NCBI GenBank assembly: GCA_937922785.1
Contig: CALAJQ010000018.1
Span: 121,855 to 185,854 of the forward strand
Source of the DNA: an uncultured Acidimicrobiales bacterium
GTDB lineage: Bacteria > Actinomycetota > Acidimicrobiia > Acidimicrobiales > SZUA-35
Length of the DNA stretch: 64,000 bases
Direction of reading: 5' to 3'
The notes under the pieces were generated by a model. The model had not been told where the DNA came from and made no database searches. It was given only the letters and a program-made list of their open reading frames with translations. Positions 1-64,000 of the stretch are shown piece by piece. Numbering within the stretch: position 1 is the stretch's first letter; each line of letters starts with the position of its first letter. Position numbers and translations under genes: made by a program.

Positions 1-318
1 TGAACGGTTGAAAGTAATCATTTCCGCGATTTGTCGGCTGAATTTGCCTCTCTGGGGGCATCAATCGTGGGAATAAGTGTCGATCAGGTTGATCGACAGA
101 AGAAATTCGCTGACAAGAACGACCTTGGGTTCCCGCTTCTGAGCGATCCCGACAAGAAGGTTGCATCCCAATTTGGGGTAAAGCGGCTGGCTTTTCTGCC
201 GAATAAAAGAGCAACGTTTGTGATCGGTACTGATGGCACGGTGCTGTCAGAAATCACCAGCGAAACGAATATGAATGCACATGCTGACCAGGCATTAGAG
301 GTGTTAAGGGCCCTCTAG
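1..318 (+). CDS. Peroxiredoxin (BCP/AhpC-TSA family), 5'-truncated by window edge
   Basis: GISVD...FPLLSDPDKKVA..FGV and KRATFVIG.DG motifs typical of BCP peroxiredoxins. Confidence 0.85.
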
Positions 319-325
319 GCTGCCG

Positions 326-850
326 GTGTCGGCCGTGGCGATTGGGCGACACCGGAAAATGTACACACCACTATTGATTGCACTAGGCGCTCTGATCCTG
401 ATCGTCGGCTTGCTGCTGTTGGCATGGTCGAAATCGGGCTGGCTAGCCGATCGACGTAACGCGCTGGGTCGGATTGATCGGTTCGTAGACGATCTGAACC
501 GACTTTCCGAGCGGTTTCCCAGCATCAGCGCGCAGCTTGATCTTCCAAAGCTAAACGACAACTGGCCAGTCCAACGCGCCGAAGTGGTCAGCGAAGGCAC
601 CTTCTTTGCCTGGTTCAAAGCGGGTCGCCCTGCCCGCACATCTGGAATTCCGAACGCTGAGGCGCTATTCAGATTTGCTCGGAGCCAGGCCGAACCCCTC
701 AGCTTCTCAATAGCTAGAGTCGAGGACGACCCAACTGATGAGCTGATTCGCCGAATCAAGGCCGTGATCGACGCCAGAACTGGCCGATTCTTGATGGACA
801 TTAGATATGTCCGCTTGTCCCAGCCTCAGAAATCGGCTGACATCGGCTGA
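326..850 (+). CDS. Hypothetical protein with N-terminal TM helix (likely start ATG 359)
   Basis: ORF with hydrophobic LLIALGALILIVGLLLLAW segment. Confidence 0.6.
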   Translation: MSAVAIGRHRKMYTPLLIALGALILIVGLLLLAWSKSGWLADRRNALGRIDRFVDDLNRLSERFPSISAQLDLPKLNDNWPVQRAEVVSEGTFFAWFKAGRPARTSGIPNAEALFRFARSQAEPLSFSIARVEDDPTDELIRRIKAVIDARTGRFLMDIRYVRLSQPQKSADIG

Positions 851-893
851 CAATGCGTTCTGTCTGACAGCGAGTTCTAGCTGATAGAGCTGT

Positions 894-1781
894 CTAGATT
901 CGCTCCAGCTCTCCGCCGTCAAACAGCGGCGTCATGTCATTCGCAATCGCAATGGCTTCCATCATCTCGTCGCCAACTGGTTCGGGGTCGATAGCGGCCG
1001 CGTAAGTCGTTTCCAGCAATCTGCTATCGGAAGATGTGTTCAGGAAAACCTGGGTGTTTTGCAGCACCCAATGAACAGCCGATGTAATTGCCGCCTCTTC
1101 AGCGAGCGGCTCGTACCAGCTGAAGCGGCGTTCAGGAATCTCGGGCCAACGCCGCCGAGCTACAGACTTGATGGTCTGCACTGCAACTGAAGTTTGATCG
1201 CAGTAGTCGAGAAGCGCCTGCAAGTCGGCTTGGTACTGCTGATTCTGCCAAAGCACGAAGTTCATGGGTACCAACACCGACGCGAATGGGTATCGCTCGA
1301 GGCTTCGCAGGTGCATCTTCGGGATCCGGAGTCCGTGACCTGTCACCCCAATATGGCTGCAGAGACCTTCTTCCTTGGCCTTGATTAGCGCTTCAACAGC
1401 CCCACCCGGTCCGTGGGCCTCATCCCACTCATTCTGCTCAACCAGGTTGTGGAGTTGAATCATGTCGACCCGGTCTGTGCCTAGACGCTCTAGCGAAAGC
1501 TCTAGTTCGGCCCTGGCATCGTCGCCGTTTCGTGCCCCAGTCTTGGTGGCAAGGAAAACCCTGTTTCGGTTCTCGGCCAACCAAGGTGCCAAGTTCAGCT
1601 CGGATCGGCCATAAGAAGCTGCGGTGTCTAGATGGTTGACCCCAACCTCCATCGCTCGGTCCAGCACTTCCCATGCCCGTTCAGGAGTACCACCAGCCAG
1701 TGCGGCTGCCCCGAAGAGCACTCTAGAGCTCATGTGTCCGGTCGATCCGAAGTTCATGCGGGGGATTGTCGATGAGGTCAT
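894..1781 (-). CDS. Aldo/keto reductase
   Basis: GVNHLDTAASYG.SE, FLATKT, SLERLGTDRVDMIQLH, IGVTGH motifs. Confidence 0.92.
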   Translation of the reverse strand: MTSSTIPRMNFGSTGHMSSRVLFGAAALAGGTPERAWEVLDRAMEVGVNHLDTAASYGRSELNLAPWLAENRNRVFLATKTGARNGDDARAELELSLERLGTDRVDMIQLHNLVEQNEWDEAHGPGGAVEALIKAKEEGLCSHIGVTGHGLRIPKMHLRSLERYPFASVLVPMNFVLWQNQQYQADLQALLDYCDQTSVAVQTIKSVARRRWPEIPERRFSWYEPLAEEAAITSAVHWVLQNTQVFLNTSSDSRLLETTYAAAIDPEPVGDEMMEAIAIANDMTPLFDGGELERI

Positions 1782-1843
1782 GGGTTCGAAAGTAGTAGGT
1801 GGGGGTGACCCCGGCCAGCTCTCAAGTGAGACATCCTTACAGG

Positions 1844-3193
1844 GTGCAGGTAATAATCATTGGTGCTGGAGAGATCGGGTGGTATTTGGCCGAGATCCTC
1901 GCAGCCGAACATCATGATGTCAGCGTTGTCGAACTGGACCCCGGCCGGGCGGCTCGAATCGCTGGAAGTCTTGACGTTCAGGTAATTGTTGGATCCGGCT
2001 CTTCACCCGCTGTTCTGGAACAGGCCGGCATCGCCAACGCCGACTTCCTGGCAGCAGTGACCCAGATCGACGAAGTGAATCTCGTAGCAGCGTTGCTAGC
2101 CAAGGAGCACTTCGTCGACACCACAGTGGTCCGTCTGCAACAAGAAGAGTTGCGCGGCAGCGCCGGTCGAAGACTGATTGCAACCGTGGGTGCCGATCTT
2201 GTTATCGATCCCGATGCCGACACTGCCGATGAAATCATCGAACTGGTTCATGACACCGGTGCCGACGAGGTGTACCCGATGGCGGGGGGCCAGCTTGTTG
2301 TCATCGGCGCTGTTGTAAGAGAGGGCGCCGAGTTTGCTGGCATGAGCTTGGCCGAGATCGGCCAAGCCATGGGTCCGGAATGGGACTTCCTGTTCGGCTC
2401 AATTACTCGCGGTGGAGTGTCGATCATCCCGCGGGGCAATGAGACCCTCGAAGTTGGTGATCATGTTCGCGTCGTTTCGAAGCCTTCAGCTCGCCGCCAG
2501 GTGCTCGACCTACTTGGAGTCCCGGGCGGTAGGGCAAAACGAGTGATGGTGCTCGGCGGCGGATCGATCGGCGGCCGTCTGGCTGAGATCTTGCAAGATG
2601 AGGGGGTCAGCGTCGTTCTGATTGAAGGCGACCGATCGCGGGCTGAGCAACTGGCCGAGCGTTTGCCGCGAGTAGCGGTTGTGTTTGGAGACGTTAACGA
2701 CACTGAGCTTCTAGCCCAGGAGGCCGTCGGCCGTATGGACGCGGTAGTGGCAGCCACCGGCGAAGACGGCGCAAACGTTTTGGCTTGCGCATTTGCCGCT
2801 TCAGAAGGTGCGGTTTTCACAGTTGCTGTGCTGCACCGCCTGGCCTTGCTTCCTCTTGTATCCAGGTTCGGAATTGACGCGGCTCTTTCGCCTCGAACCG
2901 CTTCGGCGAACGCGGTATTGCGTCAGGTCCGCGGCGGCACATCTGCGGTTGCCACCTTCCTTGAGACTGACGCTGAGGCAGATGAAATTGAAATCGAGGC
3001 CGGCTCGTTGGCTGACGGTGCGGTTGTTGCAGACCTTCATCTCCCTCGGTCGATACTGCTTGGCGCCGTCACAAGCGCTGATGGTTCTGTGGAGATCGTC
3101 CGTGGTCACACTCAACTCAAGGCGGGAGATCACGTTGTTGTTTTTGCCCGCCCCGACTCTCTTGCTAGCGCCCGTGGGTTCTTCACTAAATGA
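1844..3193 (+). CDS. trkA: Trk potassium uptake NAD-binding subunit
   Basis: Two Rossmann motifs (IIIGAGEIG, VLGGGSIG) plus TrkA-C domains; GTG start at 1844; coupled to trkH. Confidence 0.93.
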   Translation: MQVIIIGAGEIGWYLAEILAAEHHDVSVVELDPGRAARIAGSLDVQVIVGSGSSPAVLEQAGIANADFLAAVTQIDEVNLVAALLAKEHFVDTTVVRLQQEELRGSAGRRLIATVGADLVIDPDADTADEIIELVHDTGADEVYPMAGGQLVVIGAVVREGAEFAGMSLAEIGQAMGPEWDFLFGSITRGGVSIIPRGNETLEVGDHVRVVSKPSARRQVLDLLGVPGGRAKRVMVLGGGSIGGRLAEILQDEGVSVVLIEGDRSRAEQLAERLPRVAVVFGDVNDTELLAQEAVGRMDAVVAATGEDGANVLACAFAASEGAVFTVAVLHRLALLPLVSRFGIDAALSPRTASANAVLRQVRGGTSAVATFLETDAEADEIEIEAGSLADGAVVADLHLPRSILLGAVTSADGSVEIVRGHTQLKAGDHVVVFARPDSLASARGFFTK

Positions 3194-4704
3194 AGCACGA
3201 GGCAACGCTAGAGCCGTCTAACAAAAAGCAAAGCCTGACTATTCACATCGTTGGGTTCACTTTGCTTTTCGCCGGCATCGGGATCTTGGTGGCCGGATTG
3301 GTCGAAGCCGTCGACGGCGGCCCCGATGTTTTGGAGCTTCTGCTTTCAGGTGGCGTGGCCAGCGTGTTGGGTTGGGCCGGCTGGCGCTACACGGACGTGC
3401 CAACCAGGGTTCAGACCACTGACGTTTTTACAACGGTCACATTGTCGTGGATTGTGATGTCCGTGGCTGCGGCCATTCCATACATGTTGACGGGCACGTT
3501 GACGCAGTTCGACGATGCACTGTTCGAGGCTGTCTCCGGACTGACGACCACAGGCGCCACAGTCCTGCCTAAGATTTCAGATGCGTCCCAGGGCCTGTTG
3601 TTCTGGAGGGCCATCACCCAGTGGCTTGGCGGCATGGGTGTAATCGTCTTGGTTGTGGCAATCTTGCCAACCTTCGGCGCCGGCGGGATGGACTTGCTAG
3701 AAGCAGAAGCTCCAGGCCCCACTGGGGAACGTCTGACGCCTCGTGTTCGCAACACCGCCCGCAGGCTGTGGGGTGTCTACCTTGGTTTCACGATTGTTTT
3801 GGCCATTGCCTATTTCGCCGCTGGCATGTCGATCTATGACGCCGTCAGCCACAGCTTCACAACTGTTTCTACCGGCGGCTTCTCGCCCCATGATGCCTCG
3901 ATCGCCCACTTTGATTCCGCTCTGATTGAGTGGATCGCAATTGTTGCCATGTTTACCGCTGGGTCAAGCTTCACGCTTATCTATCGGGTCCTTAAGGGCA
4001 AGCCGGGCAGCCTGTTCACCTCGGGCGAGTTCCGGCTTTACGCAACAGTTGTGGTGTCGGCCACTGCCATTGTCTACTTCACTGCTGGTGATTCGGTGTC
4101 TGGGCTAGAAGGGCTTCGAGATTCCGCCTTCGCCATAACCGCAATCACATCGACCACCGGGTTTGGAACTACCGACTTTGGTCGGTGGGCTGATTCCGCA
4201 CAGACCATCCTGCTATTGCTTATGCCGCTTGGTGCTATGGCCGGCTCTACCGCAGGTGGCGTAAAGCTTGTCCGCATTCTCGCCGTAGCAAGCTTTGCCC
4301 GCCGTGAAGTGATGCGTCAGATTCACCCCGGGCTGGTACGTCCAACCCGAATTGGTCGAAGCAGCTTGGACGAGACAGTGACGAATCGAGTGGTTGGCTT
4401 TGTTGTCCTGTCGTTGGGCTTCTTTGGTTTCGGCGCTATCTACACAGCTTTGGCTGGGGCCGACATGGTCACGGCCTTCTCCGCATCGGCAACCGCCATT
4501 GGCAACGTTGGTCCGGGCCTGGGTGACATCAGCCCCGCCTTCAACTTCCTGGCTGTGCCTCGGTCGGCCCGCTGGGTCGCCATGGTGTTGATGTTGCTGG
4601 GGCGTCTCGAGATTTACCCGATTCTGTTGGCGCTGGCATCGGTACCGCTGCGACTCGGGCCAAAGCGCAGAACCGCCAGGGCTCGGGCTATCGGCCGCCG
4701 CTGA
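3190..4704 (+). CDS. trkH: Trk potassium uptake membrane subunit
   Basis: FEAVSGLTTTGAT, QWLGGMG, TVSTGGFS, STTGF, GSTAGG, GNVGPG, GRLE motifs; ATGA overlap with trkA. Confidence 0.95.
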   Translation: MKHEATLEPSNKKQSLTIHIVGFTLLFAGIGILVAGLVEAVDGGPDVLELLLSGGVASVLGWAGWRYTDVPTRVQTTDVFTTVTLSWIVMSVAAAIPYMLTGTLTQFDDALFEAVSGLTTTGATVLPKISDASQGLLFWRAITQWLGGMGVIVLVVAILPTFGAGGMDLLEAEAPGPTGERLTPRVRNTARRLWGVYLGFTIVLAIAYFAAGMSIYDAVSHSFTTVSTGGFSPHDASIAHFDSALIEWIAIVAMFTAGSSFTLIYRVLKGKPGSLFTSGEFRLYATVVVSATAIVYFTAGDSVSGLEGLRDSAFAITAITSTTGFGTTDFGRWADSAQTILLLLMPLGAMAGSTAGGVKLVRILAVASFARREVMRQIHPGLVRPTRIGRSSLDETVTNRVVGFVVLSLGFFGFGAIYTALAGADMVTAFSASATAIGNVGPGLGDISPAFNFLAVPRSARWVAMVLMLLGRLEIYPILLALASVPLRLGPKRRTARARAIGRR

Positions 4705-5434
4705 CGTTTAGAAGTGTCCCGCTCACGTAACTGGCTTGGTCTGATGCCAGCCACAAGATTGCGTCGGCTACTTCAATTGCTTGTCCGCCCCGCTTCATAG
4801 GAACGTTTTCGGCTAAACGGTCTACCCGGTTTGGGTCGCCGGCATCGGAGTGAATGTCGGTGTAGATCAGGCCTGGGCGGACAGCATTCACGCGTATGCC
4901 TTCGTCGGCAACCTCTTTGGCCAGCCCAATAGTCATCGTGTCCATCGCACCCTTGCTAGCGGCATAGTCAATGAACTCGTTCGGACTTCCAAGATAGGAA
5001 GCGGCCGATGACACGTTCACAATTGCGCCACCAGCTCCGCCGTTGCGGGTGCTCATTGCCTTTACCGCTTCGCGGGCACACATGATTGCGCCGGTCACGT
5101 TGACCGCCATGATGCGAGAGACCCGATCGAAGCTGAACTGGTCAAGCCGCTGCATTGGCTCCAGAACGCCTGCGTTGATTATCACCGCCGAAATGTCGCC
5201 CATCTGCGAGGCGGCTTTGAACAGGCCGATCACCTCAGCCTCAACAGCAACATCGGCTTGGACTGCCTGGGCAGTGGCCCCTGCCGCTTCACAGTCGGCC
5301 ACAACACTGGCCGCAGCTTCGGCGTTGGAGGCATAGCTGATGCAAACCGCATAGCCGGCCTCGGCCGCCCGTGTGGCAGTGACCGCTCCAATGCCGCGGC
5401 TCCCACCAGTTATCAACATGACGGGTGCGCTCAT
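4688..5434 (-). CDS. SDR family oxidoreductase
   Basis: TGGSRGIG, NAG, YAASK, IRVNAVRPG motifs. Confidence 0.95.
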   Translation of the reverse strand: MSAPVMLITGGSRGIGAVTATRAAEAGYAVCISYASNAEAAASVVADCEAAGATAQAVQADVAVEAEVIGLFKAASQMGDISAVIINAGVLEPMQRLDQFSFDRVSRIMAVNVTGAIMCAREAVKAMSTRNGGAGGAIVNVSSAASYLGSPNEFIDYAASKGAMDTMTIGLAKEVADEGIRVNAVRPGLIYTDIHSDAGDPNRVDRLAENVPMKRGGQAIEVADAILWLASDQASYVSGTLLNVSGGR

Positions 5435-5465
5435 TGGTTTCTCATTTCTCTGGTGCTGTGGGGGC

Positions 5466-6029
5466 CTATTGCTCGAGCCAGGCGGGGGAGTGATCTAGCA
5501 AAAACTCGCTCACATCGTTGCAGCGATCGAACGCGTCGCATAGATCTTCGCGATGCATAAAGAGGTCTGCCAGATCTAGTGCGAGTTTGGCGTTGATAGC
5601 CAAAGAACGCTCTGGTGCGTCGGTCACTTCAGCTGTGGAATCGATGGCAGAAATCTGCAGTGGCAGATCGGGCCCGCCTACGCCGGCCAGGTCGGTAGCC
5701 AGGTGCAGCAGGTCAGGCGCTTTCAAAAGCGGAGGCATCGCCCAGCTGAACATCAGCGGGAATGTCATGCCGGTTGGAGGGTCTGCGTCTTCGGGTAGTG
5801 ACAGCATCTGATCTTCGAACGCGAGCAGGATGCGAGGGTCTACCTCGATTGCCAGGTGAAGGTCTAGTGGGCCGCCACAGGCCCGCTCGGGGTGCAGGTC
5901 AACCTCGAACACTTGGCGCATTGAGTAGGTCTCAACAAAATGCCGTTCGTCGTGAACATGGAAGCCATGGTCGGTTGCATGATCCTTGAGGTCGGCCACA
6001 AAGCCGGGAACATCAATAATTGCCACCAC
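5466..6029 (-). CDS. Hypothetical protein
   Basis: 187-aa ORF with protein-like composition between housekeeping genes. Confidence 0.7.
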   Translation of the reverse strand: MVAIIDVPGFVADLKDHATDHGFHVHDERHFVETYSMRQVFEVDLHPERACGGPLDLHLAIEVDPRILLAFEDQMLSLPEDADPPTGMTFPLMFSWAMPPLLKAPDLLHLATDLAGVGGPDLPLQISAIDSTAEVTDAPERSLAINAKLALDLADLFMHREDLCDAFDRCNDVSEFLLDHSPAWLEQ

Positions 6030-6048
6030 TACAGCCTAGGTTGGGTTT

Positions 6049-6795
6049 GTGAAACCGGAAGCTCTCTTGGCGCTCTTTGATGATCTAACTGCGGAGCTCA
6101 TTGACGCTCTCGCTGATTTGAAAGACTGGGGCCTCAGCGGCCAGATCGAGGGTCAGTATCAGCACGACCTCGTTGCCGATGACATCTTCGTTCCCGCACT
6201 AACTGGCGCTGGCCTGCGAGTGCTAACTGAAGAGTCTGGGATTACCGGCGAAGGCGACATCACGGTGGTGGTTGATCCAGTTGACGGTTCCACGAACGCC
6301 TCGATGGGTCTGCCTTGGTATGCCACAAGTTTGTGCGCCGTCGACGCCGAGGGGCCATTGGCTGCATCAGTCATGAACCTGGCCACTGGCCAACGATTCC
6401 AAGCCATCCGAGGCGAAGGTGCCGAAGTTGACGAAGGCAAGCTCGAGCCGTCAAGTTGCATCGAGCTAAGTGATGCCATTGTCGCCTTCTCTGGCTGGCC
6501 CGCCGAACACGGAGGATGGCGCCAGTATCGAACCTACGGTGCGGGCGCGCTTGATATGTGTTCGGTTGCAGCAGGAGTGTTTGATGCCTTTGTTGACATC
6601 GATAGGGCCCATGGCGTGTGGGACTATCTCGGCGCCTACCTGGTTTGCGCTGAGTCTGGCCTAACCATGGTTGATTCAGCCGGCGAAGATCTGGTTGTTC
6701 TTGACCACGCAATTCGTCGAGGACCGGTGGTGGCCGCAACTCCCGAACTAGCCGTGGACATTCTGGCCGAGCTGCCTCGTTGGGTTTCTAACTAG
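6049..6795 (+). CDS. Inositol monophosphatase family protein
   Basis: TEESG, VDPVDGSTN, WD motifs. Confidence 0.9.
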   Translation: MKPEALLALFDDLTAELIDALADLKDWGLSGQIEGQYQHDLVADDIFVPALTGAGLRVLTEESGITGEGDITVVVDPVDGSTNASMGLPWYATSLCAVDAEGPLAASVMNLATGQRFQAIRGEGAEVDEGKLEPSSCIELSDAIVAFSGWPAEHGGWRQYRTYGAGALDMCSVAAGVFDAFVDIDRAHGVWDYLGAYLVCAESGLTMVDSAGEDLVVLDHAIRRGPVVAATPELAVDILAELPRWVSN

Positions 6796-6820
6796 GCGGC
6801 AGTTATTTGGACGGCGGTTA

Positions 6821-7675
6821 TTAGATGGAGACCTGACCGTCGATACAGGTCACGGCGTCGCCACCGACCCAAACCTTGCCATCATCTTCTGTGATGTAGA
6901 CCCGGCCAGCCCGGCCAATCTGTGTGCCTTGAGCTGCCACGTACGGCGAGCTGATGTGTCCGGATTTCAGCAGCCATTGAGCGACTGCAGCATTCAAGCT
7001 GCCAGTGACCGGATCTTCGCATGGAGTTCCGTTGGAGCTGAAGAACGCTCGGACCTCAAGATCGGTGCCGTCGTCTCCACCAACACCAGCGATGCCCAAG
7101 GTGTGGGGTCCAACCACGCCGATGCCTTCGCCGTTTCCGGCGGCATAGTCGCACTTGATGTCTCGAACCGTTTGGCCGTCTTTCAGGAGTACGCCCATCC
7201 AGCCGGGGCCGTTGTCACACCATTGGGCGTCAACAACCTCACCGGGATCGATCTGAAGAACCTTGCATGCGTTGGCTAGGTCAGCGGCGTCGACAGGGCC
7301 CGATCGTGTGGGTTCGGGGGCTGCAAAACTTACGCGACCGTCGATGCGGCGAAGCTCGATTAGGCCAAGCTCACATTCCTGAACGATTTTGTCATCGGAC
7401 TTTGGGCTGCCGCCTGCTTCAAGCCATGCGTGGCAGGTCCCGACGGTGGGGTGGCCGGCGAAAGGAAGTTCAGCGCCAGGGGTAAAGATGCGAACCCGAT
7501 AGTCAGCGGCCGGGTCAGTGGGTTCGAGCAGAAATGTGGTCTCAGAAAGATTCGTCCAGTTGGCAAACCGCTGCATTTGTTCGCCGTCAATACCGTCGGC
7601 ACCAATGACAACAGCAACCGGGTTTCCGAAATAGGGAACTGAAGTGAACACATCAACCTGCTTAAAAGACCTCAT
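6821..7675 (-). CDS. PhzF family isomerase
   Basis: QVDVFT..GNPVAV, NLSETTF, ELPFAGHPT, EDPVTGS motifs. Confidence 0.95.
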   Translation of the reverse strand: MRSFKQVDVFTSVPYFGNPVAVVIGADGIDGEQMQRFANWTNLSETTFLLEPTDPAADYRVRIFTPGAELPFAGHPTVGTCHAWLEAGGSPKSDDKIVQECELGLIELRRIDGRVSFAAPEPTRSGPVDAADLANACKVLQIDPGEVVDAQWCDNGPGWMGVLLKDGQTVRDIKCDYAAGNGEGIGVVGPHTLGIAGVGGDDGTDLEVRAFFSSNGTPCEDPVTGSLNAAVAQWLLKSGHISSPYVAAQGTQIGRAGRVYITEDDGKVWVGGDAVTCIDGQVSI

Positions 7676-7822
7676 GCTCAGGAATCTAATCGGACACTAA
7701 GGGGTCGGTGTCTCGAATTAACCCGACTCTCCGAAAAAAGGAGAAACGCGCAAAAGCGGCCAAGACGTGGATTCCTGTTACGAACAACCCGCATTCCCGC
7801 CAACCCGGCCGGCCCCGAAGGG

Positions 7823-9034
7823 CTAAGGACTGGAAGTTTGCGTTTTGCCGGTGCTGGGGCAGCGGGTGAGAGACCATCCACCCTGATGAATGAGACTGTG
7901 GTGGAAGCGGCAGACCAAAGTCAGGTTTTCCAGCGTCGTGGGCCCGCCGTCGTGGCGGGAGATGATGTGGTGCACGTCGCACCAGTCGAAGTGGCGGTCA
8001 CAACCATGGAATTGGCAGTGCCTGTCTCTGTAGCGAACGGCTCGGCGTTGGTTAGGTGTGATGTCGGCAACCGGTGACGCGTAGTCCAACTTCTGGGAAG
8101 CTCCCGAAAGCACACGGCGCCATGAAGCGTCGCAAGAAAGTTGGCCGATAATGGTGTGAGGAACCGGGCCTGTTCGATAAAGATCGGACATCAACTCGGA
8201 TACTTTCGGGGCCGAGCCGCCGAAGTCAAGGTTGATGACGGCTTCAATGGTCGCCCCACCTCGGCGGCGACCGTCAGGTTCGGTGCTTGGCTCGGTTTTG
8301 GGTTCGGGGGTGTCGTCTGAGGCTGTGTCTTGAGGGCCGTAAGCGAGGGCCATCTCTTCTAAGGCATCGGCCCGGCGTTGAGCAAGCGAGCGGTGTACTA
8401 AAGCCTGCTTGGGGTCTGGGTTGCCGGCCACAGCGTCCAGAGCTTGACCAACGGTTGCGAAAGCGATGGCGTCAAGGTCAAAGTTGCCGGTGCCCGAACC
8501 GTCAAGCCGTGCCTGCATCCAGAGACCACGGGTGTTGTGGCGATGGGCTGAATCCTCCTGGGCTGCGTCAAGGTCTGCGGCGTTTATCCAGCGAGCGATT
8601 GTGTCGGTGAAGTGGTCTAGGTCTTGGCTTGCGGCCACCATCAATAGTTCGGATTCGTTGGCTGAATAGAGGCTGGGGAATTTGGAGGCTGCCCTGGCCA
8701 ACAGTTCGGCGTGGGCAAGGCCGAAAGCGCCATCGGCCAAAGCTGCCTCAGTGAGGTCGTGACGGGCCATCAGGCGACAGATTGCGGTTAGTTGATTGGC
8801 CCGTTGAGGCGAAGTTTGACCGCTGTGGGCGACGTATCGTTGGGTGCTTACATAGCCCTTGAACTGGGGGAGTGACTTGCTATCGGCTACCGCAAGCGCC
8901 CGGAGAGCGGCGATAGTTGTTTGCTCGGCCAGCTGGAAAAGGGCCTCGGCGCGACGACCGGCCGGAATGCCCGAAAGGGAATCGACCGGTTCAGAAAGAG
9001 CTTCTTCGACTTGTTCACTTAGCGAACTTGCCAT
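7823..9034 (-). CDS. DUF222 + HNH endonuclease protein (REP13E12-like)
   Basis: QRRADAL, CDA, RDRHCQFHGC, CDVHHI..RHDGGPT.LENL..VCRFHH..IH motifs. Confidence 0.9.
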   Translation of the reverse strand: MASSLSEQVEEALSEPVDSLSGIPAGRRAEALFQLAEQTTIAALRALAVADSKSLPQFKGYVSTQRYVAHSGQTSPQRANQLTAICRLMARHDLTEAALADGAFGLAHAELLARAASKFPSLYSANESELLMVAASQDLDHFTDTIARWINAADLDAAQEDSAHRHNTRGLWMQARLDGSGTGNFDLDAIAFATVGQALDAVAGNPDPKQALVHRSLAQRRADALEEMALAYGPQDTASDDTPEPKTEPSTEPDGRRRGGATIEAVINLDFGGSAPKVSELMSDLYRTGPVPHTIIGQLSCDASWRRVLSGASQKLDYASPVADITPNQRRAVRYRDRHCQFHGCDRHFDWCDVHHIISRHDGGPTTLENLTLVCRFHHSLIHQGGWSLTRCPSTGKTQTSSP

Positions 9035-9040
9035 GTACAC

Positions 9041-9062
9041 ACAGTAGTTAGGGCCTATGACA
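9041..9062 (-). promoter_or_regulatory. PafBC/RecA-NDp-like DNA-damage promoter for the HNH gene, probably leaderless
   Basis: Minus strand TGTCAT-N10-TACTGT resembles TGTCGG-N10-TANNNT; ATG at 9034 begins 7 nt after the -10. Confidence 0.6.
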
Positions 9063-9188
9063 CCATCGATCGAAAACAGGCCTCAAACGGGCGAATCTCA
9101 AAAGAAATCTCGGAAATCTTTTGGATCACGGGAGTTCGGCAAATAGGCGAACAAAAGTTGAAAAGTACGATACGATCATGAGTCCTTA

Positions 9189-9265
9189 GGGCGCTTAGCT
9201 CAGTTGGCTAGAGCATCTCGTTTACACCGAGAGGGTCGGGGGTTCGAGTCCCTCAGCGCCCACCA
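9189..9265 (+). tRNA. tRNA-Val(TAC)
   Basis: GGGCGCT/AGCGCCC acceptor stem, D-arm TAGCTCAGTTGGCTAGAGC, anticodon loop TTTACAC, GGTTCGAGTCC T-arm, ACCA end. Confidence 0.97.
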
Positions 9266-10958
9266 GATAGTCCTTACTCGAACCCTGTCCCGCAAAGGAC
9301 GGGGTTCCTTCGTTTTCAGATTCTTTAGTCTGCGGGCTGGATAGCCAAGCCTCCAGCTCGCTGAATCCGCTGTCCAGTGCCTTAGCTCGGTCTCTTGCAG
9401 CCTCCAGCACATCGGGGTGGAGAAGTAGCTCATACTCTTCGCTTAGCTTCGCCCTGAGTTCGCCCTCTTCCCACCCAATGAACACGTTTTCAAAAAATGC
9501 TTGGTTGAGTTCACGTCGGAACTTAGCTCCGCTCTTCTTATAGAGCTTGGCGGGTTCGTCAGTCCTTGCGAGTGACCATTGGATGGCTGCTTCGATCGTT
9601 TCTAGCGTCACATCGGCCTGCACCAAGAGCGTTCGGGCGCTCGTCATTTCGTGTGTAATGCGAGTCTGTTCTTCCTTTAGGTGATCAAGTGATATGGCGT
9701 CGGCGTAGTGAGCCTGAAGCAGTTTTGTGCGTTCTGCTTTGAGCTGCTTCAGCCGCTGCTGTTGGCGGTCTTGTTCGTCGGAGCTATCCCTGAGGTGCGC
9801 AGTGATTTCGTTAACGAGGAAGTCTTCGAGTTGTTGGCGAGTCTCAGGGTCCAGGGTCATTCGTTCTTCAATGGCCTTGATCACGCCGATCTCGGCATCG
9901 GAGATCCTGACAGCACGCTTGTCGCACGTGTTCCGTTTTTCGTGTCGCCCTGAGCAAACGAAGTACTTGTAGGTCTTGCCGTGCCGATTCTTAGTGATAT
10001 GGATGATCATGCGGCTCTCACAGCCAATACAGAAGACAGTGCCTTTGAGGTAATGCCGGTGTGTTCGCTGCCGCTCGCCGGATTGCTTCTTGGCAGTTAG
10101 GACGTTCTGCACCTTGTTGAACAATTCTTCACTTATCAGTGGTTCGTGTGTGCCCTGGTACTTGACGCCTTTGTAGGTGACGATTCCGATGTAGTAATCG
10201 TTCTTCAACAGTCGGTTGAAGTTGCCAAGAGACAGCGGCTTCTCTGGCCTCTTTGGTCCACCAATTGAAGTCAGCCCCTTGTCTGTGACAGCCACGAGAA
10301 GTCTGCGGACTGACCACTCGCCGGTGGCGTACTGCTCAAAGGCCCAGCGCATGAGAGGGGCTCTAAATTCATCTAGTTCGACGGTCCGCACTTCTCGGTG
10401 ATTCTCGATTCTGCGGATGTTGCGGTAGCCAGTTGGTGCCTTGCCGATCGTTCCACCAGCCATGGCCTTCTGCGTGGTGCCCTTAACGACTTCGTTTGCC
10501 AGGTTACGGCTGTAGAACTCAGCGATTGAAGACATGATGCCGTGCATCAAGGTTCCGCTTGGGGTTTCGTCGATGTTCTCGGTGCATGAGACGAGAGTTG
10601 CTCCAGCTGTCTTGATTGCGACATTGATCTCAACGTCATCGACGCGATTTCTGGCCAGGCGATCGAGTTTGTGGACGATCACGAAGGTGGTTGGGTTGTC
10701 GGCCAGGTAGGTCAGCATTCGCTGTAGTTCTGGTCGGGCTGCGGACTTGGCGCTTTCACCGCGATCCACGAACTCATCGACAATAGTTGCACCGAGGGTT
10801 TCGGCCTTGCGTTCGCAGGCTTGCCTTTGGGCTGGAATAGAAAATCCTTCTTCTCGGCCTCCACGTTCAGCCTGTTCCTTTGTCGAAACTCTTAGATAAA
10901 AAACGGCCCGCGTGGTGCCGTCAAATTCAAGTTCTCGACCACCCTGATCGTCGGTCAT
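9222..10958 (-). CDS. Large serine recombinase (integrase)
   Basis: YLRVST catalytic motif, HKLDRLARN, recombinase domain, zinc ribbon (CxxC...C...C), coiled coil; last 13 codons lie antisense to the tRNA. Confidence 0.95.
   Translation of the reverse strand: MTDDQGGRELEFDGTTRAVFYLRVSTKEQAERGGREEGFSIPAQRQACERKAETLGATIVDEFVDRGESAKSAARPELQRMLTYLADNPTTFVIVHKLDRLARNRVDDVEINVAIKTAGATLVSCTENIDETPSGTLMHGIMSSIAEFYSRNLANEVVKGTTQKAMAGGTIGKAPTGYRNIRRIENHREVRTVELDEFRAPLMRWAFEQYATGEWSVRRLLVAVTDKGLTSIGGPKRPEKPLSLGNFNRLLKNDYYIGIVTYKGVKYQGTHEPLISEELFNKVQNVLTAKKQSGERQRTHRHYLKGTVFCIGCESRMIIHITKNRHGKTYKYFVCSGRHEKRNTCDKRAVRISDAEIGVIKAIEERMTLDPETRQQLEDFLVNEITAHLRDSSDEQDRQQQRLKQLKAERTKLLQAHYADAISLDHLKEEQTRITHEMTSARTLLVQADVTLETIEAAIQWSLARTDEPAKLYKKSGAKFRRELNQAFFENVFIGWEEGELRAKLSEEYELLLHPDVLEAARDRAKALDSGFSELEAWLSSPQTKESENEGTPSFAGQGSSKDYLVGAEGLEPPTLSV
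9241..9284. other. Predicted attL of the integrated element
   Basis: Inverted repeat GGTTCGAGT (9241-9249) / ACTCGAACC (9276-9284) centred on AC 9262-9263; CCAC core (9260-9263) shared with the right end. Confidence 0.7.
9280..9316 (+). terminator. Intrinsic terminator for the tRNA, supplied by the element
   Basis: GAACCCTGTCC-CGCAAA-GGACGGGGTTC hairpin followed by CTTCGTTTT. Confidence 0.7.
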
Positions 10959-11623
10959 GTCGCCTCCAGGAGATGGACCGCTGCTGTCGGTTGGTTCCTT
11001 CTGAAGGTCATGCCAGACGGGCCAGCAGGGTAGCGGACAGCGTGACGGGGAGCGATCCGTTGGCGCCGCTCGATTAGTCCGATCTCCTCAAGCCTGCGGC
11101 GCATGGCGACTTGGCTGACGTCAAAGGCGTTAGCTAGAGCTGCAAGATCATGAACACCTTCTCCCCAAAGACGCTTCACCCAGCGCTTCGGCATCAGTAG
11201 ACAAGCTGCGAAGTAGTCGCAAATAGCCTCCATCTGACGATTTGCATCAGACCGACTTCGAACCTCCTTGTAGGCGGAGGCGAGTTGGGGCGCATCGAGA
11301 ACATGCTTCATTTCATGAGCCAGAGTGAATCGCTGTCTGACTTCAGCCTCGTCGCTCCGTATCGAAATTTGCCATGACCCTGCACTCCATTCTGTGACAC
11401 CCGAAGCTTGGAGTTTGCTGTCTTCCATCACAGTGATACGGGGAAGCTTTGAAAAGGCGGCTGTATCGAAGAAAGGACTTGAATCGCCAAAGTGCATACG
11501 GACACGCGCTGCCTGAAGCTCTGCCACTCGGTAGGCCTCGTGGACTTGGATTGATCTCCTCGGCATGAGGGCTCTCAAGCCCGACACGAGACTGCCCTTC
11601 GTTTGTTGGGTTGTTCTTGTCAT
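10955..11623 (-). CDS. ImmA/IrrE family metallopeptidase (anti-repressor)
   Basis: RQRFTLAHEMKH, E..CDYFAACLLMP, FDVS..AM..RL motifs; ATGA-coupled to xre and integrase. Confidence 0.92.
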   Translation of the reverse strand: MTRTTQQTKGSLVSGLRALMPRRSIQVHEAYRVAELQAARVRMHFGDSSPFFDTAAFSKLPRITVMEDSKLQASGVTEWSAGSWQISIRSDEAEVRQRFTLAHEMKHVLDAPQLASAYKEVRSRSDANRQMEAICDYFAACLLMPKRWVKRLWGEGVHDLAALANAFDVSQVAMRRRLEEIGLIERRQRIAPRHAVRYPAGPSGMTFRRNQPTAAVHLLEAT

Positions 11624-11991
11624 CTTGCTCCTCCTTCCGAGTTTGGTTTGTTGCTTTTCTTCGTGATTCGCTTTACAGCTCTCTCAACGGCTTCAATCTG
11701 GTCGTCTTCTAGTTCGTATTTGGCCCTGAAATATGTCGGCAGCGATGGGAGGCCGGGGCCGACACCGTTGGTTTGCCATGCCAGTTCGTATAGATCCTCT
11801 GGCTCAACTTCAAGAGCCTCGGCGAGTTGGTTCAAAATCTCAGCTCTCGGCTCATCGACTGCACCGTCCTCAAGCCTGTAGATGTGAGAACGGGCGATTC
11901 CAGTTCTACGGCTCAGCTCTACGGCGCTGATTCCAGCTTCAGTTCTGATTCGTCTGAGGGCTTGCCCAAAGGCTTCTGTCATGGTGAGCAC
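11620..11991 (-). CDS. XRE family HTH repressor (ImmR-like)
   Basis: FGQALRRIR..AGIS..ELSRRTGIARSHIYRLE.G HTH. Confidence 0.9.
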   Translation of the reverse strand: MLTMTEAFGQALRRIRTEAGISAVELSRRTGIARSHIYRLEDGAVDEPRAEILNQLAEALEVEPEDLYELAWQTNGVGPGLPSLPTYFRAKYELEDDQIEAVERAVKRITKKSNKPNSEGGAR

Positions 11992-12008
11992 CTTTCACTT
12001 ACTTGATG

Positions 12009-12041
12009 TGTCTATTGTCCCATCCAATGGGACAATAGACA
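12009..12041. promoter_or_regulatory. Palindromic operator overlapping the xre promoter
   Basis: Perfect 15-bp IR TGTCTATTGTCCCAT-cca-ATGGGACAATAGACA; minus strand TTGTCT-N17-GACAAT promoter-like. Confidence 0.8.
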
Positions 12042-12076
12042 AGGTTGACTTTGATGTGGAATCGTCAACGCTCCGC

Positions 12077-12661
12077 TCAGCAAGCGTCGAAGACATAGAC
12101 ACCACCATCTGCCCAGATCGTTTCTAGATCGGCGCTCATGTGGGCTCCGAGCGCCTCGTAGTCGATGCTCACGAACGGTCGTATCCATTCGACACCGAGT
12201 TCTTCCGGTCGCATTCCAAGATCGTCAATCATGTCGGCCGCATACTCAGCTAGGTCCTTCCAGTGCCCGCGGTATCGTTCGGTGAAGGATGACAGCTCGT
12301 CTGCTTCATCCATGATGGACTGGACCCAATGCCCGAAGGCTGGTCCATGCTCGACTATGCCTGCGGCAACTTCTGCGATACGGCCAATCGACTCATACTC
12401 GTGCGGGTTGAATCCGCCGAAGCCTTGATAGTCGTGGATGGCCCACTCTTCGGCTGGTCCGGTTACTGATCGCTTTAGTATTGATTGAATCTCGTCTGCA
12501 ATGTGATCTTCGCCGAGCGTTGCGTCAATCCAGTCGCCTGTCAGGTATCCAGCGTTGTAGTCTCCCAGACTTCTGACGAACACTTCAGCATGCCCATCCG
12601 GAACCTCCTGTTCTTGTCTTTCGTCACCTCCCTCCAGGGGGATCTTGTTTTCAATGGTCAT
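12077..12661 (-). CDS. ardA: Antirestriction protein ArdA
   Basis: Highly acidic; YNAG.L.G.WID, EEWAIHDY.GF, IDYEALG motifs. Confidence 0.88.
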   Translation of the reverse strand: MTIENKIPLEGGDERQEQEVPDGHAEVFVRSLGDYNAGYLTGDWIDATLGEDHIADEIQSILKRSVTGPAEEWAIHDYQGFGGFNPHEYESIGRIAEVAAGIVEHGPAFGHWVQSIMDEADELSSFTERYRGHWKDLAEYAADMIDDLGMRPEELGVEWIRPFVSIDYEALGAHMSADLETIWADGGVYVFDAC

Positions 12662-12687
12662 CTTTAGTTCCTTTCTTTGTTAGCTCT

Positions 12688-13692
12688 TTAAGCAGCCCGA
12701 CGGCTTGGGTTCGGCTGACCTCTCGCTTGATCCAGTCGTTCACGGGCAAGAGCTGCGAAGTCGGGGTTGAGTTCAATCCCTAGCCAGTGCCTGTTCAGCC
12801 GTTCGGCAGCGACGCCTACGGTGCCAGATCCAAAGAACGGGTCTAGGACGATTCCTGGCTTCCAGCTGGTGGATGGGCAAGTGCATCTCTGTTCGAGTTT
12901 GTCGGTCACGGCGAGTGCGCCAAGACCTTTGGTCCGCTCCCGGGTCCAGGGGGATCCGCATGATGCGCAGACGCGTTCAGGGCAAGCCGCCAGTAGGGGA
13001 GTCCGAACCAGGCTTTCTGGGAAGGTCGCGAAGTGAGCTCCCCGGAAGTTAGAAGTAGCTAGCTGCCACACGTCACCCGGATTCTTGCCTAGCGGATGTC
13101 CGGTGAGCCCGCCTGCCTTCAGCGCCTGAAGGCCTCTGTTGTCACCGGCTAGTGGGCCGACCCAGGCCTGGGGCATCTGGCTGTGTGAGCGGCTCTTTGA
13201 GCGCTTCGACCGGTGGGGCACTCTAACGGCATCGAGATCGAAGAAGTAGTCCTTTGAGCGGGTCAGAAAGTAGACGTACTCATGCGTGCAGCTCAGCCTG
13301 TCTCGGACGCTGTTGGGCATCGGATTAGTCTTGGCCCAGATCACCTTGTTGCGAACTATCCACCCGTCGCTAGCGAGCTTGAGCAATAGCCGTTCCGGTC
13401 CGAGCAGCAGACCCTTGGCTGGGGCTCCACTCCTTGAGTCACGTGAATAACTGTCGCCGAGATTGAGCCAAACCGACCCGGTTTGCTTCAGTATTCGGGC
13501 AATCTGAATGAAGGCTCGTTGCATCTCGGTTGCCCAGCCTTCGATATGATCTTCGAGCCCGATTTGCTCCTTCTTGCCATAGTTGCGGAGCCGAAAGTAG
13601 GGCGGACTCGTTACCACCACGTCTACCGATTGATCAGGTAGGTCAGCTAGTCGTTGCCTTACATCTCCTATGAGTATTTGATTCGTTGTCAT
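12688..13692 (-). CDS. Orphan N4-C/N6-A DNA methyltransferase (beta class)
   Basis: VTSPPY motif IV, HFATFP, VLDPFFGSGT motif I, GIELNP. Confidence 0.93.
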   Translation of the reverse strand: MTTNQILIGDVRQRLADLPDQSVDVVVTSPPYFRLRNYGKKEQIGLEDHIEGWATEMQRAFIQIARILKQTGSVWLNLGDSYSRDSRSGAPAKGLLLGPERLLLKLASDGWIVRNKVIWAKTNPMPNSVRDRLSCTHEYVYFLTRSKDYFFDLDAVRVPHRSKRSKSRSHSQMPQAWVGPLAGDNRGLQALKAGGLTGHPLGKNPGDVWQLATSNFRGAHFATFPESLVRTPLLAACPERVCASCGSPWTRERTKGLGALAVTDKLEQRCTCPSTSWKPGIVLDPFFGSGTVGVAAERLNRHWLGIELNPDFAALARERLDQARGQPNPSRRAA

Positions 13693-14672
13693 TGTTCACC
13701 TCCTTCGATGAGTTCAGTTTCATTTCCCGCGACTGCCACACTAAAAAGCTGCGAGTGCCAATCCGGCATGTCCTGGATAAGGCTTCTGAGCATGCCGGCC
13801 CTGTCTTGGTCAAGTACTACCCAAACGACGTTTGGGAATGCCTCGCCCTGTTCTTGTTCCACTCCAGCGTCGAAGGCATCCGCATAGGCTTGGAGTTTCC
13901 GCCTGAGCGTCGGGGCGTGCTCAGTGCTGCGGTCAACTTCTATGAAGCTCGCTTGTTCGTACACTGCACCGCTAACGCGGACGAAGGCGTCAGGCTTGAG
14001 GATCTTGGCGCCGCGGCTGTCAACTGTTTGACGCCAGGCAGCCGGTTCACCTTGGAAGCTAATCAGCTTGATCCCAGAGCCTCTCTCACTTTCTCTCAGG
14101 CGAACGTAGACTTCGGCGACCGCCAGCACGTGGTCCTGAAACTGTGGTGATGGTTCCCAAGGTCGTCGTCGCCGAGAGCCGCCCGCTGGCCCCGGCGAGC
14201 TAAGCAGCGCCTGGCCTGCCGCATCTAGCGCGTATACGAAGCCCGATGAGCCAGCGTGCACTCCGCCTATCCGCCGGTCCAGTCGTTTGATAAGACCGGA
14301 GTCTGAAAGTCTTCTCAGAACTCGTCGACTCTTTCGAGCCTGAGTTTGAACCGATCCTGAATGAAAGTGCAGCCGTTGGATCTGCGTTGCCTGAAGAAGT
14401 CGGACCCGGTCTAGATCTAACAAGATCTTGATGTCGCGTTCGGAGACCAGTGCTCGCATGCGAGCAACATGGGCTGCCGTTGCCCGGCGGCTCACAGTGG
14501 TACTCCTAGGGACATAAGAGTCCTTGGCGCTACAGGGCACCCGGCCACCTGTATCCAGGCGAAACGCTTGAGGCTCACCGAGGCGAGCGGCAGTGCGATC
14601 GGTACGCCCCTCATGTTGACTTTCTCCGGCGACCACCCGACTTGGCTTCGCCCCCTGGCGACCGTCGGTCAT
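13689..14672 (-). CDS. Replication-relaxation family protein (true start may be downstream, ~14490)
   Basis: QIQRLHF, R.L.RL...GLI.R, HVLAVAEVYVRL, KPDA, FIEVDRSTE motifs. Confidence 0.85.
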   Translation of the reverse strand: MTDGRQGAKPSRVVAGESQHEGRTDRTAARLGEPQAFRLDTGGRVPCSAKDSYVPRSTTVSRRATAAHVARMRALVSERDIKILLDLDRVRLLQATQIQRLHFHSGSVQTQARKSRRVLRRLSDSGLIKRLDRRIGGVHAGSSGFVYALDAAGQALLSSPGPAGGSRRRRPWEPSPQFQDHVLAVAEVYVRLRESERGSGIKLISFQGEPAAWRQTVDSRGAKILKPDAFVRVSGAVYEQASFIEVDRSTEHAPTLRRKLQAYADAFDAGVEQEQGEAFPNVVWVVLDQDRAGMLRSLIQDMPDWHSQLFSVAVAGNETELIEGGEQ

Positions 14673-16743
14673 AGAGCTCGGCTTCGACCTGGGCTCCCTC
14701 GAGCCCGTAGCGGAAGCGACTTATGGCTCGGACCTTGGCAGGGTCAACTAGTGGCTTCGGTAGCTCCAGCGTTCGTATGCTGCCAGGCCCGTTTGCCGAC
14801 ACTGTACGAACGTAAGCACCGTAGGTCGGAAGCCCCTGAAGGTCTGGAGCTCGCAAGCCACCGCCAAGGTGGTTAGCTAGAACTGCGCCGTCCTCAACGT
14901 TCGTGCGGAAGACCACCCGAGATCTAGCATTTGCCAGGACGGCGGCTTTGGTAGAAGGCGACAACTGGCCGAGATGCTGATGAGCGATTGTGAGGCCGAC
15001 TCCAAGGCTCCGAGCCTCTGCCAGAACGTCGGATAAGTCGGTTGTTAGGTGAGTGAATTTCTGGAACTCATCGACGTAAACCATGACGGGGTGCCGCCTG
15101 TCTGCATTGATCGCGCTGCGGGCTTGTGTGGCTCGCCAGACCTCGGCCACGACTAGACTTCCGATCAGTCCAGACACGTTCGGGCCCAACAAACCCGGCC
15201 TTAGTTGAACCAGAAGAATCTTGCGCTGGGTAAATACGTCGTTAACAGAGAACGTTGGTTCGCTCTGGCCAAGTGTTCGTCGAAGCGAAGCGCGCATCGC
15301 GAATGGGCGAACCTTGTTGAGCACTGGAGAAACAACTTGAAGTCGTTCGGCAGTTGACAGCGAGTTGAACCACGTCCAAAACTCACCGAGCTGAGGGTCG
15401 TCGGCTAGACGACTAGTAGCCGTCCTGCGAAAACGCTCATTGGTGAGGAGGGCTGGAAGCTCGGCCAAGGTTAGCTTGGGGGAGCGGGCCAGGGTCAGGA
15501 CAGCGGTGTTGAGGACGTCCTCAGTTCTCGGCCCCCATGACTCCTTGTTTAGTGACTTGATTAGAAATACAACCGAGTCAGCGCTGAGTTCGGCCGAAGC
15601 TGACGCCCTGAGAATATTGAGGCCGACAGGCCGCTCTATGTCTGATGGATCTAGAACAACAACATCACAAAGACGGTGTTGTGGAATACGGGCCAGAACG
15701 TCGTCAACTAAGTCGCCTTTGGGTTCGATCAGGATTACGCCCCGGCCCGCTTCGATGTCTTGGACCGCGAGCCGAGCGATGACCGTGCTCTTCCCAGATC
15801 CGGTCGGGCCAACGATGTGCAAGTGTTGCAAGGCATCTTTGGGGCTCAGTGTCACCAGTCCACCTCTGCCTGCATAGGTTGCCTCACCGAGAACACGGGC
15901 GCTATCGGCTCTTGAAGGACGCAGCTCTGAGGCGGCAAATGGAAGAACTCGGGTTCCGCTGTAGGTAACGCCTCGAACAACTGGTGCACCTACCGGCCAT
16001 GCGATGAGTTGCGACAGTTCAGCTGCATTCAGCGCGCATGGCCATTCAAACCAGGGCGGCCGCATTCCTTCCATGCGCCGATCAACAAACCACGAAGGCC
16101 AGAACCGACGACGAAGCCTGACGCCCGGTCTGCTAATGATGTTCAATGCTCCCAAAGAGGCGCTCATGAGTCTGAGCTGACGACTGGAGCCGTGAGCGCG
16201 AACAGCTATACGACCAACAGCGCCAACTACCGGCGAAACCTGTTTCCTCGCAATTTCTGTGGGGGTGAAAGATTGACGTCGGTCGGTTCTAGAGACTTCA
16301 GGTAGGCGGTAGGGGAGAAGCGGGCCAACTACCCATTGCATCTCTAAATCTTCGCCGCTCCGAAGCGTCTCAGTCGTCGCAAGAAAGGTAGCAGCTAAAC
16401 CCTGAGCCCGATCCGTGTGAAACGGCAAACGCACGCCACTCATTCCTAGCTCTATAGCCCTGCGTTTCGTCTCGGACTGGTTTCCGCTGGTTGGCTTTTT
16501 AGTATCGATCGCTGCTACGCCAACTGCTGGGAGATGGGCTCGAAGTAACGAAACCAGCGAGGTCGCGGTTCGCTCATCGGCTGTGATCGTCCAGCAAACT
16601 TCACTTGGCGAGGCTTTCACGGAAAAGACGATGTGTGGGACTCGCCCTCTTGGTTGAGCACTCAGCCCAACGAGGAAGGACTCGATCTGATCAGCATCTA
16701 GATCGTTAGGAAAGCTAAGCCTGAAAGCAGTCATGCCTTTCAT
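14611..16743 (-). CDS. VirD4/TraD-like coupling ATPase
   Basis: Walker A GPTGSGKS, EPKGDL, YVDEFQ Walker B, EARSLGVGLTIAHQ. Confidence 0.9.
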   Translation of the reverse strand: MKGMTAFRLSFPNDLDADQIESFLVGLSAQPRGRVPHIVFSVKASPSEVCWTITADERTATSLVSLLRAHLPAVGVAAIDTKKPTSGNQSETKRRAIELGMSGVRLPFHTDRAQGLAATFLATTETLRSGEDLEMQWVVGPLLPYRLPEVSRTDRRQSFTPTEIARKQVSPVVGAVGRIAVRAHGSSRQLRLMSASLGALNIISRPGVRLRRRFWPSWFVDRRMEGMRPPWFEWPCALNAAELSQLIAWPVGAPVVRGVTYSGTRVLPFAASELRPSRADSARVLGEATYAGRGGLVTLSPKDALQHLHIVGPTGSGKSTVIARLAVQDIEAGRGVILIEPKGDLVDDVLARIPQHRLCDVVVLDPSDIERPVGLNILRASASAELSADSVVFLIKSLNKESWGPRTEDVLNTAVLTLARSPKLTLAELPALLTNERFRRTATSRLADDPQLGEFWTWFNSLSTAERLQVVSPVLNKVRPFAMRASLRRTLGQSEPTFSVNDVFTQRKILLVQLRPGLLGPNVSGLIGSLVVAEVWRATQARSAINADRRHPVMVYVDEFQKFTHLTTDLSDVLAEARSLGVGLTIAHQHLGQLSPSTKAAVLANARSRVVFRTNVEDGAVLANHLGGGLRAPDLQGLPTYGAYVRTVSANGPGSIRTLELPKPLVDPAKVRAISRFRYGLEGAQVEAELYDRRSPGGEAKSGGRRRKST

Positions 16744-16904
16744 GCAGCGTCCTCTGATGGGCTTGAGTTACTGGACTCATCAGCAACCTCGGTTAGAGCT
16801 AGTTCGATGATGGCTCTGGCCAACCTGCGAATTTCTGGCTCTTTATGTGGCCGTACACGAACTACAAGTTTCGGGTTCTGCTTTGGTTTCTTCTTCCGCG
16901 GCAC
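16740..16904 (-). CDS. Small basic hypothetical protein (54 aa)
   Basis: GAAAGGAGG RBS before GTG 16904; ATGA overlap with the ATPase gene. Confidence 0.65.
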   Translation of the reverse strand: MPRKKKPKQNPKLVVRVRPHKEPEIRRLARAIIELALTEVADESSNSSPSEDAA

Positions 16905-17031
16905 TGAGGGCCTCCTTTCGTTATCTGAGTGCCGCAAGTGATGATTGCCAGAACCGGCGGACTTACGGTTCTGATTGCCTCGGACCCGACGTGTCTCTTT
17001 CAACGAGACAGTCCAGGACTGGTGCCTAGTA

Positions 17032-17050
17032 TGTCCCATTAAATGGGACA
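17032..17050. promoter_or_regulatory. Second operator copy, in the transfer-operon promoter
   Basis: TGTCCCAT-taa-ATGGGACA between minus-strand TTGACT and CATACT hexamers. Confidence 0.8.
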
Positions 17051-17145
17051 GTCAAGGGAGGTCGTAGATTCCACAACAGCGACCGGAACGGGGGCCGATC
17101 TGTGAGCTAGCAACGCATGTCCCTGCCAATGACTACTGCTCGACG

Positions 17146-17349
17146 TCACCAGCGCTCACGTTCGAACCGGGCGATTCGGACAAAGACTCCCAGGGCAACA
17201 GCTCCAGCGATCCACGAGACGTAGGGCGTTAACAGCGCGACCGACAGATGTAGAAGCCAGATAACCGCCAGCAGGAGACCAAGGCCACCCATGGCATTGA
17301 GGAACAGCCTCCAAAGAGCGTCTGAGATTCTGCCCCTGCTGTCGCTCAA
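17146..17349 (-). CDS. Small 2-TM membrane protein
   Basis: Two hydrophobic helices; last gene of an overlapping small-ORF chain. Confidence 0.6.
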   Translation of the reverse strand: MSDSRGRISDALWRLFLNAMGGLGLLLAVIWLLHLSVALLTPYVSWIAGAVALGVFVRIARFERERW

Positions 17350-17451
17350 CTCGTCGCCTCTAGACTACGAATCTGAACTGCACTAGGCGCAACCGGCAGT
17401 CTCAAGATGGGGCCGATGATCGTGTCGGTCAGTGATCTGGGCGTGATTGGA

Positions 17452-17769
17452 TCAGAAGCCATTTGTGTCCTCGCAGGCCGAGTCAACCTCAATGAAGTCG
17501 CCCTGGTTCGTCCTCCTAGCCGTCGAGGCAAGCCAGAGCCGGCGCTTAGCTTCAGCGCCTACAAGGTCCAGAAGATCCCCGTGCTGAACGTTTCCGTACT
17601 CAGGGTCACTTGCGTCGTCGTCAGGACTGACACGCCCGCCACGGGTTTCTCTGAGCTTTGAACGTAACCAGGAAAGCGGGCGCCGCAAGAAGGCTGTCAA
17701 ATTCGGAGCGACCAGTACTAATAGGATCCCGGCCTGCACGCAGGTCTGGATGAGTTGGTGATGCATCAC
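17452..17769 (-). CDS. Small hypothetical protein
   Basis: GTGA overlap with the upstream ORF; N-terminal hydrophobic stretch. Confidence 0.5.
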   Translation of the reverse strand: MMHHQLIQTCVQAGILLVLVAPNLTAFLRRPLSWLRSKLRETRGGRVSPDDDASDPEYGNVQHGDLLDLVGAEAKRRLWLASTARRTNQGDFIEVDSACEDTNGF

Positions 17770-18014
17770 TGCCTCCGACCGTTCATGCGCCTGTTGACCG
17801 CCTGCTCAAGCATTAGCTCGAAGGTGATTCGGGTTAAGTCATTGATCCGGCGTTCAGAATCGACCTGGACCTGCCGGGTCGCAATCCGCTGATTGCGGGC
17901 CTGAATCTCCATGTGCCGGAAGCGACTGCGGCCAGCCCAGTCGGTTCGAAAGAACCAGCTGGTAAGCCAAGCGAGTCCCGCCAGTAGAGCGACGGCCGCA
18001 ATGATGAACTCCAT
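17766..18014 (-). CDS. Small TM + coiled-coil protein
   Basis: ATG 18014 directly after the previous stop; MEFIIAAVALLAGLAWL TM then helical region. Confidence 0.6.
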   Translation of the reverse strand: MEFIIAAVALLAGLAWLTSWFFRTDWAGRSRFRHMEIQARNQRIATRQVQVDSERRINDLTRITFELMLEQAVNRRMNGRRQ

Positions 18015-18015
18015 G

Positions 18016-18363
18016 TCAGCGGACCTCACGGATGGTGTCGTCGATGACGGCGCCGAGACCAAGGGTTAACTTCTGAGATAAATAGGCAACCGAGTGAATA
18101 GCTCCTGGCTCCATCTCAACTACGGCTCGCTGGGCTGCACTTAGAGCTGCCTCAGCGTTGATGGCCGCCATGCCGACGCTAGCAACAGCGTTTACTTTGA
18201 CGTGGCCAAGTTCTGCTTCCAGATGAACTGCGTGGGCTTGTAAATCTGCTGACCGGTCCAGACTTGCACGGGCCCGCTCGTGGGGACTGGTTGCAGCTCG
18301 GCCGAACCGGCGAGGCTGCACACCCAAATTGGGCTTCTTTGATTGCTTAACTAGATCCGACAT
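18016..18363 (-). CDS. Small helical hypothetical protein
   Basis: 115-aa Ala-rich ORF heading the small-gene chain. Confidence 0.6.
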   Translation of the reverse strand: MSDLVKQSKKPNLGVQPRRFGRAATSPHERARASLDRSADLQAHAVHLEAELGHVKVNAVASVGMAAINAEAALSAAQRAVVEMEPGAIHSVAYLSQKLTLGLGAVIDDTIREVR

Positions 18364-18507
18364 CTGCTTGTCTACTCCATCTGAACCGGTGTCACTCCCA
18401 GGCGGTCTGAGACTGACGGTCCGGCTCAGATCTGACTATGAGGCAGAGGGTGGTCACTCATCTGGGGGTGCACCTGGTCGAGTTCTGGGGTATTTCTATT
18501 TATTGCT

Positions 18508-19662
18508 ATGGCGAAGACAACAGACAACAGGCCTCTGCAAGCACTGGACTTCGTAGTCCCAACCGAAGATGAACTAGTCGCCGAACTGAAAACCATCCGC
18601 AGAGAAGGGATCGCAAGGATCAGCCAGATCCGGACGCCGTCCCTGGAGACGGCTGTCCGCTGCGCAGGTCACGCCGACGCCGTTGAACCGGTGAGTGCTT
18701 ACATGATTGAGGGTCTGATTAGAGAGGCGGTAGTTGAGGTTGACGGGCCTGATCAAGACATCGTCGGCGTTGTCCTCGGACTGGCCCCAGGTCGCCGCGG
18801 CGACAAGCCATCAGACCTGCGCCGCTCAGCTGCTGAAATCGTCGGCACCGGAGTCGAGCACTTCCGTAAATCCAAAGAACCAGACCTGCTGATCCGGGTA
18901 GTCCAACAAATTCTCTCAATCATCCACGCCTACCGGATGCGCCTGGCCCGACTGAAGATGGACAAAAGAACACCAGTGGGATCACGGCTAGCGGTTGAGT
19001 GGCTCAAGAGGTTCGAGGCCTACTACCGAATCTGGTCACCCATCTCGGGTCTAGGCAACGACCTGACAGCCGCCCGGCTAACGATGCTCAAGGAATACAC
19101 CGAGGAGGAGTTGTACGTCGAGCCAGATGGAATCCATGATCTTCCAGACGGGCAAAACTGGGATGCAGACAACTACGTTCGCTGGGCTTGGAGTCACTAC
19201 TGCCGGATGCTCCACTACGAGCGCCTATTCGATATTGAGTTCGGCGGGCTTTGGTTGCTCCCGGATGCGCAGGCCGAAACCAACCTGGCTGACGCAATCC
19301 ATCAGCTGAGACTTCACGTTCCACAAGACGAGCAATCTGACTCCCTTGTTAGATCCACAATGGCCGAGATCCCGGGCCAAGAAATTCACCAATTCCTCAA
19401 ACACGTACCCCCCGACGATTACCTCATGGGTATTCATGAGGACTGGCAAGACTTCGCCCGGTCGTGCGAGTGCACATGGGACTCGGAAAAGAAGATTGGT
19501 AGGTCCCACTTCCCGATAGCTCCCAACTATCCAGGAATTGACGCCGGCTGCCCCGTCCACAAACTTCTAAGCCTCTGCAACGACTACCTACTGATCGTCG
19601 ATGACGCCTGGGACGAGATAGCGGATTGGTACGATGAAGCACCGTTTCCTCAACGCGCCTAG
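18508..19662 (+). CDS. Hypothetical protein, possible N-terminal HTH-like domain
   Basis: 384-aa ORF divergent from the small-gene operon; LRRSAAEIVG.GVEHFRK segment. Confidence 0.75.
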   Translation: MAKTTDNRPLQALDFVVPTEDELVAELKTIRREGIARISQIRTPSLETAVRCAGHADAVEPVSAYMIEGLIREAVVEVDGPDQDIVGVVLGLAPGRRGDKPSDLRRSAAEIVGTGVEHFRKSKEPDLLIRVVQQILSIIHAYRMRLARLKMDKRTPVGSRLAVEWLKRFEAYYRIWSPISGLGNDLTAARLTMLKEYTEEELYVEPDGIHDLPDGQNWDADNYVRWAWSHYCRMLHYERLFDIEFGGLWLLPDAQAETNLADAIHQLRLHVPQDEQSDSLVRSTMAEIPGQEIHQFLKHVPPDDYLMGIHEDWQDFARSCECTWDSEKKIGRSHFPIAPNYPGIDAGCPVHKLLSLCNDYLLIVDDAWDEIADWYDEAPFPQRA

Positions 19663-20028
19663 ATGGGTATTGGCATCTTGCGAGTGCATAGATGACATTC
19701 CGCTAACTTGGCCCGAGTCGCCTGAAGAAGTCGCGCTTTGACCGCGCAATCTGTCGATATCCTGAGGTCGATCAATTGATCAATTTGAGCTTGTGCAGAC
19801 GGCCTGGGCTTTAGATTTTTCGTTAGGGTCCACGAGCGGTCAAGTTACAACTTGTTTAATGGTGATTGTAGATCGAGCTCTGGCCCGATAAGGTCCCGAG
19901 GTCGGCAGCGCTTAGTATCGTCACCGAATGTCCGACAGTAAACGTAGCCAATGGGGAAACCACCCAAAGTAGTTAGTTCTTCACTTTGGGTGACTAAGCT
20001 GGTATAATGCCTGCTGAGAGAGGTAATA

Positions 20029-20310
20029 ATGAGCAGTGAAGGTTTAGAAAATAAGTCAGACCAGTCGAGACGAGAGTCCATGTTGGACGTCTCTCTAAAA
20101 GAGATGGTTGCTTCGATCTCCCACACTGCGGAACCTCCTGCTTCAGTCAAGAGCGCTGATCTAGATTTCATTCCAGGCACCACTCCTAGCGCTGAAAAGG
20201 CTAGAGCATGGAACAGATTGCTTGATAGACGATTCGAGGATGTTCTGAGCCTCAACGGGTTAGTGACTACTACTCAAAGTCATCGGCGTTCTAAACGCGC
20301 TCGGTACTAA
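20029..20310 (+). CDS. Small hypothetical protein
   Basis: GAGAGGT RBS before ATG; directly upstream of the peptidase. Confidence 0.55.
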   Translation: MSSEGLENKSDQSRRESMLDVSLKEMVASISHTAEPPASVKSADLDFIPGTTPSAEKARAWNRLLDRRFEDVLSLNGLVTTTQSHRRSKRARY

Positions 20311-20351
20311 CCGCACCCTGCTCATCGTTAATCTCATGGGGGTTAAGAGAC

Positions 20352-22124
20352 ATGCCTTTTGACGCGGCAGACAAGCCGTTCTATCACATCAAGGCCCAGA
20401 CTGACTGGGAAGATGACCTGGTCGAATGTTATGACCTAACTGAGCATGATGAGTGGACAAGGCTTCAGGATTACTATCTCGTCGGTACTCATGGGACTAG
20501 TATGGATCGGCAGCTTCCGTGGCGGCGGTGTCTAGCTGTCCTTCGGGTCAACGACGCCAAGACTGCAATCGTTGAGAAGCGATACGTGGACCGTGACTTT
20601 CGGAGTGAATACTCGGCGCTATATTCCCAGATCCTAGCTCCGGTCGCAGATACGACCCATCGAATTCACTTCTTTCGAAGTGCGCACAAAGGATTTGATC
20701 TGCAGGCAGCGATCCTTGAGAGGTCGGTTCACGAACAACTGAGCGACAACTACTTGGGCTACATAATCTGCAGGCCATCACCGTTAGAAATAGTCGGACG
20801 AACTCTGATTCTGCCACCTCCTCGGCTCTCAGTAAGAACTCCGGTCCGAGAAGAGGTCAATTTTTTCGGTATCAGCCTTGTCGCCGAAGGCGTGCCCTTC
20901 ATGCAACAGGACTCTCGCCTGGGCGTGTGCGCGCACGTGGCGGCATGGATACTGCTCTATAGCGCATATCGCTGTGGTGATACCGGGAAGTTGACTATTG
21001 CTGACGTAGTCAGAATGAGCACGGGCGTACTTGATGGCCGGTTAGGGCTCCAAGACGACGACGTCATCCGAACATTGCAGACGGCTGGCCTAAGACCACA
21101 GATGTATCAAAGGGAAGATGACCTACCTCAACAGCGAGGCTATCCATGGTCGCCGCCCCCTTCGGTTGAGGCCAGCCAGGAACGGATTAACGCCGACTTC
21201 AAGAAGAGATTCGCTGAGAACATAATCCCGTGTCTTAATTCTGGAATCCCTGCCTATGTCGCAGCCGCTTACCATGCTTTCGTGGTGTGCGGTTACACGG
21301 CCCGTTCTCATGACCACTCACTTGTTGGGAACGTCGTATACACCGTCCACGATGACCAGGTTGGTCCGTACATTCAAGTCAAATCGCCAGTTGAAGACTA
21401 CCGCTTTGACCGGCTAGCCCAAATTCCTGCGCTGAGCCTCACCAAGCAAGATTGCGTAGACGCGCTCTCCCCTGATCTTTCTGCAGAGGTGGATCGTAAA
21501 ACCAGAAGATATGCAGAGCGGTATCCAGAGGTAGAAGATGTAGACGATACCCGGCTAAAGTCGGATCTAAGAGACTGGGAAACGGTGATTCTGCCTTTGC
21601 CAAAGAACGTCCATCTAAGTTTCGATGCCGCAGAGCGATATGCACTGGCTCGATTTGATGAGTTCGTCGGCAAGCTCGAACTTGCCAAGTTGGCCGACTT
21701 AGAAATTGCTCCAGGCGTAATGATTAACCTCAGTCTGGAGCTGGGCAAGGAAACTCTTTCCGTGAGGACGTATGTTGCTGATTCGAAGTGGTACAAGCAG
21801 TCTCTGTCAATAAGGGGCATCCACGCTGCCGTCGCAGTTGAATATCGTAGGGCGCGCCTGGCTGCCAACGTTCACGTCGTCGAGCTGTTGTACAGGCCGT
21901 CAGGTATCGCTCAGACATCAGTCGTCATTGGCGAGGTTGTGCTGGACTCTACTTCCGGTGACAAGCATCCGTGGGAGCACTGCTTCAGGCTGGGACACCG
22001 GCTCGCAGTTACCAATAGCAATGGTACGCGCCGAACCGGATCGTTCCCCTTCAGCCCAGCAGTAAGCGGATTCCCGGGTTCCCGGCATATGACCGGCAGG
22101 TCCACTTCTGGTCAGAGCCGCTAA
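20352..22124 (+). CDS. Papain-like (C39-related) cysteine peptidase domain protein
   Basis: QQD...GVCAH (oxyanion Gln + Cys), HAFVVCGY (His), VHDDQVGPY (Asp). Confidence 0.7.
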   Translation: MPFDAADKPFYHIKAQTDWEDDLVECYDLTEHDEWTRLQDYYLVGTHGTSMDRQLPWRRCLAVLRVNDAKTAIVEKRYVDRDFRSEYSALYSQILAPVADTTHRIHFFRSAHKGFDLQAAILERSVHEQLSDNYLGYIICRPSPLEIVGRTLILPPPRLSVRTPVREEVNFFGISLVAEGVPFMQQDSRLGVCAHVAAWILLYSAYRCGDTGKLTIADVVRMSTGVLDGRLGLQDDDVIRTLQTAGLRPQMYQREDDLPQQRGYPWSPPPSVEASQERINADFKKRFAENIIPCLNSGIPAYVAAAYHAFVVCGYTARSHDHSLVGNVVYTVHDDQVGPYIQVKSPVEDYRFDRLAQIPALSLTKQDCVDALSPDLSAEVDRKTRRYAERYPEVEDVDDTRLKSDLRDWETVILPLPKNVHLSFDAAERYALARFDEFVGKLELAKLADLEIAPGVMINLSLELGKETLSVRTYVADSKWYKQSLSIRGIHAAVAVEYRRARLAANVHVVELLYRPSGIAQTSVVIGEVVLDSTSGDKHPWEHCFRLGHRLAVTNSNGTRRTGSFPFSPAVSGFPGSRHMTGRSTSGQSR

Positions 22125-22597
22125 TTTACTAACTCCACTGCTGCCGCAGCGATAGCAGCCACCATTAGGACTTGTGACACCAAGGAAACAGATACCAACA
22201 CGCTCCTTGTTTGATTTCCAGCGTCTACTATCGAGTATTGATGTGCAAGCGCGTAGCGATACTCGGCCTCAGTTACAGCTTGTTCTGAAGCGTCGTTAAT
22301 CGCGGAAAAGGTCATTAGATCAGTCCCAGAGATTCTGTGAACTTTTGCTGGGAAAGATGCCACAGTTGCAGTCACTAACGAAACCAGTCCGAACAGGCTG
22401 GCCCAAATCAGAGCGCAGTTCGCAAGACCCGCCACAGGCGACTCAGTCTGGGATCGGGCGTACACCACAGCTGCAAAGACGAGTGATGCAGCAGATGCAA
22501 GCGTGCGCAGCAGCAACGAGCTGCGGGTAAGTAACGTTTTGCTGTCTTCGAGAGCTTGCTCTAACTGTTTCTCGACGTAGTGAGTTGACGGCTTCAT
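22121..22597 (-). CDS. Small 3-TM membrane protein
   Basis: Three hydrophobic segments. Confidence 0.65.
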   Translation of the reverse strand: MKPSTHYVEKQLEQALEDSKTLLTRSSLLLRTLASAASLVFAAVVYARSQTESPVAGLANCALIWASLFGLVSLVTATVASFPAKVHRISGTDLMTFSAINDASEQAVTEAEYRYALAHQYSIVDAGNQTRSVLVSVSLVSQVLMVAAIAAAAVELVN

Positions 22598-23196
22598 TCA
22601 TCCCCCCCTGCGGCGCTTCTTTTGGCGCTTAGCGAGGCGGTCTGGAGGGCTATCCTCATCCACTTCTTTCTTGGTTGCCAGAACTTGTGGTAGTTCATGC
22701 TTGTCAGATTCAGCTCTATCTAGAGGTTCATTTGCCAAAAGTACTCCTCCCCGGCAGACAAGGTTACATCGAGTCAGGGCGACTCGCTGGCTTGGCTGGG
22801 GACGCTCGCCATCGAGCCAGAAGAACTGTGCGAAGCAAACGTTCTCGAACTCTAAAGAAGGTGCCCCTGGTAAGACCGAACTCCCTCGATAGGTCATCCC
22901 GTCGAATCAAGTTCTTGGTGAAATCTGAGGTTGGTTCGGCACCGCTAATGATTCAACGACCGCCTGATTGCTTCAGCGATTCTGACGGCCTTCCCAAAAT
23001 CGAATGTCGCCAGTTCAGCTTGAGCAGCCGCAACCTCGCTGGCTTCGCGTTCGATCCGAGCCTTTTGGGATACCTTGAGGGTTGTGGACATCGGAGTTCC
23101 TCAGTCGGTGTGAATTGGCTCATGTCGAGCCCCGAATCTCGAAAGAGGTTGACTTGACCTTGCTGCTAGGCGAAGCTTGTCGGGTTACCCAGGCAG

Positions 23197-23222
23197 AGAC
23201 CCCGGCTGGCGACCGGGGTCTT
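23197..23222. terminator. Stem-loop
   Basis: AGACCCCGG-CTGGCGA-CCGGGGTCT followed by TCTT. Confidence 0.5.
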
Positions 23223-23492
23223 CTTGGTTCTTGCGTGCAAGGGAATGCAAGGTCCACCGCTGGTCCAGCCAATGACTGATAGCTCCGTGATTCAGTAGCG
23301 TACTTATGGCGCCTGGCGGGCACGATCAGCGTATTGCTTCAAGTCCTGGCCTTACTGACCCTTTATGTCGCAAGAAAGGAAGGTGAGCCCGAATGGGAGG
23401 CGACGGATAAGTAAGTCAGGGTCAGGTGATTCGTGTTGCGGCGCTAACGACTAGCCGGGTGACCTGATCAGTACTGGCCCAGATGATGAGTT

Positions 23493-23518
23493 GAACGGGC
23501 CGCTTCGGTGGCCCGTTC
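23493..23518 (+). terminator. Stem-loop upstream of the 23564 gene
   Basis: GAACGGGCCGC-TTCG-GTGGCCCGTTC. Confidence 0.55.
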
Positions 23519-23563
23519 TCTCTATGTCCAAAAGGCCGGCAATGGTACAATGGGATTCAGTAA

Positions 23564-24664
23564 ATGAACGATCTGCTATCCCGGTTGCGGCGCTTCAAGT
23601 TGATCCTGACCAGTCTCATTCTGACAGTCAGCGGGATTGCTCTTATCGCATACCAACGCCGGTTAGACGGCCAAATCGACACTAATGGAGTAGTCCACTC
23701 GGTTCCTTGGAGCGAGCTCGGAGGCATCCTCTTCGGTGCAGGGCTACTCAACATCTGGGTGGATAGTTTCTTCCGCCGGGAGCATGAAGCTATGAACGAC
23801 CAGCGCATGCGCCAGATGTTTGCAGACCAGGCACCGCTGATGCGGGACGCAGTCCTCCGTGCCTTCGCCGCTAACACCGAAGACCTTGCCCGAGTGGCGA
23901 CACCTGAGACTCTTGACCAGGTGGTGACCAACAGCTTGGCCCTGCGATTCGGGGATCGGCAGTTTGCGGAGGAGATATTTAGGGACATTCATGACCAGGC
24001 CATCGAGGCTCGGGAACGTTGGCACGACGCCAGCATCGACATCACCGTCTCGCCAATGGAGGGGAAGCATGCCGACGACTACTTCGCTGTCACGGTCCGC
24101 TGGGAATACACAACGATCCCTAGCTACGCTCAGCGGCAATTCGTTTGTCTCTCAGACCGCAGGCAGTACGCCGAGCTAACTCACGTCCAAAGTGAAACCT
24201 CGGCCTGGTTTCTGAAGCCGAATGACGCCTTTGATGCCAGTCAACGAGAAGCCTTTGAGCTACTCAAGTTCTCCGTGCACGGAGAAGAACGGAAGATTCG
24301 CCGTTCTTCCCGCAAGGGTTTTCAGTCTTATACAGCCGAGGTTGGTAGCGACGTAATAGATGCCGGTAAGCCTGTCGGCATTGCCTACACCTACCGAACA
24401 GTCACCAAGCGTTCTGGCCATCTTCTCTTCTTCGATATCGAGGCACCGACTAGAGACTTGAAAGTCAGCTTCGACCACACCTCCGCTGACCTTGCTCACG
24501 TCAGTGTGATTGACATGGTGCCCTCAGTTCGTAGAACTCGAATTGAACAGCCCGCCAAAGGCGCCAACGACAAGACGCTCCGCGCCGAGGTCGACGGATG
24601 GATCTTTCCAAGATCTGGGATCGCGTTTGTGTGGACAGTCCGCTTCAGCCGGAGTGAACACTAA
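23564..24664 (+). CDS. Hypothetical protein, 2 N-terminal TM + beta-rich C-terminal domain
   Basis: 366-aa ORF with two hydrophobic helices. Confidence 0.8.
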   Translation: MNDLLSRLRRFKLILTSLILTVSGIALIAYQRRLDGQIDTNGVVHSVPWSELGGILFGAGLLNIWVDSFFRREHEAMNDQRMRQMFADQAPLMRDAVLRAFAANTEDLARVATPETLDQVVTNSLALRFGDRQFAEEIFRDIHDQAIEARERWHDASIDITVSPMEGKHADDYFAVTVRWEYTTIPSYAQRQFVCLSDRRQYAELTHVQSETSAWFLKPNDAFDASQREAFELLKFSVHGEERKIRRSSRKGFQSYTAEVGSDVIDAGKPVGIAYTYRTVTKRSGHLLFFDIEAPTRDLKVSFDHTSADLAHVSVIDMVPSVRRTRIEQPAKGANDKTLRAEVDGWIFPRSGIAFVWTVRFSRSEH

Positions 24665-25178
24665 TGGCTGAACCAGAGTCAGAGCCAAACCTCTATAGAT
24701 GCTAATCGAATATGTGGTGGTGCACTCGGATTAACTCAAATCTTGCGAATCAGCCACGTGCCTTGAGATCATTGTGGTTGTCCCATTACAGTTGACGGCT
24801 AGCGTTCGAACGGTCAACGCCACGATTTTCTTCTCAGGCTGAAGCTGGCTCCTTGTGGTGTTTCTGAGCAGGAGCGACAAATCAGTACTCTCGGAGCGCC
24901 GGGTTCATCGGCAGATTCATGCTTGATCGATGGAGCAGTCGGCAATGCCGGTAGACAAGACGCCGACCGGAGTGGCTCGCATGCATGGGTGCTTTGTGAT
25001 AGCCGAGTGGCCTTATTCAGCGGATATCGACCTATCCGCAAACACTCATCCGTCGCTTGATGCGACCGCGCTTGCCAAGATTGCTCTAACCATGGATTCG
25101 CACTGGCTGGTGAGAGTGGTTCAACGCGAAAGGCGAATTTGTTTGCTGTTACCGATCGAATCAGCTAGATTCCAAAAC

Positions 25179-26411
25179 ATGCGAACACAACCACATAGAT
25201 TGAGGCGCCCTTCCGACATTCTTTTGGTAGCATTCCTTTTGGTAATCTCCTCTACGAGTATGATTGCGAGCCCTGCCGGCGCCTTCGACCAGTACGCGGA
25301 ATTCTGTGGAAACGACACGACACGCACTCCGACTTTCGAAGGACCTGAGTGGGGCTGGACTTGGGCACCAGCGGGCGGCCCTTCTGGGTTCACGTTAGCC
25401 GATCCCTTTTATTGGGGATGGCTGCAATGGGTGAATGAGGCCAGAGGATGGGATGGCCAGCTGATCTTTAATAATGGCGACGGTTTTGAGATGGATTACG
25501 TAAACTCCGCACAACTCAACGGCGCAGGCGCGGTGGCCGTCTGTAGCTGGTCCAACCCGTTGGCGTTGGTTGTAGGCGGACCCAAGATCGCCGTCAACGC
25601 TGCAAACACGGTCAACCACCTAACCCAATCACAGGCCAGCTTGCAAGGTTTTTCGGCGCATGAATGGGGCCACACCTTCGGACTAGGCCATTCAGGGGAC
25701 GGAGATAGCTTCGGGGGAGGACCTCCTACCATGATGACCTGCAACACCGCTCTCGCAAATCAACGGATCAATCTGTCTCAAGACGATCATGCCGCTGCGG
25801 CTTATCTTGATGAGCTAGAGGGCGGGTTCCACTCCGTGACCGCTAACAGCTCGTTTGAGCAGGGCGCATATGCATGGGGCACGTCTGGCGCCAGTCTGAG
25901 CTTCATTAATGGAGGGGCAAACGGATCACCAAAAGCTGGTGTTATCTCCTCTGGCAACGGTAACGGCATGCTTCAAAATGTCACCAGAGTGACAAACCAA
26001 GGAGCCCCGTTCGGCAACAACAGTCTGAACAACGACACTCTGAACGTGAAGATTCATTACAAGGACAGCTCGCCGTCAAACTCGGGCTACGTCAGAGTGG
26101 AGGCCTGGGTTAGGCCGGTTATCTACGCCGATGGCACAGATCTAAACTGCAACTTTTACGGCGACAACAAGAACGCCACGCAACACATTGGAAACTGGGT
26201 AGGAACAGCCCTGTTGTGTTATCCCAGCTCAACATGGGGACTGTGCACGACCTCTACGCTTATCGCTCCTAACCCAGGCGGATACGGAGGATTGGATGAT
26301 CCTGATGCGGCCGATGTGCTCAATCGAGTCTACAACCGAACAACAAGCTCATCGTCTGGGAGTGCAACAGCTGTCATTGTCGACCGTTTCCGAGCAAGGT
26401 GGAATTTCTAA
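25179..26411 (+). CDS. Secreted metzincin (matrixin-like) zinc protease with C-terminal CBM-like domain
   Basis: Signal peptide ending PAGA, HEWGHTFGLGH, Met-turn TMM, NSSFE..W domain start. Confidence 0.8.
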   Translation: MRTQPHRLRRPSDILLVAFLLVISSTSMIASPAGAFDQYAEFCGNDTTRTPTFEGPEWGWTWAPAGGPSGFTLADPFYWGWLQWVNEARGWDGQLIFNNGDGFEMDYVNSAQLNGAGAVAVCSWSNPLALVVGGPKIAVNAANTVNHLTQSQASLQGFSAHEWGHTFGLGHSGDGDSFGGGPPTMMTCNTALANQRINLSQDDHAAAAYLDELEGGFHSVTANSSFEQGAYAWGTSGASLSFINGGANGSPKAGVISSGNGNGMLQNVTRVTNQGAPFGNNSLNNDTLNVKIHYKDSSPSNSGYVRVEAWVRPVIYADGTDLNCNFYGDNKNATQHIGNWVGTALLCYPSSTWGLCTTSTLIAPNPGGYGGLDDPDAADVLNRVYNRTTSSSSGSATAVIVDRFRARWNF

Positions 26412-27553
26412 TGTTGAACAACATCAAAGCGTCTAGGTCCCCGTCGGTTTCCGTCTTGACTGCATTCGTTGTGATAGTCGGCGTTGCAGTCATGTGGTTG
26501 CAAAGTGCGAGCAGCAGTCCGGCTATGCCCAATCAGAATGAACTCATCCCTGGAGCTGACTACGATCCGCTTGTGTTCCTTGCTGGCGTTAACGATTCGT
26601 TCGCGTACGTTGAGGGAGTTGTGACATCGTTAGAGGGAGCCAAGATGCTCATCGATGACGACGGACACACGCAGTTTGATTCGGAACAGGGCTTGCCTCA
26701 GGTTGTGGTTAGGGTCAAGACCGTTGTGGACACGGACCGTCAAGGGGACCACTTTTTAGAGGAATTCGAGTCACTCATCGCCACAGTGTCGCAGGGTAGC
26801 GACGTCTCAATGGTTCACTCGAACGGGTTCTTTGAGGTGGGTCGTGAATACGGATTCCTCGTAGGGTCAGTTGGTTCGAAAGCATACGGAGTCGTTTATG
26901 CCCACGACCTAGCCGCTGACAGACCAGCAGCAGGTTTCGCCGCCGCTCAGTCGGGTGAAGTGTATGATCGTCTAGTCGCCGACGCGAAAGGTGCGAAAGG
27001 TGATATGACCGATAAGGCGAGCACGCCTGGCGCATCCCTGTTGGTTCAGCTCGCAACCGATATCAATCGTCTCGAGGCTGGGATTCAACCTTCGGACGTC
27101 TACGAGGCAACGCTTGGTTTCGAGCCTGAGTCAGCCGAACCGCCCGTCTATGATGCGAATAGCGGACTGTACCCAGTCCACCCAGACGACGTGGCTCCGG
27201 GTGAAGAGCTCGCAAGCCTAGAGGTCATAATCCTCGACGTTGCACCAGGCACAGAAATCGATATTCAAGGGAAAGACCGAAGGCTCGGAACTTTCGTTGC
27301 AAACGAGCTCAACTACGCCATTCTGTCTGGTTTCGTCGAACCAAGCGACTCCTTAGAAATATTTGACCGGAAGAACCGCGGGTCGTTAGGGGCACTCGAA
27401 TTGAGAAAAGTCAACGCCGACGCATCGAATGAAATCTACGTTGTCTTGTCTGCCAAAGACCCGAGCCAGTTTAGGGTCACTAGCGATCTCAAGACATTCA
27501 ACATCTGGATCGAGGAATTGAAACCCGTCCTTGATGGCTCAGTTTCGGAGTGA
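26411..27553 (+). CDS. Membrane-anchored acidic hypothetical protein
   Basis: TAATG coupling to the protease gene; N-terminal TM. Confidence 0.75.
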   Translation: MLNNIKASRSPSVSVLTAFVVIVGVAVMWLQSASSSPAMPNQNELIPGADYDPLVFLAGVNDSFAYVEGVVTSLEGAKMLIDDDGHTQFDSEQGLPQVVVRVKTVVDTDRQGDHFLEEFESLIATVSQGSDVSMVHSNGFFEVGREYGFLVGSVGSKAYGVVYAHDLAADRPAAGFAAAQSGEVYDRLVADAKGAKGDMTDKASTPGASLLVQLATDINRLEAGIQPSDVYEATLGFEPESAEPPVYDANSGLYPVHPDDVAPGEELASLEVIILDVAPGTEIDIQGKDRRLGTFVANELNYAILSGFVEPSDSLEIFDRKNRGSLGALELRKVNADASNEIYVVLSAKDPSQFRVTSDLKTFNIWIEELKPVLDGSVSE

Positions 27554-28011
27554 TATCGCGACGCCTGGTCTCGCTCGTTTCGCTGCTCGTCTTCGGGCTG
27601 CTTGCTACCGCTTGTCCGGAGGAGGGTCCTGGTGACCCCGTAACTGCAATAGCTGATTGCGGCAACGTTGAGGTGGCTGATGAACTCGAGACTCTGTTGA
27701 GCGTGCTGGTTGAAGAACATAGGATCGATAGTCCCGACTACCGCTTTGGTGAAGTCTTATGTGCCCCACCCTCATCGTCGTTCTCGATCGAGTTGGTCCA
27801 GTTCGCTCTCGTGCCGTTGGACGACACCACACTGGTTGATGCTGTCAACGATCTCAAAGGTTTGGACTCCTTGAAGCTAACGCTGGAGACAACAGCGTGC
27901 AACGATACCTGGGGTTTCTTCGCCGCGGCCGATAGCCGTGGCCTGGACATCGGCCCGGTAGCCAAAGCCATTGAGGCGAGCGACAAACTAGAGATGGCGA
28001 TTGGTTGCTAA
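27550..28011 (+). CDS. Putative lipoprotein
   Basis: LLATAC lipobox; GTGA overlap. Confidence 0.7.
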   Translation: MISRRLVSLVSLLVFGLLATACPEEGPGDPVTAIADCGNVEVADELETLLSVLVEEHRIDSPDYRFGEVLCAPPSSSFSIELVQFALVPLDDTTLVDAVNDLKGLDSLKLTLETTACNDTWGFFAAADSRGLDIGPVAKAIEASDKLEMAIGC

Positions 28012-28147
28012 ATCAGCTCAGGTTTCTGGCGAATAACCCCTGCCGAAAGGGTTCGACGCCCCGTACTGTCAAATGCTTCACTCGTTAGTACGAATCGAGC
28101 TAACGCTAACTCTTAAACCGTCGGGATCGTTGACCGGGTAAAGACGA

Positions 28148-28609
28148 TTAGAACGTCCAACCTTCGGCTTCGATTAGGTCGGGCAAAGCCATGCATTCTA
28201 CGGATTCGGCAGCACAGATGTTTGGAATCTTGCCACCACCACGGTTGTTTTCGTATGTGACGACCTTCAGTCCTTTCCACTGCGCGAGGGCGATAACGAA
28301 GCCGTCTGCGTGCTGGCGTCCCAAGCGCTCTTTGGCTAGGTGTGGGTGCCTTTTGGCCAGTGCTTGGGTCAGAAGGATCTGTTCTTCTTCAAGCGCGACA
28401 ATATGTGGCTTTAGACCCTTGAGCCATTGCGCGACTTCGTCGTCTTTTTTGAGGACTTCTCTGTGGACTTCTTCACTTATCAGAGCTTTGCCATCTCTTA
28501 CCAGGTCTTCAAGGTTGATCCAGAATTTTGGAAAGCTCTTGGGGCGATACGCCGTGTTCCAGGCTGTGAGGATGCTGTTTGTATCGATTGAATATTCTGC
28601 CGAGATCAT
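28148..28609 (-). CDS. DUF4411 family PIN-like protein
   Basis: YSIDTNS, Y...FP.FW..L, ADGFVIALA, VVTYE, KIPNIC motifs. Confidence 0.85.
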   Translation of the reverse strand: MISAEYSIDTNSILTAWNTAYRPKSFPKFWINLEDLVRDGKALISEEVHREVLKKDDEVAQWLKGLKPHIVALEEEQILLTQALAKRHPHLAKERLGRQHADGFVIALAQWKGLKVVTYENNRGGGKIPNICAAESVECMALPDLIEAEGWTF

Positions 28610-29775
28610 GAATAGGCCTCAGCTTGCAGGTTGTCTAGATGTTTAGTCCGAACTCCAACAAGATCTGAGACTTCCGATAGCGACACGCGACCATCAGAGT
28701 ACGCATCAAAGACTGACTGAACGAACGGCCTTCCTCGGTCCCTTAGAGGTACACGATGCGGCGGCGGCCCACCTTTGCTTGCCGCGCTTCTTTGCTTCCT
28801 TAGGTCCTGGTAGATCTTTGCCCATTCGGCGCTCCTTTTCTCATACTCGTCTGCGGTTGCTTTACCAAAAGTTACGAGGCGACGAAGAATTACCTCTAGG
28901 CTGACGCCAGATCCAACAACATCCTGAATGGCTTCTAGCTCAGCGTCCGACCAAGCTTGGCCTTCTATATGGCGAGCCACGGCGGGGACGGCAAGAAGGT
29001 GTTCGCGAGGCAAAATAGCCTCGCCTGCAACTGCATTGCAGAAGACTTCGATGTCGCTGTGACCTATCGGACGACTGTGAAGATCACATACACCGGAAGC
29101 TCGGCGGCTGAGATGTGCAAGCTCGTGAAGCAGTGTAAAAATCTTAGCTCGGGGAGAGTCTTCACCGTTCAAGACAATCGTCATCGGCAGACCTTGACTA
29201 ATCGAGAAACCGCGCATTTCCGACATCTTTACCCGAGAAGTTTGGAGCACCAAGATGCCTTTCTCCTCAATTTTTGCACTCCAATACTTCAGAGCATCTT
29301 CTGGTTTGCGGATTTTCTGTAGCTCAAGCTGATCGACTTCGAGAAAAACCCGAAGATCCAAGCCGAGCGCTGCGGCATTATCGTTATTCGGAAGTAATGG
29401 CCTAGCGAGCTCGTTCTTTAGCTCTGAGGACAAGTCCACATAAGCTTCTCGTTGAAGATTCACACGGCGAATCTCGTCCATCAATTCCGGCGAGTACTCT
29501 CCTTGTGCGGCAATATCAAGAGACCTGAAGTCGCGCAAAGGGGTGAAGTCAGACGGCACCTCATCAAGCAAAAGAACGATTAATGGTCTCTTGTACTTTT
29601 CGACCATATTGTGAAGAACCGCGACTGAAGGGTCTTGCTCGCCAGACTCGATTGATTCAAGCTTCTCGACTGACATCTGCAGTCTCTTGGCTGCAAGCTC
29701 AATAGGTAGGCTTCTTTGTTCTCGAGCCCACCTCAGTACATCTCCCGAAACCGGTATCTCTGGTGTCTTGGCCAT
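28606..29775 (-). CDS. XRE-HTH + ImmA/IrrE metallopeptidase fusion
   Basis: LRWARE HTH; FTLLHELAHL; EVFCNAVAGEAILP; ATGA-coupled to DUF4411. Confidence 0.9.
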   Translation of the reverse strand: MAKTPEIPVSGDVLRWAREQRSLPIELAAKRLQMSVEKLESIESGEQDPSVAVLHNMVEKYKRPLIVLLLDEVPSDFTPLRDFRSLDIAAQGEYSPELMDEIRRVNLQREAYVDLSSELKNELARPLLPNNDNAAALGLDLRVFLEVDQLELQKIRKPEDALKYWSAKIEEKGILVLQTSRVKMSEMRGFSISQGLPMTIVLNGEDSPRAKIFTLLHELAHLSRRASGVCDLHSRPIGHSDIEVFCNAVAGEAILPREHLLAVPAVARHIEGQAWSDAELEAIQDVVGSGVSLEVILRRLVTFGKATADEYEKRSAEWAKIYQDLRKQRSAASKGGPPPHRVPLRDRGRPFVQSVFDAYSDGRVSLSEVSDLVGVRTKHLDNLQAEAYS

Positions 29776-29930
29776 GTGCGTCCATTATCCCATATAAATC
29801 GAAAATCTGGTCTAGGAAAGTCGGCCTCTGCGGTCACGGAATCTCAATCCCAGCTGCTAGATAGGGGTGAATTACATAATCGTAATTCGCAGTCTAGGGT
29901 TGAACCAACACCGACCATAAAGGAGCAACT

Positions 29931-30131
29931 ATGGGTGGACAACATAGAGACACAGCGGATGATGGCTCTTATGGCGTGACCATTGGGAGTGTCGATGACC
30001 CGGCGTATCCGTCCGACAGCTATTTCATCTCACAGCAGGACAGCAGCGGTAAACCAGACAGCAAAGTAACTTCTATCTTTGACTCAAACGACACACTCTT
30101 AGGGGAAAGCTACGGTACAGGTAGCCTTTGA
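29931..30131 (+). CDS. Small acidic hypothetical protein
   Basis: AAGGAG RBS before ATG; 66 aa. Confidence 0.45.
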   Translation: MGGQHRDTADDGSYGVTIGSVDDPAYPSDSYFISQQDSSGKPDSKVTSIFDSNDTLLGESYGTGSL

Positions 30132-30319
30132 GGCTGTTGTATAATTGGGCGTGTGGGCTGGTTGGTTTTCAGCCGCCAGTTAAACGACTCAGAGAGAAGC
30201 TGAGCACCCACCTTTGATTTAGATGCCCTGGCTAAATGCTGTTCGGACAAACTTGAACAGTCCTGAGTACGGTACATGCGGCTCTGTCTCCTGAACGCTT
30301 GTGGTCGTGATGAGTGCCT

Positions 30320-30965
30320 GTGAATATTCTTAGCCACGCGTTGGTGGCCTATATCGCCGTCGGTCAGCGATGCACCTTGGAGGTCGCAGCAGGTTCGATG
30401 CTCTCGGATATGGCAAATGCTGCATCTGTAGACTTCCCTGAAGCAGCTGGAAGCGATCTGGCACTGGGAATGCGCACGCACGTCATCGCTGATTCAATTT
30501 TTCATGCGGATAGGGCATTCGTGAGTTGCTGTGTATCCATGCGTCGCTTGCTTGAAAGCGAATCGATGAGTAGAGGTGGATCGCGGGCGTGCGCACACGT
30601 CGGCTTCGAGCTGCTGCTCGACGGAATCATCGAACCAGAAGTCCGAAAAGCTCTTGATCTATCCATCGTCTTCGAGACTCTTGAAGGGATTGAGAATTCA
30701 GCTCAAGTATTGTGATCAGCGGACCCATTAGTCTAATGTTGTCGCTGGCTTCGAGCTACGCGCGAGCGATGGAACCTACCGCAACCCTGATTTGATTGCG
30801 GCAAGGCTGCGCGACCTCCTTATCTCAAGGCCCCGCCTGGCATTCGATGCCAGCTTGATACCAACGCTGGAGTTGTGCCTGGATATTCATCGAGAAACGG
30901 TTTCATCGAGCGCCAGGGGACTGCTGAAGCGTGCGGCTGCCGCCGTATCTCTCGAAGTTGCCTGA
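30320..30965 (+). pseudogene. AcpH/ACP-phosphodiesterase-like pseudogene
   Basis: NILSH...GSMLSD...LGMRTHVIAD..FH...AHVGFELLLD; frameshift near 30695 and in-frame TAG ~30730, then YRNPDLIAARL...RPRL continues to TGA 30965. Confidence 0.55.
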
Positions 30966-31081
30966 ATGCCCAGCGGTTCTCCGAATTCCCCTTCTCGCCT
31001 AAGCGTCTGTGGAAGGTACAGCGAACAGTTGGCGGCTTGTCCCCCCGTGCTTATCCAAACCCATGCTAGATTTGAAAGCGG

Positions 31082-31097
31082 TAGAACAAATGTTCGA
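31082..31097. promoter_or_regulatory. LexA (SOS) box
   Basis: TAGAAC-AAAT-GTTCGA, one mismatch to actinobacterial TCGAAC-N4-GTTCGA, 20 nt upstream of the DUF5131 start. Confidence 0.7.
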
Positions 31098-31117
31098 CAA
31101 CTCAAGGAGAGGCTCTG

Positions 31118-31858
31118 ATGGTGGAATCAGCGATTGAGTGGACAGAAGTCACGTGGAATCCCACGACGGGTTGCGACAAGATCTCTACTGGTTGTGAGAA
31201 TTGCTATGCACTGACGCTATCTAAACGCCTCAAAGCAATGGGTCAAGCGAAGTACCAGAAGGACGGAGATCTTAGGACCAGTGGGCCCGGATTCGGTCTG
31301 ACGCTCCATCCTGATACGCTTACTATCCCGTACTCATGGCGTTCACCCAGGACTGTGTTTGTGAACTCGATGTCGGATCTGTTCCATGAAGATGTTCCGG
31401 TCGACTTCATTCAGCAGGTGTTCACAGTGATGGCGGACACTCCTCAACATCAGTATCAGGTGCTCACGAAGCGAGCTCAGAGGCTGAGCAAGATTGCGGC
31501 GAAACTGGAATGGCCATCCAACGTCTGGATGGGAGTTTCAGTTGAGTCGCAGCGCTACGCCTTTCGACTCAACCATCTTAGGAAGGTTCCAGCTGCAGTT
31601 AGGTTCGTTTCAGCTGAGCCTCTTCTTGGGCCAGTTGAACTGAACCTTGATGGTATCGATTGGGTCATCGTCGGCGGTGAGTCCGGCCACGGTGCCCGGC
31701 CTATCGAAGCAGTCTGGGTTGAATCGATTCGCGATGATTGTGAATCGAGCGGGACTGCCTTCTTCTTCAAACAATGGGGTGGGCGCACCCCAAAGGCTGG
31801 GGGTAGAGAACTCAATGGGCAAACGTGGGATGCTATGCCTTCGGTCGCTTCGGTCTGA
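31118..31858 (+). CDS. DUF5131 family (phage Gp37/Gp68, three-Cys motif) protein
   Basis: IEWT..TWNPTTGCDKISTGCENCYA, FVNSMSDLFH, SAEPLLG, WVIVGGESG, FFFKQWGG. Confidence 0.93.
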   Translation: MVESAIEWTEVTWNPTTGCDKISTGCENCYALTLSKRLKAMGQAKYQKDGDLRTSGPGFGLTLHPDTLTIPYSWRSPRTVFVNSMSDLFHEDVPVDFIQQVFTVMADTPQHQYQVLTKRAQRLSKIAAKLEWPSNVWMGVSVESQRYAFRLNHLRKVPAAVRFVSAEPLLGPVELNLDGIDWVIVGGESGHGARPIEAVWVESIRDDCESSGTAFFFKQWGGRTPKAGGRELNGQTWDAMPSVASV

Positions 31859-32903
31859 ACTTCGGCAAAGCCTTTGATTTCGGGGTTTCCGAGATGTGTC
31901 CTGCCTTCTCTAGCCGTACGAGCGCCTTTCGTACGTGAGTCTGGCGGGCACGGCCGAGCGCCTCACCGTAGACCGCATCCAAAGAGCGATTTAGGGGAAG
32001 GGCGGGTTCAGGGTTTTCGAGAATCTTCAGTAGATTCGCCTCTATCTCATCGACCATCGCCTCCGTTTCGTCGAAGTAGAGCTGCCCGCCTTCTTCGCAG
32101 TGAGCTTTCATCTCTTTCTCGAGCGTGTTTGAGACCGCCTCGTTGAAGTGCCACATGCCGTCCTCGTGCATTGTGAGGAACAACAAGTAGTAGTCGATGG
32201 GCCCGTCTAGTCGGTCGCTAATCGGAACACTGAACCATGCGCAACCCAGATCGTTCCCGATTCTGCGACAGAACTCCAGGCAGATGTCTCTGGCTCCAGA
32301 GTCGTCAGGTGAGGCAGTCCAGATCGATTGCCACCAATCTCCACCAAGGCAGGCGTTTGCGTTGGCTATGAAGGTTTCCTTAGCCCTGTGGTCCCTGCCT
32401 GTCAGGTGGCCCGCGTTTCGCCGCACGCCATGCTTCGAAACGTTCAGGATCAATTCAGTCTTGCCCGACCTCTTCATGAGTCGGAGCAAGTCGTCGTAGC
32501 CGATGCCGAGGCCGAACGGATCGATAAAGGCGAGGAGAGGAGAAGAGCCGGCCCATTTCAGCATCTCGTCCAAGTATTCAGCAGCCGTGCCTCTGCGTAC
32601 CTGCCAATTGTCCCACTGCTCGGCGGCAGCCTGCAACTGCTCGAAAGTCGCCTTGTCCTTTTCTACTAGAAAGCCGTCGAGCTGCCGGTCAACATTCGTG
32701 AAGATGTCAACTGCTTGAGCTACAACTGCAGGCGAGCCTGCTTCTCCGTCATCGTAGAAGCCCTGCCCGGCGTAGCCGTCGAAATAGCAGACGCGCTTTC
32801 CGGCGGACCGGCTTCCAACCTTGGATGTAAATTGCGTTGCATACCGCCCTAGAATTCCAAGCTTCAGACGCGCTGCTCCCTGTGGCGTGTCCCAAAATCC
32901 CAT
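31833..32903 (-). CDS. Three-Cys-motif partner protein (TcmP-like methyltransferase fold)
   Basis: KLGIL.RY, YFDGYAGQG.Y.DG..GSP, FIDPFG, TELILN; adjacent to DUF5131. Confidence 0.85.
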   Translation of the reverse strand: MGFWDTPQGAARLKLGILGRYATQFTSKVGSRSAGKRVCYFDGYAGQGFYDDGEAGSPAVVAQAVDIFTNVDRQLDGFLVEKDKATFEQLQAAAEQWDNWQVRRGTAAEYLDEMLKWAGSSPLLAFIDPFGLGIGYDDLLRLMKRSGKTELILNVSKHGVRRNAGHLTGRDHRAKETFIANANACLGGDWWQSIWTASPDDSGARDICLEFCRRIGNDLGCAWFSVPISDRLDGPIDYYLLFLTMHEDGMWHFNEAVSNTLEKEMKAHCEEGGQLYFDETEAMVDEIEANLLKILENPEPALPLNRSLDAVYGEALGRARQTHVRKALVRLEKAGHISETPKSKALPKFRPKRPKA

Positions 32904-33193
32904 TAGTCTTCGTCCTGGGTGGAGGCGGACGGGATTACTTGATCTCCGCGCTGGGCGGACGAGTCGAGCCTGTCGAAGTCGAGCCTGTCGAAGTCGAGAG
33001 TTGCACCTTCAGGTCCTGCGTGTGGTGTAGTCCAGGCGATAGGGACAATCATTTCGGTCTTGCTGTTCCTCATGCAGTGTGCATCGATCACATTGTTGGG
33101 GGACTTGAGTGCTTGTCTGGTGGCTCCACCTTATTGAAGGAAGTTTGTGGATCCCGTTAAATCATGTAGGGTGCTCAAACACAAACAGCAAAT

Positions 33194-34099
33194 ATGGGGC
33201 AACATAATGAGACAATTAGCGAGGCGCATTCTATGAAACCCAGACAGACTCCCAGTAGCCGAAGGTATTTCGGAGCGTTCGCTCTTGTTCTGTCTTTCGG
33301 TCTTTTCACGGCGGTGACCCGGACGCTATCTACCGACTCCGTCGTCGCTGCCGGCGCTGGCCAGGAGGTTCTGGAGCCTTTGGATGTTCTGCAGCCCGGC
33401 CCTGACCCCGACCCGACCGAAGAACCAGATCTGGATCCTGTTGATCCGGAAGATACTTGCGCTGCGTTCAAAGCATCATTTGGTCAATTCCGGAATCGTG
33501 GGCAGTTGGTGAAGGAAATTGTTACCTCGGCAGTTGGCGGACCTCCAGTTAGCCCCGAGTCGAAGAAGCGCGTTAGAGATGGGGGTGATGATCCAGACGC
33601 GATCGAGGCTTCTGTCAAGGAAAGGATGGCGCTGGACATGAGCGTCACATTTTCGTTCTTTGAGCCGCTAGCGGAAGAAGATGTGCTCAATCTTAAATCG
33701 TTGGACAGTGCCGAGATCCTGGCAATATTTGCGTCAGTGGACGACGTAGTGGACGGCTTCGCGCTTACGTCTGTCTATCTGGTCGATCCGAAAGAGGGCC
33801 GGACACTGTTCGAAGTTATGTCTGACGGACGACTTCATATGGATCAACAGCTAAAGGATCTCAAATCCAGTGCTGAGTCGGCGGATAATGTCGCCCCCGT
33901 TATTGACACCATGAGCACACCAGATCGGTGGGTCGTTGGCTTGAGCGTTCGGGCGGACCAAAAAACAATTCTCAGGCTGATTACAACTAACAAAAAGCTA
34001 TTTCTTTCAATAGAGCCTGAAGTTGTGCGAGCAGGGGCAATGCCAGCACTACCTGACAACTCATCAACCGAGATCGTCCGCAAGGAGAACTGCAAATGA
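33194..34099 (+). CDS. Membrane-anchored hypothetical protein with Pro/Asp linker
   Basis: TM helix then PDPDPTEEPD; ATGA-coupled to the next gene. Confidence 0.7.
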   Translation: MGQHNETISEAHSMKPRQTPSSRRYFGAFALVLSFGLFTAVTRTLSTDSVVAAGAGQEVLEPLDVLQPGPDPDPTEEPDLDPVDPEDTCAAFKASFGQFRNRGQLVKEIVTSAVGGPPVSPESKKRVRDGGDDPDAIEASVKERMALDMSVTFSFFEPLAEEDVLNLKSLDSAEILAIFASVDDVVDGFALTSVYLVDPKEGRTLFEVMSDGRLHMDQQLKDLKSSAESADNVAPVIDTMSTPDRWVVGLSVRADQKTILRLITTNKKLFLSIEPEVVRAGAMPALPDNSSTEIVRKENCK

Positions 34100-35325
34100 A
34101 ACGAGCAATCTTATCCCTCATCGTTCTTGCTGGAATTGTTGCGACCCTTTCGCCAAGCCCAGCTTCTGCACATGACTATGTGCGCACAAGGGCTGGTGCG
34201 CATCTGTGGGCACCACGTGAGGGTGCAGTGATCCAGAAGGACTCTCCTCCCTTTTTTGGTAACGTGACCTTTGATTTTTGGTTTGCGTGGTTCGATACAA
34301 GCTCTCGGCAACAGTTGACCGGGTACCACCGAGCAATAGAGCAAAAGCTGATCATAGGATCTCCCGGGTCGAGCGGCCGAACTTTCGCTAATACGACCCT
34401 GCCGTCATGCGCTGTGCTACGTCTAGATGACACAATCGAGCCAAACCCGTTCAGCTCAAATAACAAGGGAATTTTCGGCTGGACCGCTGGAAATTCCGGA
34501 TGTTTGACGGCGAACTCAGCGCAGATGGTCGGCGTAAGAGGTCACCATGACTGGGGGTCCTCTCAATGGTTGCCTGCAGTCCTAGACTGGAGAGCCTCGA
34601 CGTATATGGATCATCACGACACCGCCGTAGCCGATTGTGGTGCAACCGTAGCGACTTGCACGTTCAACGACTACTCTCTCAGAGTCGATAAGTCCGGTTG
34701 GGGTCTTTGGCTCCAAAAGAACGATAATTCCACACATCATTGGAACACCAAGGGTGTCTCTAACCACCACTTTGAGTCGTCGAATCTTCAGTGGGCCGGG
34801 GACGCGGGTAACAATGTGTCGAGGGTGTGTGCCAACTGGACTCTTCCGGGAGCAATCGCTGGATTCAAGTCCAACTGTGCTGTCAAGTTTAAGCGCGGGT
34901 CTAGCCCTGTGCCTTGGTCAGGAATCCATCAGACAATGGCTCGAACCTCGACAGAGTCCGACAACATGACGTTAGAAGCGATGGTGAAGTGTGGAAATAC
35001 CACGGGAACGTGCACGGCCGCACTTCAGTTAGTCTTCAACTACACGTTCAGCGGAGGGTTCCAGGTGTCAAGAAAGACGCCGACCGTCACGCTGCAAGCG
35101 GGGTTTTGGTATTCGTGCGGACTTGACTCTAACCACTCGTTTAGTACCCCGGTTACACCTAACTACTCGAGCCTTACCGCTTCAATATGGACTACAGGAA
35201 ACGACTACCTGATGGCAGATGCCGTTCTGCTATCCGGCTACCATACGAGTATCACCCAAACTCTGGGTGACAACTTCCAGCCGAAACCCACATCAGGCTC
35301 CACTTGCACAAAGGTGAATGGCTAG
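34096..35325 (+). CDS. Secreted hypothetical protein with CBM-like C-terminal domain
   Basis: Signal peptide ending PASA; NHHFE...W domain start; paired Cys. Confidence 0.75.
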   Translation: MKRAILSLIVLAGIVATLSPSPASAHDYVRTRAGAHLWAPREGAVIQKDSPPFFGNVTFDFWFAWFDTSSRQQLTGYHRAIEQKLIIGSPGSSGRTFANTTLPSCAVLRLDDTIEPNPFSSNNKGIFGWTAGNSGCLTANSAQMVGVRGHHDWGSSQWLPAVLDWRASTYMDHHDTAVADCGATVATCTFNDYSLRVDKSGWGLWLQKNDNSTHHWNTKGVSNHHFESSNLQWAGDAGNNVSRVCANWTLPGAIAGFKSNCAVKFKRGSSPVPWSGIHQTMARTSTESDNMTLEAMVKCGNTTGTCTAALQLVFNYTFSGGFQVSRKTPTVTLQAGFWYSCGLDSNHSFSTPVTPNYSSLTASIWTTGNDYLMADAVLLSGYHTSITQTLGDNFQPKPTSGSTCTKVNG

Positions 35326-35360
35326 CCTGTCTGGCTGTGAGCGTAAGTCAGGATCTCGCT

Positions 35361-35645
35361 ATGTCAACGTCTGTTGACCCTTACAGTGTCGGCCGACGTT
35401 GGACACACGGTGCATGGATGTTCGTAATCGCCTTTGGCTGTTGGTTGCCGACCTTTGCTGTCTTGCTGTGGGCTCTTGAGGGTCAGCGATGTCCAGGCAG
35501 GGTTTCTGGCTGTCGAGACCTGAGTCGAATCATGGACCCAGTAGTGGGAGAACTTATCCTCCTATCACCGCTAAAGGTAGCGTCTCTGGTTTTCTTCGGT
35601 CTCGGAGTAAGACTGTTAAGATCAAAAGACTCTGGTGCATCGTGA
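35361..35645 (+). CDS. Small 2-TM membrane protein
   Basis: Two hydrophobic helices around CPGRVSGC. Confidence 0.45.
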   Translation: MSTSVDPYSVGRRWTHGAWMFVIAFGCWLPTFAVLLWALEGQRCPGRVSGCRDLSRIMDPVVGELILLSPLKVASLVFFGLGVRLLRSKDSGAS

Positions 35646-35849
35646 TCAAGCGTCTCGGCTCCCCGCCAGAACCGGCGGAAACCTGGGCGTACAAGCCAAG
35701 TTGATTGTTTGTTTAGGTGGTAACTGGACACACTCAGAAAGCTGCTGAGCTAGATGTATCTGTCTCGATAACAGGTTGGGAAGAGTAGTCAGGATGACGG
35801 CTGTCAGATTCGCTCGACTGACTGATTTTCCACTCCACTCGAACGAATC

Positions 35850-36253
35850 TTGTCAGCCCGCTATTTCATTTCTTTGGTGGGCGGCTTTATTACTTTGGTG
35901 GGCGTCGCTGGTGCGGTTGGGGTTGATCCGGCCCTTAAGTTTGGCGAAGAGACGCCGATTGGTAGCTATGACAAGCTTCGAGAAGAACCAGTGTTTTCTG
36001 CTCTTGGTAACTGGCCCTTTCACTCTTGGCGTCAGCGTGCGCCGAGACGGATCCTCTGTCTGCGGTAACTGTTGATTCAGTGTTCGAGGTGTCAGGCGAT
36101 GAATACCCTTATCGAGTTCTCATCTATGACGGAAACGGAAATGTAGAAGACATGAAAGAGATATGGGACGCTACGCCTCTTCTCGCTCGTACAGGATATG
36201 GCGAGTGGCCTCATTGGCCGACGTATCTGGCCTTCAAAGACTTCGAGTGCTAG
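35850..36253 (+). pseudogene. Frameshifted small exported protein
   Basis: ORFs 35850-36068 and 36026-36253 join if one T is added in CCCTTTCAC (~36018). Confidence 0.35.
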
Positions 36254-37057
36254 GGTGGCGGTCGTCTCGATATCGAGGCGACCGGCGGATTGATGGTTAC
36301 GTATGTCGTTGAGGAAGGCCCTCCTGGTGGGTTTACTCCTCCAGTAAGTCACGCAGACAGAGTTCGGTTCAGCTGTACCGACAAGTAACCAGCAGAATAG
36401 TGCCATAACGCTGCCTTTTGGGATCAACTAACAGCAACTAACGGTCCGGGTCCTTGAATCCAGTTGTCTCCTAGCAAAGACCTGTCGAGTCGGGGCCTGA
36501 GATACCCCGGTCCTCGGACCCTGGAGCAAGACTCTCAATTGGCTTGTTCACCGGTACACCTCCATCAAGAGTGTGCAGCAAGATGGTCAGCTCGACAAAT
36601 TTTCGGAACACATCGGACCGTCCTCAATCCCTCGATCACACCACAAGTGGTCGTGGGGGTTGATCGGCATTGCGGCTTGTCGCGACTAGGTCTTTGAAGA
36701 GCTTGCTTGCAATGTTGAATTGGTCCTTTTGCAAGATCTCGGTGTTGGGTTCGGCAGAACCGAAATATCTGCGATCCGGGCAAGTGATCTGGCGTCCTCT
36801 GCGACTAGCGCCCAATTAGAAATCGGTGCATGTCTATCCGAAAACGAATCGCTCCCAGCCTTTACATCACAGTCAAGAATTTTCAAACTCGGCCCCTCTA
36901 CCTTCGGTTGCGGGCCAAACCTTGTGAAGGTCCATGGTTGAGCATTCTAGAAAATTGGAGCCGAACAAGTACCGAGTCCTACTTCATCCTGCAGCATCCA
37001 CCTTTTGACAGCTCCATCAACTAGCTTCTTCCCCGTAGTCGATACAAGAGGACCTTG

Positions 37058-40000
37058 ATGCGTAAGCTATTGCTCGTACTGACCAGCACACTCATGGCAG
37101 CTTCAGCTGTGTTGGCAACGCCAGTTGTCACCGAGGTAGCACCACTTGCAGCCCAGCAACTACCCGACGAAGTCCCTCCTGTGCCAGAGGTCCCGTTGGA
37201 CATTGACGAGACCGAGGGGACAATCTCCGGTGGTGTGTTGCCACCGGAAGAGGCGCCAGCTGAAGAGCCGAAGATTGCAGATACTCGTGGGATCGAGATT
37301 GAGGATCAAGGCAGGGTAGTTCCGTTCAGGACGCCGCCAATTCTGTCGCCCCAGACGGTCTCGATAGTCGGACGGGCCCCGACGCCTTTGGGGAAGGACA
37401 CTGTGCGTGTGGTGAGATCCCTCGAGGACGAGCGGATTGGTGTGACTCTGGAGGTTTTGGATGAGGAGCTGACGGACAGGTTGTCGCCGGTTGGCGGCTT
37501 GGCTTTTGAGTTAACTACTGAGTCCGAAGGAGCAAAGGATTCCGAGGCTGACGGTTGGGAACTCAGGTTCTCGATGTCGCTATTTGCAGAGTCCCTTATT
37601 GATGTCCGGCGTCTGGGTTTTGTCGTTCGCTATGGATGCAATGGAGAAGGTGTGTGCGACGATCGCGAGTTTGTCCTGGGTCGAGTAGACCAACAGACGA
37701 ATGAGCTGGTTGTAGTAATCCCGACACGAGCGATGACAGAGATAGCGGCTGACCGTGTGTCAGATCCAGATGAAGAGGCCCGTGAGCTGGAGAACATGAG
37801 CGGCGGTACGCAGGTATTTTTCTCCGCAGCTAGTGGGACCTCAGGTCAGCATGGTTCGTTCTCGGCTTCTGAATTGAGTGTCTTGTCTTCGTGGCAGGTT
37901 GGTCTGCAGACCGGCCATCTGGAGCTGGGTTACTCGATTCCTGTCCCTCCTGCTGTGGGTCCGTCACCCAGTCTTTCATACAGCTATTCGTCTGGTTCGG
38001 TCGATGGGATGAACAGTTCCACGAACAACCAGGCTTCACAGATTGGTTTGGGTTGGTCTGACAATGCGCCCGTGATCTCGCGCACTCTCAGGGGTTGCTC
38101 GAATGGCTCAGCAAACGAAATCGCCTACGCCGGGAATATGTGTCTCCCGAATAGCAACGAGGGCGGCGTGGTTCCGGTGATTAACAACCGCCATGACGGG
38201 TTTGTACTCAGTCTCAATGGCGTTGGCGGCCAGCTCGTGAGAACGACAGCCAGTCTGACGGGTCTGGACTACGACAATCAGCCCAACGGTCCCAAGTATT
38301 GGGAGTACGAGCTTGAAATGAAGAACGATTGGCGGATCCGGCGAGTTGAGGATGTCAACGCGTCGGCTGGGCTGGGTAATGGTGATGTGTTCACAACGTT
38401 CTGGGAGGTTACGACTGGTGATGGCACTCTGCACGTGTTCGGTCGGGAACGCCAATTTGCGCCGCAAGGTGGTTCAGGTCCATGGACGACGCGGCCTCGT
38501 GTCGCCACTGCGGCTGATTTGGAAGGAACCCGAACATCACTTCAGTCGGCGAGAGTAGTCCCTGTCTGGATGGGGGCAATCAACAGTCAGCCAAATGTGA
38601 ACGGCAAGGACATCACCTGCGTTCAGTCGATGTGTGATCTGGCTGTCGAGTGGCGACTAGATCAGGCGATTGACACCGATGGGAACATGGCGACTTACCA
38701 CTATTGGCAAGAACCGAACTGGTATAACCCCAACGGTCAGGTAAGAGAGTACGAACGGGCCTTAAATCTGTGGTACATCGACTACGGCGTCCGTTACGCG
38801 GACGGCGCCTATGGCTACGACGAAGCTTCCCAAGTTCCGTTTAGAACTCGGTTTGACTACAAGTGGCGTAATTTCCAAACCGATGTCAACGGCAACAACG
38901 ACGGAGGTGACATCGGCTCAGGCCAAAACTGGCAAGACACTCCGGTCGACTTGCTATGTGACTACAACATGGCCGTTGCCCAGGGATGTGCAGACACGCC
39001 GGCCTTCTTTACCCAGACAGCGCTCAAAAAGGTGACCAACATGGTTTCGGGTGCCGACGGCGTGCGTCACATCTTCCAGCATTCATACCCGATCGCACCC
39101 GAAAGCTACCCTGCAAATTCACCACTTATCTCTGAACCAAAATTGTGGTTTCAAGCGGTTCAACAATCAGGGCCGGACGGAACGACCCTGCCCAAAACCA
39201 TGTTTGACGAAGACGAGGGGCGATGGCATGAAAACAGAGTCAATCACAACGACAACGGAGCGGGTGGAGTACCCGCAATGCGCATGCTCAGAGTCGGCCG
39301 GATGCGAAACGCTCTGGGCGGCACGATTGACTACTCCTATGCACAATCTCACCCACCAACCACCTCAGGTGCTTGCTCTCGGGGCACAAACTCTCCTGGC
39401 TACATCCGACTCCCATGTGACATGTTCATTGCGTACGACGCCTTCACTGGCGGTGGAGGAGCCGTTCTCTGGAACAAATGGAAGGTCAATCAAGCTGTCG
39501 CCTATCCCCGGAACGGAGGCTCAGATCCCGAAACCTACGACTATATCTATGAGACCCCACCAGATTGGGCCTACAGCTATGCAGTCGGTCGTGGACCAAA
39601 CTACGCTCCGCAGTGCAGAAACGGCCACGGCTGCGGATACTGGAACGACTACCGCGGTCACCCCGAGGTCTCAGTCGAACGCGCTGATGGGAAAAAGACA
39701 ACCCACTTCTTTGCCACAGGTATGCGCAATGATCGTGTCGGACCCAACTCAACAACCACGCTCGGCGCATCGTCGGCTCACCAGAACGTTAAACCGGCAA
39801 AGTATGAAAACGCAGACGGTGGCCTCAACGACAACTGGCTGCCATTGGCTGGCAAAGACGTCGGCGTTCGCAACCTAAACGCGAGCAATCAACTCCTGTC
39901 GGTATCCGTTGTCGGTTACAGCCAGACCAAAGTCACCGATATCGCCTACCCCGACAGCTACAGAATCACCCAAAGACGCGATTTTAATCACGAGCTGAAC

Positions 40001-43000
40001 ACCCCCGGTGTACGCAGCTCCGCCCACACCACTCAGGTCCATACTGAGTTCGATGTGCTTGGCCGCCCGTTCCGAGTCCAGGATTGGGGCTACCTTCACA
40101 CAACTTCAGATGATCGGACTAGTTTCACTAGCTACGTAGTGCCTGAATACAAACTAAGCAGCTACGACAATGACGCCTGGGTCGTGTCACCAGTCCAACT
40201 GGAAGCCATCAAATCTGACATCACAACCGATGGATCTTGGGGTAACTGGATCTCAGCGGACATCTACAACTATGACAACCACAGCTATGACACCGAACCG
40301 ACGTACGGTCGGCTCACCATGGCGAGAGTTCAGGTCACTAGAACTGGTAGCGGATCACCGGTCTTTGGGGATCAGACCAACTACACCCACACCTACAGGG
40401 GTCAGGTCGCAACCGAAAAACATCTTGGAACGCTAAGCAACCCAGCTGACGATCAGCAAACCGTCTTTGCGTACCACTCAACATACGCCTACCTGACAAG
40501 TGTGAATGGGCCGCTAGACAACGACACGACCGCCTATACCCGCAAGGCTGAATTCGGCACGCCGCTAGTAACGACCGCGCCCAACAACCTCGTGACCGTG
40601 GCCACCTATGACGGCCTCGGCCGAACTAAGACCGTCAAGCTTCCTGGAGTCTCGAACCCCAGCTACAAATTCAGCTACTACACCCATGAGTTCCATGCCG
40701 ACAGCGTCAAGACCGAGACAATCGGCGACGGGTCCAGCTACACAGCAAGCTGGATCTACACAGATGGCTTCGGCCGGTTCATCCAATCTCACAACGAACA
40801 CCAAGGCCAAAACTGGGCGAACGTGACAGCCGCAAAATATGACGCAAACGGGCGATCCAATTCCAAACACAACCAATCTTCAACACATCATTAACACCAG
40901 GGCAATTTCAAGAAATCGACTGGAACAACCCGCTAGTACCGCGGACGAAGTTCTCATACCCCACAAACATCGGGAAAGGCTGTAACACCGGAGCGAACAT
41001 CAAAACAGAATCGTTAAGACAAAACGGGACCGTACGAGCCACCACCTACAGCCAGCAGTGCGGAACCCTCAACCGGTCCTGGGATGCCAACAACAAGCAA
41101 ACCGCCACCAGACACGGAGCACGCGGCCGAATCGACGCCATCAACGACGGCGAAGGCCTAACCGATCCAATCCGAACCGAATACACCTACAACGACCGCG
41201 ACCAGATCGTCAACATCAAAGACGACCACAACAACAACATCGTCTACGAATACAAAGACTGGAACATACAACAAACCAAAATCATCGACCCAGACCTCGG
41301 AACCATCACCTACACATACGACGACCACCTAAGACTCAAAAAACAGATAGATGGACGAGACCAGGGAGTCGACAGTGCCAACACCAAATCCGAACTGATC
41401 ATCGAGTACAACAAGGCTGACCAACCGACCAAAGCAACACATGACGGTGCACTCGCAATGGAGTGGACCTATGACGGACTTGGCCGACTCAAAACCACAA
41501 AAAACCGGAACCTAACCATAAACAGCACAGTCAGGGGAGAAGTCACCCAAGCCTTCACATACAACAATCAGGGACTCATCAAAGATTCAACCCTGACAGT
41601 ACCCGGTCTGACTTCGCAGAAAATGGCTATGACCTACCGCGACTCAGGCTCTCTCTACACCACCAAATACTCCCAAGGCGGGGGTGCAACTCTCGAGACT
41701 GTCACCGTCGGATACAACCAGCTCGAAACCCCAAACTGGATCGGCGTCCGAAACGGAACCAATCCAAACACACCGGCAGCATCATGGATCGGCTACGACG
41801 CCCACAACCGAGTCGAGTATCTAAACCGCGGAGTCTCAACCAGCCCAGGCGCCCTAAACACCAGATTCCGTCACGCACCCGAGACAGGCCTACTCGACTA
41901 CATCAGACACTACAGCCCCGACGACATGGCAAACCAAAAACTAGCCACAACCTGGGATCCCAACGGCAACCTACTCTCAATAAGAGAGAACGAAGCCATC
42001 ACATCCCAGTACCAGTGTTTCGAATACGACATACACAACCGACTGGACCTAGCTAGAACAAGCACACAGGCCTGTGATCAGCCAATCGTCTGGGGCGGTG
42101 AATCGCCCTACTACGTCGACTACGGCTACAACAACATCGGCAACATCACAGGCGCCTGGGGCGCAAACACACCCAACGGCCCCTACAGCTACGGCGCCGG
42201 AGACGCCGGACCCAACGCCGTAACATCAGCCGGGCCCACCGGACCAGGACAGACGCCATCCACCTACGCCTACGACAAGGGCGGGAACATGATCTCAAGA
42301 ACGAGGGGAGTAACCACAGACTTCTTCTACGGCGTACAAGGAAAGCTCATACTCACCAAGGAGGGCGGGAACGACAAATCCTCCTACCTCTACGACGCCT
42401 CGGGAAACCGCGTTAAACGAACCATCGGAAACGAATCGACCTACTACCACGGAAGCCTAGAGATCACCCAGAGCGGAGGCTCGAACAGCCGCAAGCTGGT
42501 GCTCTCGGCAGCTGGGCAAGCGATTGGTATGTGGCAGAACGGTCAACTAACAACCCTCGCCACAGACCACTTAGGCTCAGTTGGAGTGACCCGCACCAAC
42601 AGCGGTACCATCGATAGGCAGCGCTATCTTCCGTCGGGCGGACCACGGAACGCTGCCCGCACAAACATGCTAGCTCTTGACCAGACATTCACCGGCCAGA
42701 CGGACGACCCAGGCACTGGGCTGATTCACTACGAGGCCCGCATGTACGACCCGTACCTTGGTCGCTTCACTCAAGCCGACACGATTATCCCGGATCCCAC
42801 AAATCAAGCTGACCTCAATCGCTTCAGCTATGTGCGGAACAACCCACTTGCGTATACCGATCCATCAGGCAACGATCCATGCTTGGTCGGACCAATGGCA
42901 CACAGCTTCTCCTGCGGTATATACGGGGCTGGAAACTCGGGTAGCAGCGAAGGAAACCGTCGCAGTTTCCCTGGGTTCGAAGAAAGCGGCAAACCTCTTG

Positions 43001-43929
43001 AACCCACTGCAGGTCCAACGCAACCAGTATTGGACACAGGCAAGGACCTGCTCAGAACCGGGCTATTCGACGAGCGCTCGTGCCGCTCAAACGGTGGAGC
43101 TGGAGGTCTTGAGGTGGACACCGGGTGTATAGCAGAAGTTCTGACTTCGATCTCTCCTTGCAAGGCGCTGATCAAAGCGCTGTGCCGAGCAGTCGGGAAC
43201 TCAGCGAGACGACTGATCCCGGTCCGGAAAGTGCCAACTCGAGTGCCTGCATGCCTTCGATCGTTCTCACGTGACACAGAGGTCTTACTCGGAGATGGAG
43301 TTACGTCGAAGCCTATCTCGGAATTCGAACCTGGCGACGAGGTTTGGGCCCTCAACCCCGAGACCGGAGAGTCAGGACCCCGACGAGTCGAGGCCGTGTG
43401 GCCACACCACGATTGGCTCCTTTCCCTGGAGGTCGAAGGGGGGTCGGTAACAACGACGGAAGACCACCGCTTCTGGAATCTCTCGGATAACGAGTGGCAG
43501 GAGACCCAGCACCTCGACCCCGGCGACTTTTTGATTACACCGCTGGGTGACCGGGTAGAGGCCGGTTCGCTTGACTGGACCACGCTGCATTTCGACGAGG
43601 CATATGACCTCACTATTCAAGGAATTCATTCGTACTTCGTAGACACCGGCAACGACGACGTACTAGTGCACAACTGCGGCGATCTCCAGTCGGCGATTGA
43701 GCGTGGTGCGCGCATATTCGACACCGGTGGTGCCCACCTTCCGGAAGCCGTAGTTCGAAACTTGAAGAACAACCACGGCGTCAGCGAACGCCTTGCCAGT
43801 GCGCGGATTCACGCCATCAAAAAGGGCATAGAGGGGAATCCAGATCTGGCCATATCACTTTCCGGAGACGTGTGGGATCCTCGGTCGGGCGACTATCTAG
43901 GCAGCCTGACGCAAGGCGGCGGCGGGTGA
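37058..43929 (+). CDS. Rhs/YD-repeat polymorphic toxin with Hint domain (~2290 aa), interrupted by one frameshift at ~40855
   Basis: Signal peptide; YSIPVPP..GPSPSLS.SYSSGSVDG N-terminus; YD repeats; second frame open from ~40843; ARMYDP..GRF.Q.D; NNPLAYTDPSG; Hint SFSRDT...VLVHN/C. Confidence 0.9.
43261..43674 (+). other. Pretoxin Hint autoprocessing domain
   Basis: SFSRDTEVLLGDG...TTEDHRFW...YDLTIQGIHSYFV...VLVHN followed by Cys. Confidence 0.88.
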
Positions 43930-44183
43930 GCTTAGCGGGTGAAGACGAGTTGAGACCGTACGTAATCCTGAGGATTGACGTTGCTCTGATCGGTTCACAA
44001 CCTTCTGAGGCTGTAGCGGTCAAAGGCTTTGCCGTTGACCGCAAGCGGGCGGAAGCTGAGGTGGATCGCCTCAACGGACTCGGCCGCACCGACCGTATCT
44101 ACGTTCATCGGGTCGCCCGGGGAATCGAGTCAGTCATGGTCAACGATGACGGTAGCGAAACGGGCTCGGGGATATTGGAGTGA
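43926..44183 (+). CDS. Putative cognate immunity protein of Rhs1
   Basis: GTGA overlap with the toxin stop codon; 85 aa. Confidence 0.65.
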   Translation: MSLAGEDELRPYVILRIDVALIGSQPSEAVAVKGFAVDRKRAEAEVDRLNGLGRTDRIYVHRVARGIESVMVNDDGSETGSGILE

Positions 44184-44666
44184 GGGAACACAGATATGCC
44201 TCAGATGTACGAGCCGACTGGGGAGCGTTTATCCAGTATCCTTGGACCTCGCAAGTTATAGTCCATGTCAAGTTCAACCGTTGCGCCCCAAGCACCTTGC
44301 AGCACTCCAACTCCTCACGGCCTTTCAGGCTGAGGTGCCGATCGGCAGCGACTTTAACCCGTCATGAATGTCCGGGCATCGAGGATCGCGCTGGTGCATT
44401 TGTGACTGGCCGCCTGTCTGAGGATGAGGCTGCTGTGAGGGCGATTGGGCCGCGCGAACCGGGTTGAAAGGCTGGAGTTTCTATCGCTGTCGAGTGCTCG
44501 ATACTATGTGATCACGGGGGCGAACTCTAGAACAAGGCACAGTGTCTCAAGTTCCCTGCCCGCTGGCTACTCGGGCCTAGGTGAGCGAATCAACTTGGAC
44601 ATTTTCACTGGACCACTAAACCGCGATCTGGCACATGTAACGTTCTACCCTACAACAGGCGGATAA

Positions 44667-44975
44667 GTGAGGAGCAGAATGACTGATAGTTGGATAGATC
44701 TCGCGCAGGTAGGGCGAGCTTCCATGGTTCAGCGCGCCGAGCGCAAATTTCCTAGCGTGTGTATCCAGGGAGACACACTTTATACCTGGCTTCGGGAGAT
44801 TACCGAGGTCCTTGCTCAGAGCCAGGCTCAAGCCAACGAGCAGCTGCAATTCCACGCCAAAGAGCTGTATGCAATCGTGGATACTTATGCTCGGTTGTGT
44901 CGTCAAGCATCCCGCCCGGTGCCCTTTGAGTGGCCAGATCCTGCAATTGAGGAAGAATTGCTTGAGGTACCTTGA
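44667..44975 (+). CDS. DUF6959-like putative orphan immunity protein
   Basis: VQRAERKFPSVCIQGDTL motif; follows a toxin-tip-like remnant. Confidence 0.65.
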   Translation: MRSRMTDSWIDLAQVGRASMVQRAERKFPSVCIQGDTLYTWLREITEVLAQSQAQANEQLQFHAKELYAIVDTYARLCRQASRPVPFEWPDPAIEEELLEVP

Positions 44976-45013
44976 GCCTTAGACGGGTTGATCGTCTGAC
45001 GTAACGCTCGGCA

Positions 45014-45956
45014 CTACGGCGTACAACAGCCGGACAAGCGATTGGTATGTGGCAGAACGGTCAACTAACAACCCTCGCCACAGACCACCTCGGCTCGGTT
45101 GGAGTCACCCGCACCAACAGCGGGGCTATCACTAGACAGCGGTATCTACCATCCGGCGGGCCCCGACACCGGTCTCATGCACTACAACGCACGCATGTAC
45201 GACCCCTACCTCGCCCGATTCACGCAGGCCGACACAATTATCCCAGACGCCACAATCCAGGCCGACTTGAACCGCTACTCGTATGTCCGGAACAACCCAC
45301 TCCGGTTTGTCGATCCAACGGGCAACTGTCCGAGGAAATACCACAACACGCCTATGTGCTTTGAGCTTGATCAAGCAGAGCGTGAGGGTAGAGCTGGTGG
45401 ATTTTGGCCTGACTATGACGACTTCCCAGAAGGCACTGATCCAGGGCAGTATCTTGAGCCAGCCCAGACCTATCAACTCAGCAACTGCATTCCCACTAGA
45501 TTCGGCTGCGACCCTATAGTTCAGAACAACAGGGTCAGCCGATGGACTTCCCCCGTACTAGTATTTTTTGAGTTCTGCCCACAGCACTTAAGCAGCTGTT
45601 TGTATTACAAGAATCGTGCTACCGCAAACGCTGCGGCGGATGAGATATTTGGAAAGGATGAGGGTAACGAAAGGGGTGAGGAGAAGAACGCATTCAAGCA
45701 CGCATACTGGATGGCCCTCCAATCCCAAGACACCAACGCCGACTCTGCCTATTTACTGGGTGAAACCTACGAACGGTATAAGACTGACGGGATCGTGGAC
45801 ACTCAGAAGGATATGCTCAACAACCGTGTGGGAGCGACGATTGGGTCACACGTGAACAAATTGGCGCCTAGGGGTTTGGTAGCGAACGTCGTACTGACAG
45901 CCCTAGAAGGAGGGTTTCTATATTGCCAATCGGGGGAAGTGATTAGGGCTTGCTGA
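45014..45956 (+). pseudogene. Orphan Rhs core fragment + alternative C-terminal toxin (DUF6973-like)
   Basis: Near-identical to 42509-42640; NNPLRFVDPTG; NAFKHAYW...DMLNNRVG; no Rhs N-terminus. Confidence 0.8.
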
Positions 45957-46519
45957 CATTTTTTCGATTCCTGTCGATCTCCTGCGGGCTGTGCGTGATC
46001 TATCTGATTTGGGGTGCGGAATCGATGCCTGGTGGTAGTGAGGCTGGCTGGTTCTATGCGTCCTTTTGGTTCCTCAGTCTTCTATTCACTACTAGTGCTG
46101 ACATAGTGGTTTCGGTCAGGGGGCAGAAGGCCTCCGACTTTCGTATTCCGCCTCTCTCATTGGCACCCATCGCTGCGGTCGTACTAGTTCTCTCTATCGC
46201 ACTGGTTTTTTCTGTACCTGTTCGAGCTCGGTTCTGGCTTAGTGAATCGGAGTTCGCGGAGTTCGCGCAACAGCTCGACTTAGCAGAAGGTGAGTCTGTT
46301 AGGGCTAACCGGGAGGTGGGCTCGTACCGCGTGACAGAAGTGTCTTGCAGGGAAGGTTTTCTAGTTTTCTCGATTGCCGGTGCTGGCGGGTTCGACCGGG
46401 GTGGAGGGTTTCTCACTGCGAAGTCGGGTGGTTTGAGTCCAGACACTGTTGAATTCGAGACCTTGCTTGTATCTCAAGATCTGACCGCAGAATGGTTCTC
46501 TTTTTCTACGACCAGCTGA
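45950..46519 (+). CDS. Membrane protein, putative immunity for the orphan toxin
   Basis: Overlaps the toxin stop; 3 TM helices plus soluble domain. Confidence 0.65.
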   Translation: MLTFFRFLSISCGLCVIYLIWGAESMPGGSEAGWFYASFWFLSLLFTTSADIVVSVRGQKASDFRIPPLSLAPIAAVVLVLSIALVFSVPVRARFWLSESEFAEFAQQLDLAEGESVRANREVGSYRVTEVSCREGFLVFSIAGAGGFDRGGGFLTAKSGGLSPDTVEFETLLVSQDLTAEWFSFSTTS

Positions 46520-46999
46520 GCGGAAACCCCACCGCCTGGCGTGAGTAAGAGCTACTACGTAGGCCACAGCTGCGCACGCCGTTCAAATGCGTTTACTACT
46601 CTGCACGTAGAAGACACTTGGCATGATCCCTCGGATGACTCGCCATATAGAGTGGACAAACATCGCGGCGAAAAATCAAAGCAGCCTAGACCTGGCTCAG
46701 CGAGAGCGGACGGCGTCCATCTCGGGGCGATGACGGCCTCGCTCCTCTATCTCAAATCTGAGCCTACAAGACGAGAGCAGGTAGCGGGCGCTTCTCAGTC
46801 TCCCAACCAGGCCCGATTCTGCGTTGTAGGCCTCTCATTCTTGTCACATGAACCAGGGGTTGGGTGAGGTGTTTCGACTCGCTCGCCAAGCAATGCTGTG
46901 AGCAGAACACTCCTTGGCAAGCTGTAAGCCGCGTTGACATAGCTAGATCTATGTCGATGATGTACTCTCGTCATATGTGAGCAGACAGGCGAGATTGAG

Positions 47000-47830
47000 G
47001 TGAGTTCGCGGCACAAACAGGAGTTCTGCGGTGCACTCACGGCCTCAGGTAGCGCTTGTTCACGACAGGCAGGTTGGGGTCTGCCCGGGATGAATACCGG
47101 CACCTGCCGTGACCATGGGGGCCACACGGCAGCCGGTCTCAGTGTTTCGAATCCGTCGGAGCGCATGAGCACTGCGATTCAAGCGTGCCTTGTTGAATAT
47201 CAAATGCTTCGCAACGATTCCCGGTCGGCTCTCAGTACTCAGGCCAGCTTACTGACTGCGGTAGCAGCCTTCTTTGGTGCGCTTGCCGTCGTGGCTTCAG
47301 ACGGCGAGGGATTGCCTTCGATGCCGGACCCAATATGGTTTTGCCTCCCAATAATTCCCTTTGCTCTCTCAGGCTGGATTCTTTACCTGGGTCAACAGAA
47401 CTCATTGCGCACAGTCGAATCTCTTGGTATCGAGCGTTTCTTAGCTCGACAGATTGGAGTGTCCTTCAATCATTCAACGGGCGAGGCCTCTGTCGCTACC
47501 GACCCCAAGAGGACCGATCACTTTGCCGGCGACAGAGTTCCTGTTGCCTCCCATACACACTTGCTACTGCCACACCTGCGCGCTTTCAACGGAAATCATG
47601 CAGCCACCTATCTTCTGTGCACCGGCGTCTTCACAGGGGTGGTGTCGCTCGCCTTCGTCACATACCTCGCCGTTTACGGCGCATCCGAATTACCCTGGAG
47701 GATTGCGACTGGTGTATTCTACGGATGCCTTATTGGCTTTTTTCTATTGTCGAGTCACCGGAATTTCGTAGCTCCCCGGAAGCATCTCGAGATGTCCTTG
47801 AGAATGATGTCAGACTCAGCTAGTCGCTAA
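47000..47830 (+). CDS. 4-TM membrane protein with N-terminal HGGxSTG-like Cys/His motif
   Basis: CGALT.SG..C...AGWG....G.CRDHGG, then EYQMLR and four hydrophobic helices. Confidence 0.7.
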   Translation: MSSRHKQEFCGALTASGSACSRQAGWGLPGMNTGTCRDHGGHTAAGLSVSNPSERMSTAIQACLVEYQMLRNDSRSALSTQASLLTAVAAFFGALAVVASDGEGLPSMPDPIWFCLPIIPFALSGWILYLGQQNSLRTVESLGIERFLARQIGVSFNHSTGEASVATDPKRTDHFAGDRVPVASHTHLLLPHLRAFNGNHAATYLLCTGVFTGVVSLAFVTYLAVYGASELPWRIATGVFYGCLIGFFLLSSHRNFVAPRKHLEMSLRMMSDSASR

Positions 47831-48179
47831 ACGGTGTTGGTCGCTTTCTAAACACCTTCAGATGGCCGGCGGATTTCGTCGCGCTGATGACATCGGTCTC
47901 CGCCCAGTCGTCCGATGACCGTGGGTTACCTCCATGGGAGTAATCGAAAGTGTAAGTAGCTAGCGGGTCAACAGAACCATCGGTATCCGCTTGAACATCA
48001 CGGCCGAGTCGCAGACAGCGGAGTCACGAATCCCGCCCGGGAAAGAATGTGCCTGAGCTTTGTAGTCAGTCCAGGGGTAGTTTGCTGGCTGTATCTGAGC
48101 ACCACAGGGAGACCTCTGGACATCCGAATCAGGGTCGGCAACAATAGGATCGCCTTCGGTTGGTGGCAAAGCCTCAAAC

Positions 48180-48500
48180 TCAAGTCGCTATCTCGACGCC
48201 TCGGTCTTCACTCTCTGCCTCTTTGATCGCTTGTTCGACCTCATCAACTGACGCAACAATGTCAAGTGCAAGGTAGTCTCTGAGCTTCCAGTCGAGACGG
48301 CCGTCATGTGGATCGTAGATCCGAAAGGACGGTTTGATCGAGTTGAGGGGGGCAGGGGTGACAAGTTGGTCTGTGTCGCTCAAGAGTTCTGGCATGCTCT
48401 TGCGAATGACTCCCACAATCGCTCTGATTGTCCTAGCCCGGCAATCGGGGTCTCTGAACAACGGAGCCGGTTCGCGAGATGATTGTTTAGCCTTGTTCAT
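48180..48500 (-). CDS. Hypothetical protein
   Basis: ORF from MNKAKQ. Confidence 0.45.
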   Translation of the reverse strand: MNKAKQSSREPAPLFRDPDCRARTIRAIVGVIRKSMPELLSDTDQLVTPAPLNSIKPSFRIYDPHDGRLDWKLRDYLALDIVASVDEVEQAIKEAESEDRGVEIAT

Positions 48501-48712
48501 GTATGTCCTATAATGGCTGAGCCGCGAGATCTTGTAAATCGTCAAATCGACAACGATGCTGATTACCCAGCCGGACAACAATTGCAGGCCCGGGCCTGAT
48601 GTTCAAATAGAAGCGTATCGGGTGTGGATACTCTGTGCATAAGATCGCGTTCGGGCAGCTCGACCTGTGGACAGTCAACCCACCTGCGTGAGAGATTCAA
48701 GTTCGGGGTTTT

Positions 48713-50380
48713 CTACTCGGGTGCTTTCGGTTCATTGAAAGCGGCGACGAGCCCCACTAGATACACTTCGAGTTCCTGAATAAACTCTTCGGCCAACTCT
48801 GACTGAGTCTTGCTCATCGCTTTGGACATTCTTTGAGCTTCGGGTCTGTCCGAAAAGGCGACAAGGGAGGGGCGGATCTCGCTTGCTCTCGACAACGTGA
48901 ACCTAATCGCTTTGCCGTTCTTTCTGCGATCCAGCCATGAGAACAGATCATGATGCCGTCTCGGTGCAATTCCCATGAAGGGTTCAAATGTTGGCTTGCT
49001 GCCATTTCCAGTGGGCGGAGCCTTCTCGACTAAGTTGACCTCGCCGCCAAAGAAGTGCTCCGCTTTGCTCTTCGGATAGGGCTCAAGGTAGACGACCCTC
49101 GTTACGCCCGATCCAATAATGTGTCGGGTGCATTCGTGGCAGGGATGAGTAGTTACGTACATCGACGTCCCATCTGTGCCAGCCTGTCTTCTGGCCGCAC
49201 TTAGGAGTGCCGACATCTCTGCATGCATAGCAGGATCAAACTCGACCATTGAAAAGAATTCTGCAAGGCGCACGTCGTCTTCTTCCATCAGGACTTTTAC
49301 AAGTCGATTAAGGTCTTTGGGCTTGCTGACGGATTCCAAGAGGCTTGCACCGGCAGGACTCGCAGTAAGTTCTTGCGAGTTCATCAATCGCGACACGAGA
49401 TCGGTGAATATGCGCTGTTTTTCGGCGCCTGAGATGTCTGATTCCTCGCGAAGTGATGAATCAGACTTGTCGGTGCCATATGTCAATTGACCGCCGCGGG
49501 CGCGCGGCATATCGTTCCGTCCGGTCGCCACGAGGTCTTCTCCGCTGTATAGCGATGCTCCAACTCGCCTTGGTAGGGCGGTGCTCTGAGATGCGGCCGT
49601 GAATGCCTGGGCTATACCGCACTCGTCTTGCTTCGCGATTCCGAACGGGTCCGAAAAAATTAATCGGACCAATCGATCGATATCTTCCAATACTGCGTCG
49701 GAGCTGCTCTCTCCGTTTATGAACAGGTCTCCTTCGAAGAATGTGTCTTCGATGCTAAGTCTTTCAATCGGTTTCGTAGAGACCTCATCGAATTGATCCC
49801 TGTACTCGTGTGGCCAGCCTCTGTCCCGGAGCATCAGATCTTTCGCTAGCTTGCTGGCGATCTTGGACACCTTTTTATCAGACATGTCCGCGTTGCTGGA
49901 CGTGATGTCCGACTCAAGATCTCGAATTATGTTCTGCCTGCGCGATTGCTCCGAACGAAACACTGAAACTAGGAAGAACAGGCTGCCGAACAGGTTTCGG
50001 TAGAGTGACACTTCAGCCTCGTGCATCAATGACTTAATCAGGAATGCTCTGCCCCGCCTCCCCTCAGATAGCTTCACGTTACGGCGATTCTCAGCAATCG
50101 CATTCACGCCTAGCCTTGCGACGCCGCTCTTTTCTTGGGTTCGAATCCAGTCACCCTTGCTCATGAGGACGTTCCTTCGAACGTACTCTTGCGACTTTGA
50201 GTCCATTGTTCCTCGGGGATCAGGAACAGCCGTTGCCAACAGCTCGCTGAGGCGAACTACCTCAAGCTGATAGCCAGCGCGCTCAAGCGACGCGCGAAGT
50301 CCTGATTCGACCATGTCCAAGTCAGTACCCATGGCTTTAACCGTCGCAAAATAGAGGTCCGGAGATTCGTGTTCGGTCAT
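48713..50380 (-). CDS. Anti-phage dCTP/dCMP deaminase (AvcD-like: P-loop-kinase-like + deaminase domains)
   Basis: N-terminal MGTDL, IKSL.H..EV..YR..FG..F, L..RD, DTF...D.FI; C-terminal VGA, G.ND.P, HAEMSAL, TTHPCHEC.RHII..G...VVY.EPYPKS. Confidence 0.88.
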   Translation of the reverse strand: MTEHESPDLYFATVKAMGTDLDMVESGLRASLERAGYQLEVVRLSELLATAVPDPRGTMDSKSQEYVRRNVLMSKGDWIRTQEKSGVARLGVNAIAENRRNVKLSEGRRGRAFLIKSLMHEAEVSLYRNLFGSLFFLVSVFRSEQSRRQNIIRDLESDITSSNADMSDKKVSKIASKLAKDLMLRDRGWPHEYRDQFDEVSTKPIERLSIEDTFFEGDLFINGESSSDAVLEDIDRLVRLIFSDPFGIAKQDECGIAQAFTAASQSTALPRRVGASLYSGEDLVATGRNDMPRARGGQLTYGTDKSDSSLREESDISGAEKQRIFTDLVSRLMNSQELTASPAGASLLESVSKPKDLNRLVKVLMEEDDVRLAEFFSMVEFDPAMHAEMSALLSAARRQAGTDGTSMYVTTHPCHECTRHIIGSGVTRVVYLEPYPKSKAEHFFGGEVNLVEKAPPTGNGSKPTFEPFMGIAPRRHHDLFSWLDRRKNGKAIRFTLSRASEIRPSLVAFSDRPEAQRMSKAMSKTQSELAEEFIQELEVYLVGLVAAFNEPKAPE

Positions 50381-51543
50381 GAGAAGTGCCTGAGCCAGAG
50401 ATCTGCTATACGTCGGCGACTATCTTGACTGACCTCGGAGACATCGTTGCCAGCTTGTTTCATCTCGCTTAACGCAGCGATCATCTCGGCTTGAACGAGG
50501 TAGATGTAATCGCCCACTACTGCACCGTGAAGGAAGTTGACCGCATTGCCTTCGTTGATGAGATAGAAGTGGTGGTCATCCGTGGTGAGAATCTCAAGGT
50601 GCTCGCCAATCGGATTCCGCACGTGATCCATTGCCAGAGCTGCTAGGTCTAGCTCGCTATCTGATGAGGTCACTGTGAACAGGAAGGCCCCGGGCCTGAT
50701 CTGATCAACCAGTACTTTCGTGAGAAAGTTGGCTCCTGTCGCACCGACGATTAGTTCGGCATGGGGGAGTGTTTCGGATGCCGTGCCAACCTGGAAGCCG
50801 AGCGAGTGCGCCTCCACAGCTCTGATTGGGTTCGTATCCACCACCGCGACTCGTACCGCATTGCGCCTTAGTCCCTCCGCAACGCTCCTGCCAACTTTCC
50901 CGAACCCGAAAACTACTGCCGAGCGACCTTGCACGATTTGACCGTTAAGGCGTAGCACATGTTCCGCCGAGTGGTAGACCGCCTGGCCCACCAGGTAGTC
51001 TTCGGTGTTCTTCAACGGGCTCCTCGCCACTGAAAGTACTTTCAGGTCGAGCTTCGCTGTTTCGTAGACTTGAAGTCCGTTCTCTGTGTCCTCGACGACT
51101 CCTATGACATCGTGGACATCCGCCATCGAGCCATCCGTGAGTCCTCCTGCGAAGTACCCACCGATGTCCAACAATGCGACGGAACGCCCCGGGGCGGACA
51201 GCTTCAAATATTCGTCTAGGCCCTCGGTACTTCCCAGGTCGCTGCGGTCCGCGACACGCACGTCGAATCCACTTGCTTTGAGTTCGTCGATGGTTTGCAT
51301 GTGACCCGACTTGGGTTTTGCGAAAACTACCTTGAGATCCCCGACCTTTTCTAGCGCCTCCAGAAAGAACGGTCGATCTGCCAGAACGTGTGTAACGACG
51401 TAGATATCAGTAGGTTCGCCCAGAGAAAACGAAGCACAAACATCATCGAAGAAGTTTCGTATCCTACGATCTTGTAAGGTCGTTCTGACTGTGGCCACAC
51501 GGTCCTCCTCGATGCTCCACCCTCCATCGACCGCTGGGCACAT
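50377..51543 (-). CDS. Adenosylhomocysteinase-like NAD-dependent enzyme (alternative GTG start 51498)
   Basis: THVL, LDIGGY, VEDTENG, SVARSPLK..ED, GFGKVG, GATG, NEGNAVNF parallel AHCY catalytic and NAD motifs; ATGA-coupled to the deaminase. Confidence 0.8.
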   Translation of the reverse strand: MCPAVDGGWSIEEDRVATVRTTLQDRRIRNFFDDVCASFSLGEPTDIYVVTHVLADRPFFLEALEKVGDLKVVFAKPKSGHMQTIDELKASGFDVRVADRSDLGSTEGLDEYLKLSAPGRSVALLDIGGYFAGGLTDGSMADVHDVIGVVEDTENGLQVYETAKLDLKVLSVARSPLKNTEDYLVGQAVYHSAEHVLRLNGQIVQGRSAVVFGFGKVGRSVAEGLRRNAVRVAVVDTNPIRAVEAHSLGFQVGTASETLPHAELIVGATGANFLTKVLVDQIRPGAFLFTVTSSDSELDLAALAMDHVRNPIGEHLEILTTDDHHFYLINEGNAVNFLHGAVVGDYIYLVQAEMIAALSEMKQAGNDVSEVSQDSRRRIADLWLRHFS

Positions 51544-51803
51544 TCCTTTAGGACCAGATTGTCTGCTGCCGGGTCAACCGTCTGCGCTTGACTACCGATC
51601 CGTAGTGCCATTCGTGCAGTCCGGAGAGTTCAATGTTGAGCCCGCTCCCTATTCGTACCACAGTCGGCAAGCTAGGCACTCGGGAGCAGCGCTGAAGGTT
51701 CGAAGAGCAGGTAGGGTGGCGGTCAGTTGCCTCAGATACCAGTGCGCTGATCCTGCAGACAGCTGAGTAGTGGACATGACGCGAGCTGCAAGTAGCTAAA
51801 TCC

Positions 51804-52208
51804 TCACCGTCCGCGACTAGCCGAGCTAACCAATGCAGAGTTCGGCAAAGATGCCAGCAGTTGGCCAACAATGAGCATTAAATCGACCATTCTAATCGGT
51901 TCGCCATTTCCGCTGATTTGATCCATAGTGATCAACTCAATTCCTAGAGCGCCGCGCAGGACGTGATCTTCAGGCAATGCGTCGTAGGCAGCCCTAACGG
52001 AACTAAGCATCATTGGGGTTGCTGGCTCGAGGATCTCCTGCTCGTTGTCACCGTCGACGACGCGTTGGAGATCCTCATGTAGCTGCTTCATGCGTCTTTG
52101 GTGCGATCGGTCGGCCATGACAACGAGTATGCCCTCGAAGTTGATGGTTGCGAGTAGCGCATCATGACGCACTACTCCTTCAGTAGTAGGCTCTTCACTA
52201 GCGGTCAC
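51804..52208 (-). CDS. Hypothetical protein
   Basis: Helical ORF upstream and co-oriented with the AHCY-like gene. Confidence 0.5.
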   Translation of the reverse strand: MTASEEPTTEGVVRHDALLATINFEGILVVMADRSHQRRMKQLHEDLQRVVDGDNEQEILEPATPMMLSSVRAAYDALPEDHVLRGALGIELITMDQISGNGEPIRMVDLMLIVGQLLASLPNSALVSSASRGR

Positions 52209-52698
52209 AAAATGATGCAGAAAGTTGTTGACTAACGATTGAGCCGAGGATTTGCGCCCCGAAACTAAATGGGGCCTGCGGCGTCGATCAGCTCTAGGAC
52301 TGGTTTCGGAGCCCCGCGAGTCTAACTTGATGCTGAATTGGTCTCGCCTAATAATCGGATTTCATCCACGCGTTGCCGAGAACGCAACGAGCTCCTGCAC
52401 TTTGCGGTATGCAGCTTGCTTAGTTCACCCTTCATTTAGACCCCTACACTCACACTCACAACTGCTCGTTTCTGAGTCTGGTGCACGATGTTAGTGATGG
52501 GGGAGGGAACAAGGAGTGTTGAACGAACCAAGTCAGCGTCGTAAGTCTCAGCCGAGGGTTGCGGCTCGATGACTAGTAGCTGATTGGAGGGTCTTTTTGG
52601 TGCAAGAAGCTAAATCTAGAAGCAGATGCTTGCTTCTTGAATAAACCCTGACTAGGTTCCGTTCGGTTAGTTCGGCAATCGAAGTTCTGAGGACTGGT

Positions 52699-55600
52699 AT
52701 GGCTTCCAAGCGCTCTGTTTCATTCGTAATCTTCGTGGCTTTTGCGCTTCTGGCGTCGCTCGCTTCACCCGTCGGGGCGCAAACTGTCCCGTCGGATGAT
52801 GGTGAAGGTTTTGAGATTCCTGCTGGCTCAAGTGAAGGGCCCGGGCTAGAACCCCTGCCAGCTGAGGCTGCGGCTGCGGAGCTGTCCTCACCGGTTGGCA
52901 ACGTTGATCAGACTCCGCCGACGGTGTCAGATGAAATGGGGTTCATTGAGTCGACCGAGGAAGTTCCGGTCGTACTTGCTGGCGAGCAGATTGGTGAGCG
53001 TGGTGTTGCGAGCGATGTTTGGGACACGACCGATGGCGGTCTGGTTGTTCATGCCTATGGTGATCTGACCTACTTTGATGACGGCAGCGGGGGGATGGCG
53101 CCGATCGACCTGAAATTGTCTCCGATCAACGGACGCACCGATTGGTTCGAGACGACAGCCAACTCATTTGCAGTCAGGTTTGGGCCGATGTCGGGTGAGG
53201 GCCCGGTTGAGTTGACTCTTGCTGATGGTTCTGAAGTGAAACTGATTCCGACGGTTCCCCCTGGCCGTATTTCGAAGGTCGAGATGGAGGTCGACGCCGA
53301 GCTGGGGGTTGTTACCTATGTGGACGTGTTCCCTGGTGTAGATCTTCGCTATTCGGCGACTCCGACCGGGTTGAAGGAAGACATCATTCTCAATCGTCGC
53401 GGCAATGTCCCTCGTTTTGAGACGATCATTGAAGGAGTCGACCTTGACACTGAGTTGGACAGCGAAACAGGTCTGTTCCTGCCGATGGAAGCCAAAGGGC
53501 AGAAAGCTGTCGACCGTAAGCCCGGAAACGCAATCCCGGGTGGTGTCGCACTGGGCCAGCTCTTGATTGAAGACAGTAAGGGTGCGCCGATCGACAATAA
53601 AGATGCTGGTGCGGCCGTTGAGGTGACGAAGGGTCAAGGAAAGGGTGATGGCAACATTCGATCGGCTGTGTCAGTCGAAGTGTCTGAGCAATGGCTGTCT
53701 GGGTTATCTGCAGACGACTACCCGATTGTCTTGGACCCTGGTTACTACGCGGCTTGGGCTATCGCTACCGGAAACGCTGCTCCGACGTCCAAGTGGCATG
53801 GTTCAACAGGAACCTCTCACAACAATATCCACGTTGGCAACTCTCGTTCGCCGAGCGGGCCGAACGGTGACTCGTTTTGGCGGGCTCGGATGCAGTTCGA
53901 GGTCGGGCTGTATGGCGGCACGCTGTCTGGTCTTGCGGACTTGGGCTGGGGAGTTACGTCTGCAAAGGCGAAGCTTCAGTTTGCAGCTGGCACGCAATCG
54001 ACCCGTAATGTATGGGCCGGATGGGACGACGCCGCTCCCTATGAATGGCCTGGAATGTATCCCGGACGGTACGCCTCGCAATATGACACAGCGCCAGTAG
54101 GCGGCTCGACGGGCGGCAATGCAGGAACTGCGCATGAGTGGAATATCCCGATCACCAACGTCGCTCGGAAGTGGCTGAACGAGGAAGTCGACCAGCCGTG
54201 GCTGACGCTCAAAGGCGACGAAACGCCAGGTGTATATACATACAAGCGGTTCAGTAATGTTGCGATTGAACTGTTTCTCCGCAAAAAGCCGACGCGGCCT
54301 GCACCCGCGTCACCCGCTGACAATCTCGTCACTGCTGATGAGACTCCGACTCTCACCTCAACCCTCTCGTCGCCTCAAGAGACAGGGCAACAGGTTGCCT
54401 ATTGGTTCAGGATCTCCACTGCTCCGGGGGTTGACAACGGCCAGATAGTCGCCGATTCGGGTTGGACGGGCCAATCTTGGACAGTGCCAGAAGGAATTCT
54501 GCAGGACGGCGTCAAATACTATTGGAATGTTAAGTCAATCGACACCGTCTACGGCATCTACAACAACACTATTCCGTCCTCGGTTCGTTCTTTCACACTG
54601 AATCGGCGGCTCGGAACCGGCGACCCAACTCAGGCGTATGAATCATTCGGGCCAGGCACTGTCAACCTCGGCAACGGCAACTACGTAGTGTCGGTCGGTT
54701 CATCTGGCTTCGATACTTTAGGCGGGTCCATTTCTGCAGGCTTGACGTTCAACAGCCAACTAAAGCAGGACCATGGTCTGATCGGCACCTATTCAAGTGA
54801 TCCCAATCACAACGGCCTCGTCGATAACGGTGAAGTTCCGTGGGTCAAAAGGATCGAACGACCTAACTTCGATTGGGGCGAAGAATCTCCATCTGGTGCT
54901 GGAGTAGGTCAGGTCGACTGGTTCGTGACGCATTGGGACGGGTTCATCCAAGTCCCCGCAACTGGTGTTTACAAGATGGGTGCCACCTATGATGACGGCG
55001 CCAAGATCGTGGTCGGCGGGACCACGGTATTGAACAAACTGAACGGGACGCCATCTACTGCCGACTATGGCACCTCGAAAACGTTGACAGGGGGCCAGTT
55101 CATCCCGATCCACATTGAGTATCGGGAGAAGACCGGTTCAGCGCGATTCAAGCTACTGATCAAATGCCAATCTGGTGGCTGTACTTCGACTTACCCGCAA
55201 CTGGGAACCAATTGGTCTCTTGAAGTGCCCTCTGACTGGTTGAGTCCAGAGCCGTCAGTCCTCCCAGAGGGCTGGTCGCTAGGAACTTCGGCGTCGGGCG
55301 GCCGTGGCTGGATTGAAGCCAAAACCGTAGGCAAAGACGTGGTCCTGAAAGACTCGTCAGGACTCTCGTCACGCTTTGAGTATGTATCTCCTGGCTCGTG
55401 GAAAGCCCCGAAGGGTGAGTACTCGACTCTAACCAAACCAAGCGGAGGCGAATACACGCTCCAAAGCGATGACGGCTTCACCTACGTTTTTAGCGCTGAC
55501 GGCAAGCTTGACTCGACAAGTTCACCACTTGATATCGGCAACCCAACGCTTCCTCAGGTCATAAAAGATTCGAACGGTCGAGTCTCGGCTGTGAAGGACC

Positions 55601-58600
55601 CTGTATCGGGTCGTCAGATGACATTGGTCTATTCGGGTTCCGGTATCTGTCCGACCCACCCATGGACTCCAACCGCATTCGATCCCGCACCGAGCGGGAT
55701 GCTATGCCAAATCAGATATCCGGACACGACCAGCAATATCGAAACGGCAACGACGATTTGGTACAAGAACGACCTGATTTCACGGATCTGGAATCCAGGG
55801 GTCGAACAGTACGACTTAGGCTGGACGAACGGCCAACTTGTCTCAGTGGTCGATCCGCATGTAAACGACGCGTTCCGGTACGGAGTTGCAGGAGTTTCTG
55901 CGGCGGATGCTCCCTGGCAGATGCAGTACACCTCCGACCGGCTATTCAAAGTGATTTCTCCGCTGCCAGCGTCTGGCCAGCTGAAATCAGCAGCCCAAAT
56001 CATTTACGGCACCAATCAGGCAACGCTTCAGACTAAAGGGCTGGCATCAACGAACGTCTACGGAGCAACGCGCACTGTTCACTTTGAATCAGACACACTG
56101 CGCTCAACGAAAACAGTCGGTGCAGACGGAACGGTGGTGGAACAGGGCTGGAATCCAAACGACTCGCTACAATGGAGCAAAGACGCCGCAGGTCGAAAGA
56201 CGACTTATCACTACGATCCGCTTGATCGACTCACAGACGTATATGGTCCTGCGCCAGGGTCTTGCTTTGGTGGCAATCAGTTGCCGAATGGAAGCTGTTC
56301 GAACCCGAGTGTTGCTCATGTGGAAACAGCCTATGAAGAAGGGCTCGGAGGGCTAGCGGTCAGCGTATATGGCAACCGGAATTTGGCTGGTAGTCCGACG
56401 AAATTCTCATTCGACTCCGACACTTCGATAGACACAGCTGGCCTACCCGTCGGCTCCGATTTCTCGGTCCGTTACACAGGCAAGTTTTACACGACTGGTG
56501 GGGCGAACTTTGACACATTCACGGCCTGGTTCCACGGTGGAGCACGGATCTACGTTGACAACGTCGAAGTGTTCGACCAGTGGGAACAAAACAAGAGCTG
56601 GAATCCAGCAGCGGTTGGGAACGTGACCCTGACCGCGGGTTGGCACGACATCCGGATCGATTATCAACCAAAGACAGACGGCACGCGAGCCTTCTATATG
56701 CGGTTGGGAGGATCTCCCGGGGCAGGAGCACCTTTGGCCGGTACAGCTTTGTCGCCGAGCTATGACCTCGCGACGTCAAACACCGCACATGATGATGGTG
56801 GCTCTGCACCATCGATGACTAACAAATCGACTTTCGGAGAGCCTTGGCTTGGTTTGGCGACCCAATCCAGAGTTGATCCCAACGGGCTGAACCTGACAGC
56901 GAACATGATTTACGGGGCGACTTATAATCGACGCGAGACTAGATCGATGCCTAACGGCAATCAATGGACCTATCAATGGTATGGACCGAGCGAGGCGCCA
57001 GTAGCTAACACGTGTTCCAACGCAGCGTCTTCCCAAGCTGGTATGGCGAAGACCCGCTACTACCAGAGCGCTGCGAACCGTCCTGACACGTACGTGTACG
57101 ACATAATGGGTCGACAAGTGGGTCATAAGTCTGGCTTCGCTGACTGGAGCTGCACCTACTTCGACACGCGAGGCCGAACTTCGCAGACAGACCAACCTGG
57201 TAACCGGATCTCCTACTACTCCTACGCGCCCAGCAACAACCCGATGTACACCCACATCGGCGAGACTATTAACGGGACGAATACGGGCACAACGGTGATC
57301 AAGACCGACCTCCTCGGACGCGAGGTCGAGTATCGGGACGAATCCGGCACCGTCACCACAACCAGCTACGACCGGACAGGACGGGTAACGACTTCAACTA
57401 CAACCAAATCGGGTTCAAGTATCACAAACGGCATCACGTACGACCAATTCGGGCGAACCCAAACCCAAACAATAAACGGCGCCGCGGCGGCAACAACCAG
57501 CTATAACACTGACGGTGAGACCTCGACTATCACCTACAGCCACGGACCAGGGGTGACGACGACCGCTACGATCAGCCGTGACAACCGCCAGGGCCAAGTC
57601 TCGGGTGTCATCTATGGCCTTAACGGCAGCACTCTGACCGAGTCAGTGTCAAGAAGCCAGTCCGGCCGAATCAAATCTCACACAACCAACGGTTCTGCCT
57701 GGAGCTACAGCTACGACGCAGTCGGCCGACTCAAGACCGCTGTGAGGGGATCAGACAGCTACTCTTACAACTACGATGCCAACTCAAACCGGACATCAGC
57801 GAACTTGAACGGATCCAGCGTCTCCTACCAATACAACACCCTCGATCAACTTGCCTCATACACAGGCATGACAGGGAGTATCGGCTATGACACGGCCGCT
57901 AACACGATCGGTGTCAACGGGTTGACCTTGGGTTGGGACGCCAGCGGCCGCAACACCGGGATCACGAGTCCGGGCGTCAATGTCAGCTACATCCGAGACT
58001 CAAGCGATCGGGTTAAGCAGCGTTCCGACAACGGCGTCCTCAGCACCTACCTATATGACAGCTCTGCAGACGCACCGATCGGAATCACACTCCCCGGAAG
58101 CGTCAACGTTGCAGAATGGTACGTCCAACTACCAGGCGGCGTTCTCCGAACCGTCAAGCCGGCAGCACCGGACAGCTGGCTGTACCCGAACCTCCACGGT
58201 GACACGCTGGCCACCGTCGATACTGCAGGTCAACTGACTGCGGGTCCGTTCGTATACGGGCCATACGGAGAGAAGATCGGGTCGACCATGGCAAACCAGA
58301 CCGCCATCAACGCCGACTATGGCTGGGTAGGGCAGCACCAGAAAGCCACAGAAACACAACTGCAGAACATCATCCAGATGGGGGCGCGGCCCTACCACCC
58401 CGAGCTTGGACGGTTCCTATCGGTCGACCCCGTCGAAGGCGGAACACCTAATGATTACGCCTATGTAACTGATCCGATAAACAGTTATGACCTCAACGGG
58501 ATGTGGGGAATACCCAATCCAATCAAGGCCGTCAAAAAGGCAGCAAAGGTGGTTGGCTCAACTGCGGCGTCGGTTGGAAAGTTCGTGGACAAACACAGCG

Positions 58601-59037
58601 GCACCATTGCCACTGGTCTTGCGATCGCGGCAGTAGTGGTCTCGGCTGCTACTCCTGTGGGAATGGTGATACTGGTAGCTGCTACTGCGGCCGCGGCATA
58701 CGACACACAAAAGGTGTGTAGGAGCGGCGATGGCGTCGGATGTGCACTCGGCGTCGTAGGAACCGTGACCGGAGGCACGGGTGGACTATTCCAGCGAGTT
58801 GGTTCAAAAGTTGCGAAGTTTGGAAGGGTCAGGCTTGCGGCTGGCCAGTTGACCGGTTCCAAGTTTTCCGGTGTTCGCAAATTCCTGCCGAGACTCGGGA
58901 GGATTCCGGGAAGCTTCAACCGGATCGGCGGCAGGGCACTCGAACGGGCGGGAACCTCTCTGACAGGCCTCGGCAATCGGTTGACAAGACGGGGCGCAGG
59001 AGTTGCCGCGGGTGCTTATGCCTGGTCCTTCCGATAA
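52699..59037 (+). CDS. Secreted Rhs polymorphic toxin with two PA14 domains and a hydrophobic/basic C-terminal tip
   Basis: Signal peptide; GLKEDIIL; PA14 motifs (FDWG..SP...F...WDGFI...DDGAKI; FSVRYTG...GGARIYVDN); YD repeats; [31 protein letters not shown]. Confidence 0.92.
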
Positions 59038-59471
59038 TGAAAGATAGCGTCGCCTTCCACGGCATCCAGAATGCACCAAAAGCTAGGTGGTTTCACAAAC
59101 GTCGGCTTCGCAAGATTGCAAAGCTCAACACCCCCGCAGTTGCCGTCTATGCCCGGGTGCCGCTCTTTGTTCGGGTCAATATGGGATTTGGTTTGTTCCC
59201 ATTAGTTCTCGCAATTCATCATCGGGGAGGAAAAGAACAGGTTTCCATCACTGAGCCCAACCCCTGGGACTCACTGACGATGATCCCAGTTTCTGAAGGC
59301 ACGTGCAATGTTCATCTGCGTGCTGGACAGCGCAGCACCGAAATCGAACGAGTACTCCAGGGTGACGAGGTTCTGCTTATCTATGCACGTGCAACTTTCG
59401 GGTTCAGGTCGAAGAAGTCCTATGTGCACAATGTGTACTGCGGAATTGTTGATGCTAGCTATTTGGAATAG
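59037..59471 (+). CDS. Putative immunity protein of Rhs2
   Basis: TAATG coupling to the toxin stop. Confidence 0.6.
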   Translation: MKDSVAFHGIQNAPKARWFHKRRLRKIAKLNTPAVAVYARVPLFVRVNMGFGLFPLVLAIHHRGGKEQVSITEPNPWDSLTMIPVSEGTCNVHLRAGQRSTEIERVLQGDEVLLIYARATFGFRSKKSYVHNVYCGIVDASYLE

Positions 59472-59732
59472 CTACGAAGAAGCCAAGAGCTGGCTTACTG
59501 AAGAGAGGTCGTCCATCTCGGGCGAAGTGGGCCTCGGGTCTGACGAAGGGTGCGTATCGGGTAACTGGTGTATGTCATGTTGTGGAACATGTCGATACAG
59601 ATTCTGGTGTGCGGGTCAGGTTGGTGGTGCGAGACAAGCCTGATCTTGAGCGTCTTGCGAAGGCGGTTGTGGCTGTGGCGCTTGAAGAGGCCCGGCGTAA
59701 CCAAGACTCAGCATCGAGCAAGTAGATCCGGT

Positions 59733-60128
59733 CTAAGTCCGGGGGACTACTCCAGCCTCAACCAGGTACTTTTTTAATGTGGCTGGGTGGACTCGGTAAG
59801 TCTTAGCTAGTGAGCTGAAAGAGCTGCCAGAGTCGTATCTTCGTGCGGCTTCTTCGATCTGGTCTGAGTCCATGACAGGGTATCTAGGTCTCATCGCAAC
59901 GTTGTTTTTGCGTAGCAATGCCGTCGTTGTTTTGCGGTTGATCCCGTAGCTCCTAGCTAGGTCCACTATCTGAGATCCAGCTAGGTATTCCTGCATTAAG
60001 GCAGCCACCTTCTCGTCGCTAAGCCGTGTCTGACGTTGCACCGGCCCTGACTGATCATCGATTTCGCCGTGTTCACTACTGTCAGTCTTCTGAGGTACAG
60101 GGTGTGAGAACCGCGCGGTTAGGACCAC
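59733..60128 (-). CDS. Tandem helix-turn-helix protein at the element's right end (predicted detached integrase C-terminus)
   Basis: Two resolvase-like HTH repeats (EYLAG..IVDLARSYGINRKT; RYDSG.SFSSLAKTYRVHPAT); GTG at 60128 lies on the att core. Confidence 0.75.
   Translation of the reverse strand: MVLTARFSHPVPQKTDSSEHGEIDDQSGPVQRQTRLSDEKVAALMQEYLAGSQIVDLARSYGINRKTTTALLRKNNVAMRPRYPVMDSDQIEEAARRYDSGSSFSSLAKTYRVHPATLKKYLVEAGVVPRT
60109..60128. other. Predicted attR (CCAC core 60125-60128)
   Basis: Same core and codon phase as attL; adjacent palindrome AACCGCGCGGTT; followed by a hairpin that could be the native tRNA terminator. Confidence 0.6.
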
Positions 60129-60390
60129 TGAAAACAACCATTTCGTGGATTGTTTCTTGGAGTTTCGGCCTAGCGGCCAAAACATCCGGGAAGTATCGAG
60201 CTTTGCTCAAACCCAAACGGCGAGCCCAAGTCGGTGCCGGTTTGGATCGTCGATCTTGCCGACGGCAAGCTTGGGTGGCCCCGTGAACTTCGGAGTGATC
60301 ATTACCCCTCGTTAGTGGTTGTTTGGCTTCTTCTTCTTTGGCTTTCATCACACGGGGGTCGAGTCTTCTGCGTTCGCTTCGCTCACTCCG

Positions 60391-60560
60391 TGAGACGTCG
60401 ACCCCTTTTGACGCGATCCGTTCACCTTGCGTTTGAGACGTCGGCGCCTTTTGAGGCGATCCGTTCACCTTGCGTTTGAGACGTCGACCCCTTTTGAGGC
60501 GATCCGTTCAACTTGCGTTTGAGACGTCGACGCCTTTTGACGCGATCCCTTCACCTTGCG
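60391..60560. repeat. Four tandem 43-bp repeats
   Basis: TGAGACGTCGACCCCTTTTGACGCGATCCGTTCACCTTGCGTT units start at 60391, 60434, 60477, 60520 with few substitutions; last unit slightly short. Confidence 0.92.
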
Positions 60561-60586
60561 ATCAGCCCATTGCGTACACTTGTTTT

Positions 60587-61435
60587 ATGGATGCTGCCGT
60601 TGTTGATTACACGTCCGCTGATGCACCCGAGCAGTTTGCAACAAGCTTACGCGAAACCGGGTTTGCTGTTCTTGTGAATCATCCGCTGCCTTGGTCGGTT
60701 GTGGAGAAGATCTACCAAGAGTGGGCCGAGCTGTTCGACTCGCCAGCGGTTGACGCGTATGACATCGACCCGACCGGTCAGACTGGTTGGTTTCCGGCTA
60801 ATCGCAGCGAGACCGCCAAGGGCGCTAACGTCCGCGATCTCAAAGAGTTCTTCCACGTCTATGACTGGTCGGTTTACCCGACCGAAGTTAGTGACGCAGC
60901 CCGTCAATACCGCCAGATTGCATACGACTTGGCGATCACTTTGCTCAACTGGGTCGAGGCCAATACGCCACCCGAAATCACCGAACGCCTTTCGATGCCC
61001 TTGTCGAAAATGATGGAAGGAAGCACTCGCTCGCTGCTTCGAGTGCTGCGCTACCCGCCATTGCCGCCAGAGATTCCTGAAGGCGCAGTCAGAGCAGCGG
61101 CACATGAAGACATCAACTTGCTGACGGTTTTGACAGCCAGTGATCAACCGGGTCTTGAACTCCTCGGTGCCAATGACGAATGGTTCCCGGTTCCCTGTGA
61201 CCCAGGCTCACTTGCTGTTAACGGGGGAGAGATGCTCGACCTTGCAACTCAGGGTTACTACCCGGCCACGACTCACCGTGTCGTGAACCCGATTGGTGAG
61301 GCGGCAAGCGTTGCACGAATGTCGTTGCCGATGTTCCTTCATCCAGCCGACGACGTTGTGTTGGCCCAAGGGCGCACAGCTTCAGAGTTCCTTCAGGCCC
61401 GCATCGCAGAGCTACGTGGTGACAAGAAGTCCTAA
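60587..61435 (+). CDS. 2OG-Fe(II) oxygenase (IPNS/DIOX_N family)
   Basis: SLRETGFAVL.NH, DLKEFFH, LRYPP, AHEDINLLT, THRV, RMS motifs. Confidence 0.93.
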   Translation: MDAAVVDYTSADAPEQFATSLRETGFAVLVNHPLPWSVVEKIYQEWAELFDSPAVDAYDIDPTGQTGWFPANRSETAKGANVRDLKEFFHVYDWSVYPTEVSDAARQYRQIAYDLAITLLNWVEANTPPEITERLSMPLSKMMEGSTRSLLRVLRYPPLPPEIPEGAVRAAAHEDINLLTVLTASDQPGLELLGANDEWFPVPCDPGSLAVNGGEMLDLATQGYYPATTHRVVNPIGEAASVARMSLPMFLHPADDVVLAQGRTASEFLQARIAELRGDKKS

Positions 61436-62346
61436 GAGTTAGCGAGAGCGAAGTCGAGCCCGGCGCGCAGCGTCGCAACTTGAGCAGCGATGCAGATTTC
61501 GGGTGTGGCATTGGGGCTGTCGGGGTACACCTCAGTGGTTGTGGTGAACCGTGCCGAGGTAACGCCTGCACAAAGTCCTAGTTCTGTAAACGGGTATTCG
61601 ATAACGCCGTGTTGGGTTACGTCCGAACCAATGATTTGGCCGGCGTCATCGGCGGGGGCGATGTGGGTGACCTGTTCGACTCCAGCGATTATTGCGGCTT
61701 GGAATTCGGGCTGCGGGTTCTCCGTGTCGCCAACTGTGTAGAAACCGTCAGGAATCAAGCCTGGGTCAGAAGCCAACCCGTCGCGGGCGGCTAGTGCAGG
61801 ACGGAACTCCGATTCGTCGCTGTCTGTTGTCTCGTGAAGGTCAACGTGCATAAGGAAATCAACCCCGACTTCCCCAAGCAGGTTCATAACTGCAGCAGCT
61901 TCTTCAGACGGGCTGTTAGCCACGAACGATCGGTTGGGGTCATGGCAGTTCGGGTTCCAGCGGTTAATTACTTCATAACCCCAAGGACTGACACACGGCA
62001 GCACCAGCATGTTCACGCGGTCGCGATAGGCCAAGGCATCGTTGGCCAGGAACCCAAGAGCACCTTGAACTCCGCTGGTTTCATAACCATGCACGCCTCC
62101 GGTGACCAGGACCCACGGTGCTTCATCGTTGGCGGACTCGATCTTGACAGCCTTCAGCGGGTAGCGCTCGGGGTCAAGGGGCAGCGCCCCGTAAGTGAAA
62201 ACTTCGAAAGAGTCATCAAGAGCTTCGATCTTTGAAAGTACTTCGTCGTTGTAGCTGCGCTGCACAGTTTGAGCGTCGAACCACTCTTGCTTGTTCGCGG
62301 CATCCCAAGGCTCACCGGGAGTCCCAATCGGGTAGAAACGATCCAT
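61432..62346 (-). CDS. M14 family metallocarboxypeptidase
   Basis: GGVHGYE, PCVSPWGY, DPNRSF, DLHET, TTTEVYPD. Confidence 0.92.
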   Translation of the reverse strand: MDRFYPIGTPGEPWDAANKQEWFDAQTVQRSYNDEVLSKIEALDDSFEVFTYGALPLDPERYPLKAVKIESANDEAPWVLVTGGVHGYETSGVQGALGFLANDALAYRDRVNMLVLPCVSPWGYEVINRWNPNCHDPNRSFVANSPSEEAAAVMNLLGEVGVDFLMHVDLHETTDSDESEFRPALAARDGLASDPGLIPDGFYTVGDTENPQPEFQAAIIAGVEQVTHIAPADDAGQIIGSDVTQHGVIEYPFTELGLCAGVTSARFTTTTEVYPDSPNATPEICIAAQVATLRAGLDFALANS

Positions 62347-62395
62347 TTCTTTGGCCTCCTATGGGCTGGCGAACTTTGCCGAGACTACTCGATTC

Positions 62396-64000
62396 TCAAC
62401 CGGCGCTGACACTGGCACCGGCAAGGTGCACGCCGGCTTCCACAAGCCGCTCTGAAAGCTGAAGCATCCCTCTTGATTCTGCCTTTGCCGCTAGGAGGGC
62501 AGCGTCTGCTTCGAGGATCAACACCGAGAACTCGTTTGATTGTTCGTCGCTGATTGCCAGGCCGCCGCTTACGCCAAGGCCCGTGTCTGGGAACTCAGCT
62601 TCGAGGCGAAGCCGCAACCCGTTGATAATTCGGGTGGCACTAGCGACACCTTCGTCTAGTCCACTGACCGGCAGCGTCACCACAAACTCATCTCCGCCAA
62701 GCCGGCCCACCAGGTCACAGTCTCTGGTTAGTTCAGTGAGGGTGTCGGCCAGGGCGACAAGTGCGCGGTCGCCGCGGTGGTGGCCGAACTTGTCATTCAA
62801 GGTCTTGAAGCCATCAAGGTCAAGCACGACAACCGCGAGGCGGTCATGGCCCCGCAGATCGGCTAGCTGTTGCTTGCCTCGGCGAGCGATCTCACGCCGG
62901 TTGGCAAGCGCCGTTAGTGGGTCGCTCGAAGCGGCTTGCTCAAGATTCTTGATTGGCTTGCTGACCCACCAAAGGATGGCTAGCGCCGCAAGTACAAACA
63001 AAGCGCCGCCCAGTGTGATGAACCAAGTCATGCGTTGTTGTCCGGCGACGATTGCGGTGAACTCGGCTTCGGACGCTCGGACGACGACGTCCCAGTTGGG
63101 GCCTTGATCGGCAGGAATGGCCTTACGCAAAACTAAGTCGTCACCATTGTCACCAGGCATTCGACTCAACGACGCACCGCCGTCGGGCTGAGCGTCCGGC
63201 ACACCCAACTCTGCGGTGGACAGCAGTCGCAAGGTGTTGTCGGCTTCCACAGAGATCTGCTGTTCGTACCGAGATGGGGCGGCGACCACCGTTTCGCCAG
63301 AGACAACAAAGGCCTCCCCGGTCTCGGTGCTTGAGATCTCGTCGAGGAAGTCAGCTAGACCGCTGAGTTCAACGTCAACGCCAACAACAGCCACTACTTC
63401 GCCATCAACTCGAACCGCATGACTTGCCGTGACACCTGGTTGTTGGGAAGAGAAGAACACATAGGGATCGGTCCAAGCCATGGCATCGCTCTCGAGCGCT
63501 AGCTGGTACCAGGGCCGAATCGTCGGATCGTACGCGTCCTCAACAAGAGTCTCTGTAGAAGTGAGCTCAAAGGACTCACTGAAGTGCTCGACTGTCACGG
63601 TTCGCTGATCACCAACGGCAATGCGTTTGGTCCTGAACCCTTCACCTTCGGTGGCCACAAAAACAAACGAACCGTCTGGGTAGCCGACAAAGGCACCTGT
63701 CATTTGGGGCATCACAGTGAGCTGTGTGTACAGATATCGCTCTAGCCCTGGGTTCGATGTTTCGACTAGGCCCGAAGCCAGTAGGCGGGCTGTTACCTCG
63801 ACCGACTGTTCGGCCGGGTCAAGGTGCCTGAGGATGGACTCAACCGTTGTGTCGCCATCGCGTGCGATGGCGTCTTCAGCCACGGCGATTGAGCTCTGGC
63901 GGGCCGCGAATCCACTGACCGCGACTGCGATCATTTGGATCAGGACGATCAAAGCTAAGGCTACGACGACGTACTTGTTCCTCTGAGAGCGTGGGAGGGA
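62396..64000 (-). CDS. Cache-sensor diguanylate cyclase, frame open to the window edge
   Basis: YDPTIRPWY/WTDPY dCache motifs, TM helices, DPLT.LANRR, DLDGFK..ND..GH..GD, RLGGDEF. Confidence 0.92.
   Translation of the reverse strand, partial: SLPRSQRNKYVVVALALIVLIQMIAVAVSGFAARQSSIAVAEDAIARDGDTTVESILRHLDPAEQSVEVTARLLASGLVETSNPGLERYLYTQLTVMPQMTGAFVGYPDGSFVFVATEGEGFRTKRIAVGDQRTVTVEHFSESFELTSTETLVEDAYDPTIRPWYQLALESDAMAWTDPYVFFSSQQPGVTASHAVRVDGEVVAVVGVDVELSGLADFLDEISSTETGEAFVVSGETVVAAPSRYEQQISVEADNTLRLLSTAELGVPDAQPDGGASLSRMPGDNGDDLVLRKAIPADQGPNWDVVVRASEAEFTAIVAGQQRMTWFITLGGALFVLAALAILWWVSKPIKNLEQAASSDPLTALANRREIARRGKQQLADLRGHDRLAVVVLDLDGFKTLNDKFGHHRGDRALVALADTLTELTRDCDLVGRLGGDEFVVTLPVSGLDEGVASATRIINGLRLRLEAEFPDTGLGVSGGLAISDEQSNEFSVLILEADAALLAAKAESRGMLQLSERLVEAGVHLAGASVSAG

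Follow-up and report, generated by a model that had tools for sequence, protein, structure and literature searches.

A large serine recombinase at tRNA-Val with an attP that probably lies within coding sequence and a double-HTH reading frame at the far end of its element

Comparable described systems

Judged by analogy, the closest precedent for the locus reported here is IntP/IntX of phage Mx8, a tyrosine integrase in which 112 C-terminal residues are reportedly exchanged for 13. As the part of PMC6070905 on this enzyme presents it, attP lies inside int, insertion into a tRNA locus supplies int with a different 3' end, and the prophage form of the integrase stays active with altered properties; Mx8 is in this respect a better analogue than the BPs-type integration-dependent immunity that an earlier note on this DNA had named. 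The likeness is that the free and the integrated state encode different integrase C-termini: given the boundaries inferred below, attP of our element also lies within the integrase ORF and the C-terminus is replaced. However, Mx8 Int is a tyrosine recombinase and our enzyme is a large serine recombinase (LSR), which means that the element works like the Mx8 system but is not a member of it. In addition, what integration removes here is a bipartite HTH domain that folds on its own and hangs on a flexible linker; its ORF persists at the far end of the element. SSV1-type archaeal integrases are tyrosine recombinases with attP within int, and integration into a tRNA gene partitions the gene; that split leaves no complete integrase gene, whereas here the catalytic protein remains whole.

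For BPs-type phages and M. abscessus prophages, the relevant part of PMC8092301 describes attP in a gene whose product is truncated at attL, sometimes beside a tRNA read towards the truncated gene. There the split gene is a repressor, the integrase is a tyrosine enzyme, and an ssrA-like degradation tag is lost; here the split gene is the recombinase. Membership of the BPs type was rejected, since the XRE gene of the element is intact and far from att and it is the integrase that is split. An ssrA-like tag was rejected as well: the C-termini ..TLSV and ..VPRT do not end in -AA.

Engineered C-terminal fusions of LSRs alter the direction of recombination (PMC12286644), and in fusions of a serine integrase with an RDF the partner on its flexible linker changes the att pair that is recombined (PMC12286644; PMC5737554), as stated in the portions of these papers that concern such constructs. 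Those proteins are man-made and carry a known RDF favouring attLxattR, whereas the present fusion would be natural, confined to the attP state and made with a bipartite DNA-binding partner. An RDF, which binds the coiled-coil/zinc-ribbon region of an LSR and enables attLxattR, would oppose integration if it acted in cis in the circle, and the logic here therefore probably differs from that of the engineered fusions.

Among serine integrases, phiC31, Bxb1, A118, TP901-1, SprA and TnpX combine Resolvase, Recombinase and zinc ribbon/coiled-coil domains with a short core, as our enzyme does. To our knowledge, in these characterised enzymes attP lies beside the gene and never within it. The targets of characterised LSRs are usually protein-coding genes or intergenic sites, whereas here the target is a tRNA gene; PMC10083194, a large survey of LSRs, does not use the word tRNA in its main text. 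A state switch of the integrase is known for tyrosine integrases; for large serine recombinases it is apparently new.

The element, its ends and the two reading frames

The features referred to below are as follows; the window is the whole stretch of DNA analysed (64,000 nucleotides).

9189-9265, plus strand: tRNA-Val(TAC), the sole tRNA called in the window (ARAGORN)
9222-10958, minus strand: large serine recombinase, 578 aa when integrated (ORF, Pfam)
9260-9263: attL core CCAC, GTGG on the gene strand (sequence)
9264-9293: P arm of the inferred attP (dyad analysis; inference from LSR att-site architecture)
10955-11623, minus strand: ImmA/IrrE-type M78 peptidase gene, overlapping the integrase start (Pfam Peptidase_M78, 5.8e-16)
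11620-11991, minus strand: XRE-type HTH repressor-like gene (Pfam HTH_31, 8.3e-13; HTH_3, 2.2e-11)
12077-12661, minus strand: ArdA antirestriction gene (Pfam ArdA, 5.4e-32)
12688-13692, minus strand: N6/N4 DNA methylase gene (Pfam N6_N4_Mtase, 2.2e-44)
13689-14672, minus strand: Replic_Relax relaxase-like gene (Pfam, 1.4e-39)
14611-16743, minus strand: type IV coupling protein, TraG/TrwB-like (Pfam TrwB_AAD_bind, 4.6e-9; T4SS-DNA_transf; TraG-D_C)
59733-60128, minus strand: double-HTH ORF, 131 codons from the core GTG (sequence, Pfam, AF2)
60095-60124: P' arm of the inferred attP (dyad analysis)
60125-60128: attR core CCAC (sequence)
60129-60214, plus strand: original 3' flank of the tRNA, the B' side of attB (paralogous locus)

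CCAC is present at both ends of the island, and its GTG is a codon in the integrase ORF and the HTH ORF alike, which agrees with the earlier note as to both the core and its phase. The same note expected excision to restore a complete tRNA body; this was not borne out, the tRNA being already whole in the integrated state. attL holds all of it, and its final 6 bases are the core CCAC and CA from the island. At the other end, positions 60132-60214 match the flank of a tRNA-Val(GAC) on another contig (C15) of the same genome (90% identity, E 5.4e-25). That tRNA (L017, 1489-1563) continues directly into CTGAAACAACCACTTCGTGG..., and the paralogous flank begins exactly at the core. The right boundary is thus fixed independently, because this flank matches the sequence immediately to the right of 60128.

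Within these ends, at a chromosomal site, are an integrase, a relaxase and a coupling protein, as expected of an integrative conjugative element; the XRE gene, the M78 peptidase gene and the integrase have an xre-immA-int operon layout. In Pfam searches, the island ORFs gave no match to a mating-pore (type IV secretion) ATPase of the VirB4/TcpF type, and the large ORFs 18508-19662, 20352-22124, 26399-27553 and 33194-35325 gave no match.

The integrase matches Resolvase (1.4e-32, residues 18-168), Recombinase (5.9e-12) and Zn_ribbon_recom (3.1e-9), and its R23, V24, S25 and T26 are invariant in an alignment of 30 sequences. It thus has the resolvase-type catalytic domain with the serine motif and the Recombinase domain and zinc ribbon with coiled coil of an LSR. 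The AF2 model contains these domains and a final helix (515-540), with an insertion of long helices (371-418 and 424-448) within the ribbon domain; the tail 541-575 is predicted to be disordered (pLDDT <50). Residues 1-566 are encoded by the island, V566 being the GTG at 9263-9261. The following 12 codons (567-578, GAEGLEPPTLSV) and the stop are antisense to the tRNA, and the protein ends in ...GSSKDYLVGAEGLEPPTLSV; the claim that the integrated form ends antisense to tRNA-Val therefore stands.

At the right end the minus-strand frame reads ...WLFS and then, from the GTG at 60128-60126, VVLTARFSHP...PRT and a stop; the ATG of the ORF as listed (60185) falls outside the island. Pfam finds HTH_7 at residues 87-122 (3.9e-7) and a weaker HTH_58 match at 42-82 (0.0025, under its cut-off). 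In the AF2 model (pLDDT 85.7) residues 1-37 form a disordered linker, followed by three-helix bundles at 38-74 (helices 38-49, 54-61 and 65-74) and 88-124 (88-99, 104-111 and 115-124). Two three-helix units with a short linker between them, together with HTH_7, point to a bipartite double HTH of the paired/Tc3-like kind. The PDB fold search gave no match at E<=1e-3; its leading folds (all E 7e-3 or weaker) are Tc3, SETMAR, Mos1, IstA and Pax, the top one being the bipartite DNA-binding domain of Tc3 transposase (1u78, E 7e-3). In the linker dN/dS is 0.26-0.60 in 7 of 9 pairs and at least 1 in the other 2; judging by the former, the linker is coding sequence.

When the ends are joined at the core, 566 and 130 residues give an uninterrupted frame of 696 without a stop, as the earlier note had proposed, and a 696-aa Int-HTH-HTH is almost certainly what the circle encodes.

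The att sites of LSRs are short (~40-50 bp); their common core spans very few base pairs, and the dyad of attP is imperfect. The putative P arm consists of the final ~10 integrase codons (..AGQGSSKDYL) and contains CAGGGTT, which forms an inverted repeat with AACCCTG/CACCCTG of the P' arm; the P' arm takes up the opening ~10 codons of the HTH ORF (VLTARFSHPV). A Shine-Dalgarno-like AAGGA also lies in the P arm, 7 nt 5' of the GTG. By dyad match to the P arm, the P' site at 60128 scores highest (14/28) among the 491 GTGG sites of the 120 kb upstream, and the next three score 13. Dyad analysis of the virtual attP places the centre at the first C of CCAC (the final G of GTGG when read on the gene strand), instead of on the AC as had been suggested. 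This centre is optimal in only 3 of 5 elements: the dyad is clear in G068 (19/28), modest in G000 (14) and G209 (13), and centred elsewhere in G181 and G245. The inverted repeat CAGGGTT...AACCCTG encodes the peptides on either side of the junction, whose conservation may therefore stem from the DNA site.

Relatives of the integrase and of the double HTH

Of 401 genomes sampled at class level, 21 contained the HTH and 19 the integrase. In G000, G068, G181, G209 and G324 the two genes share a contig and keep the same order and strand, and a profile search added the same-contig pair G245. On the phylum level G068 was the only further integrase-bearing genome in which the HTH partner was detected; the HTH profile gave a match in one of 5 further genomes and weak matches in 2. 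In all five pairs for which both junctions are available, GTGG is common to attL and attR (4-8 bp shared), the GTG is an in-frame codon in both ORFs, and no stop separates int from HTH; this is the conservation of phase that the earlier note had asked to be checked. The five pairs span two target tRNA types and integrases 38-48% identical to that of the window. The arrangement is more than chance, because the paralogous tRNA-Val supports the right boundary and the phase is kept in 5/5 pairs. Att-site geometry and descent, not selection, could partly have frozen the phase.

A 377-codon open frame in G324 (C82, 30705-31835) joins the C-terminal half of an integrase to HTH-HTH: the zinc-ribbon/coiled-coil half ends ...DTLV and is followed directly by EVIALLAKQ...HTH-HTH. 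At the equivalent point, all five database relatives of this half read ...TLV and then ELRG(F/L)EPLT, which is tRNA antisense. The junction is decayed, with the catalytic half missing and a frameshift upstream; from its sequence, it is a natural attP-type relic and the sole joined junction seen.

Tails antisense to tRNA recur among relatives: 113 of the 120 best integrase homologues carry the motif (L/M)V-x3-4-G(L/I/F)E(P/L) in the same phase, and in 118 of the 120 the integrase frame is open through a variable, disordered tail to the junction. In all 12 fetched genome loci the integrase reads beyond the homologous region, overlapping a called antisense tRNA in 8; such an overlap occurs at 57 of 80 metagenome integrase loci. 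An intact full-length fused gene was present in none of the 120 homologues, 12 genome loci or 80 metagenome loci, and the plasmid and phage collections searched contained no member of the integrase family.

Alternative readings and meaning

Our best explanation, to which as a whole we give a probability of about 0.6, is that 9264-60128 is one integrative conjugative element of ~50.9 kb, inserted by its LSR at the discriminator end of tRNA-Val(TAC), and that its attP lies wholly within coding sequence; excision would join the LSR in frame to the distant HTH-HTH, and integration would split them. The structural part of this, i.e., in-frame fusion on excision and a short tRNA-tailed form when integrated, is well supported by the boundaries, the phase conserved in the family and the G324 relic, and here we concur with the earlier note. 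The sequence data show the anatomy, the ends, the in-frame relation and its conservation; present-day excision and production of the long form are what we infer. In the circle, the xre-immA-int operon would read through attP and yield a single 696-aa protein composed of the LSR core, a flexible ~60-residue linker and HTH-HTH. Integration would cut this ORF, giving the 578-aa chromosomal integrase with its 12 tRNA-antisense residues and leaving the HTH-HTH cistron stranded at the far end, severed from its promoter and from the P-arm AAGGA. We would guess that the tethered HTH-HTH, active only when excised, modulates the recombinase or represses or activates genes of the element; its loss upon integration might, as in Mx8 IntP/IntX, alter the behaviour of the enzyme, which is equally a guess. 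The proposal of the earlier note, that two isoforms may set directionality or stability with no separate RDF, is likewise conjectural.

It is possible, if rather unlikely, that HTH-HTH is an autonomous regulator whose 5' end overlaps attP by chance, the covalent fusion being a tolerated by-product. The core GTG would then be a start codon, served in the circle by AAGGA 7 nt upstream, and integration would disconnect promoter and ribosome-binding site; the switch would act on whether a free regulator, perhaps a factor for excision or transfer, is expressed. Five genomes have HTH-HTH genes with the same N-terminal motif and no family integrase on that contig, and 2 of these have no family integrase at all at E<=1e-10; because such stand-alone genes occur without a family integrase nearby, the module is not tied to a role in an integrase switch. 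In one genus, stand-alone copies lie in arrays, with conserved upstream DNA and a stop two codons 5' of the GTG; 18 of 21 database proteins of 120-170 aa, picked among the 150 matches listed, begin at the HTH motif; and GRLSNP is internal or occurs twice in some HTH proteins. Yet the frame is open from int to HTH in 5/5 pairs, and with no stop between them every ribosome completing int in the circle must make the fusion. The tails open to the junction in 118 of 120 homologues would also be unexpected if the sequence past the junction were irrelevant to the integrase.

There is a small probability that the island is fixed or decayed, or that its true right end is elsewhere, in which case no such circle would form and the in-frame relation would be without present consequence. 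The core is only 4 bp, and neither a circle junction nor an empty site was found among the contigs of the source run; the flank is not common to relatives, and hence no empty site can be compared. On the other hand, the three integrase domains are intact, with the catalytic-site residues that are invariant in the family, the conjugation genes are intact ORFs, the paralogous tRNA flank begins exactly at the core, and the same end structure is repeated in four other genomes. Coincidence of a 4-bp match and a one-in-three frame beside an unrelated HTH gene is very improbable. A 4-bp core is weak when taken alone, and the linker extends just ~27 codons past the arm; against this, five of five pairs, whose sequences rule out a single recent clone, are in phase over two tRNA target types, the HTH ORF keeps its position and strand in every pair, and the joint of the G324 relic falls at the same residue.

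Under the preferred reading, in which recombination splits and rejoins the gene, it is tempting to propose, although we hold this as doubtful, that a large family of tRNA-targeting serine integrases keeps the control of directionality in gene structure, recombination adding or removing a tethered HTH-HTH without a separate RDF. If this is true, the excised element makes an integration-type Int-HTH-HTH and the integrated one a different, tRNA-tailed enzyme, and thousands of elements with tRNA-antisense tails on their integrases would follow the same logic.

Ends of the island and the frames that cross them

The features at the two ends are as follows.

9189-9265, plus strand: tRNA-Val(TAC), the sole tRNA called in the window
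9222-10958, minus strand: integrase, a large serine recombinase (LSR) of 578 aa (Pfam Resolvase 1.4e-32, Recombinase 5.9e-12, Zn_ribbon_recom 3.1e-9)
59733-60128, minus strand: double-HTH ORF (below, the HTH ORF), reading ...WLFS|VVLTARFSHP...PRT* with GTG at 60128-60126; HTH_7 at residues 87-122 and a weaker HTH match at 42-82

The integrase reads to its C-terminus as ...GSSKDYLVGAEGLEPPTLSV*, where V566 is the GTG at 9263-9261 and all codons beyond it are antisense to the tRNA. The tetranucleotide CCAC is present at both 9260-9263 and 60125-60128, and the sole ATG of the HTH ORF frame (60185) lies outside the island, beyond the junction. The earlier note claimed that excision would join the two frames into one protein of 696 residues; we re-read both ends and found its reading of the sequence, including this sum, to be correct.

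The right end can be placed with the help of a paralogue. On another contig of the same genome (C15), tRNA-Val(GAC) is directly followed by CTGAAACAACCACTTCGTGGATTGTTTC..., which matches window 60132-60214 with 90% identity across 83 bases (E 5.4e-25), and the similarity of the two flanks starts at the core; thus, the sequence to the right of 60128 is a normal tRNA-Val downstream flank in this genome. This is the best independent evidence for the right end. The predicted empty site, ...GCGCCCA-CTGAAAAC..., would be a tRNA without an encoded CCA, as in its paralogue; in the integrated state the CA at the end of tRNA-Val(TAC) comes from the island. A weaker check is the ranking of GTGG sites in the 120 kb upstream (gene strand) by dyad match to the integrase-side attP arm (the P arm): position 60128 was first of 491 with 14/28, and the next three scored 13. 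Relatives gave no empty site to compare because they do not conserve the right flank: its first 1.3 kb were unmatched in 40 relatives, and the loci matching further to the right were without a tRNA.

A GC-rich palindrome, GTTTCGGCC-TAGC-GGCCAAAAC, lies in the tRNA downstream flank (60150-60182) and recurs after tRNA-Val(GAC) on C15 and at C18:88242-88277 and C29:17676-17702 of the same genome; it could represent a terminator or a small repeat element. A promoter and terminator scan of 59500-60600 gave no promoter-like and no terminator-like sites. The right flank folds into a GC hairpin (z -2.6), which speaks neither for nor against transcription of the HTH ORF from the flank.

We identify the element, about 50.9 kb long, as an integrative conjugative element, since a Replic_Relax relaxase-like gene, a TraG/TrwB-type coupling protein, ArdA, a DNA methylase and the xre-immA-int genes lie between its ends. 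The XRE repressor-like gene and the ImmA-type peptidase gene immediately precede the integrase, and the stops and starts of these genes overlap. A long minus-strand operon is directed towards attL and would, in the circle, continue across attP. A second regulator (28606-29775) is one 389-aa protein with an XRE-type HTH fused to an ImmA/IrrE M78 peptidase domain. Part of the cargo (37055-43929, 48713-50380, 52699-59037) has a polymorphic-toxin-type look: two ORFs (1279 and 823 aa) carry DUF6443, RHS and PT-HINT domains, a third (2112 aa) encodes a PA14/RHS protein, and a 555-aa protein contains a cytidine-deaminase domain. The strand skew is strong in the 40-42 kb bin (GC skew -0.21, AT skew +0.37).

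The integrase family, its tRNA targets and its HTH partners

Among the 120 best database matches of the integrase (46-67% identical), 113 end in (L/M)V-x3-4-G(L/I/F)E(P/L), a motif that reads a tRNA acceptor and T arm in antisense, in one phase throughout. Four homologues (P0030, P0048, P0082, P0112) reach the ...LV junction and continue into short non-tRNA tails, one has a degenerate tRNA tail, and two end before the junction. All 12 further genome loci read past the homologous region, with an antisense tRNA (Val, Ala, Ser, Arg, Glu) called at eight of them. In metagenomes, 57 of the 80 loci overlap an antisense tRNA of 18 anticodon types in total (including Ala, His, Val, Glu, Leu, Arg, Met and Asp), 15 run off the contig, and eight stop without a called tRNA. 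The same genome holds a second family integrase (C9:45383-47107, 572 aa, 38% identical to that of the window), which reads ...KISLV|HPPGLEPGT into tRNA-Lys(CTT), beside tRNA-His; a profile search found no HTH-HTH partner for it elsewhere in the genome.

Since homologues and loci alike read into antisense tRNAs, the whole family is recorded in its integrated form, and the C-termini given for it in databases (..GLEPPT..) are products of integration. The data point to a family that targets the discriminator end of a wide range of tRNAs, its ORF always entering the tRNA antisense in one phase. The conserved acceptor/T arm seems to be one attB half-site and the non-conserved flank the other. The integrase frame stays open through a variable tail to the junction (residues 541-575 are predicted to be disordered, pLDDT <50).

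The HTH ORF had 2594 matches in the representative library, among them many repeat proteins with several HTHs and many proteins of 120-170 aa. Among 21 short single-match proteins picked from the best 150 of these matches, 18 carry V(V/D/E)L..(R)(F/Y/L)SNP at or just after the start, and this motif aligns to the first ten codons of the HTH ORF in the window. Of 401 genomes of the class, 21 had the HTH and 19 the integrase (E<=1e-60), and eight had both. In a phylum-level sample, which takes in the unpublished genomes G513 and G640, the corresponding figures were 9/401 and 23/401, and only G068 had both besides the genome under study (G000); outside the class an HTH partner was mostly not detected.

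Both genes lie on one contig in G000, G068, G181, G209 and G324, always HTH first and integrase last, on the same strand and 17-51 kb apart; a profile search added a pair in G245. Five pairs have both junctions, with targets tRNA-Val(TAC) in G000, G068 and G181, tRNA-Ala(GGC) in G209 and tRNA-Ala(CGC) in G245. In these five, GTGG (4-8 bp, gene strand) is common to attL and attR, and the core GTG is a codon of both ORFs in every pair; therefore, virtual excision is in frame in 5/5. The survey of homologous elements that the earlier note proposed thus found the phase kept in all five pairs with both junctions. This conservation may be partly owed to fixed att geometry and descent.

The att site itself lies in coding sequence. 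An inverted repeat spans its arms: the integrase-side arm has CAGGGTT, which encodes ..(A)GQGS.., and the HTH-side arm has AACCCTG or CACCCTG, which encodes ..S(N/H)P(V)..; the conservation of the junction peptides may therefore be due to the DNA site no less than to the protein. The attP dyad is strong in G068 (19/28), whereas G000 (14, a score that another centre equals) and G209 (13) have a modest one; in G181 and G245 it is not centred at the core. In the arm and linker, synonymous changes outnumber non-synonymous ones, with linker dN/dS of 0.26-0.60 in seven of nine pairs and 1.06 and 1.42 in two, each over about 30 codons, and the GRLSNP motif is also internal in some proteins; this excess and the internal motif point to translation of the region. 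A scan for arm-type binding sites found no 10-12-mer common to both 700-bp element ends (shuffled expectation 1.1 for k=10), and only three 10-mers are repeated within these ends.

The P arm DNA (9264-9289) shares 22 of 23 bases, gggttcgagtaaggactat[c/t]tgGTGG, with a locus of G496 (L061, contig C31); the two integrases are only 46% identical, and both are in tRNA-Val(TAC). For integrases without a detectable HTH partner (G097, G638, G346, G496 and that on C9), a dyad scan of far ends within 80 kb gave noise-level scores only (12-15/28).

Motif-bearing HTH-HTH genes also occur without a family integrase on the same contig in five genomes, in two of them without any at E<=1e-10; because such stand-alone genes exist, we consider the HTH-HTH module to be an independent building block. 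In one genus, stand-alone 165-aa HTH-HTH genes form arrays with one gene per 3-4 kb (G226:C30 2902-13033; G389:C117 65-7200; loci L021, L022, L024, L033, L040, L042, L045 and L046), and the family integrase is absent nearby. Each array gene begins QRVDL(W/E)G(R/Q)LSNP; a stop codon precedes its GTG by two codons, and the DNA upstream is conserved, ...aaacgttgtatttctgacaacgg|GTGGACC.

Search for the joined form

An intact fused gene was sought in several collections and found in none of them. The HTH profile matched none of the 120 integrase homologues, and the best 150 of the 2594 HTH matches listed no protein of about 700 aa with a C-terminal HTH match. The 12 further genome loci and the 80 metagenome loci of the integrase alignment scan contained no fusion, and alignment scans with the HTH pair found nothing in metagenomes or genome contigs. 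The plasmid collection held no integrase relative and one unrelated stand-alone HTH beside a tyrosine integrase; the phage collection held no HTH match and one partial integrase match (33%). Long open frames around HTH matches in G620 and G744 were rejected as fusions, being multi-HTH proteins or flank read-through and not integrases.

One DNA run, probably the source, contains the whole attL stretch; a second run of the same study contains 31% of its words. Logan contigs of the probable source run on window 4000-16000 break within the tRNA, their loose ends at 9262-9265 being tRNAs of other organisms, and no joint to the right flank or circle junction was seen in them; as rare forms would not be visible in contigs, this counts neither for nor against a circle. 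Mean word depth in that run is 52.9 for the left-flank contig (4000-9217) vs 43.2 for the island contig (9234-16000), which could mean that part of the population is without the island or be ordinary coverage noise, and contigs cannot tell the two apart.

A joined junction does exist in G324. There, a 377-codon open frame (C82 30705-31835) consists of the zinc-ribbon/coiled-coil half of an integrase followed by HTH-HTH, and ...GSHTDTLV runs straight into EVIALLAKQ...HTH-HTH. Five database relatives of this integrase half (47-67% identical) all read ...TLV|ELRG(F/L)EPLT at the same point; since they carry the tRNA arm there, G324 has the HTH arm in its place. Judged by its sequence, the joint is exactly like an attP or tandem-array junction. 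This frame is a relic that has lost its catalytic half, with a frameshift upstream and a second HTH remnant beside it. The five relatives, all with tRNA tails, were the only matches of a search for longer relatives of the relic. The neighbouring G181-like integrase on the same contig is a separate gene, 96% identical to that of G181 and cut by the contig end.

The element-end remains on this contig (30705-32457) comprise a 69-aa HTH remnant (32194-32400), a frameshifted integrase piece (31807-31992) and the 377-codon joint, and they adjoin the intact G181-like element; this suggests tandem or repeated insertions at one site.

The predicted long form and its significance

We regard the anatomy of the element, its boundaries and the conserved in-frame relation as demonstrated. 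If excision occurs at this core, the 696-aa fusion is the only integrase that the circle can encode, because no stop intervenes. HTH-HTH would then be expressed only in the excised state, fused to the integrase, and possibly also by re-initiation at the GTG behind AAGGA of the P arm; integration would alter the recombinase and silence the HTH.

AlphaFold gives the integrase a standard LSR core with a last helix at 515-540 and then a disordered tail. In the model of the HTH ORF, a disordered stretch of 37 residues precedes two three-helix bundles (pLDDT 85.7). The nearest folds of the HTH ORF are the bipartite DNA-binding domains of the Tc3, Mos1/SETMAR and IstA transposases and of Pax, although the similarity is weak (best E 7e-3, with no match at E<=1e-3). 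On these models, the long form would consist of an LSR to which a tether of about 60 residues attaches a bipartite DNA-binding module. A complex prediction for integrase residues 290-565 and the HTH ORF returned 'no answer' (score 0.00, controls not run) and speaks neither for nor against binding.

The choice of direction by large serine integrases is a central question for mobile-element biology and for genome-engineering tools. To our knowledge, the known answers require a separate recombination directionality factor (RDF), and engineers copy this control by fusing the RDF to the integrase. In a simple model, the HTH would be an RDF in cis. Engineered C-terminal RDF fusions drive attLxattR and block attPxattB (PMC12286644). 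The simple model is unlikely by this analogy, since RDF fusions favour attLxattR, the wrong direction for a circle. We therefore favour a role of the HTH either in the enzyme of the integration state or in regulating the excised element.

For the tyrosine integrase of Mx8, attP inside int and a new C-terminus after integration are established (PMC6070905). The present case would be alike in both respects, although the enzyme here is a serine integrase; the principle is also related to integration-dependent immunity (PMC8092301). In the main texts of the open literature searched (including PMC12286644, PMC8092301, PMC10083194, PMC2440964 and bioRxiv 2020.12.28.424599), we found no description of an LSR with attP inside its own gene or of a natural switch between an integrase and its fusion to a DNA-binding domain. 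The main text of the large LSR survey (PMC10083194) does not mention tRNA; its supplementary att-site tables may contain such cases.

The data point to a large, little-described LSR group with an att site entirely inside coding sequence and discriminator-end tRNA insertion. Such a group could matter for tool discovery and for annotation, the latter because the database C-termini are artefacts of the integrated state. The proposed switch would be directly testable with three proteins (short, long and HTH alone) and four att sites, and we believe that a serine-integrase case with family-wide reach is well worth a bench test. If true, it would extend the Mx8 principle to the other recombinase superfamily, and a fusion made and broken by the element's own recombination would be a self-contained, state-aware switch.

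What the first reader, a model, noticed from the sequence alone, without database searches (positions are those of the whole stretch)
48713..52208. Adenosylhomocysteinase-like enzyme translationally coupled to an anti-phage dCTP deaminase
Seen: an AHCY-fold gene retaining His/Asp/Glu/Lys/Asp catalytic equivalents and the NAD motif overlaps (ATGA) an AvcD-like kinase-deaminase gene; a small ORF lies upstream. Known: AvcD/dCTP deaminases deplete dCTP, and in Vibrio are held by the upstream AvcI sRNA; AHCY performs NAD-dependent 3'-oxidation/elimination on nucleosides. Inference: a candidate undescribed two-enzyme nucleotide defence system in which the AHCY-like protein occupies the AvcI position and depletes a second nucleoside, makes a modified nucleotide or signal, or regulates the deaminase.
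Basis: partly seen in the sequence, partly recalled or inferred. Interest (0 to 1): 0.75.

Follow-up and report, generated by a model that had tools for sequence, protein, structure and literature searches.

The report
AHCY-like enzyme coupled to dCTP deaminase
A re-tooled relative of S-adenosylhomocysteine hydrolase is translationally coupled to an anti-phage-type dCTP deaminase inside a defence island; the pairing was seen only here, but the enzyme's family always travels with nucleotide-cleaving partners, which suggests an unstudied kind of nucleotide-directed defence enzyme.

Summary
A 388-aa AHCY-fold gene (50377-51543, minus strand) ends in ATGA, which starts a 555-aa AvcD-type dCTP deaminase (48713-50380).

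The AHCY-like protein is not the housekeeping enzyme. It scores 74-85 bits against cut-offs of 275-498, lacks two AHCY histidines, and the genome has a true ahcY elsewhere.

It belongs to a large uncharacterised family (743 clusters at E<=1e-30). Its usual partner is a nucleotide phosphohydrolase:
- Nudix adjacent or fused in about 129 of 160 loci
- CYTH in 9
- HD on Lactiplantibacillus plasmids
- one dUTPase-fold DCD

The same domain also sits at the N-terminus of long proteins, most with STAND NTPase and/or TPR hits.

The exact pair was not found again: 0 of 164 AHCY-like loci hold the deaminase, and 0 of 48 deaminase loci hold the AHCY-like gene.

The window is a defence island, and the deaminase sits where Nudix normally sits.

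My best reading (0.45) is a one-off variant of a nucleotide-targeting two-enzyme module. The scan has noted the AHCY-like+Nudix cassette before on other DNA. I found no paper on it.

The parts
50377..51543 (-). AHCY-like NAD-binding enzyme (388 aa; an alternative GTG start at V16 gives the 373-aa database form). Member of an uncharacterised 'EDTENG-motif' AHCY-like family.
   Evidence: Pfam PF00670 at 60.8 bits. NCBIfam ahcY models give 73.5-85.4 bits against cut-offs of 275-497.6. 995 homologues in the protein search. Family motifs. PDB profile match to SAH hydrolases at E 1e-29. AlphaFold2 model and Foldseek search.
48713..50380 (-). AvcD-type (P-loop-kinase-like plus zinc deaminase) anti-phage-type dCTP deaminase, 555 aa.
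   Evidence: PADLOC dCTPase at 340.5 bits. NF041025 at 286.1 bits, below its cut-off of 400. 26-31% identity over 88-95% of its length to plasmid genes annotated 'anti-phage dCTP deaminase'. HAE and PCHEC are invariant.
50377..50380 (-). ATGA overlap of the stop and start codons (translational coupling).
   Evidence: Read directly. The same 4-nt overlap joins the AHCY-like gene to Nudix in 51 related loci.
51544..51803 (-). 260-nt spacer upstream of the AHCY-like gene. Presumed promoter region of the two-gene operon (inferred).
   Evidence: No sigma-70-like site was called here. No Rfam family matched.
51804..52208 (-). Orphan 134-aa ORF upstream. Possibly a real gene; not shown to belong to the unit.
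   Evidence: Its codon score of 0.147 is the best of six frames. No Pfam, PADLOC or NCBIfam hit. No Atlas hit. No tblastn match in 160 related loci.
48180..48581 (-). Orphan 133-aa ORF, 131 nt downstream of the deaminase. Membership unknown.
   Evidence: Codon score 0.132. No family hit. No Atlas hit. A weak terminator-like hairpin at 48598-48585 lies between it and the deaminase, but such sites are no more frequent here than in shuffles.

Best explanation
This is a two-gene, co-translated nucleotide-targeting operon in a defence island.

The downstream enzyme is an AvcD-type deaminase. As in its characterised relatives, it would convert dCTP/dCMP to dUTP/dUMP and starve phage DNA synthesis. 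That activity is recalled from Tal et al. 2022 and Hsueh et al. 2022 and was not read here.

The upstream enzyme belongs to an uncharacterised offshoot of the SAH-hydrolase fold. It keeps the bound-NAD 3'-oxidation machinery (Lys, Asp, Glu, Asp, His) but has lost two histidines of the hydrolase. I infer that it oxidises the 3'-OH of a nucleotide sugar. It would then eliminate the 5' substituent (phosphate or polyphosphate in place of homocysteine) or epimerise the sugar. Either route irreversibly removes or poisons a nucleotide pool.

In the rest of the family the partner is a phosphohydrolase acting on nucleoside phosphates (Nudix, CYTH, HD). Here the deaminase takes that slot.

Shown: the anatomy, the family membership and the partner pattern. 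Inferred: the chemistry, the substrate, the defence role and the cooperation of the two enzymes.
For: - ATGA overlap. The same junction joins the AHCY-like gene to Nudix in 51 loci.
- About 129 of 160 related loci have Nudix adjacent or fused. That is 94 within 300 nt, 17 more where my ORF caller over-extended the Nudix start, and 18 fused. Fusions occur in both orders.
- 9 loci have a CYTH/triphosphate-tunnel partner.
- An HD phosphohydrolase overlaps the AHCY-like gene on a L. plantarum plasmid and on a viral contig.
- In L167 the overlapping upstream gene is PF22769, a dUTPase-fold 'dCTP deaminase-like' protein (E 1e-35). This is a second, non-homologous link to dCTP/dUTP enzymes.
- No Nudix or CYTH gene lies anywhere in the 64-kb window.
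- 13 long proteins (686-1584 aa) carry the same domain at the N-terminus. Of the 12 scanned, 8 have NB-ARC/AAA, DUF7779 and/or TPR hits. All 13 domains score 174-318 bits on the family profile, and in the 10 that aligned in full the family motifs are kept.
- The window holds other defence genes: a type II methyltransferase, a mad8-like ATPase, a PDC-M41/M30 candidate pair, an IrrE/RmrA-like protein, and Rhs toxins.
- The genome has a true ahcY (601.7 bits) elsewhere.
- AgmF shows that the fold can perform NAD-self-sufficient oxidation and elimination on a non-SAH nucleoside (PMC8599513, passages read).
Against: - The exact pair is a singleton. The deaminase is in 0 of 80 genome loci, 0 of 80 metagenome loci and 0 of 4 viral-contig AHCY-like loci.
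- 0 of 48 deaminase loci have the AHCY-like gene, and they share no conserved upstream protein.
- The nearest AHCY-like relative (L089, 48% identity; sister at SH-like support 99 on a FastTree tree, with both on long branches) shows no deaminase in the 295 nt left on its contig.
- AvcD-type deaminases are described as working alone or with an sRNA (recalled).
- The AHCY-like protein hits no PADLOC model, and the STAND fusions hit none of note.
- Part of the family lies in sugar-nucleotide or secondary-metabolism-like clusters with a cytidylyltransferase and an epimerase.
- No substrate, product or phenotype is known for any family member.
Confidence: 0.45

Rival explanations
1. Chance operon. 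A self-sufficient single-gene AvcD-type defence deaminase landed directly behind an unrelated AHCY-like gene in a crowded island. The two are co-transcribed but work independently. The AHCY-like gene might itself be a solo defence or metabolic gene that lost its Nudix partner.
For: The pairing is unique in 164 AHCY-like loci and 48 deaminase loci. Deaminase relatives have no conserved protein partner. The nearest AHCY-like relative, L089, shows no same-strand partner. Both genes are sporadic: the AHCY-like gene was found in 1 of 401 genomes of the phylum sample, which was G000 itself, and deaminase relatives in 3 of 400 other genomes of the phylum sample and 1 of 400 of the class sample.
Against: The 4-nt overlap falls at exactly the junction where the family's partner gene normally starts. 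The usual partner is missing from the window. The replacement is again a nucleotide enzyme, and another family member pairs with a different dCTP-deaminase fold.
Confidence: 0.3
2. Nucleoside-analogue or nucleotide-salvage metabolism, not immunity. The AHCY-like enzyme and a nucleotide-processing partner make or recycle a modified nucleoside, as in actinomycete nucleoside-antibiotic clusters. The deaminase here acts as a tailoring or salvage enzyme.
For: A review describes the Ara-A branch of the pen cluster as holding two SAH-hydrolase homologues (PenD, PenG), the phosphohydrolase PenF and an MFS transporter (PMC12648386, section 2.1 read). PenF prefers ara-AMP (PMC11592144, abstract and passages). 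L. plantarum plasmids carry MFS transporter, HD phosphohydrolase and AHCY-like genes in a row. Some Streptomyces loci add a cytidylyltransferase and an epimerase. AgmF is a tailoring dehydratase.
Against: The deaminase is a full-length match to the anti-phage family, not to ComEB/Dcd housekeeping enzymes. The surroundings are defence and toxin genes, with no biosynthetic cluster. The STAND-type fusions fit a triggered effector better than a pathway enzyme. I did not test whether PenD/PenG belong to this family, because no sequence was available.
Confidence: 0.15
3. Regulator or antitoxin. The AHCY-like protein binds the deaminase and holds it inactive, taking the role of the AvcI sRNA, and releases it on infection.
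For: The upstream position and translational coupling resemble antitoxin-toxin gene order. No Rfam RNA matches the region.
Against: The protein keeps a full set of catalytic and NAD-binding residues and belongs to an enzyme family whose partners vary. Nothing shows binding.
Confidence: 0.1

Closest known systems
Anti-phage dCTP deaminase (AvcD/DcdV; PADLOC 'dCTPase', NCBIfam NF041025)
   Same: The downstream gene matches over its full length, has two domains, and keeps the HAE and PCxxC zinc motifs. It lies in a defence island.
   Different: It scores below the NCBIfam equivalog cut-off (286 against 400). Its closest relatives are only 36-41% identical. It is preceded by an overlapping enzyme gene, whereas 47 related loci show no shared upstream protein. 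The AvcI sRNA and dCTP depletion are recalled from the literature and were not tested.
Canonical S-adenosyl-L-homocysteine hydrolase (AhcY, TIGR00936)
   Same: Same fold and NAD domain. Lys, Asp, Glu, Asp and His equivalents are kept.
   Different: 73.5 bits against a cut-off of 497.6. Roughly 40-90 aa shorter than the solved SAH hydrolases listed (407-498 aa). 'EETTTG' becomes 'EDTENG'. The 'GHFD' His becomes Ser and the 'TGHP' His is not conserved. New invariant basic residues appear (R57, K76, R174, R198). The genome has its own ahcY.
AHCY-like + Nudix cassette or fusion
   Same: Same protein family by motifs and profile. Same 4-nt coupled junction.
   Different: Here the Nudix gene is absent from the window and an AvcD-type deaminase stands in its place.
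AgmF, the SAH-hydrolase-like NAD-dependent dehydratase of angustmycin biosynthesis (PMC8599513)
   Same: An AHCY homologue that does not use SAH. It uses tightly bound NAD for oxidation and elimination on a nucleoside (passages read).
   Different: AgmF keeps His299, which is essential and equivalent to the His lost here. It acts in a six-enzyme biosynthetic cluster. Its sequence relation to this family was not tested.
PenD/PenG with PenF and PenE of the pentostatin/Ara-A cluster
   Same: SAH-hydrolase homologues beside an HD nucleotide phosphohydrolase and an MFS transporter (PMC12648386 section 2.1; PMC11592144). The L. plantarum plasmid trio has the same gene logic.
   Different: Membership of PenD/PenG in this family rests on an earlier unchecked note (e1-4422441). 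I had no sequence to test it. No deaminase is involved there.
Avs-type STAND NTPases with N-terminal enzymatic effectors
   Same: Eight of 12 long proteins scanned place the AHCY-like domain ahead of NB-ARC/AAA, DUF7779 and/or TPR hits. That is the effector-NTPase-sensor order, which I recall from the Avs literature.
   Different: No PADLOC Avs model matched them. 'SAHH' and 'adenosylhomocystein' do not occur in the main texts of PMC7159879 or PMC12803255 (supplements not seen). The window's gene is not fused to a STAND module.

Membership tests
Canonical SAH hydrolase (AhcY) | Score above the curated equivalog cut-off | tested here: not met
   TIGR00936 gives 73.5 bits against 497.6. NF004005 gives 85.4 against 275.
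Canonical SAH hydrolase (AhcY) | AHCY fold with an NAD-binding domain | tested here: met
   PF00670 at 60.8 bits. Foldseek top hits are SAH hydrolases at E 2e-21 and TM 0.78.
Canonical SAH hydrolase (AhcY) | Full catalytic set, including the two histidines of the hydrolytic half-reaction | tested here: not met
   K178, D182, E151, D126 and H52 are kept. The 'GHFD' His aligns with S293 and the 'TGHP' His with D345. The roles of these residues are recalled.
Canonical SAH hydrolase (AhcY) | Is the genome's housekeeping copy | tested here: not met
   G000 contig 9 encodes an ahcY at 601.7 bits, above the cut-off, and there are two further paralogues.
Anti-phage dCTP deaminase (AvcD type) | Match to the defence-family models | tested here: inconclusive
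   PADLOC dCTPase gives 340.5 bits, E 6e-102. NF041025 gives 286.1 bits, below its cut-off of 400.
Anti-phage dCTP deaminase (AvcD type) | Two-domain architecture aligned end to end with annotated members | tested here: met
   88-95% of the query is covered at 26-31% identity in plasmid genes annotated 'anti-phage dCTP deaminase'.
Anti-phage dCTP deaminase (AvcD type) | Zinc-deaminase catalytic motifs HAE and PCxxC | tested here: met
   H386, A387, E388 and P413, C414, C417 are invariant in 21 sequences.
Anti-phage dCTP deaminase (AvcD type) | dCTP depletion on infection and phage protection | not testable with these tools
   Needs a phage challenge and LC-MS.
Anti-phage dCTP deaminase (AvcD type) | Upstream inhibitory sRNA (AvcI) as in Vibrio | tested here: inconclusive
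   No Rfam match in 47800-52800. I do not know whether Rfam holds an AvcI model. The upstream space is filled by a protein gene.
AHCY-like 'EDTENG' family (uncharacterised) | Family-specific motifs (THxxxDRP, PKPKS, DIGGY, EDTENG, ARSPLKxxED, TSSDxE, NAVNFxHG) | tested here: met
   All are present and invariant across 21 members at 40-48% identity.
AHCY-like 'EDTENG' family (uncharacterised) | Adjacent or fused nucleotide phosphohydrolase (Nudix, CYTH or HD) | tested here: not met
   No Nudix or CYTH hit in any ORF of 50 aa or more in the window. The best Nudix elsewhere in the genome scores only 100 bits and sits in a housekeeping context. The deaminase occupies the partner slot.

The most novel reading that the evidence does not exclude
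The 'EDTENG' AHCY-like family is a new class of immune effector. It would use bound NAD to oxidise the 3' carbon of nucleotides, then strip the 5' phosphates or invert the sugar. That either destroys nucleotide pools or makes polymerase-poisoning analogues. The family would be deployed in three formats: with phosphohydrolase partners, behind STAND sensors, and, as here, teamed with a dCTP deaminase for a double hit on phage DNA precursors.
Probability: 0.3. Interest if true: 0.85.

Novelty: new variant of a known kind. Interest (0 to 1): 0.62.

Why it matters
dCTP deaminases are treated as single-gene nucleotide-depletion defences. An instance hard-wired to a second nucleotide enzyme would show that such effectors can be combined.

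The AHCY-like family matters more. It is large (743 clusters at 50% identity with E<=1e-30) and mobile, occurring on plasmids, viral contigs and islands. It is annotated almost everywhere as 'adenosylhomocysteinase', and I found no study of it.

Its invariable association with nucleotide phosphohydrolases, and its fusion to STAND-type modules, make a concrete hypothesis testable at the bench: NAD-dependent nucleotide destruction or analogue synthesis in immunity. The misannotation also inflates apparent SAH-hydrolase counts in actinomycete genomes.

Tried and rejected
- Complex prediction of the AHCY-like protein with the deaminase gave no verdict: score 0.00 against a mark of 0.32, and controls were not run. 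It carries no weight either way.
- The look-up of sequencing runs listed no RNA holder. The only holder is the probable source run.
- A viral-contig scan with the single deaminase sequence found nothing. The alignment-based scan worked.
- The phage collection has no tblastn match to the AHCY-like protein.
- One search was meant to sample another phylum. It returned the same three hits, at the same coordinates.
- The idea that the 175-aa upstream ORFs in L121, L143 and others are Dcd-like was rejected. They are CYTH-like.
- The Atlas gave nothing for either small orphan ORF.
- Rfam gave nothing.
- Promoter and terminator scans were no better than shuffles.
- As a crude cross-check, none of the longest-contig lengths of the 11 closest deaminase relatives equals that of any of the 119 other listed AHCY-like proteins. 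This is weak, because only 120 of 995 hits are listed.
- Literature searches found no paper on the pair or the family:
  - dCTP deaminase + adenosylhomocysteinase + phage: 0 papers
  - adenosylhomocysteinase + Nudix + defense system: 3 irrelevant papers
  - SAH hydrolase / anti-phage / Nudix
  - arabinonucleotide / phage defense
  - STAND NTPase / effector domain / homocysteine hydrolase
- The contexts of the closest deaminase relatives (P0122-P0132) and of P0002 and P0003 could not be fetched.
Full report
**1. Observation**

On the minus strand, ORF 50377-51543 (388 aa) ends with TGA inside the ATG of ORF 48713-50380 (555 aa). The sequence reads …CACTTCTCATGACCGAA….

The upstream protein has the S-adenosylhomocysteine-hydrolase NAD domain (PF00670, 60.8 bits). 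A profile of 21 family members matches solved SAH hydrolases along almost the whole chain (E about 1e-29). An AlphaFold2 model (pLDDT 87.9, pTM 0.84) has SAH hydrolases as its best Foldseek matches (E 2e-21, TM 0.78).

The downstream protein matches the PADLOC dCTPase model (340.5 bits, E 6e-102). It aligns over 88-95% of its length with plasmid genes annotated 'anti-phage dCTP deaminase'. It keeps HAE and PCHEC.

The start of the deaminase is fixed by the conserved N-terminal 'ELYFATV' block eight residues in. The overlap is therefore real and not an artefact of start choice.

The small upstream ORF (51804-52208) and a small downstream ORF (48180-48581) both have coding-like codon use. Neither has a relative or family hit. 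I treat them as orphans of unknown standing.

**2. The AHCY-like gene is not ahcY**

- It scores 73.5-85.4 bits against NCBIfam equivalog cut-offs of 275-497.6.
- The same genome has a bona fide ahcY on contig 9 (601.7 bits) and two paralogues on contig 16.
- In the profile alignments, H52, D126, E151, K178 and D182 fall on the AHCY catalytic His/Asp/Glu/Lys/Asp (the human numbering is recalled).
- Aligned with the genome's own AhcY, the 'GHFD' histidine is Ser and the 'TGHP' histidine is not conserved.
- 'EETTTG' has become 'EDTENG'.
- New invariant basic residues appear: R57, K76, R174, R198.

The oxidative half of the AHCY machinery therefore looks intact, and the hydrolytic half looks remodelled.

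**3. The family and its partners**

The protein search gave 995 hits, mostly about 373 aa long. Many are named 'adenosylhomocysteinase' in Streptomyces, Frankia and others, at 40-50% identity. The exhaustive profile search gave 743 clusters (50% identity) at E<=1e-30.

I fetched 80 genomic loci (the best of 546) and 80 metagenomic loci (the best of 230). None holds an AvcD-type deaminase, by two tests:
- tblastn at 1e-5 and 1e-4
- a profile built from 52 deaminase homologues, run against every ORF of 60 aa or more

Instead, a Nudix gene follows directly in 94 loci, and 51 of those have the same 4-nt overlap. It is present in 17 more loci where my ORF caller over-extended its start. It is fused to the AHCY-like domain in 18. 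Pfam confirmed Nudix, and fusions in the opposite order appear.

Other partners:
- Nine loci have a CYTH/triphosphate-tunnel protein. The profile matches PDB 2fbl/3typ at E 1e-16.
- In L167 the overlapping upstream gene is a dUTPase-fold 'dCTP deaminase-like' protein (PF22769, E 1e-35), and a CYTH gene follows.
- 54 plasmid records hold a relative, 41 of them Lactiplantibacillus.
- One plasmid record (L176, L. plantarum) and one viral contig (L228) were inspected. Both carry an HD phosphohydrolase gene overlapping the AHCY-like gene, and on the plasmid an MFS transporter gene lies upstream.

A minority of loci sit beside a cytidylyltransferase and an epimerase or have no evident partner.

The rule is that the family travels with an enzyme that cleaves or converts nucleoside phosphates.

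**4. STAND-type fusions**

Searching only longer proteins found 13 of 686-1584 aa with the AHCY-like domain at the N-terminus. Of the 12 scanned, 8 have NB-ARC/AAA_22/AAA_16, DUF7779 and/or TPR hits behind it. Several of these hits are below the Pfam cut-offs. The other 4 have long unannotated tails. One more fragment has NB-ARC/nSTAND3.

All 13 domains score 174-318 bits on the family profile, against about 100 bits for true AHCYs. In the 10 that aligned in full, H52, K76, D-GGY, EDTENG, ARSxxKxxED and the NF motif are kept. On a FastTree tree they branch at the base of the family, well apart from true AhcY (descriptive only, with many long branches).

Enzyme, then NTPase, then repeat sensor is the layout of antiviral STAND proteins. 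That comparison is recalled, not tested. PADLOC gave no Avs match. Two STAND survey papers do not mention SAHH in their main text (supplements not seen).

**5. The deaminase side**

- Its closest homologues are 36-41% identical, and only 52 hits were found.
- Among 44 full-length viral-contig loci, 3 genomes of the phylum sample and 1 of the class sample, none has an AHCY-like ORF in the fetched flanks. No upstream protein is shared by more than 4 loci.
- Both genes are sporadic. The AHCY-like gene was found in 1 of 401 sampled genomes of the phylum, which was G000 itself (only 4 candidates per genome were scored).
- Deaminase relatives were found in 3 of 400 other genomes of the phylum sample and 1 of 400 of the class sample. 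The one same-family genome has none.

**6. Setting**

The window holds:
- a type II methyltransferase (12688-13692)
- a mad8-like ATPase (14611-16743)
- an IrrE/RmrA-like regulator (28606-29775)
- a PDC-M41/M30 candidate pair (31118-32903)
- Rhs/PT-HINT polymorphic-toxin cassettes on both sides of the pair (37055-46519 and 52699-59037)

No Nudix or CYTH gene occurs anywhere in the 64 kb. The best partner-type Nudix in the genome scores 100 bits and sits between a SulP-like transporter and an argininosuccinate-lyase-like gene. Those two identities are my reading of the translations, not a family search.

**7. Reading**

The specific pair is a singleton in everything I could examine, so 'a conserved two-enzyme system' is not supported. 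Three facts argue against a meaningless juxtaposition:
- The coupling junction is the family's standard partner junction.
- The standard partner is missing.
- The replacement is again a nucleotide enzyme, and an unrelated dCTP-deaminase fold is coupled to another family member.

I therefore favour (0.45) a variant module in which the AHCY-like enzyme acts on nucleotides alongside the deaminase. The chemistry is inferred from the retained AHCY residues, from the phosphate-handling partners, and from the precedent of AgmF, an AHCY homologue that does NAD-self-sufficient oxidation and elimination on a non-SAH nucleoside (PMC8599513, passages read). On that basis I propose 3'-oxidation followed by loss of the 5' phosphate or polyphosphate, or sugar epimerisation.

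Rivals:
- independent co-transcribed genes (0.30)
- nucleoside-analogue or salvage metabolism, as suggested by the pen cluster description (PMC12648386 section 2.1; PMC11592144 abstract and passages) (0.15)
- a protein regulator of the deaminase (0.10)

**8. Novelty**

The deaminase is a diverged member of a known defence family. The AHCY-like family is uncharacterised, and five literature searches found nothing on it.

This scan has already noted the AHCY-like+Nudix cassette and fusion on other DNA (e1-4422441, e1-992600, e1-4353982).

What I did not find in those notes or in the papers searched:
- the pairing with an anti-phage deaminase
- the CYTH, HD and DCD partner series
- the STAND-type fusions

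Noticed in passing
window 31118-32903: A DUF5131 protein (373.9 bits to PADLOC PDC-M41B/M30B) lies beside a divergently placed 356-aa gene with weak PDC-M41A/M30A hits. This looks like a candidate defence pair from the PADLOC candidate list.
   Followed up: no
window 37055-46519 and 52699-59037: Rhs/YD-repeat polymorphic-toxin cassettes flank the operon: a 2112-aa PA14+RHS protein, an 823-aa RHS+PT-HINT protein, and a DUF6973 C-terminal fragment followed by a likely immunity ORF.
   Followed up: partly
window 12688-16743: A type II DNA methyltransferase and a mad8-like AAA ATPase. Together with tRNA-Val at 9189-9265, they suggest the whole 9-60 kb stretch is an integrated island.
   Followed up: no
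L167:5408-7600: A three-gene string on a metagenome contig: dUTPase-fold DCD, AHCY-like, then CYTH, with overlaps. A minimal nucleotidyltransferase (Polbeta/NTP_transf_2) gene lies upstream.
   Followed up: partly
L176 (L. plantarum plasmid NZ_CP023307.1) 2936-6128: MFS transporter, HD phosphohydrolase and AHCY-like genes stand in a row. AHCY-like relatives occur on 41 Lactiplantibacillus plasmid records, though only this one was inspected. The gene logic is the same as described for the Ara-A branch of the pen cluster.
   Followed up: partly
G000 contig 16, 157661-160137 (L082/L083): Two tandem AhcY paralogues scoring 428.8 and 349.2 bits, both below the equivalog cut-off, in addition to the true ahcY on contig 9.
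   Followed up: no
window 60391-60476: Two tandem copies of a 43-nt repeat (93% identical), just upstream of and running 7 nt into the 2OG-Fe(II) oxygenase ORF (60470-61435).
   Followed up: no
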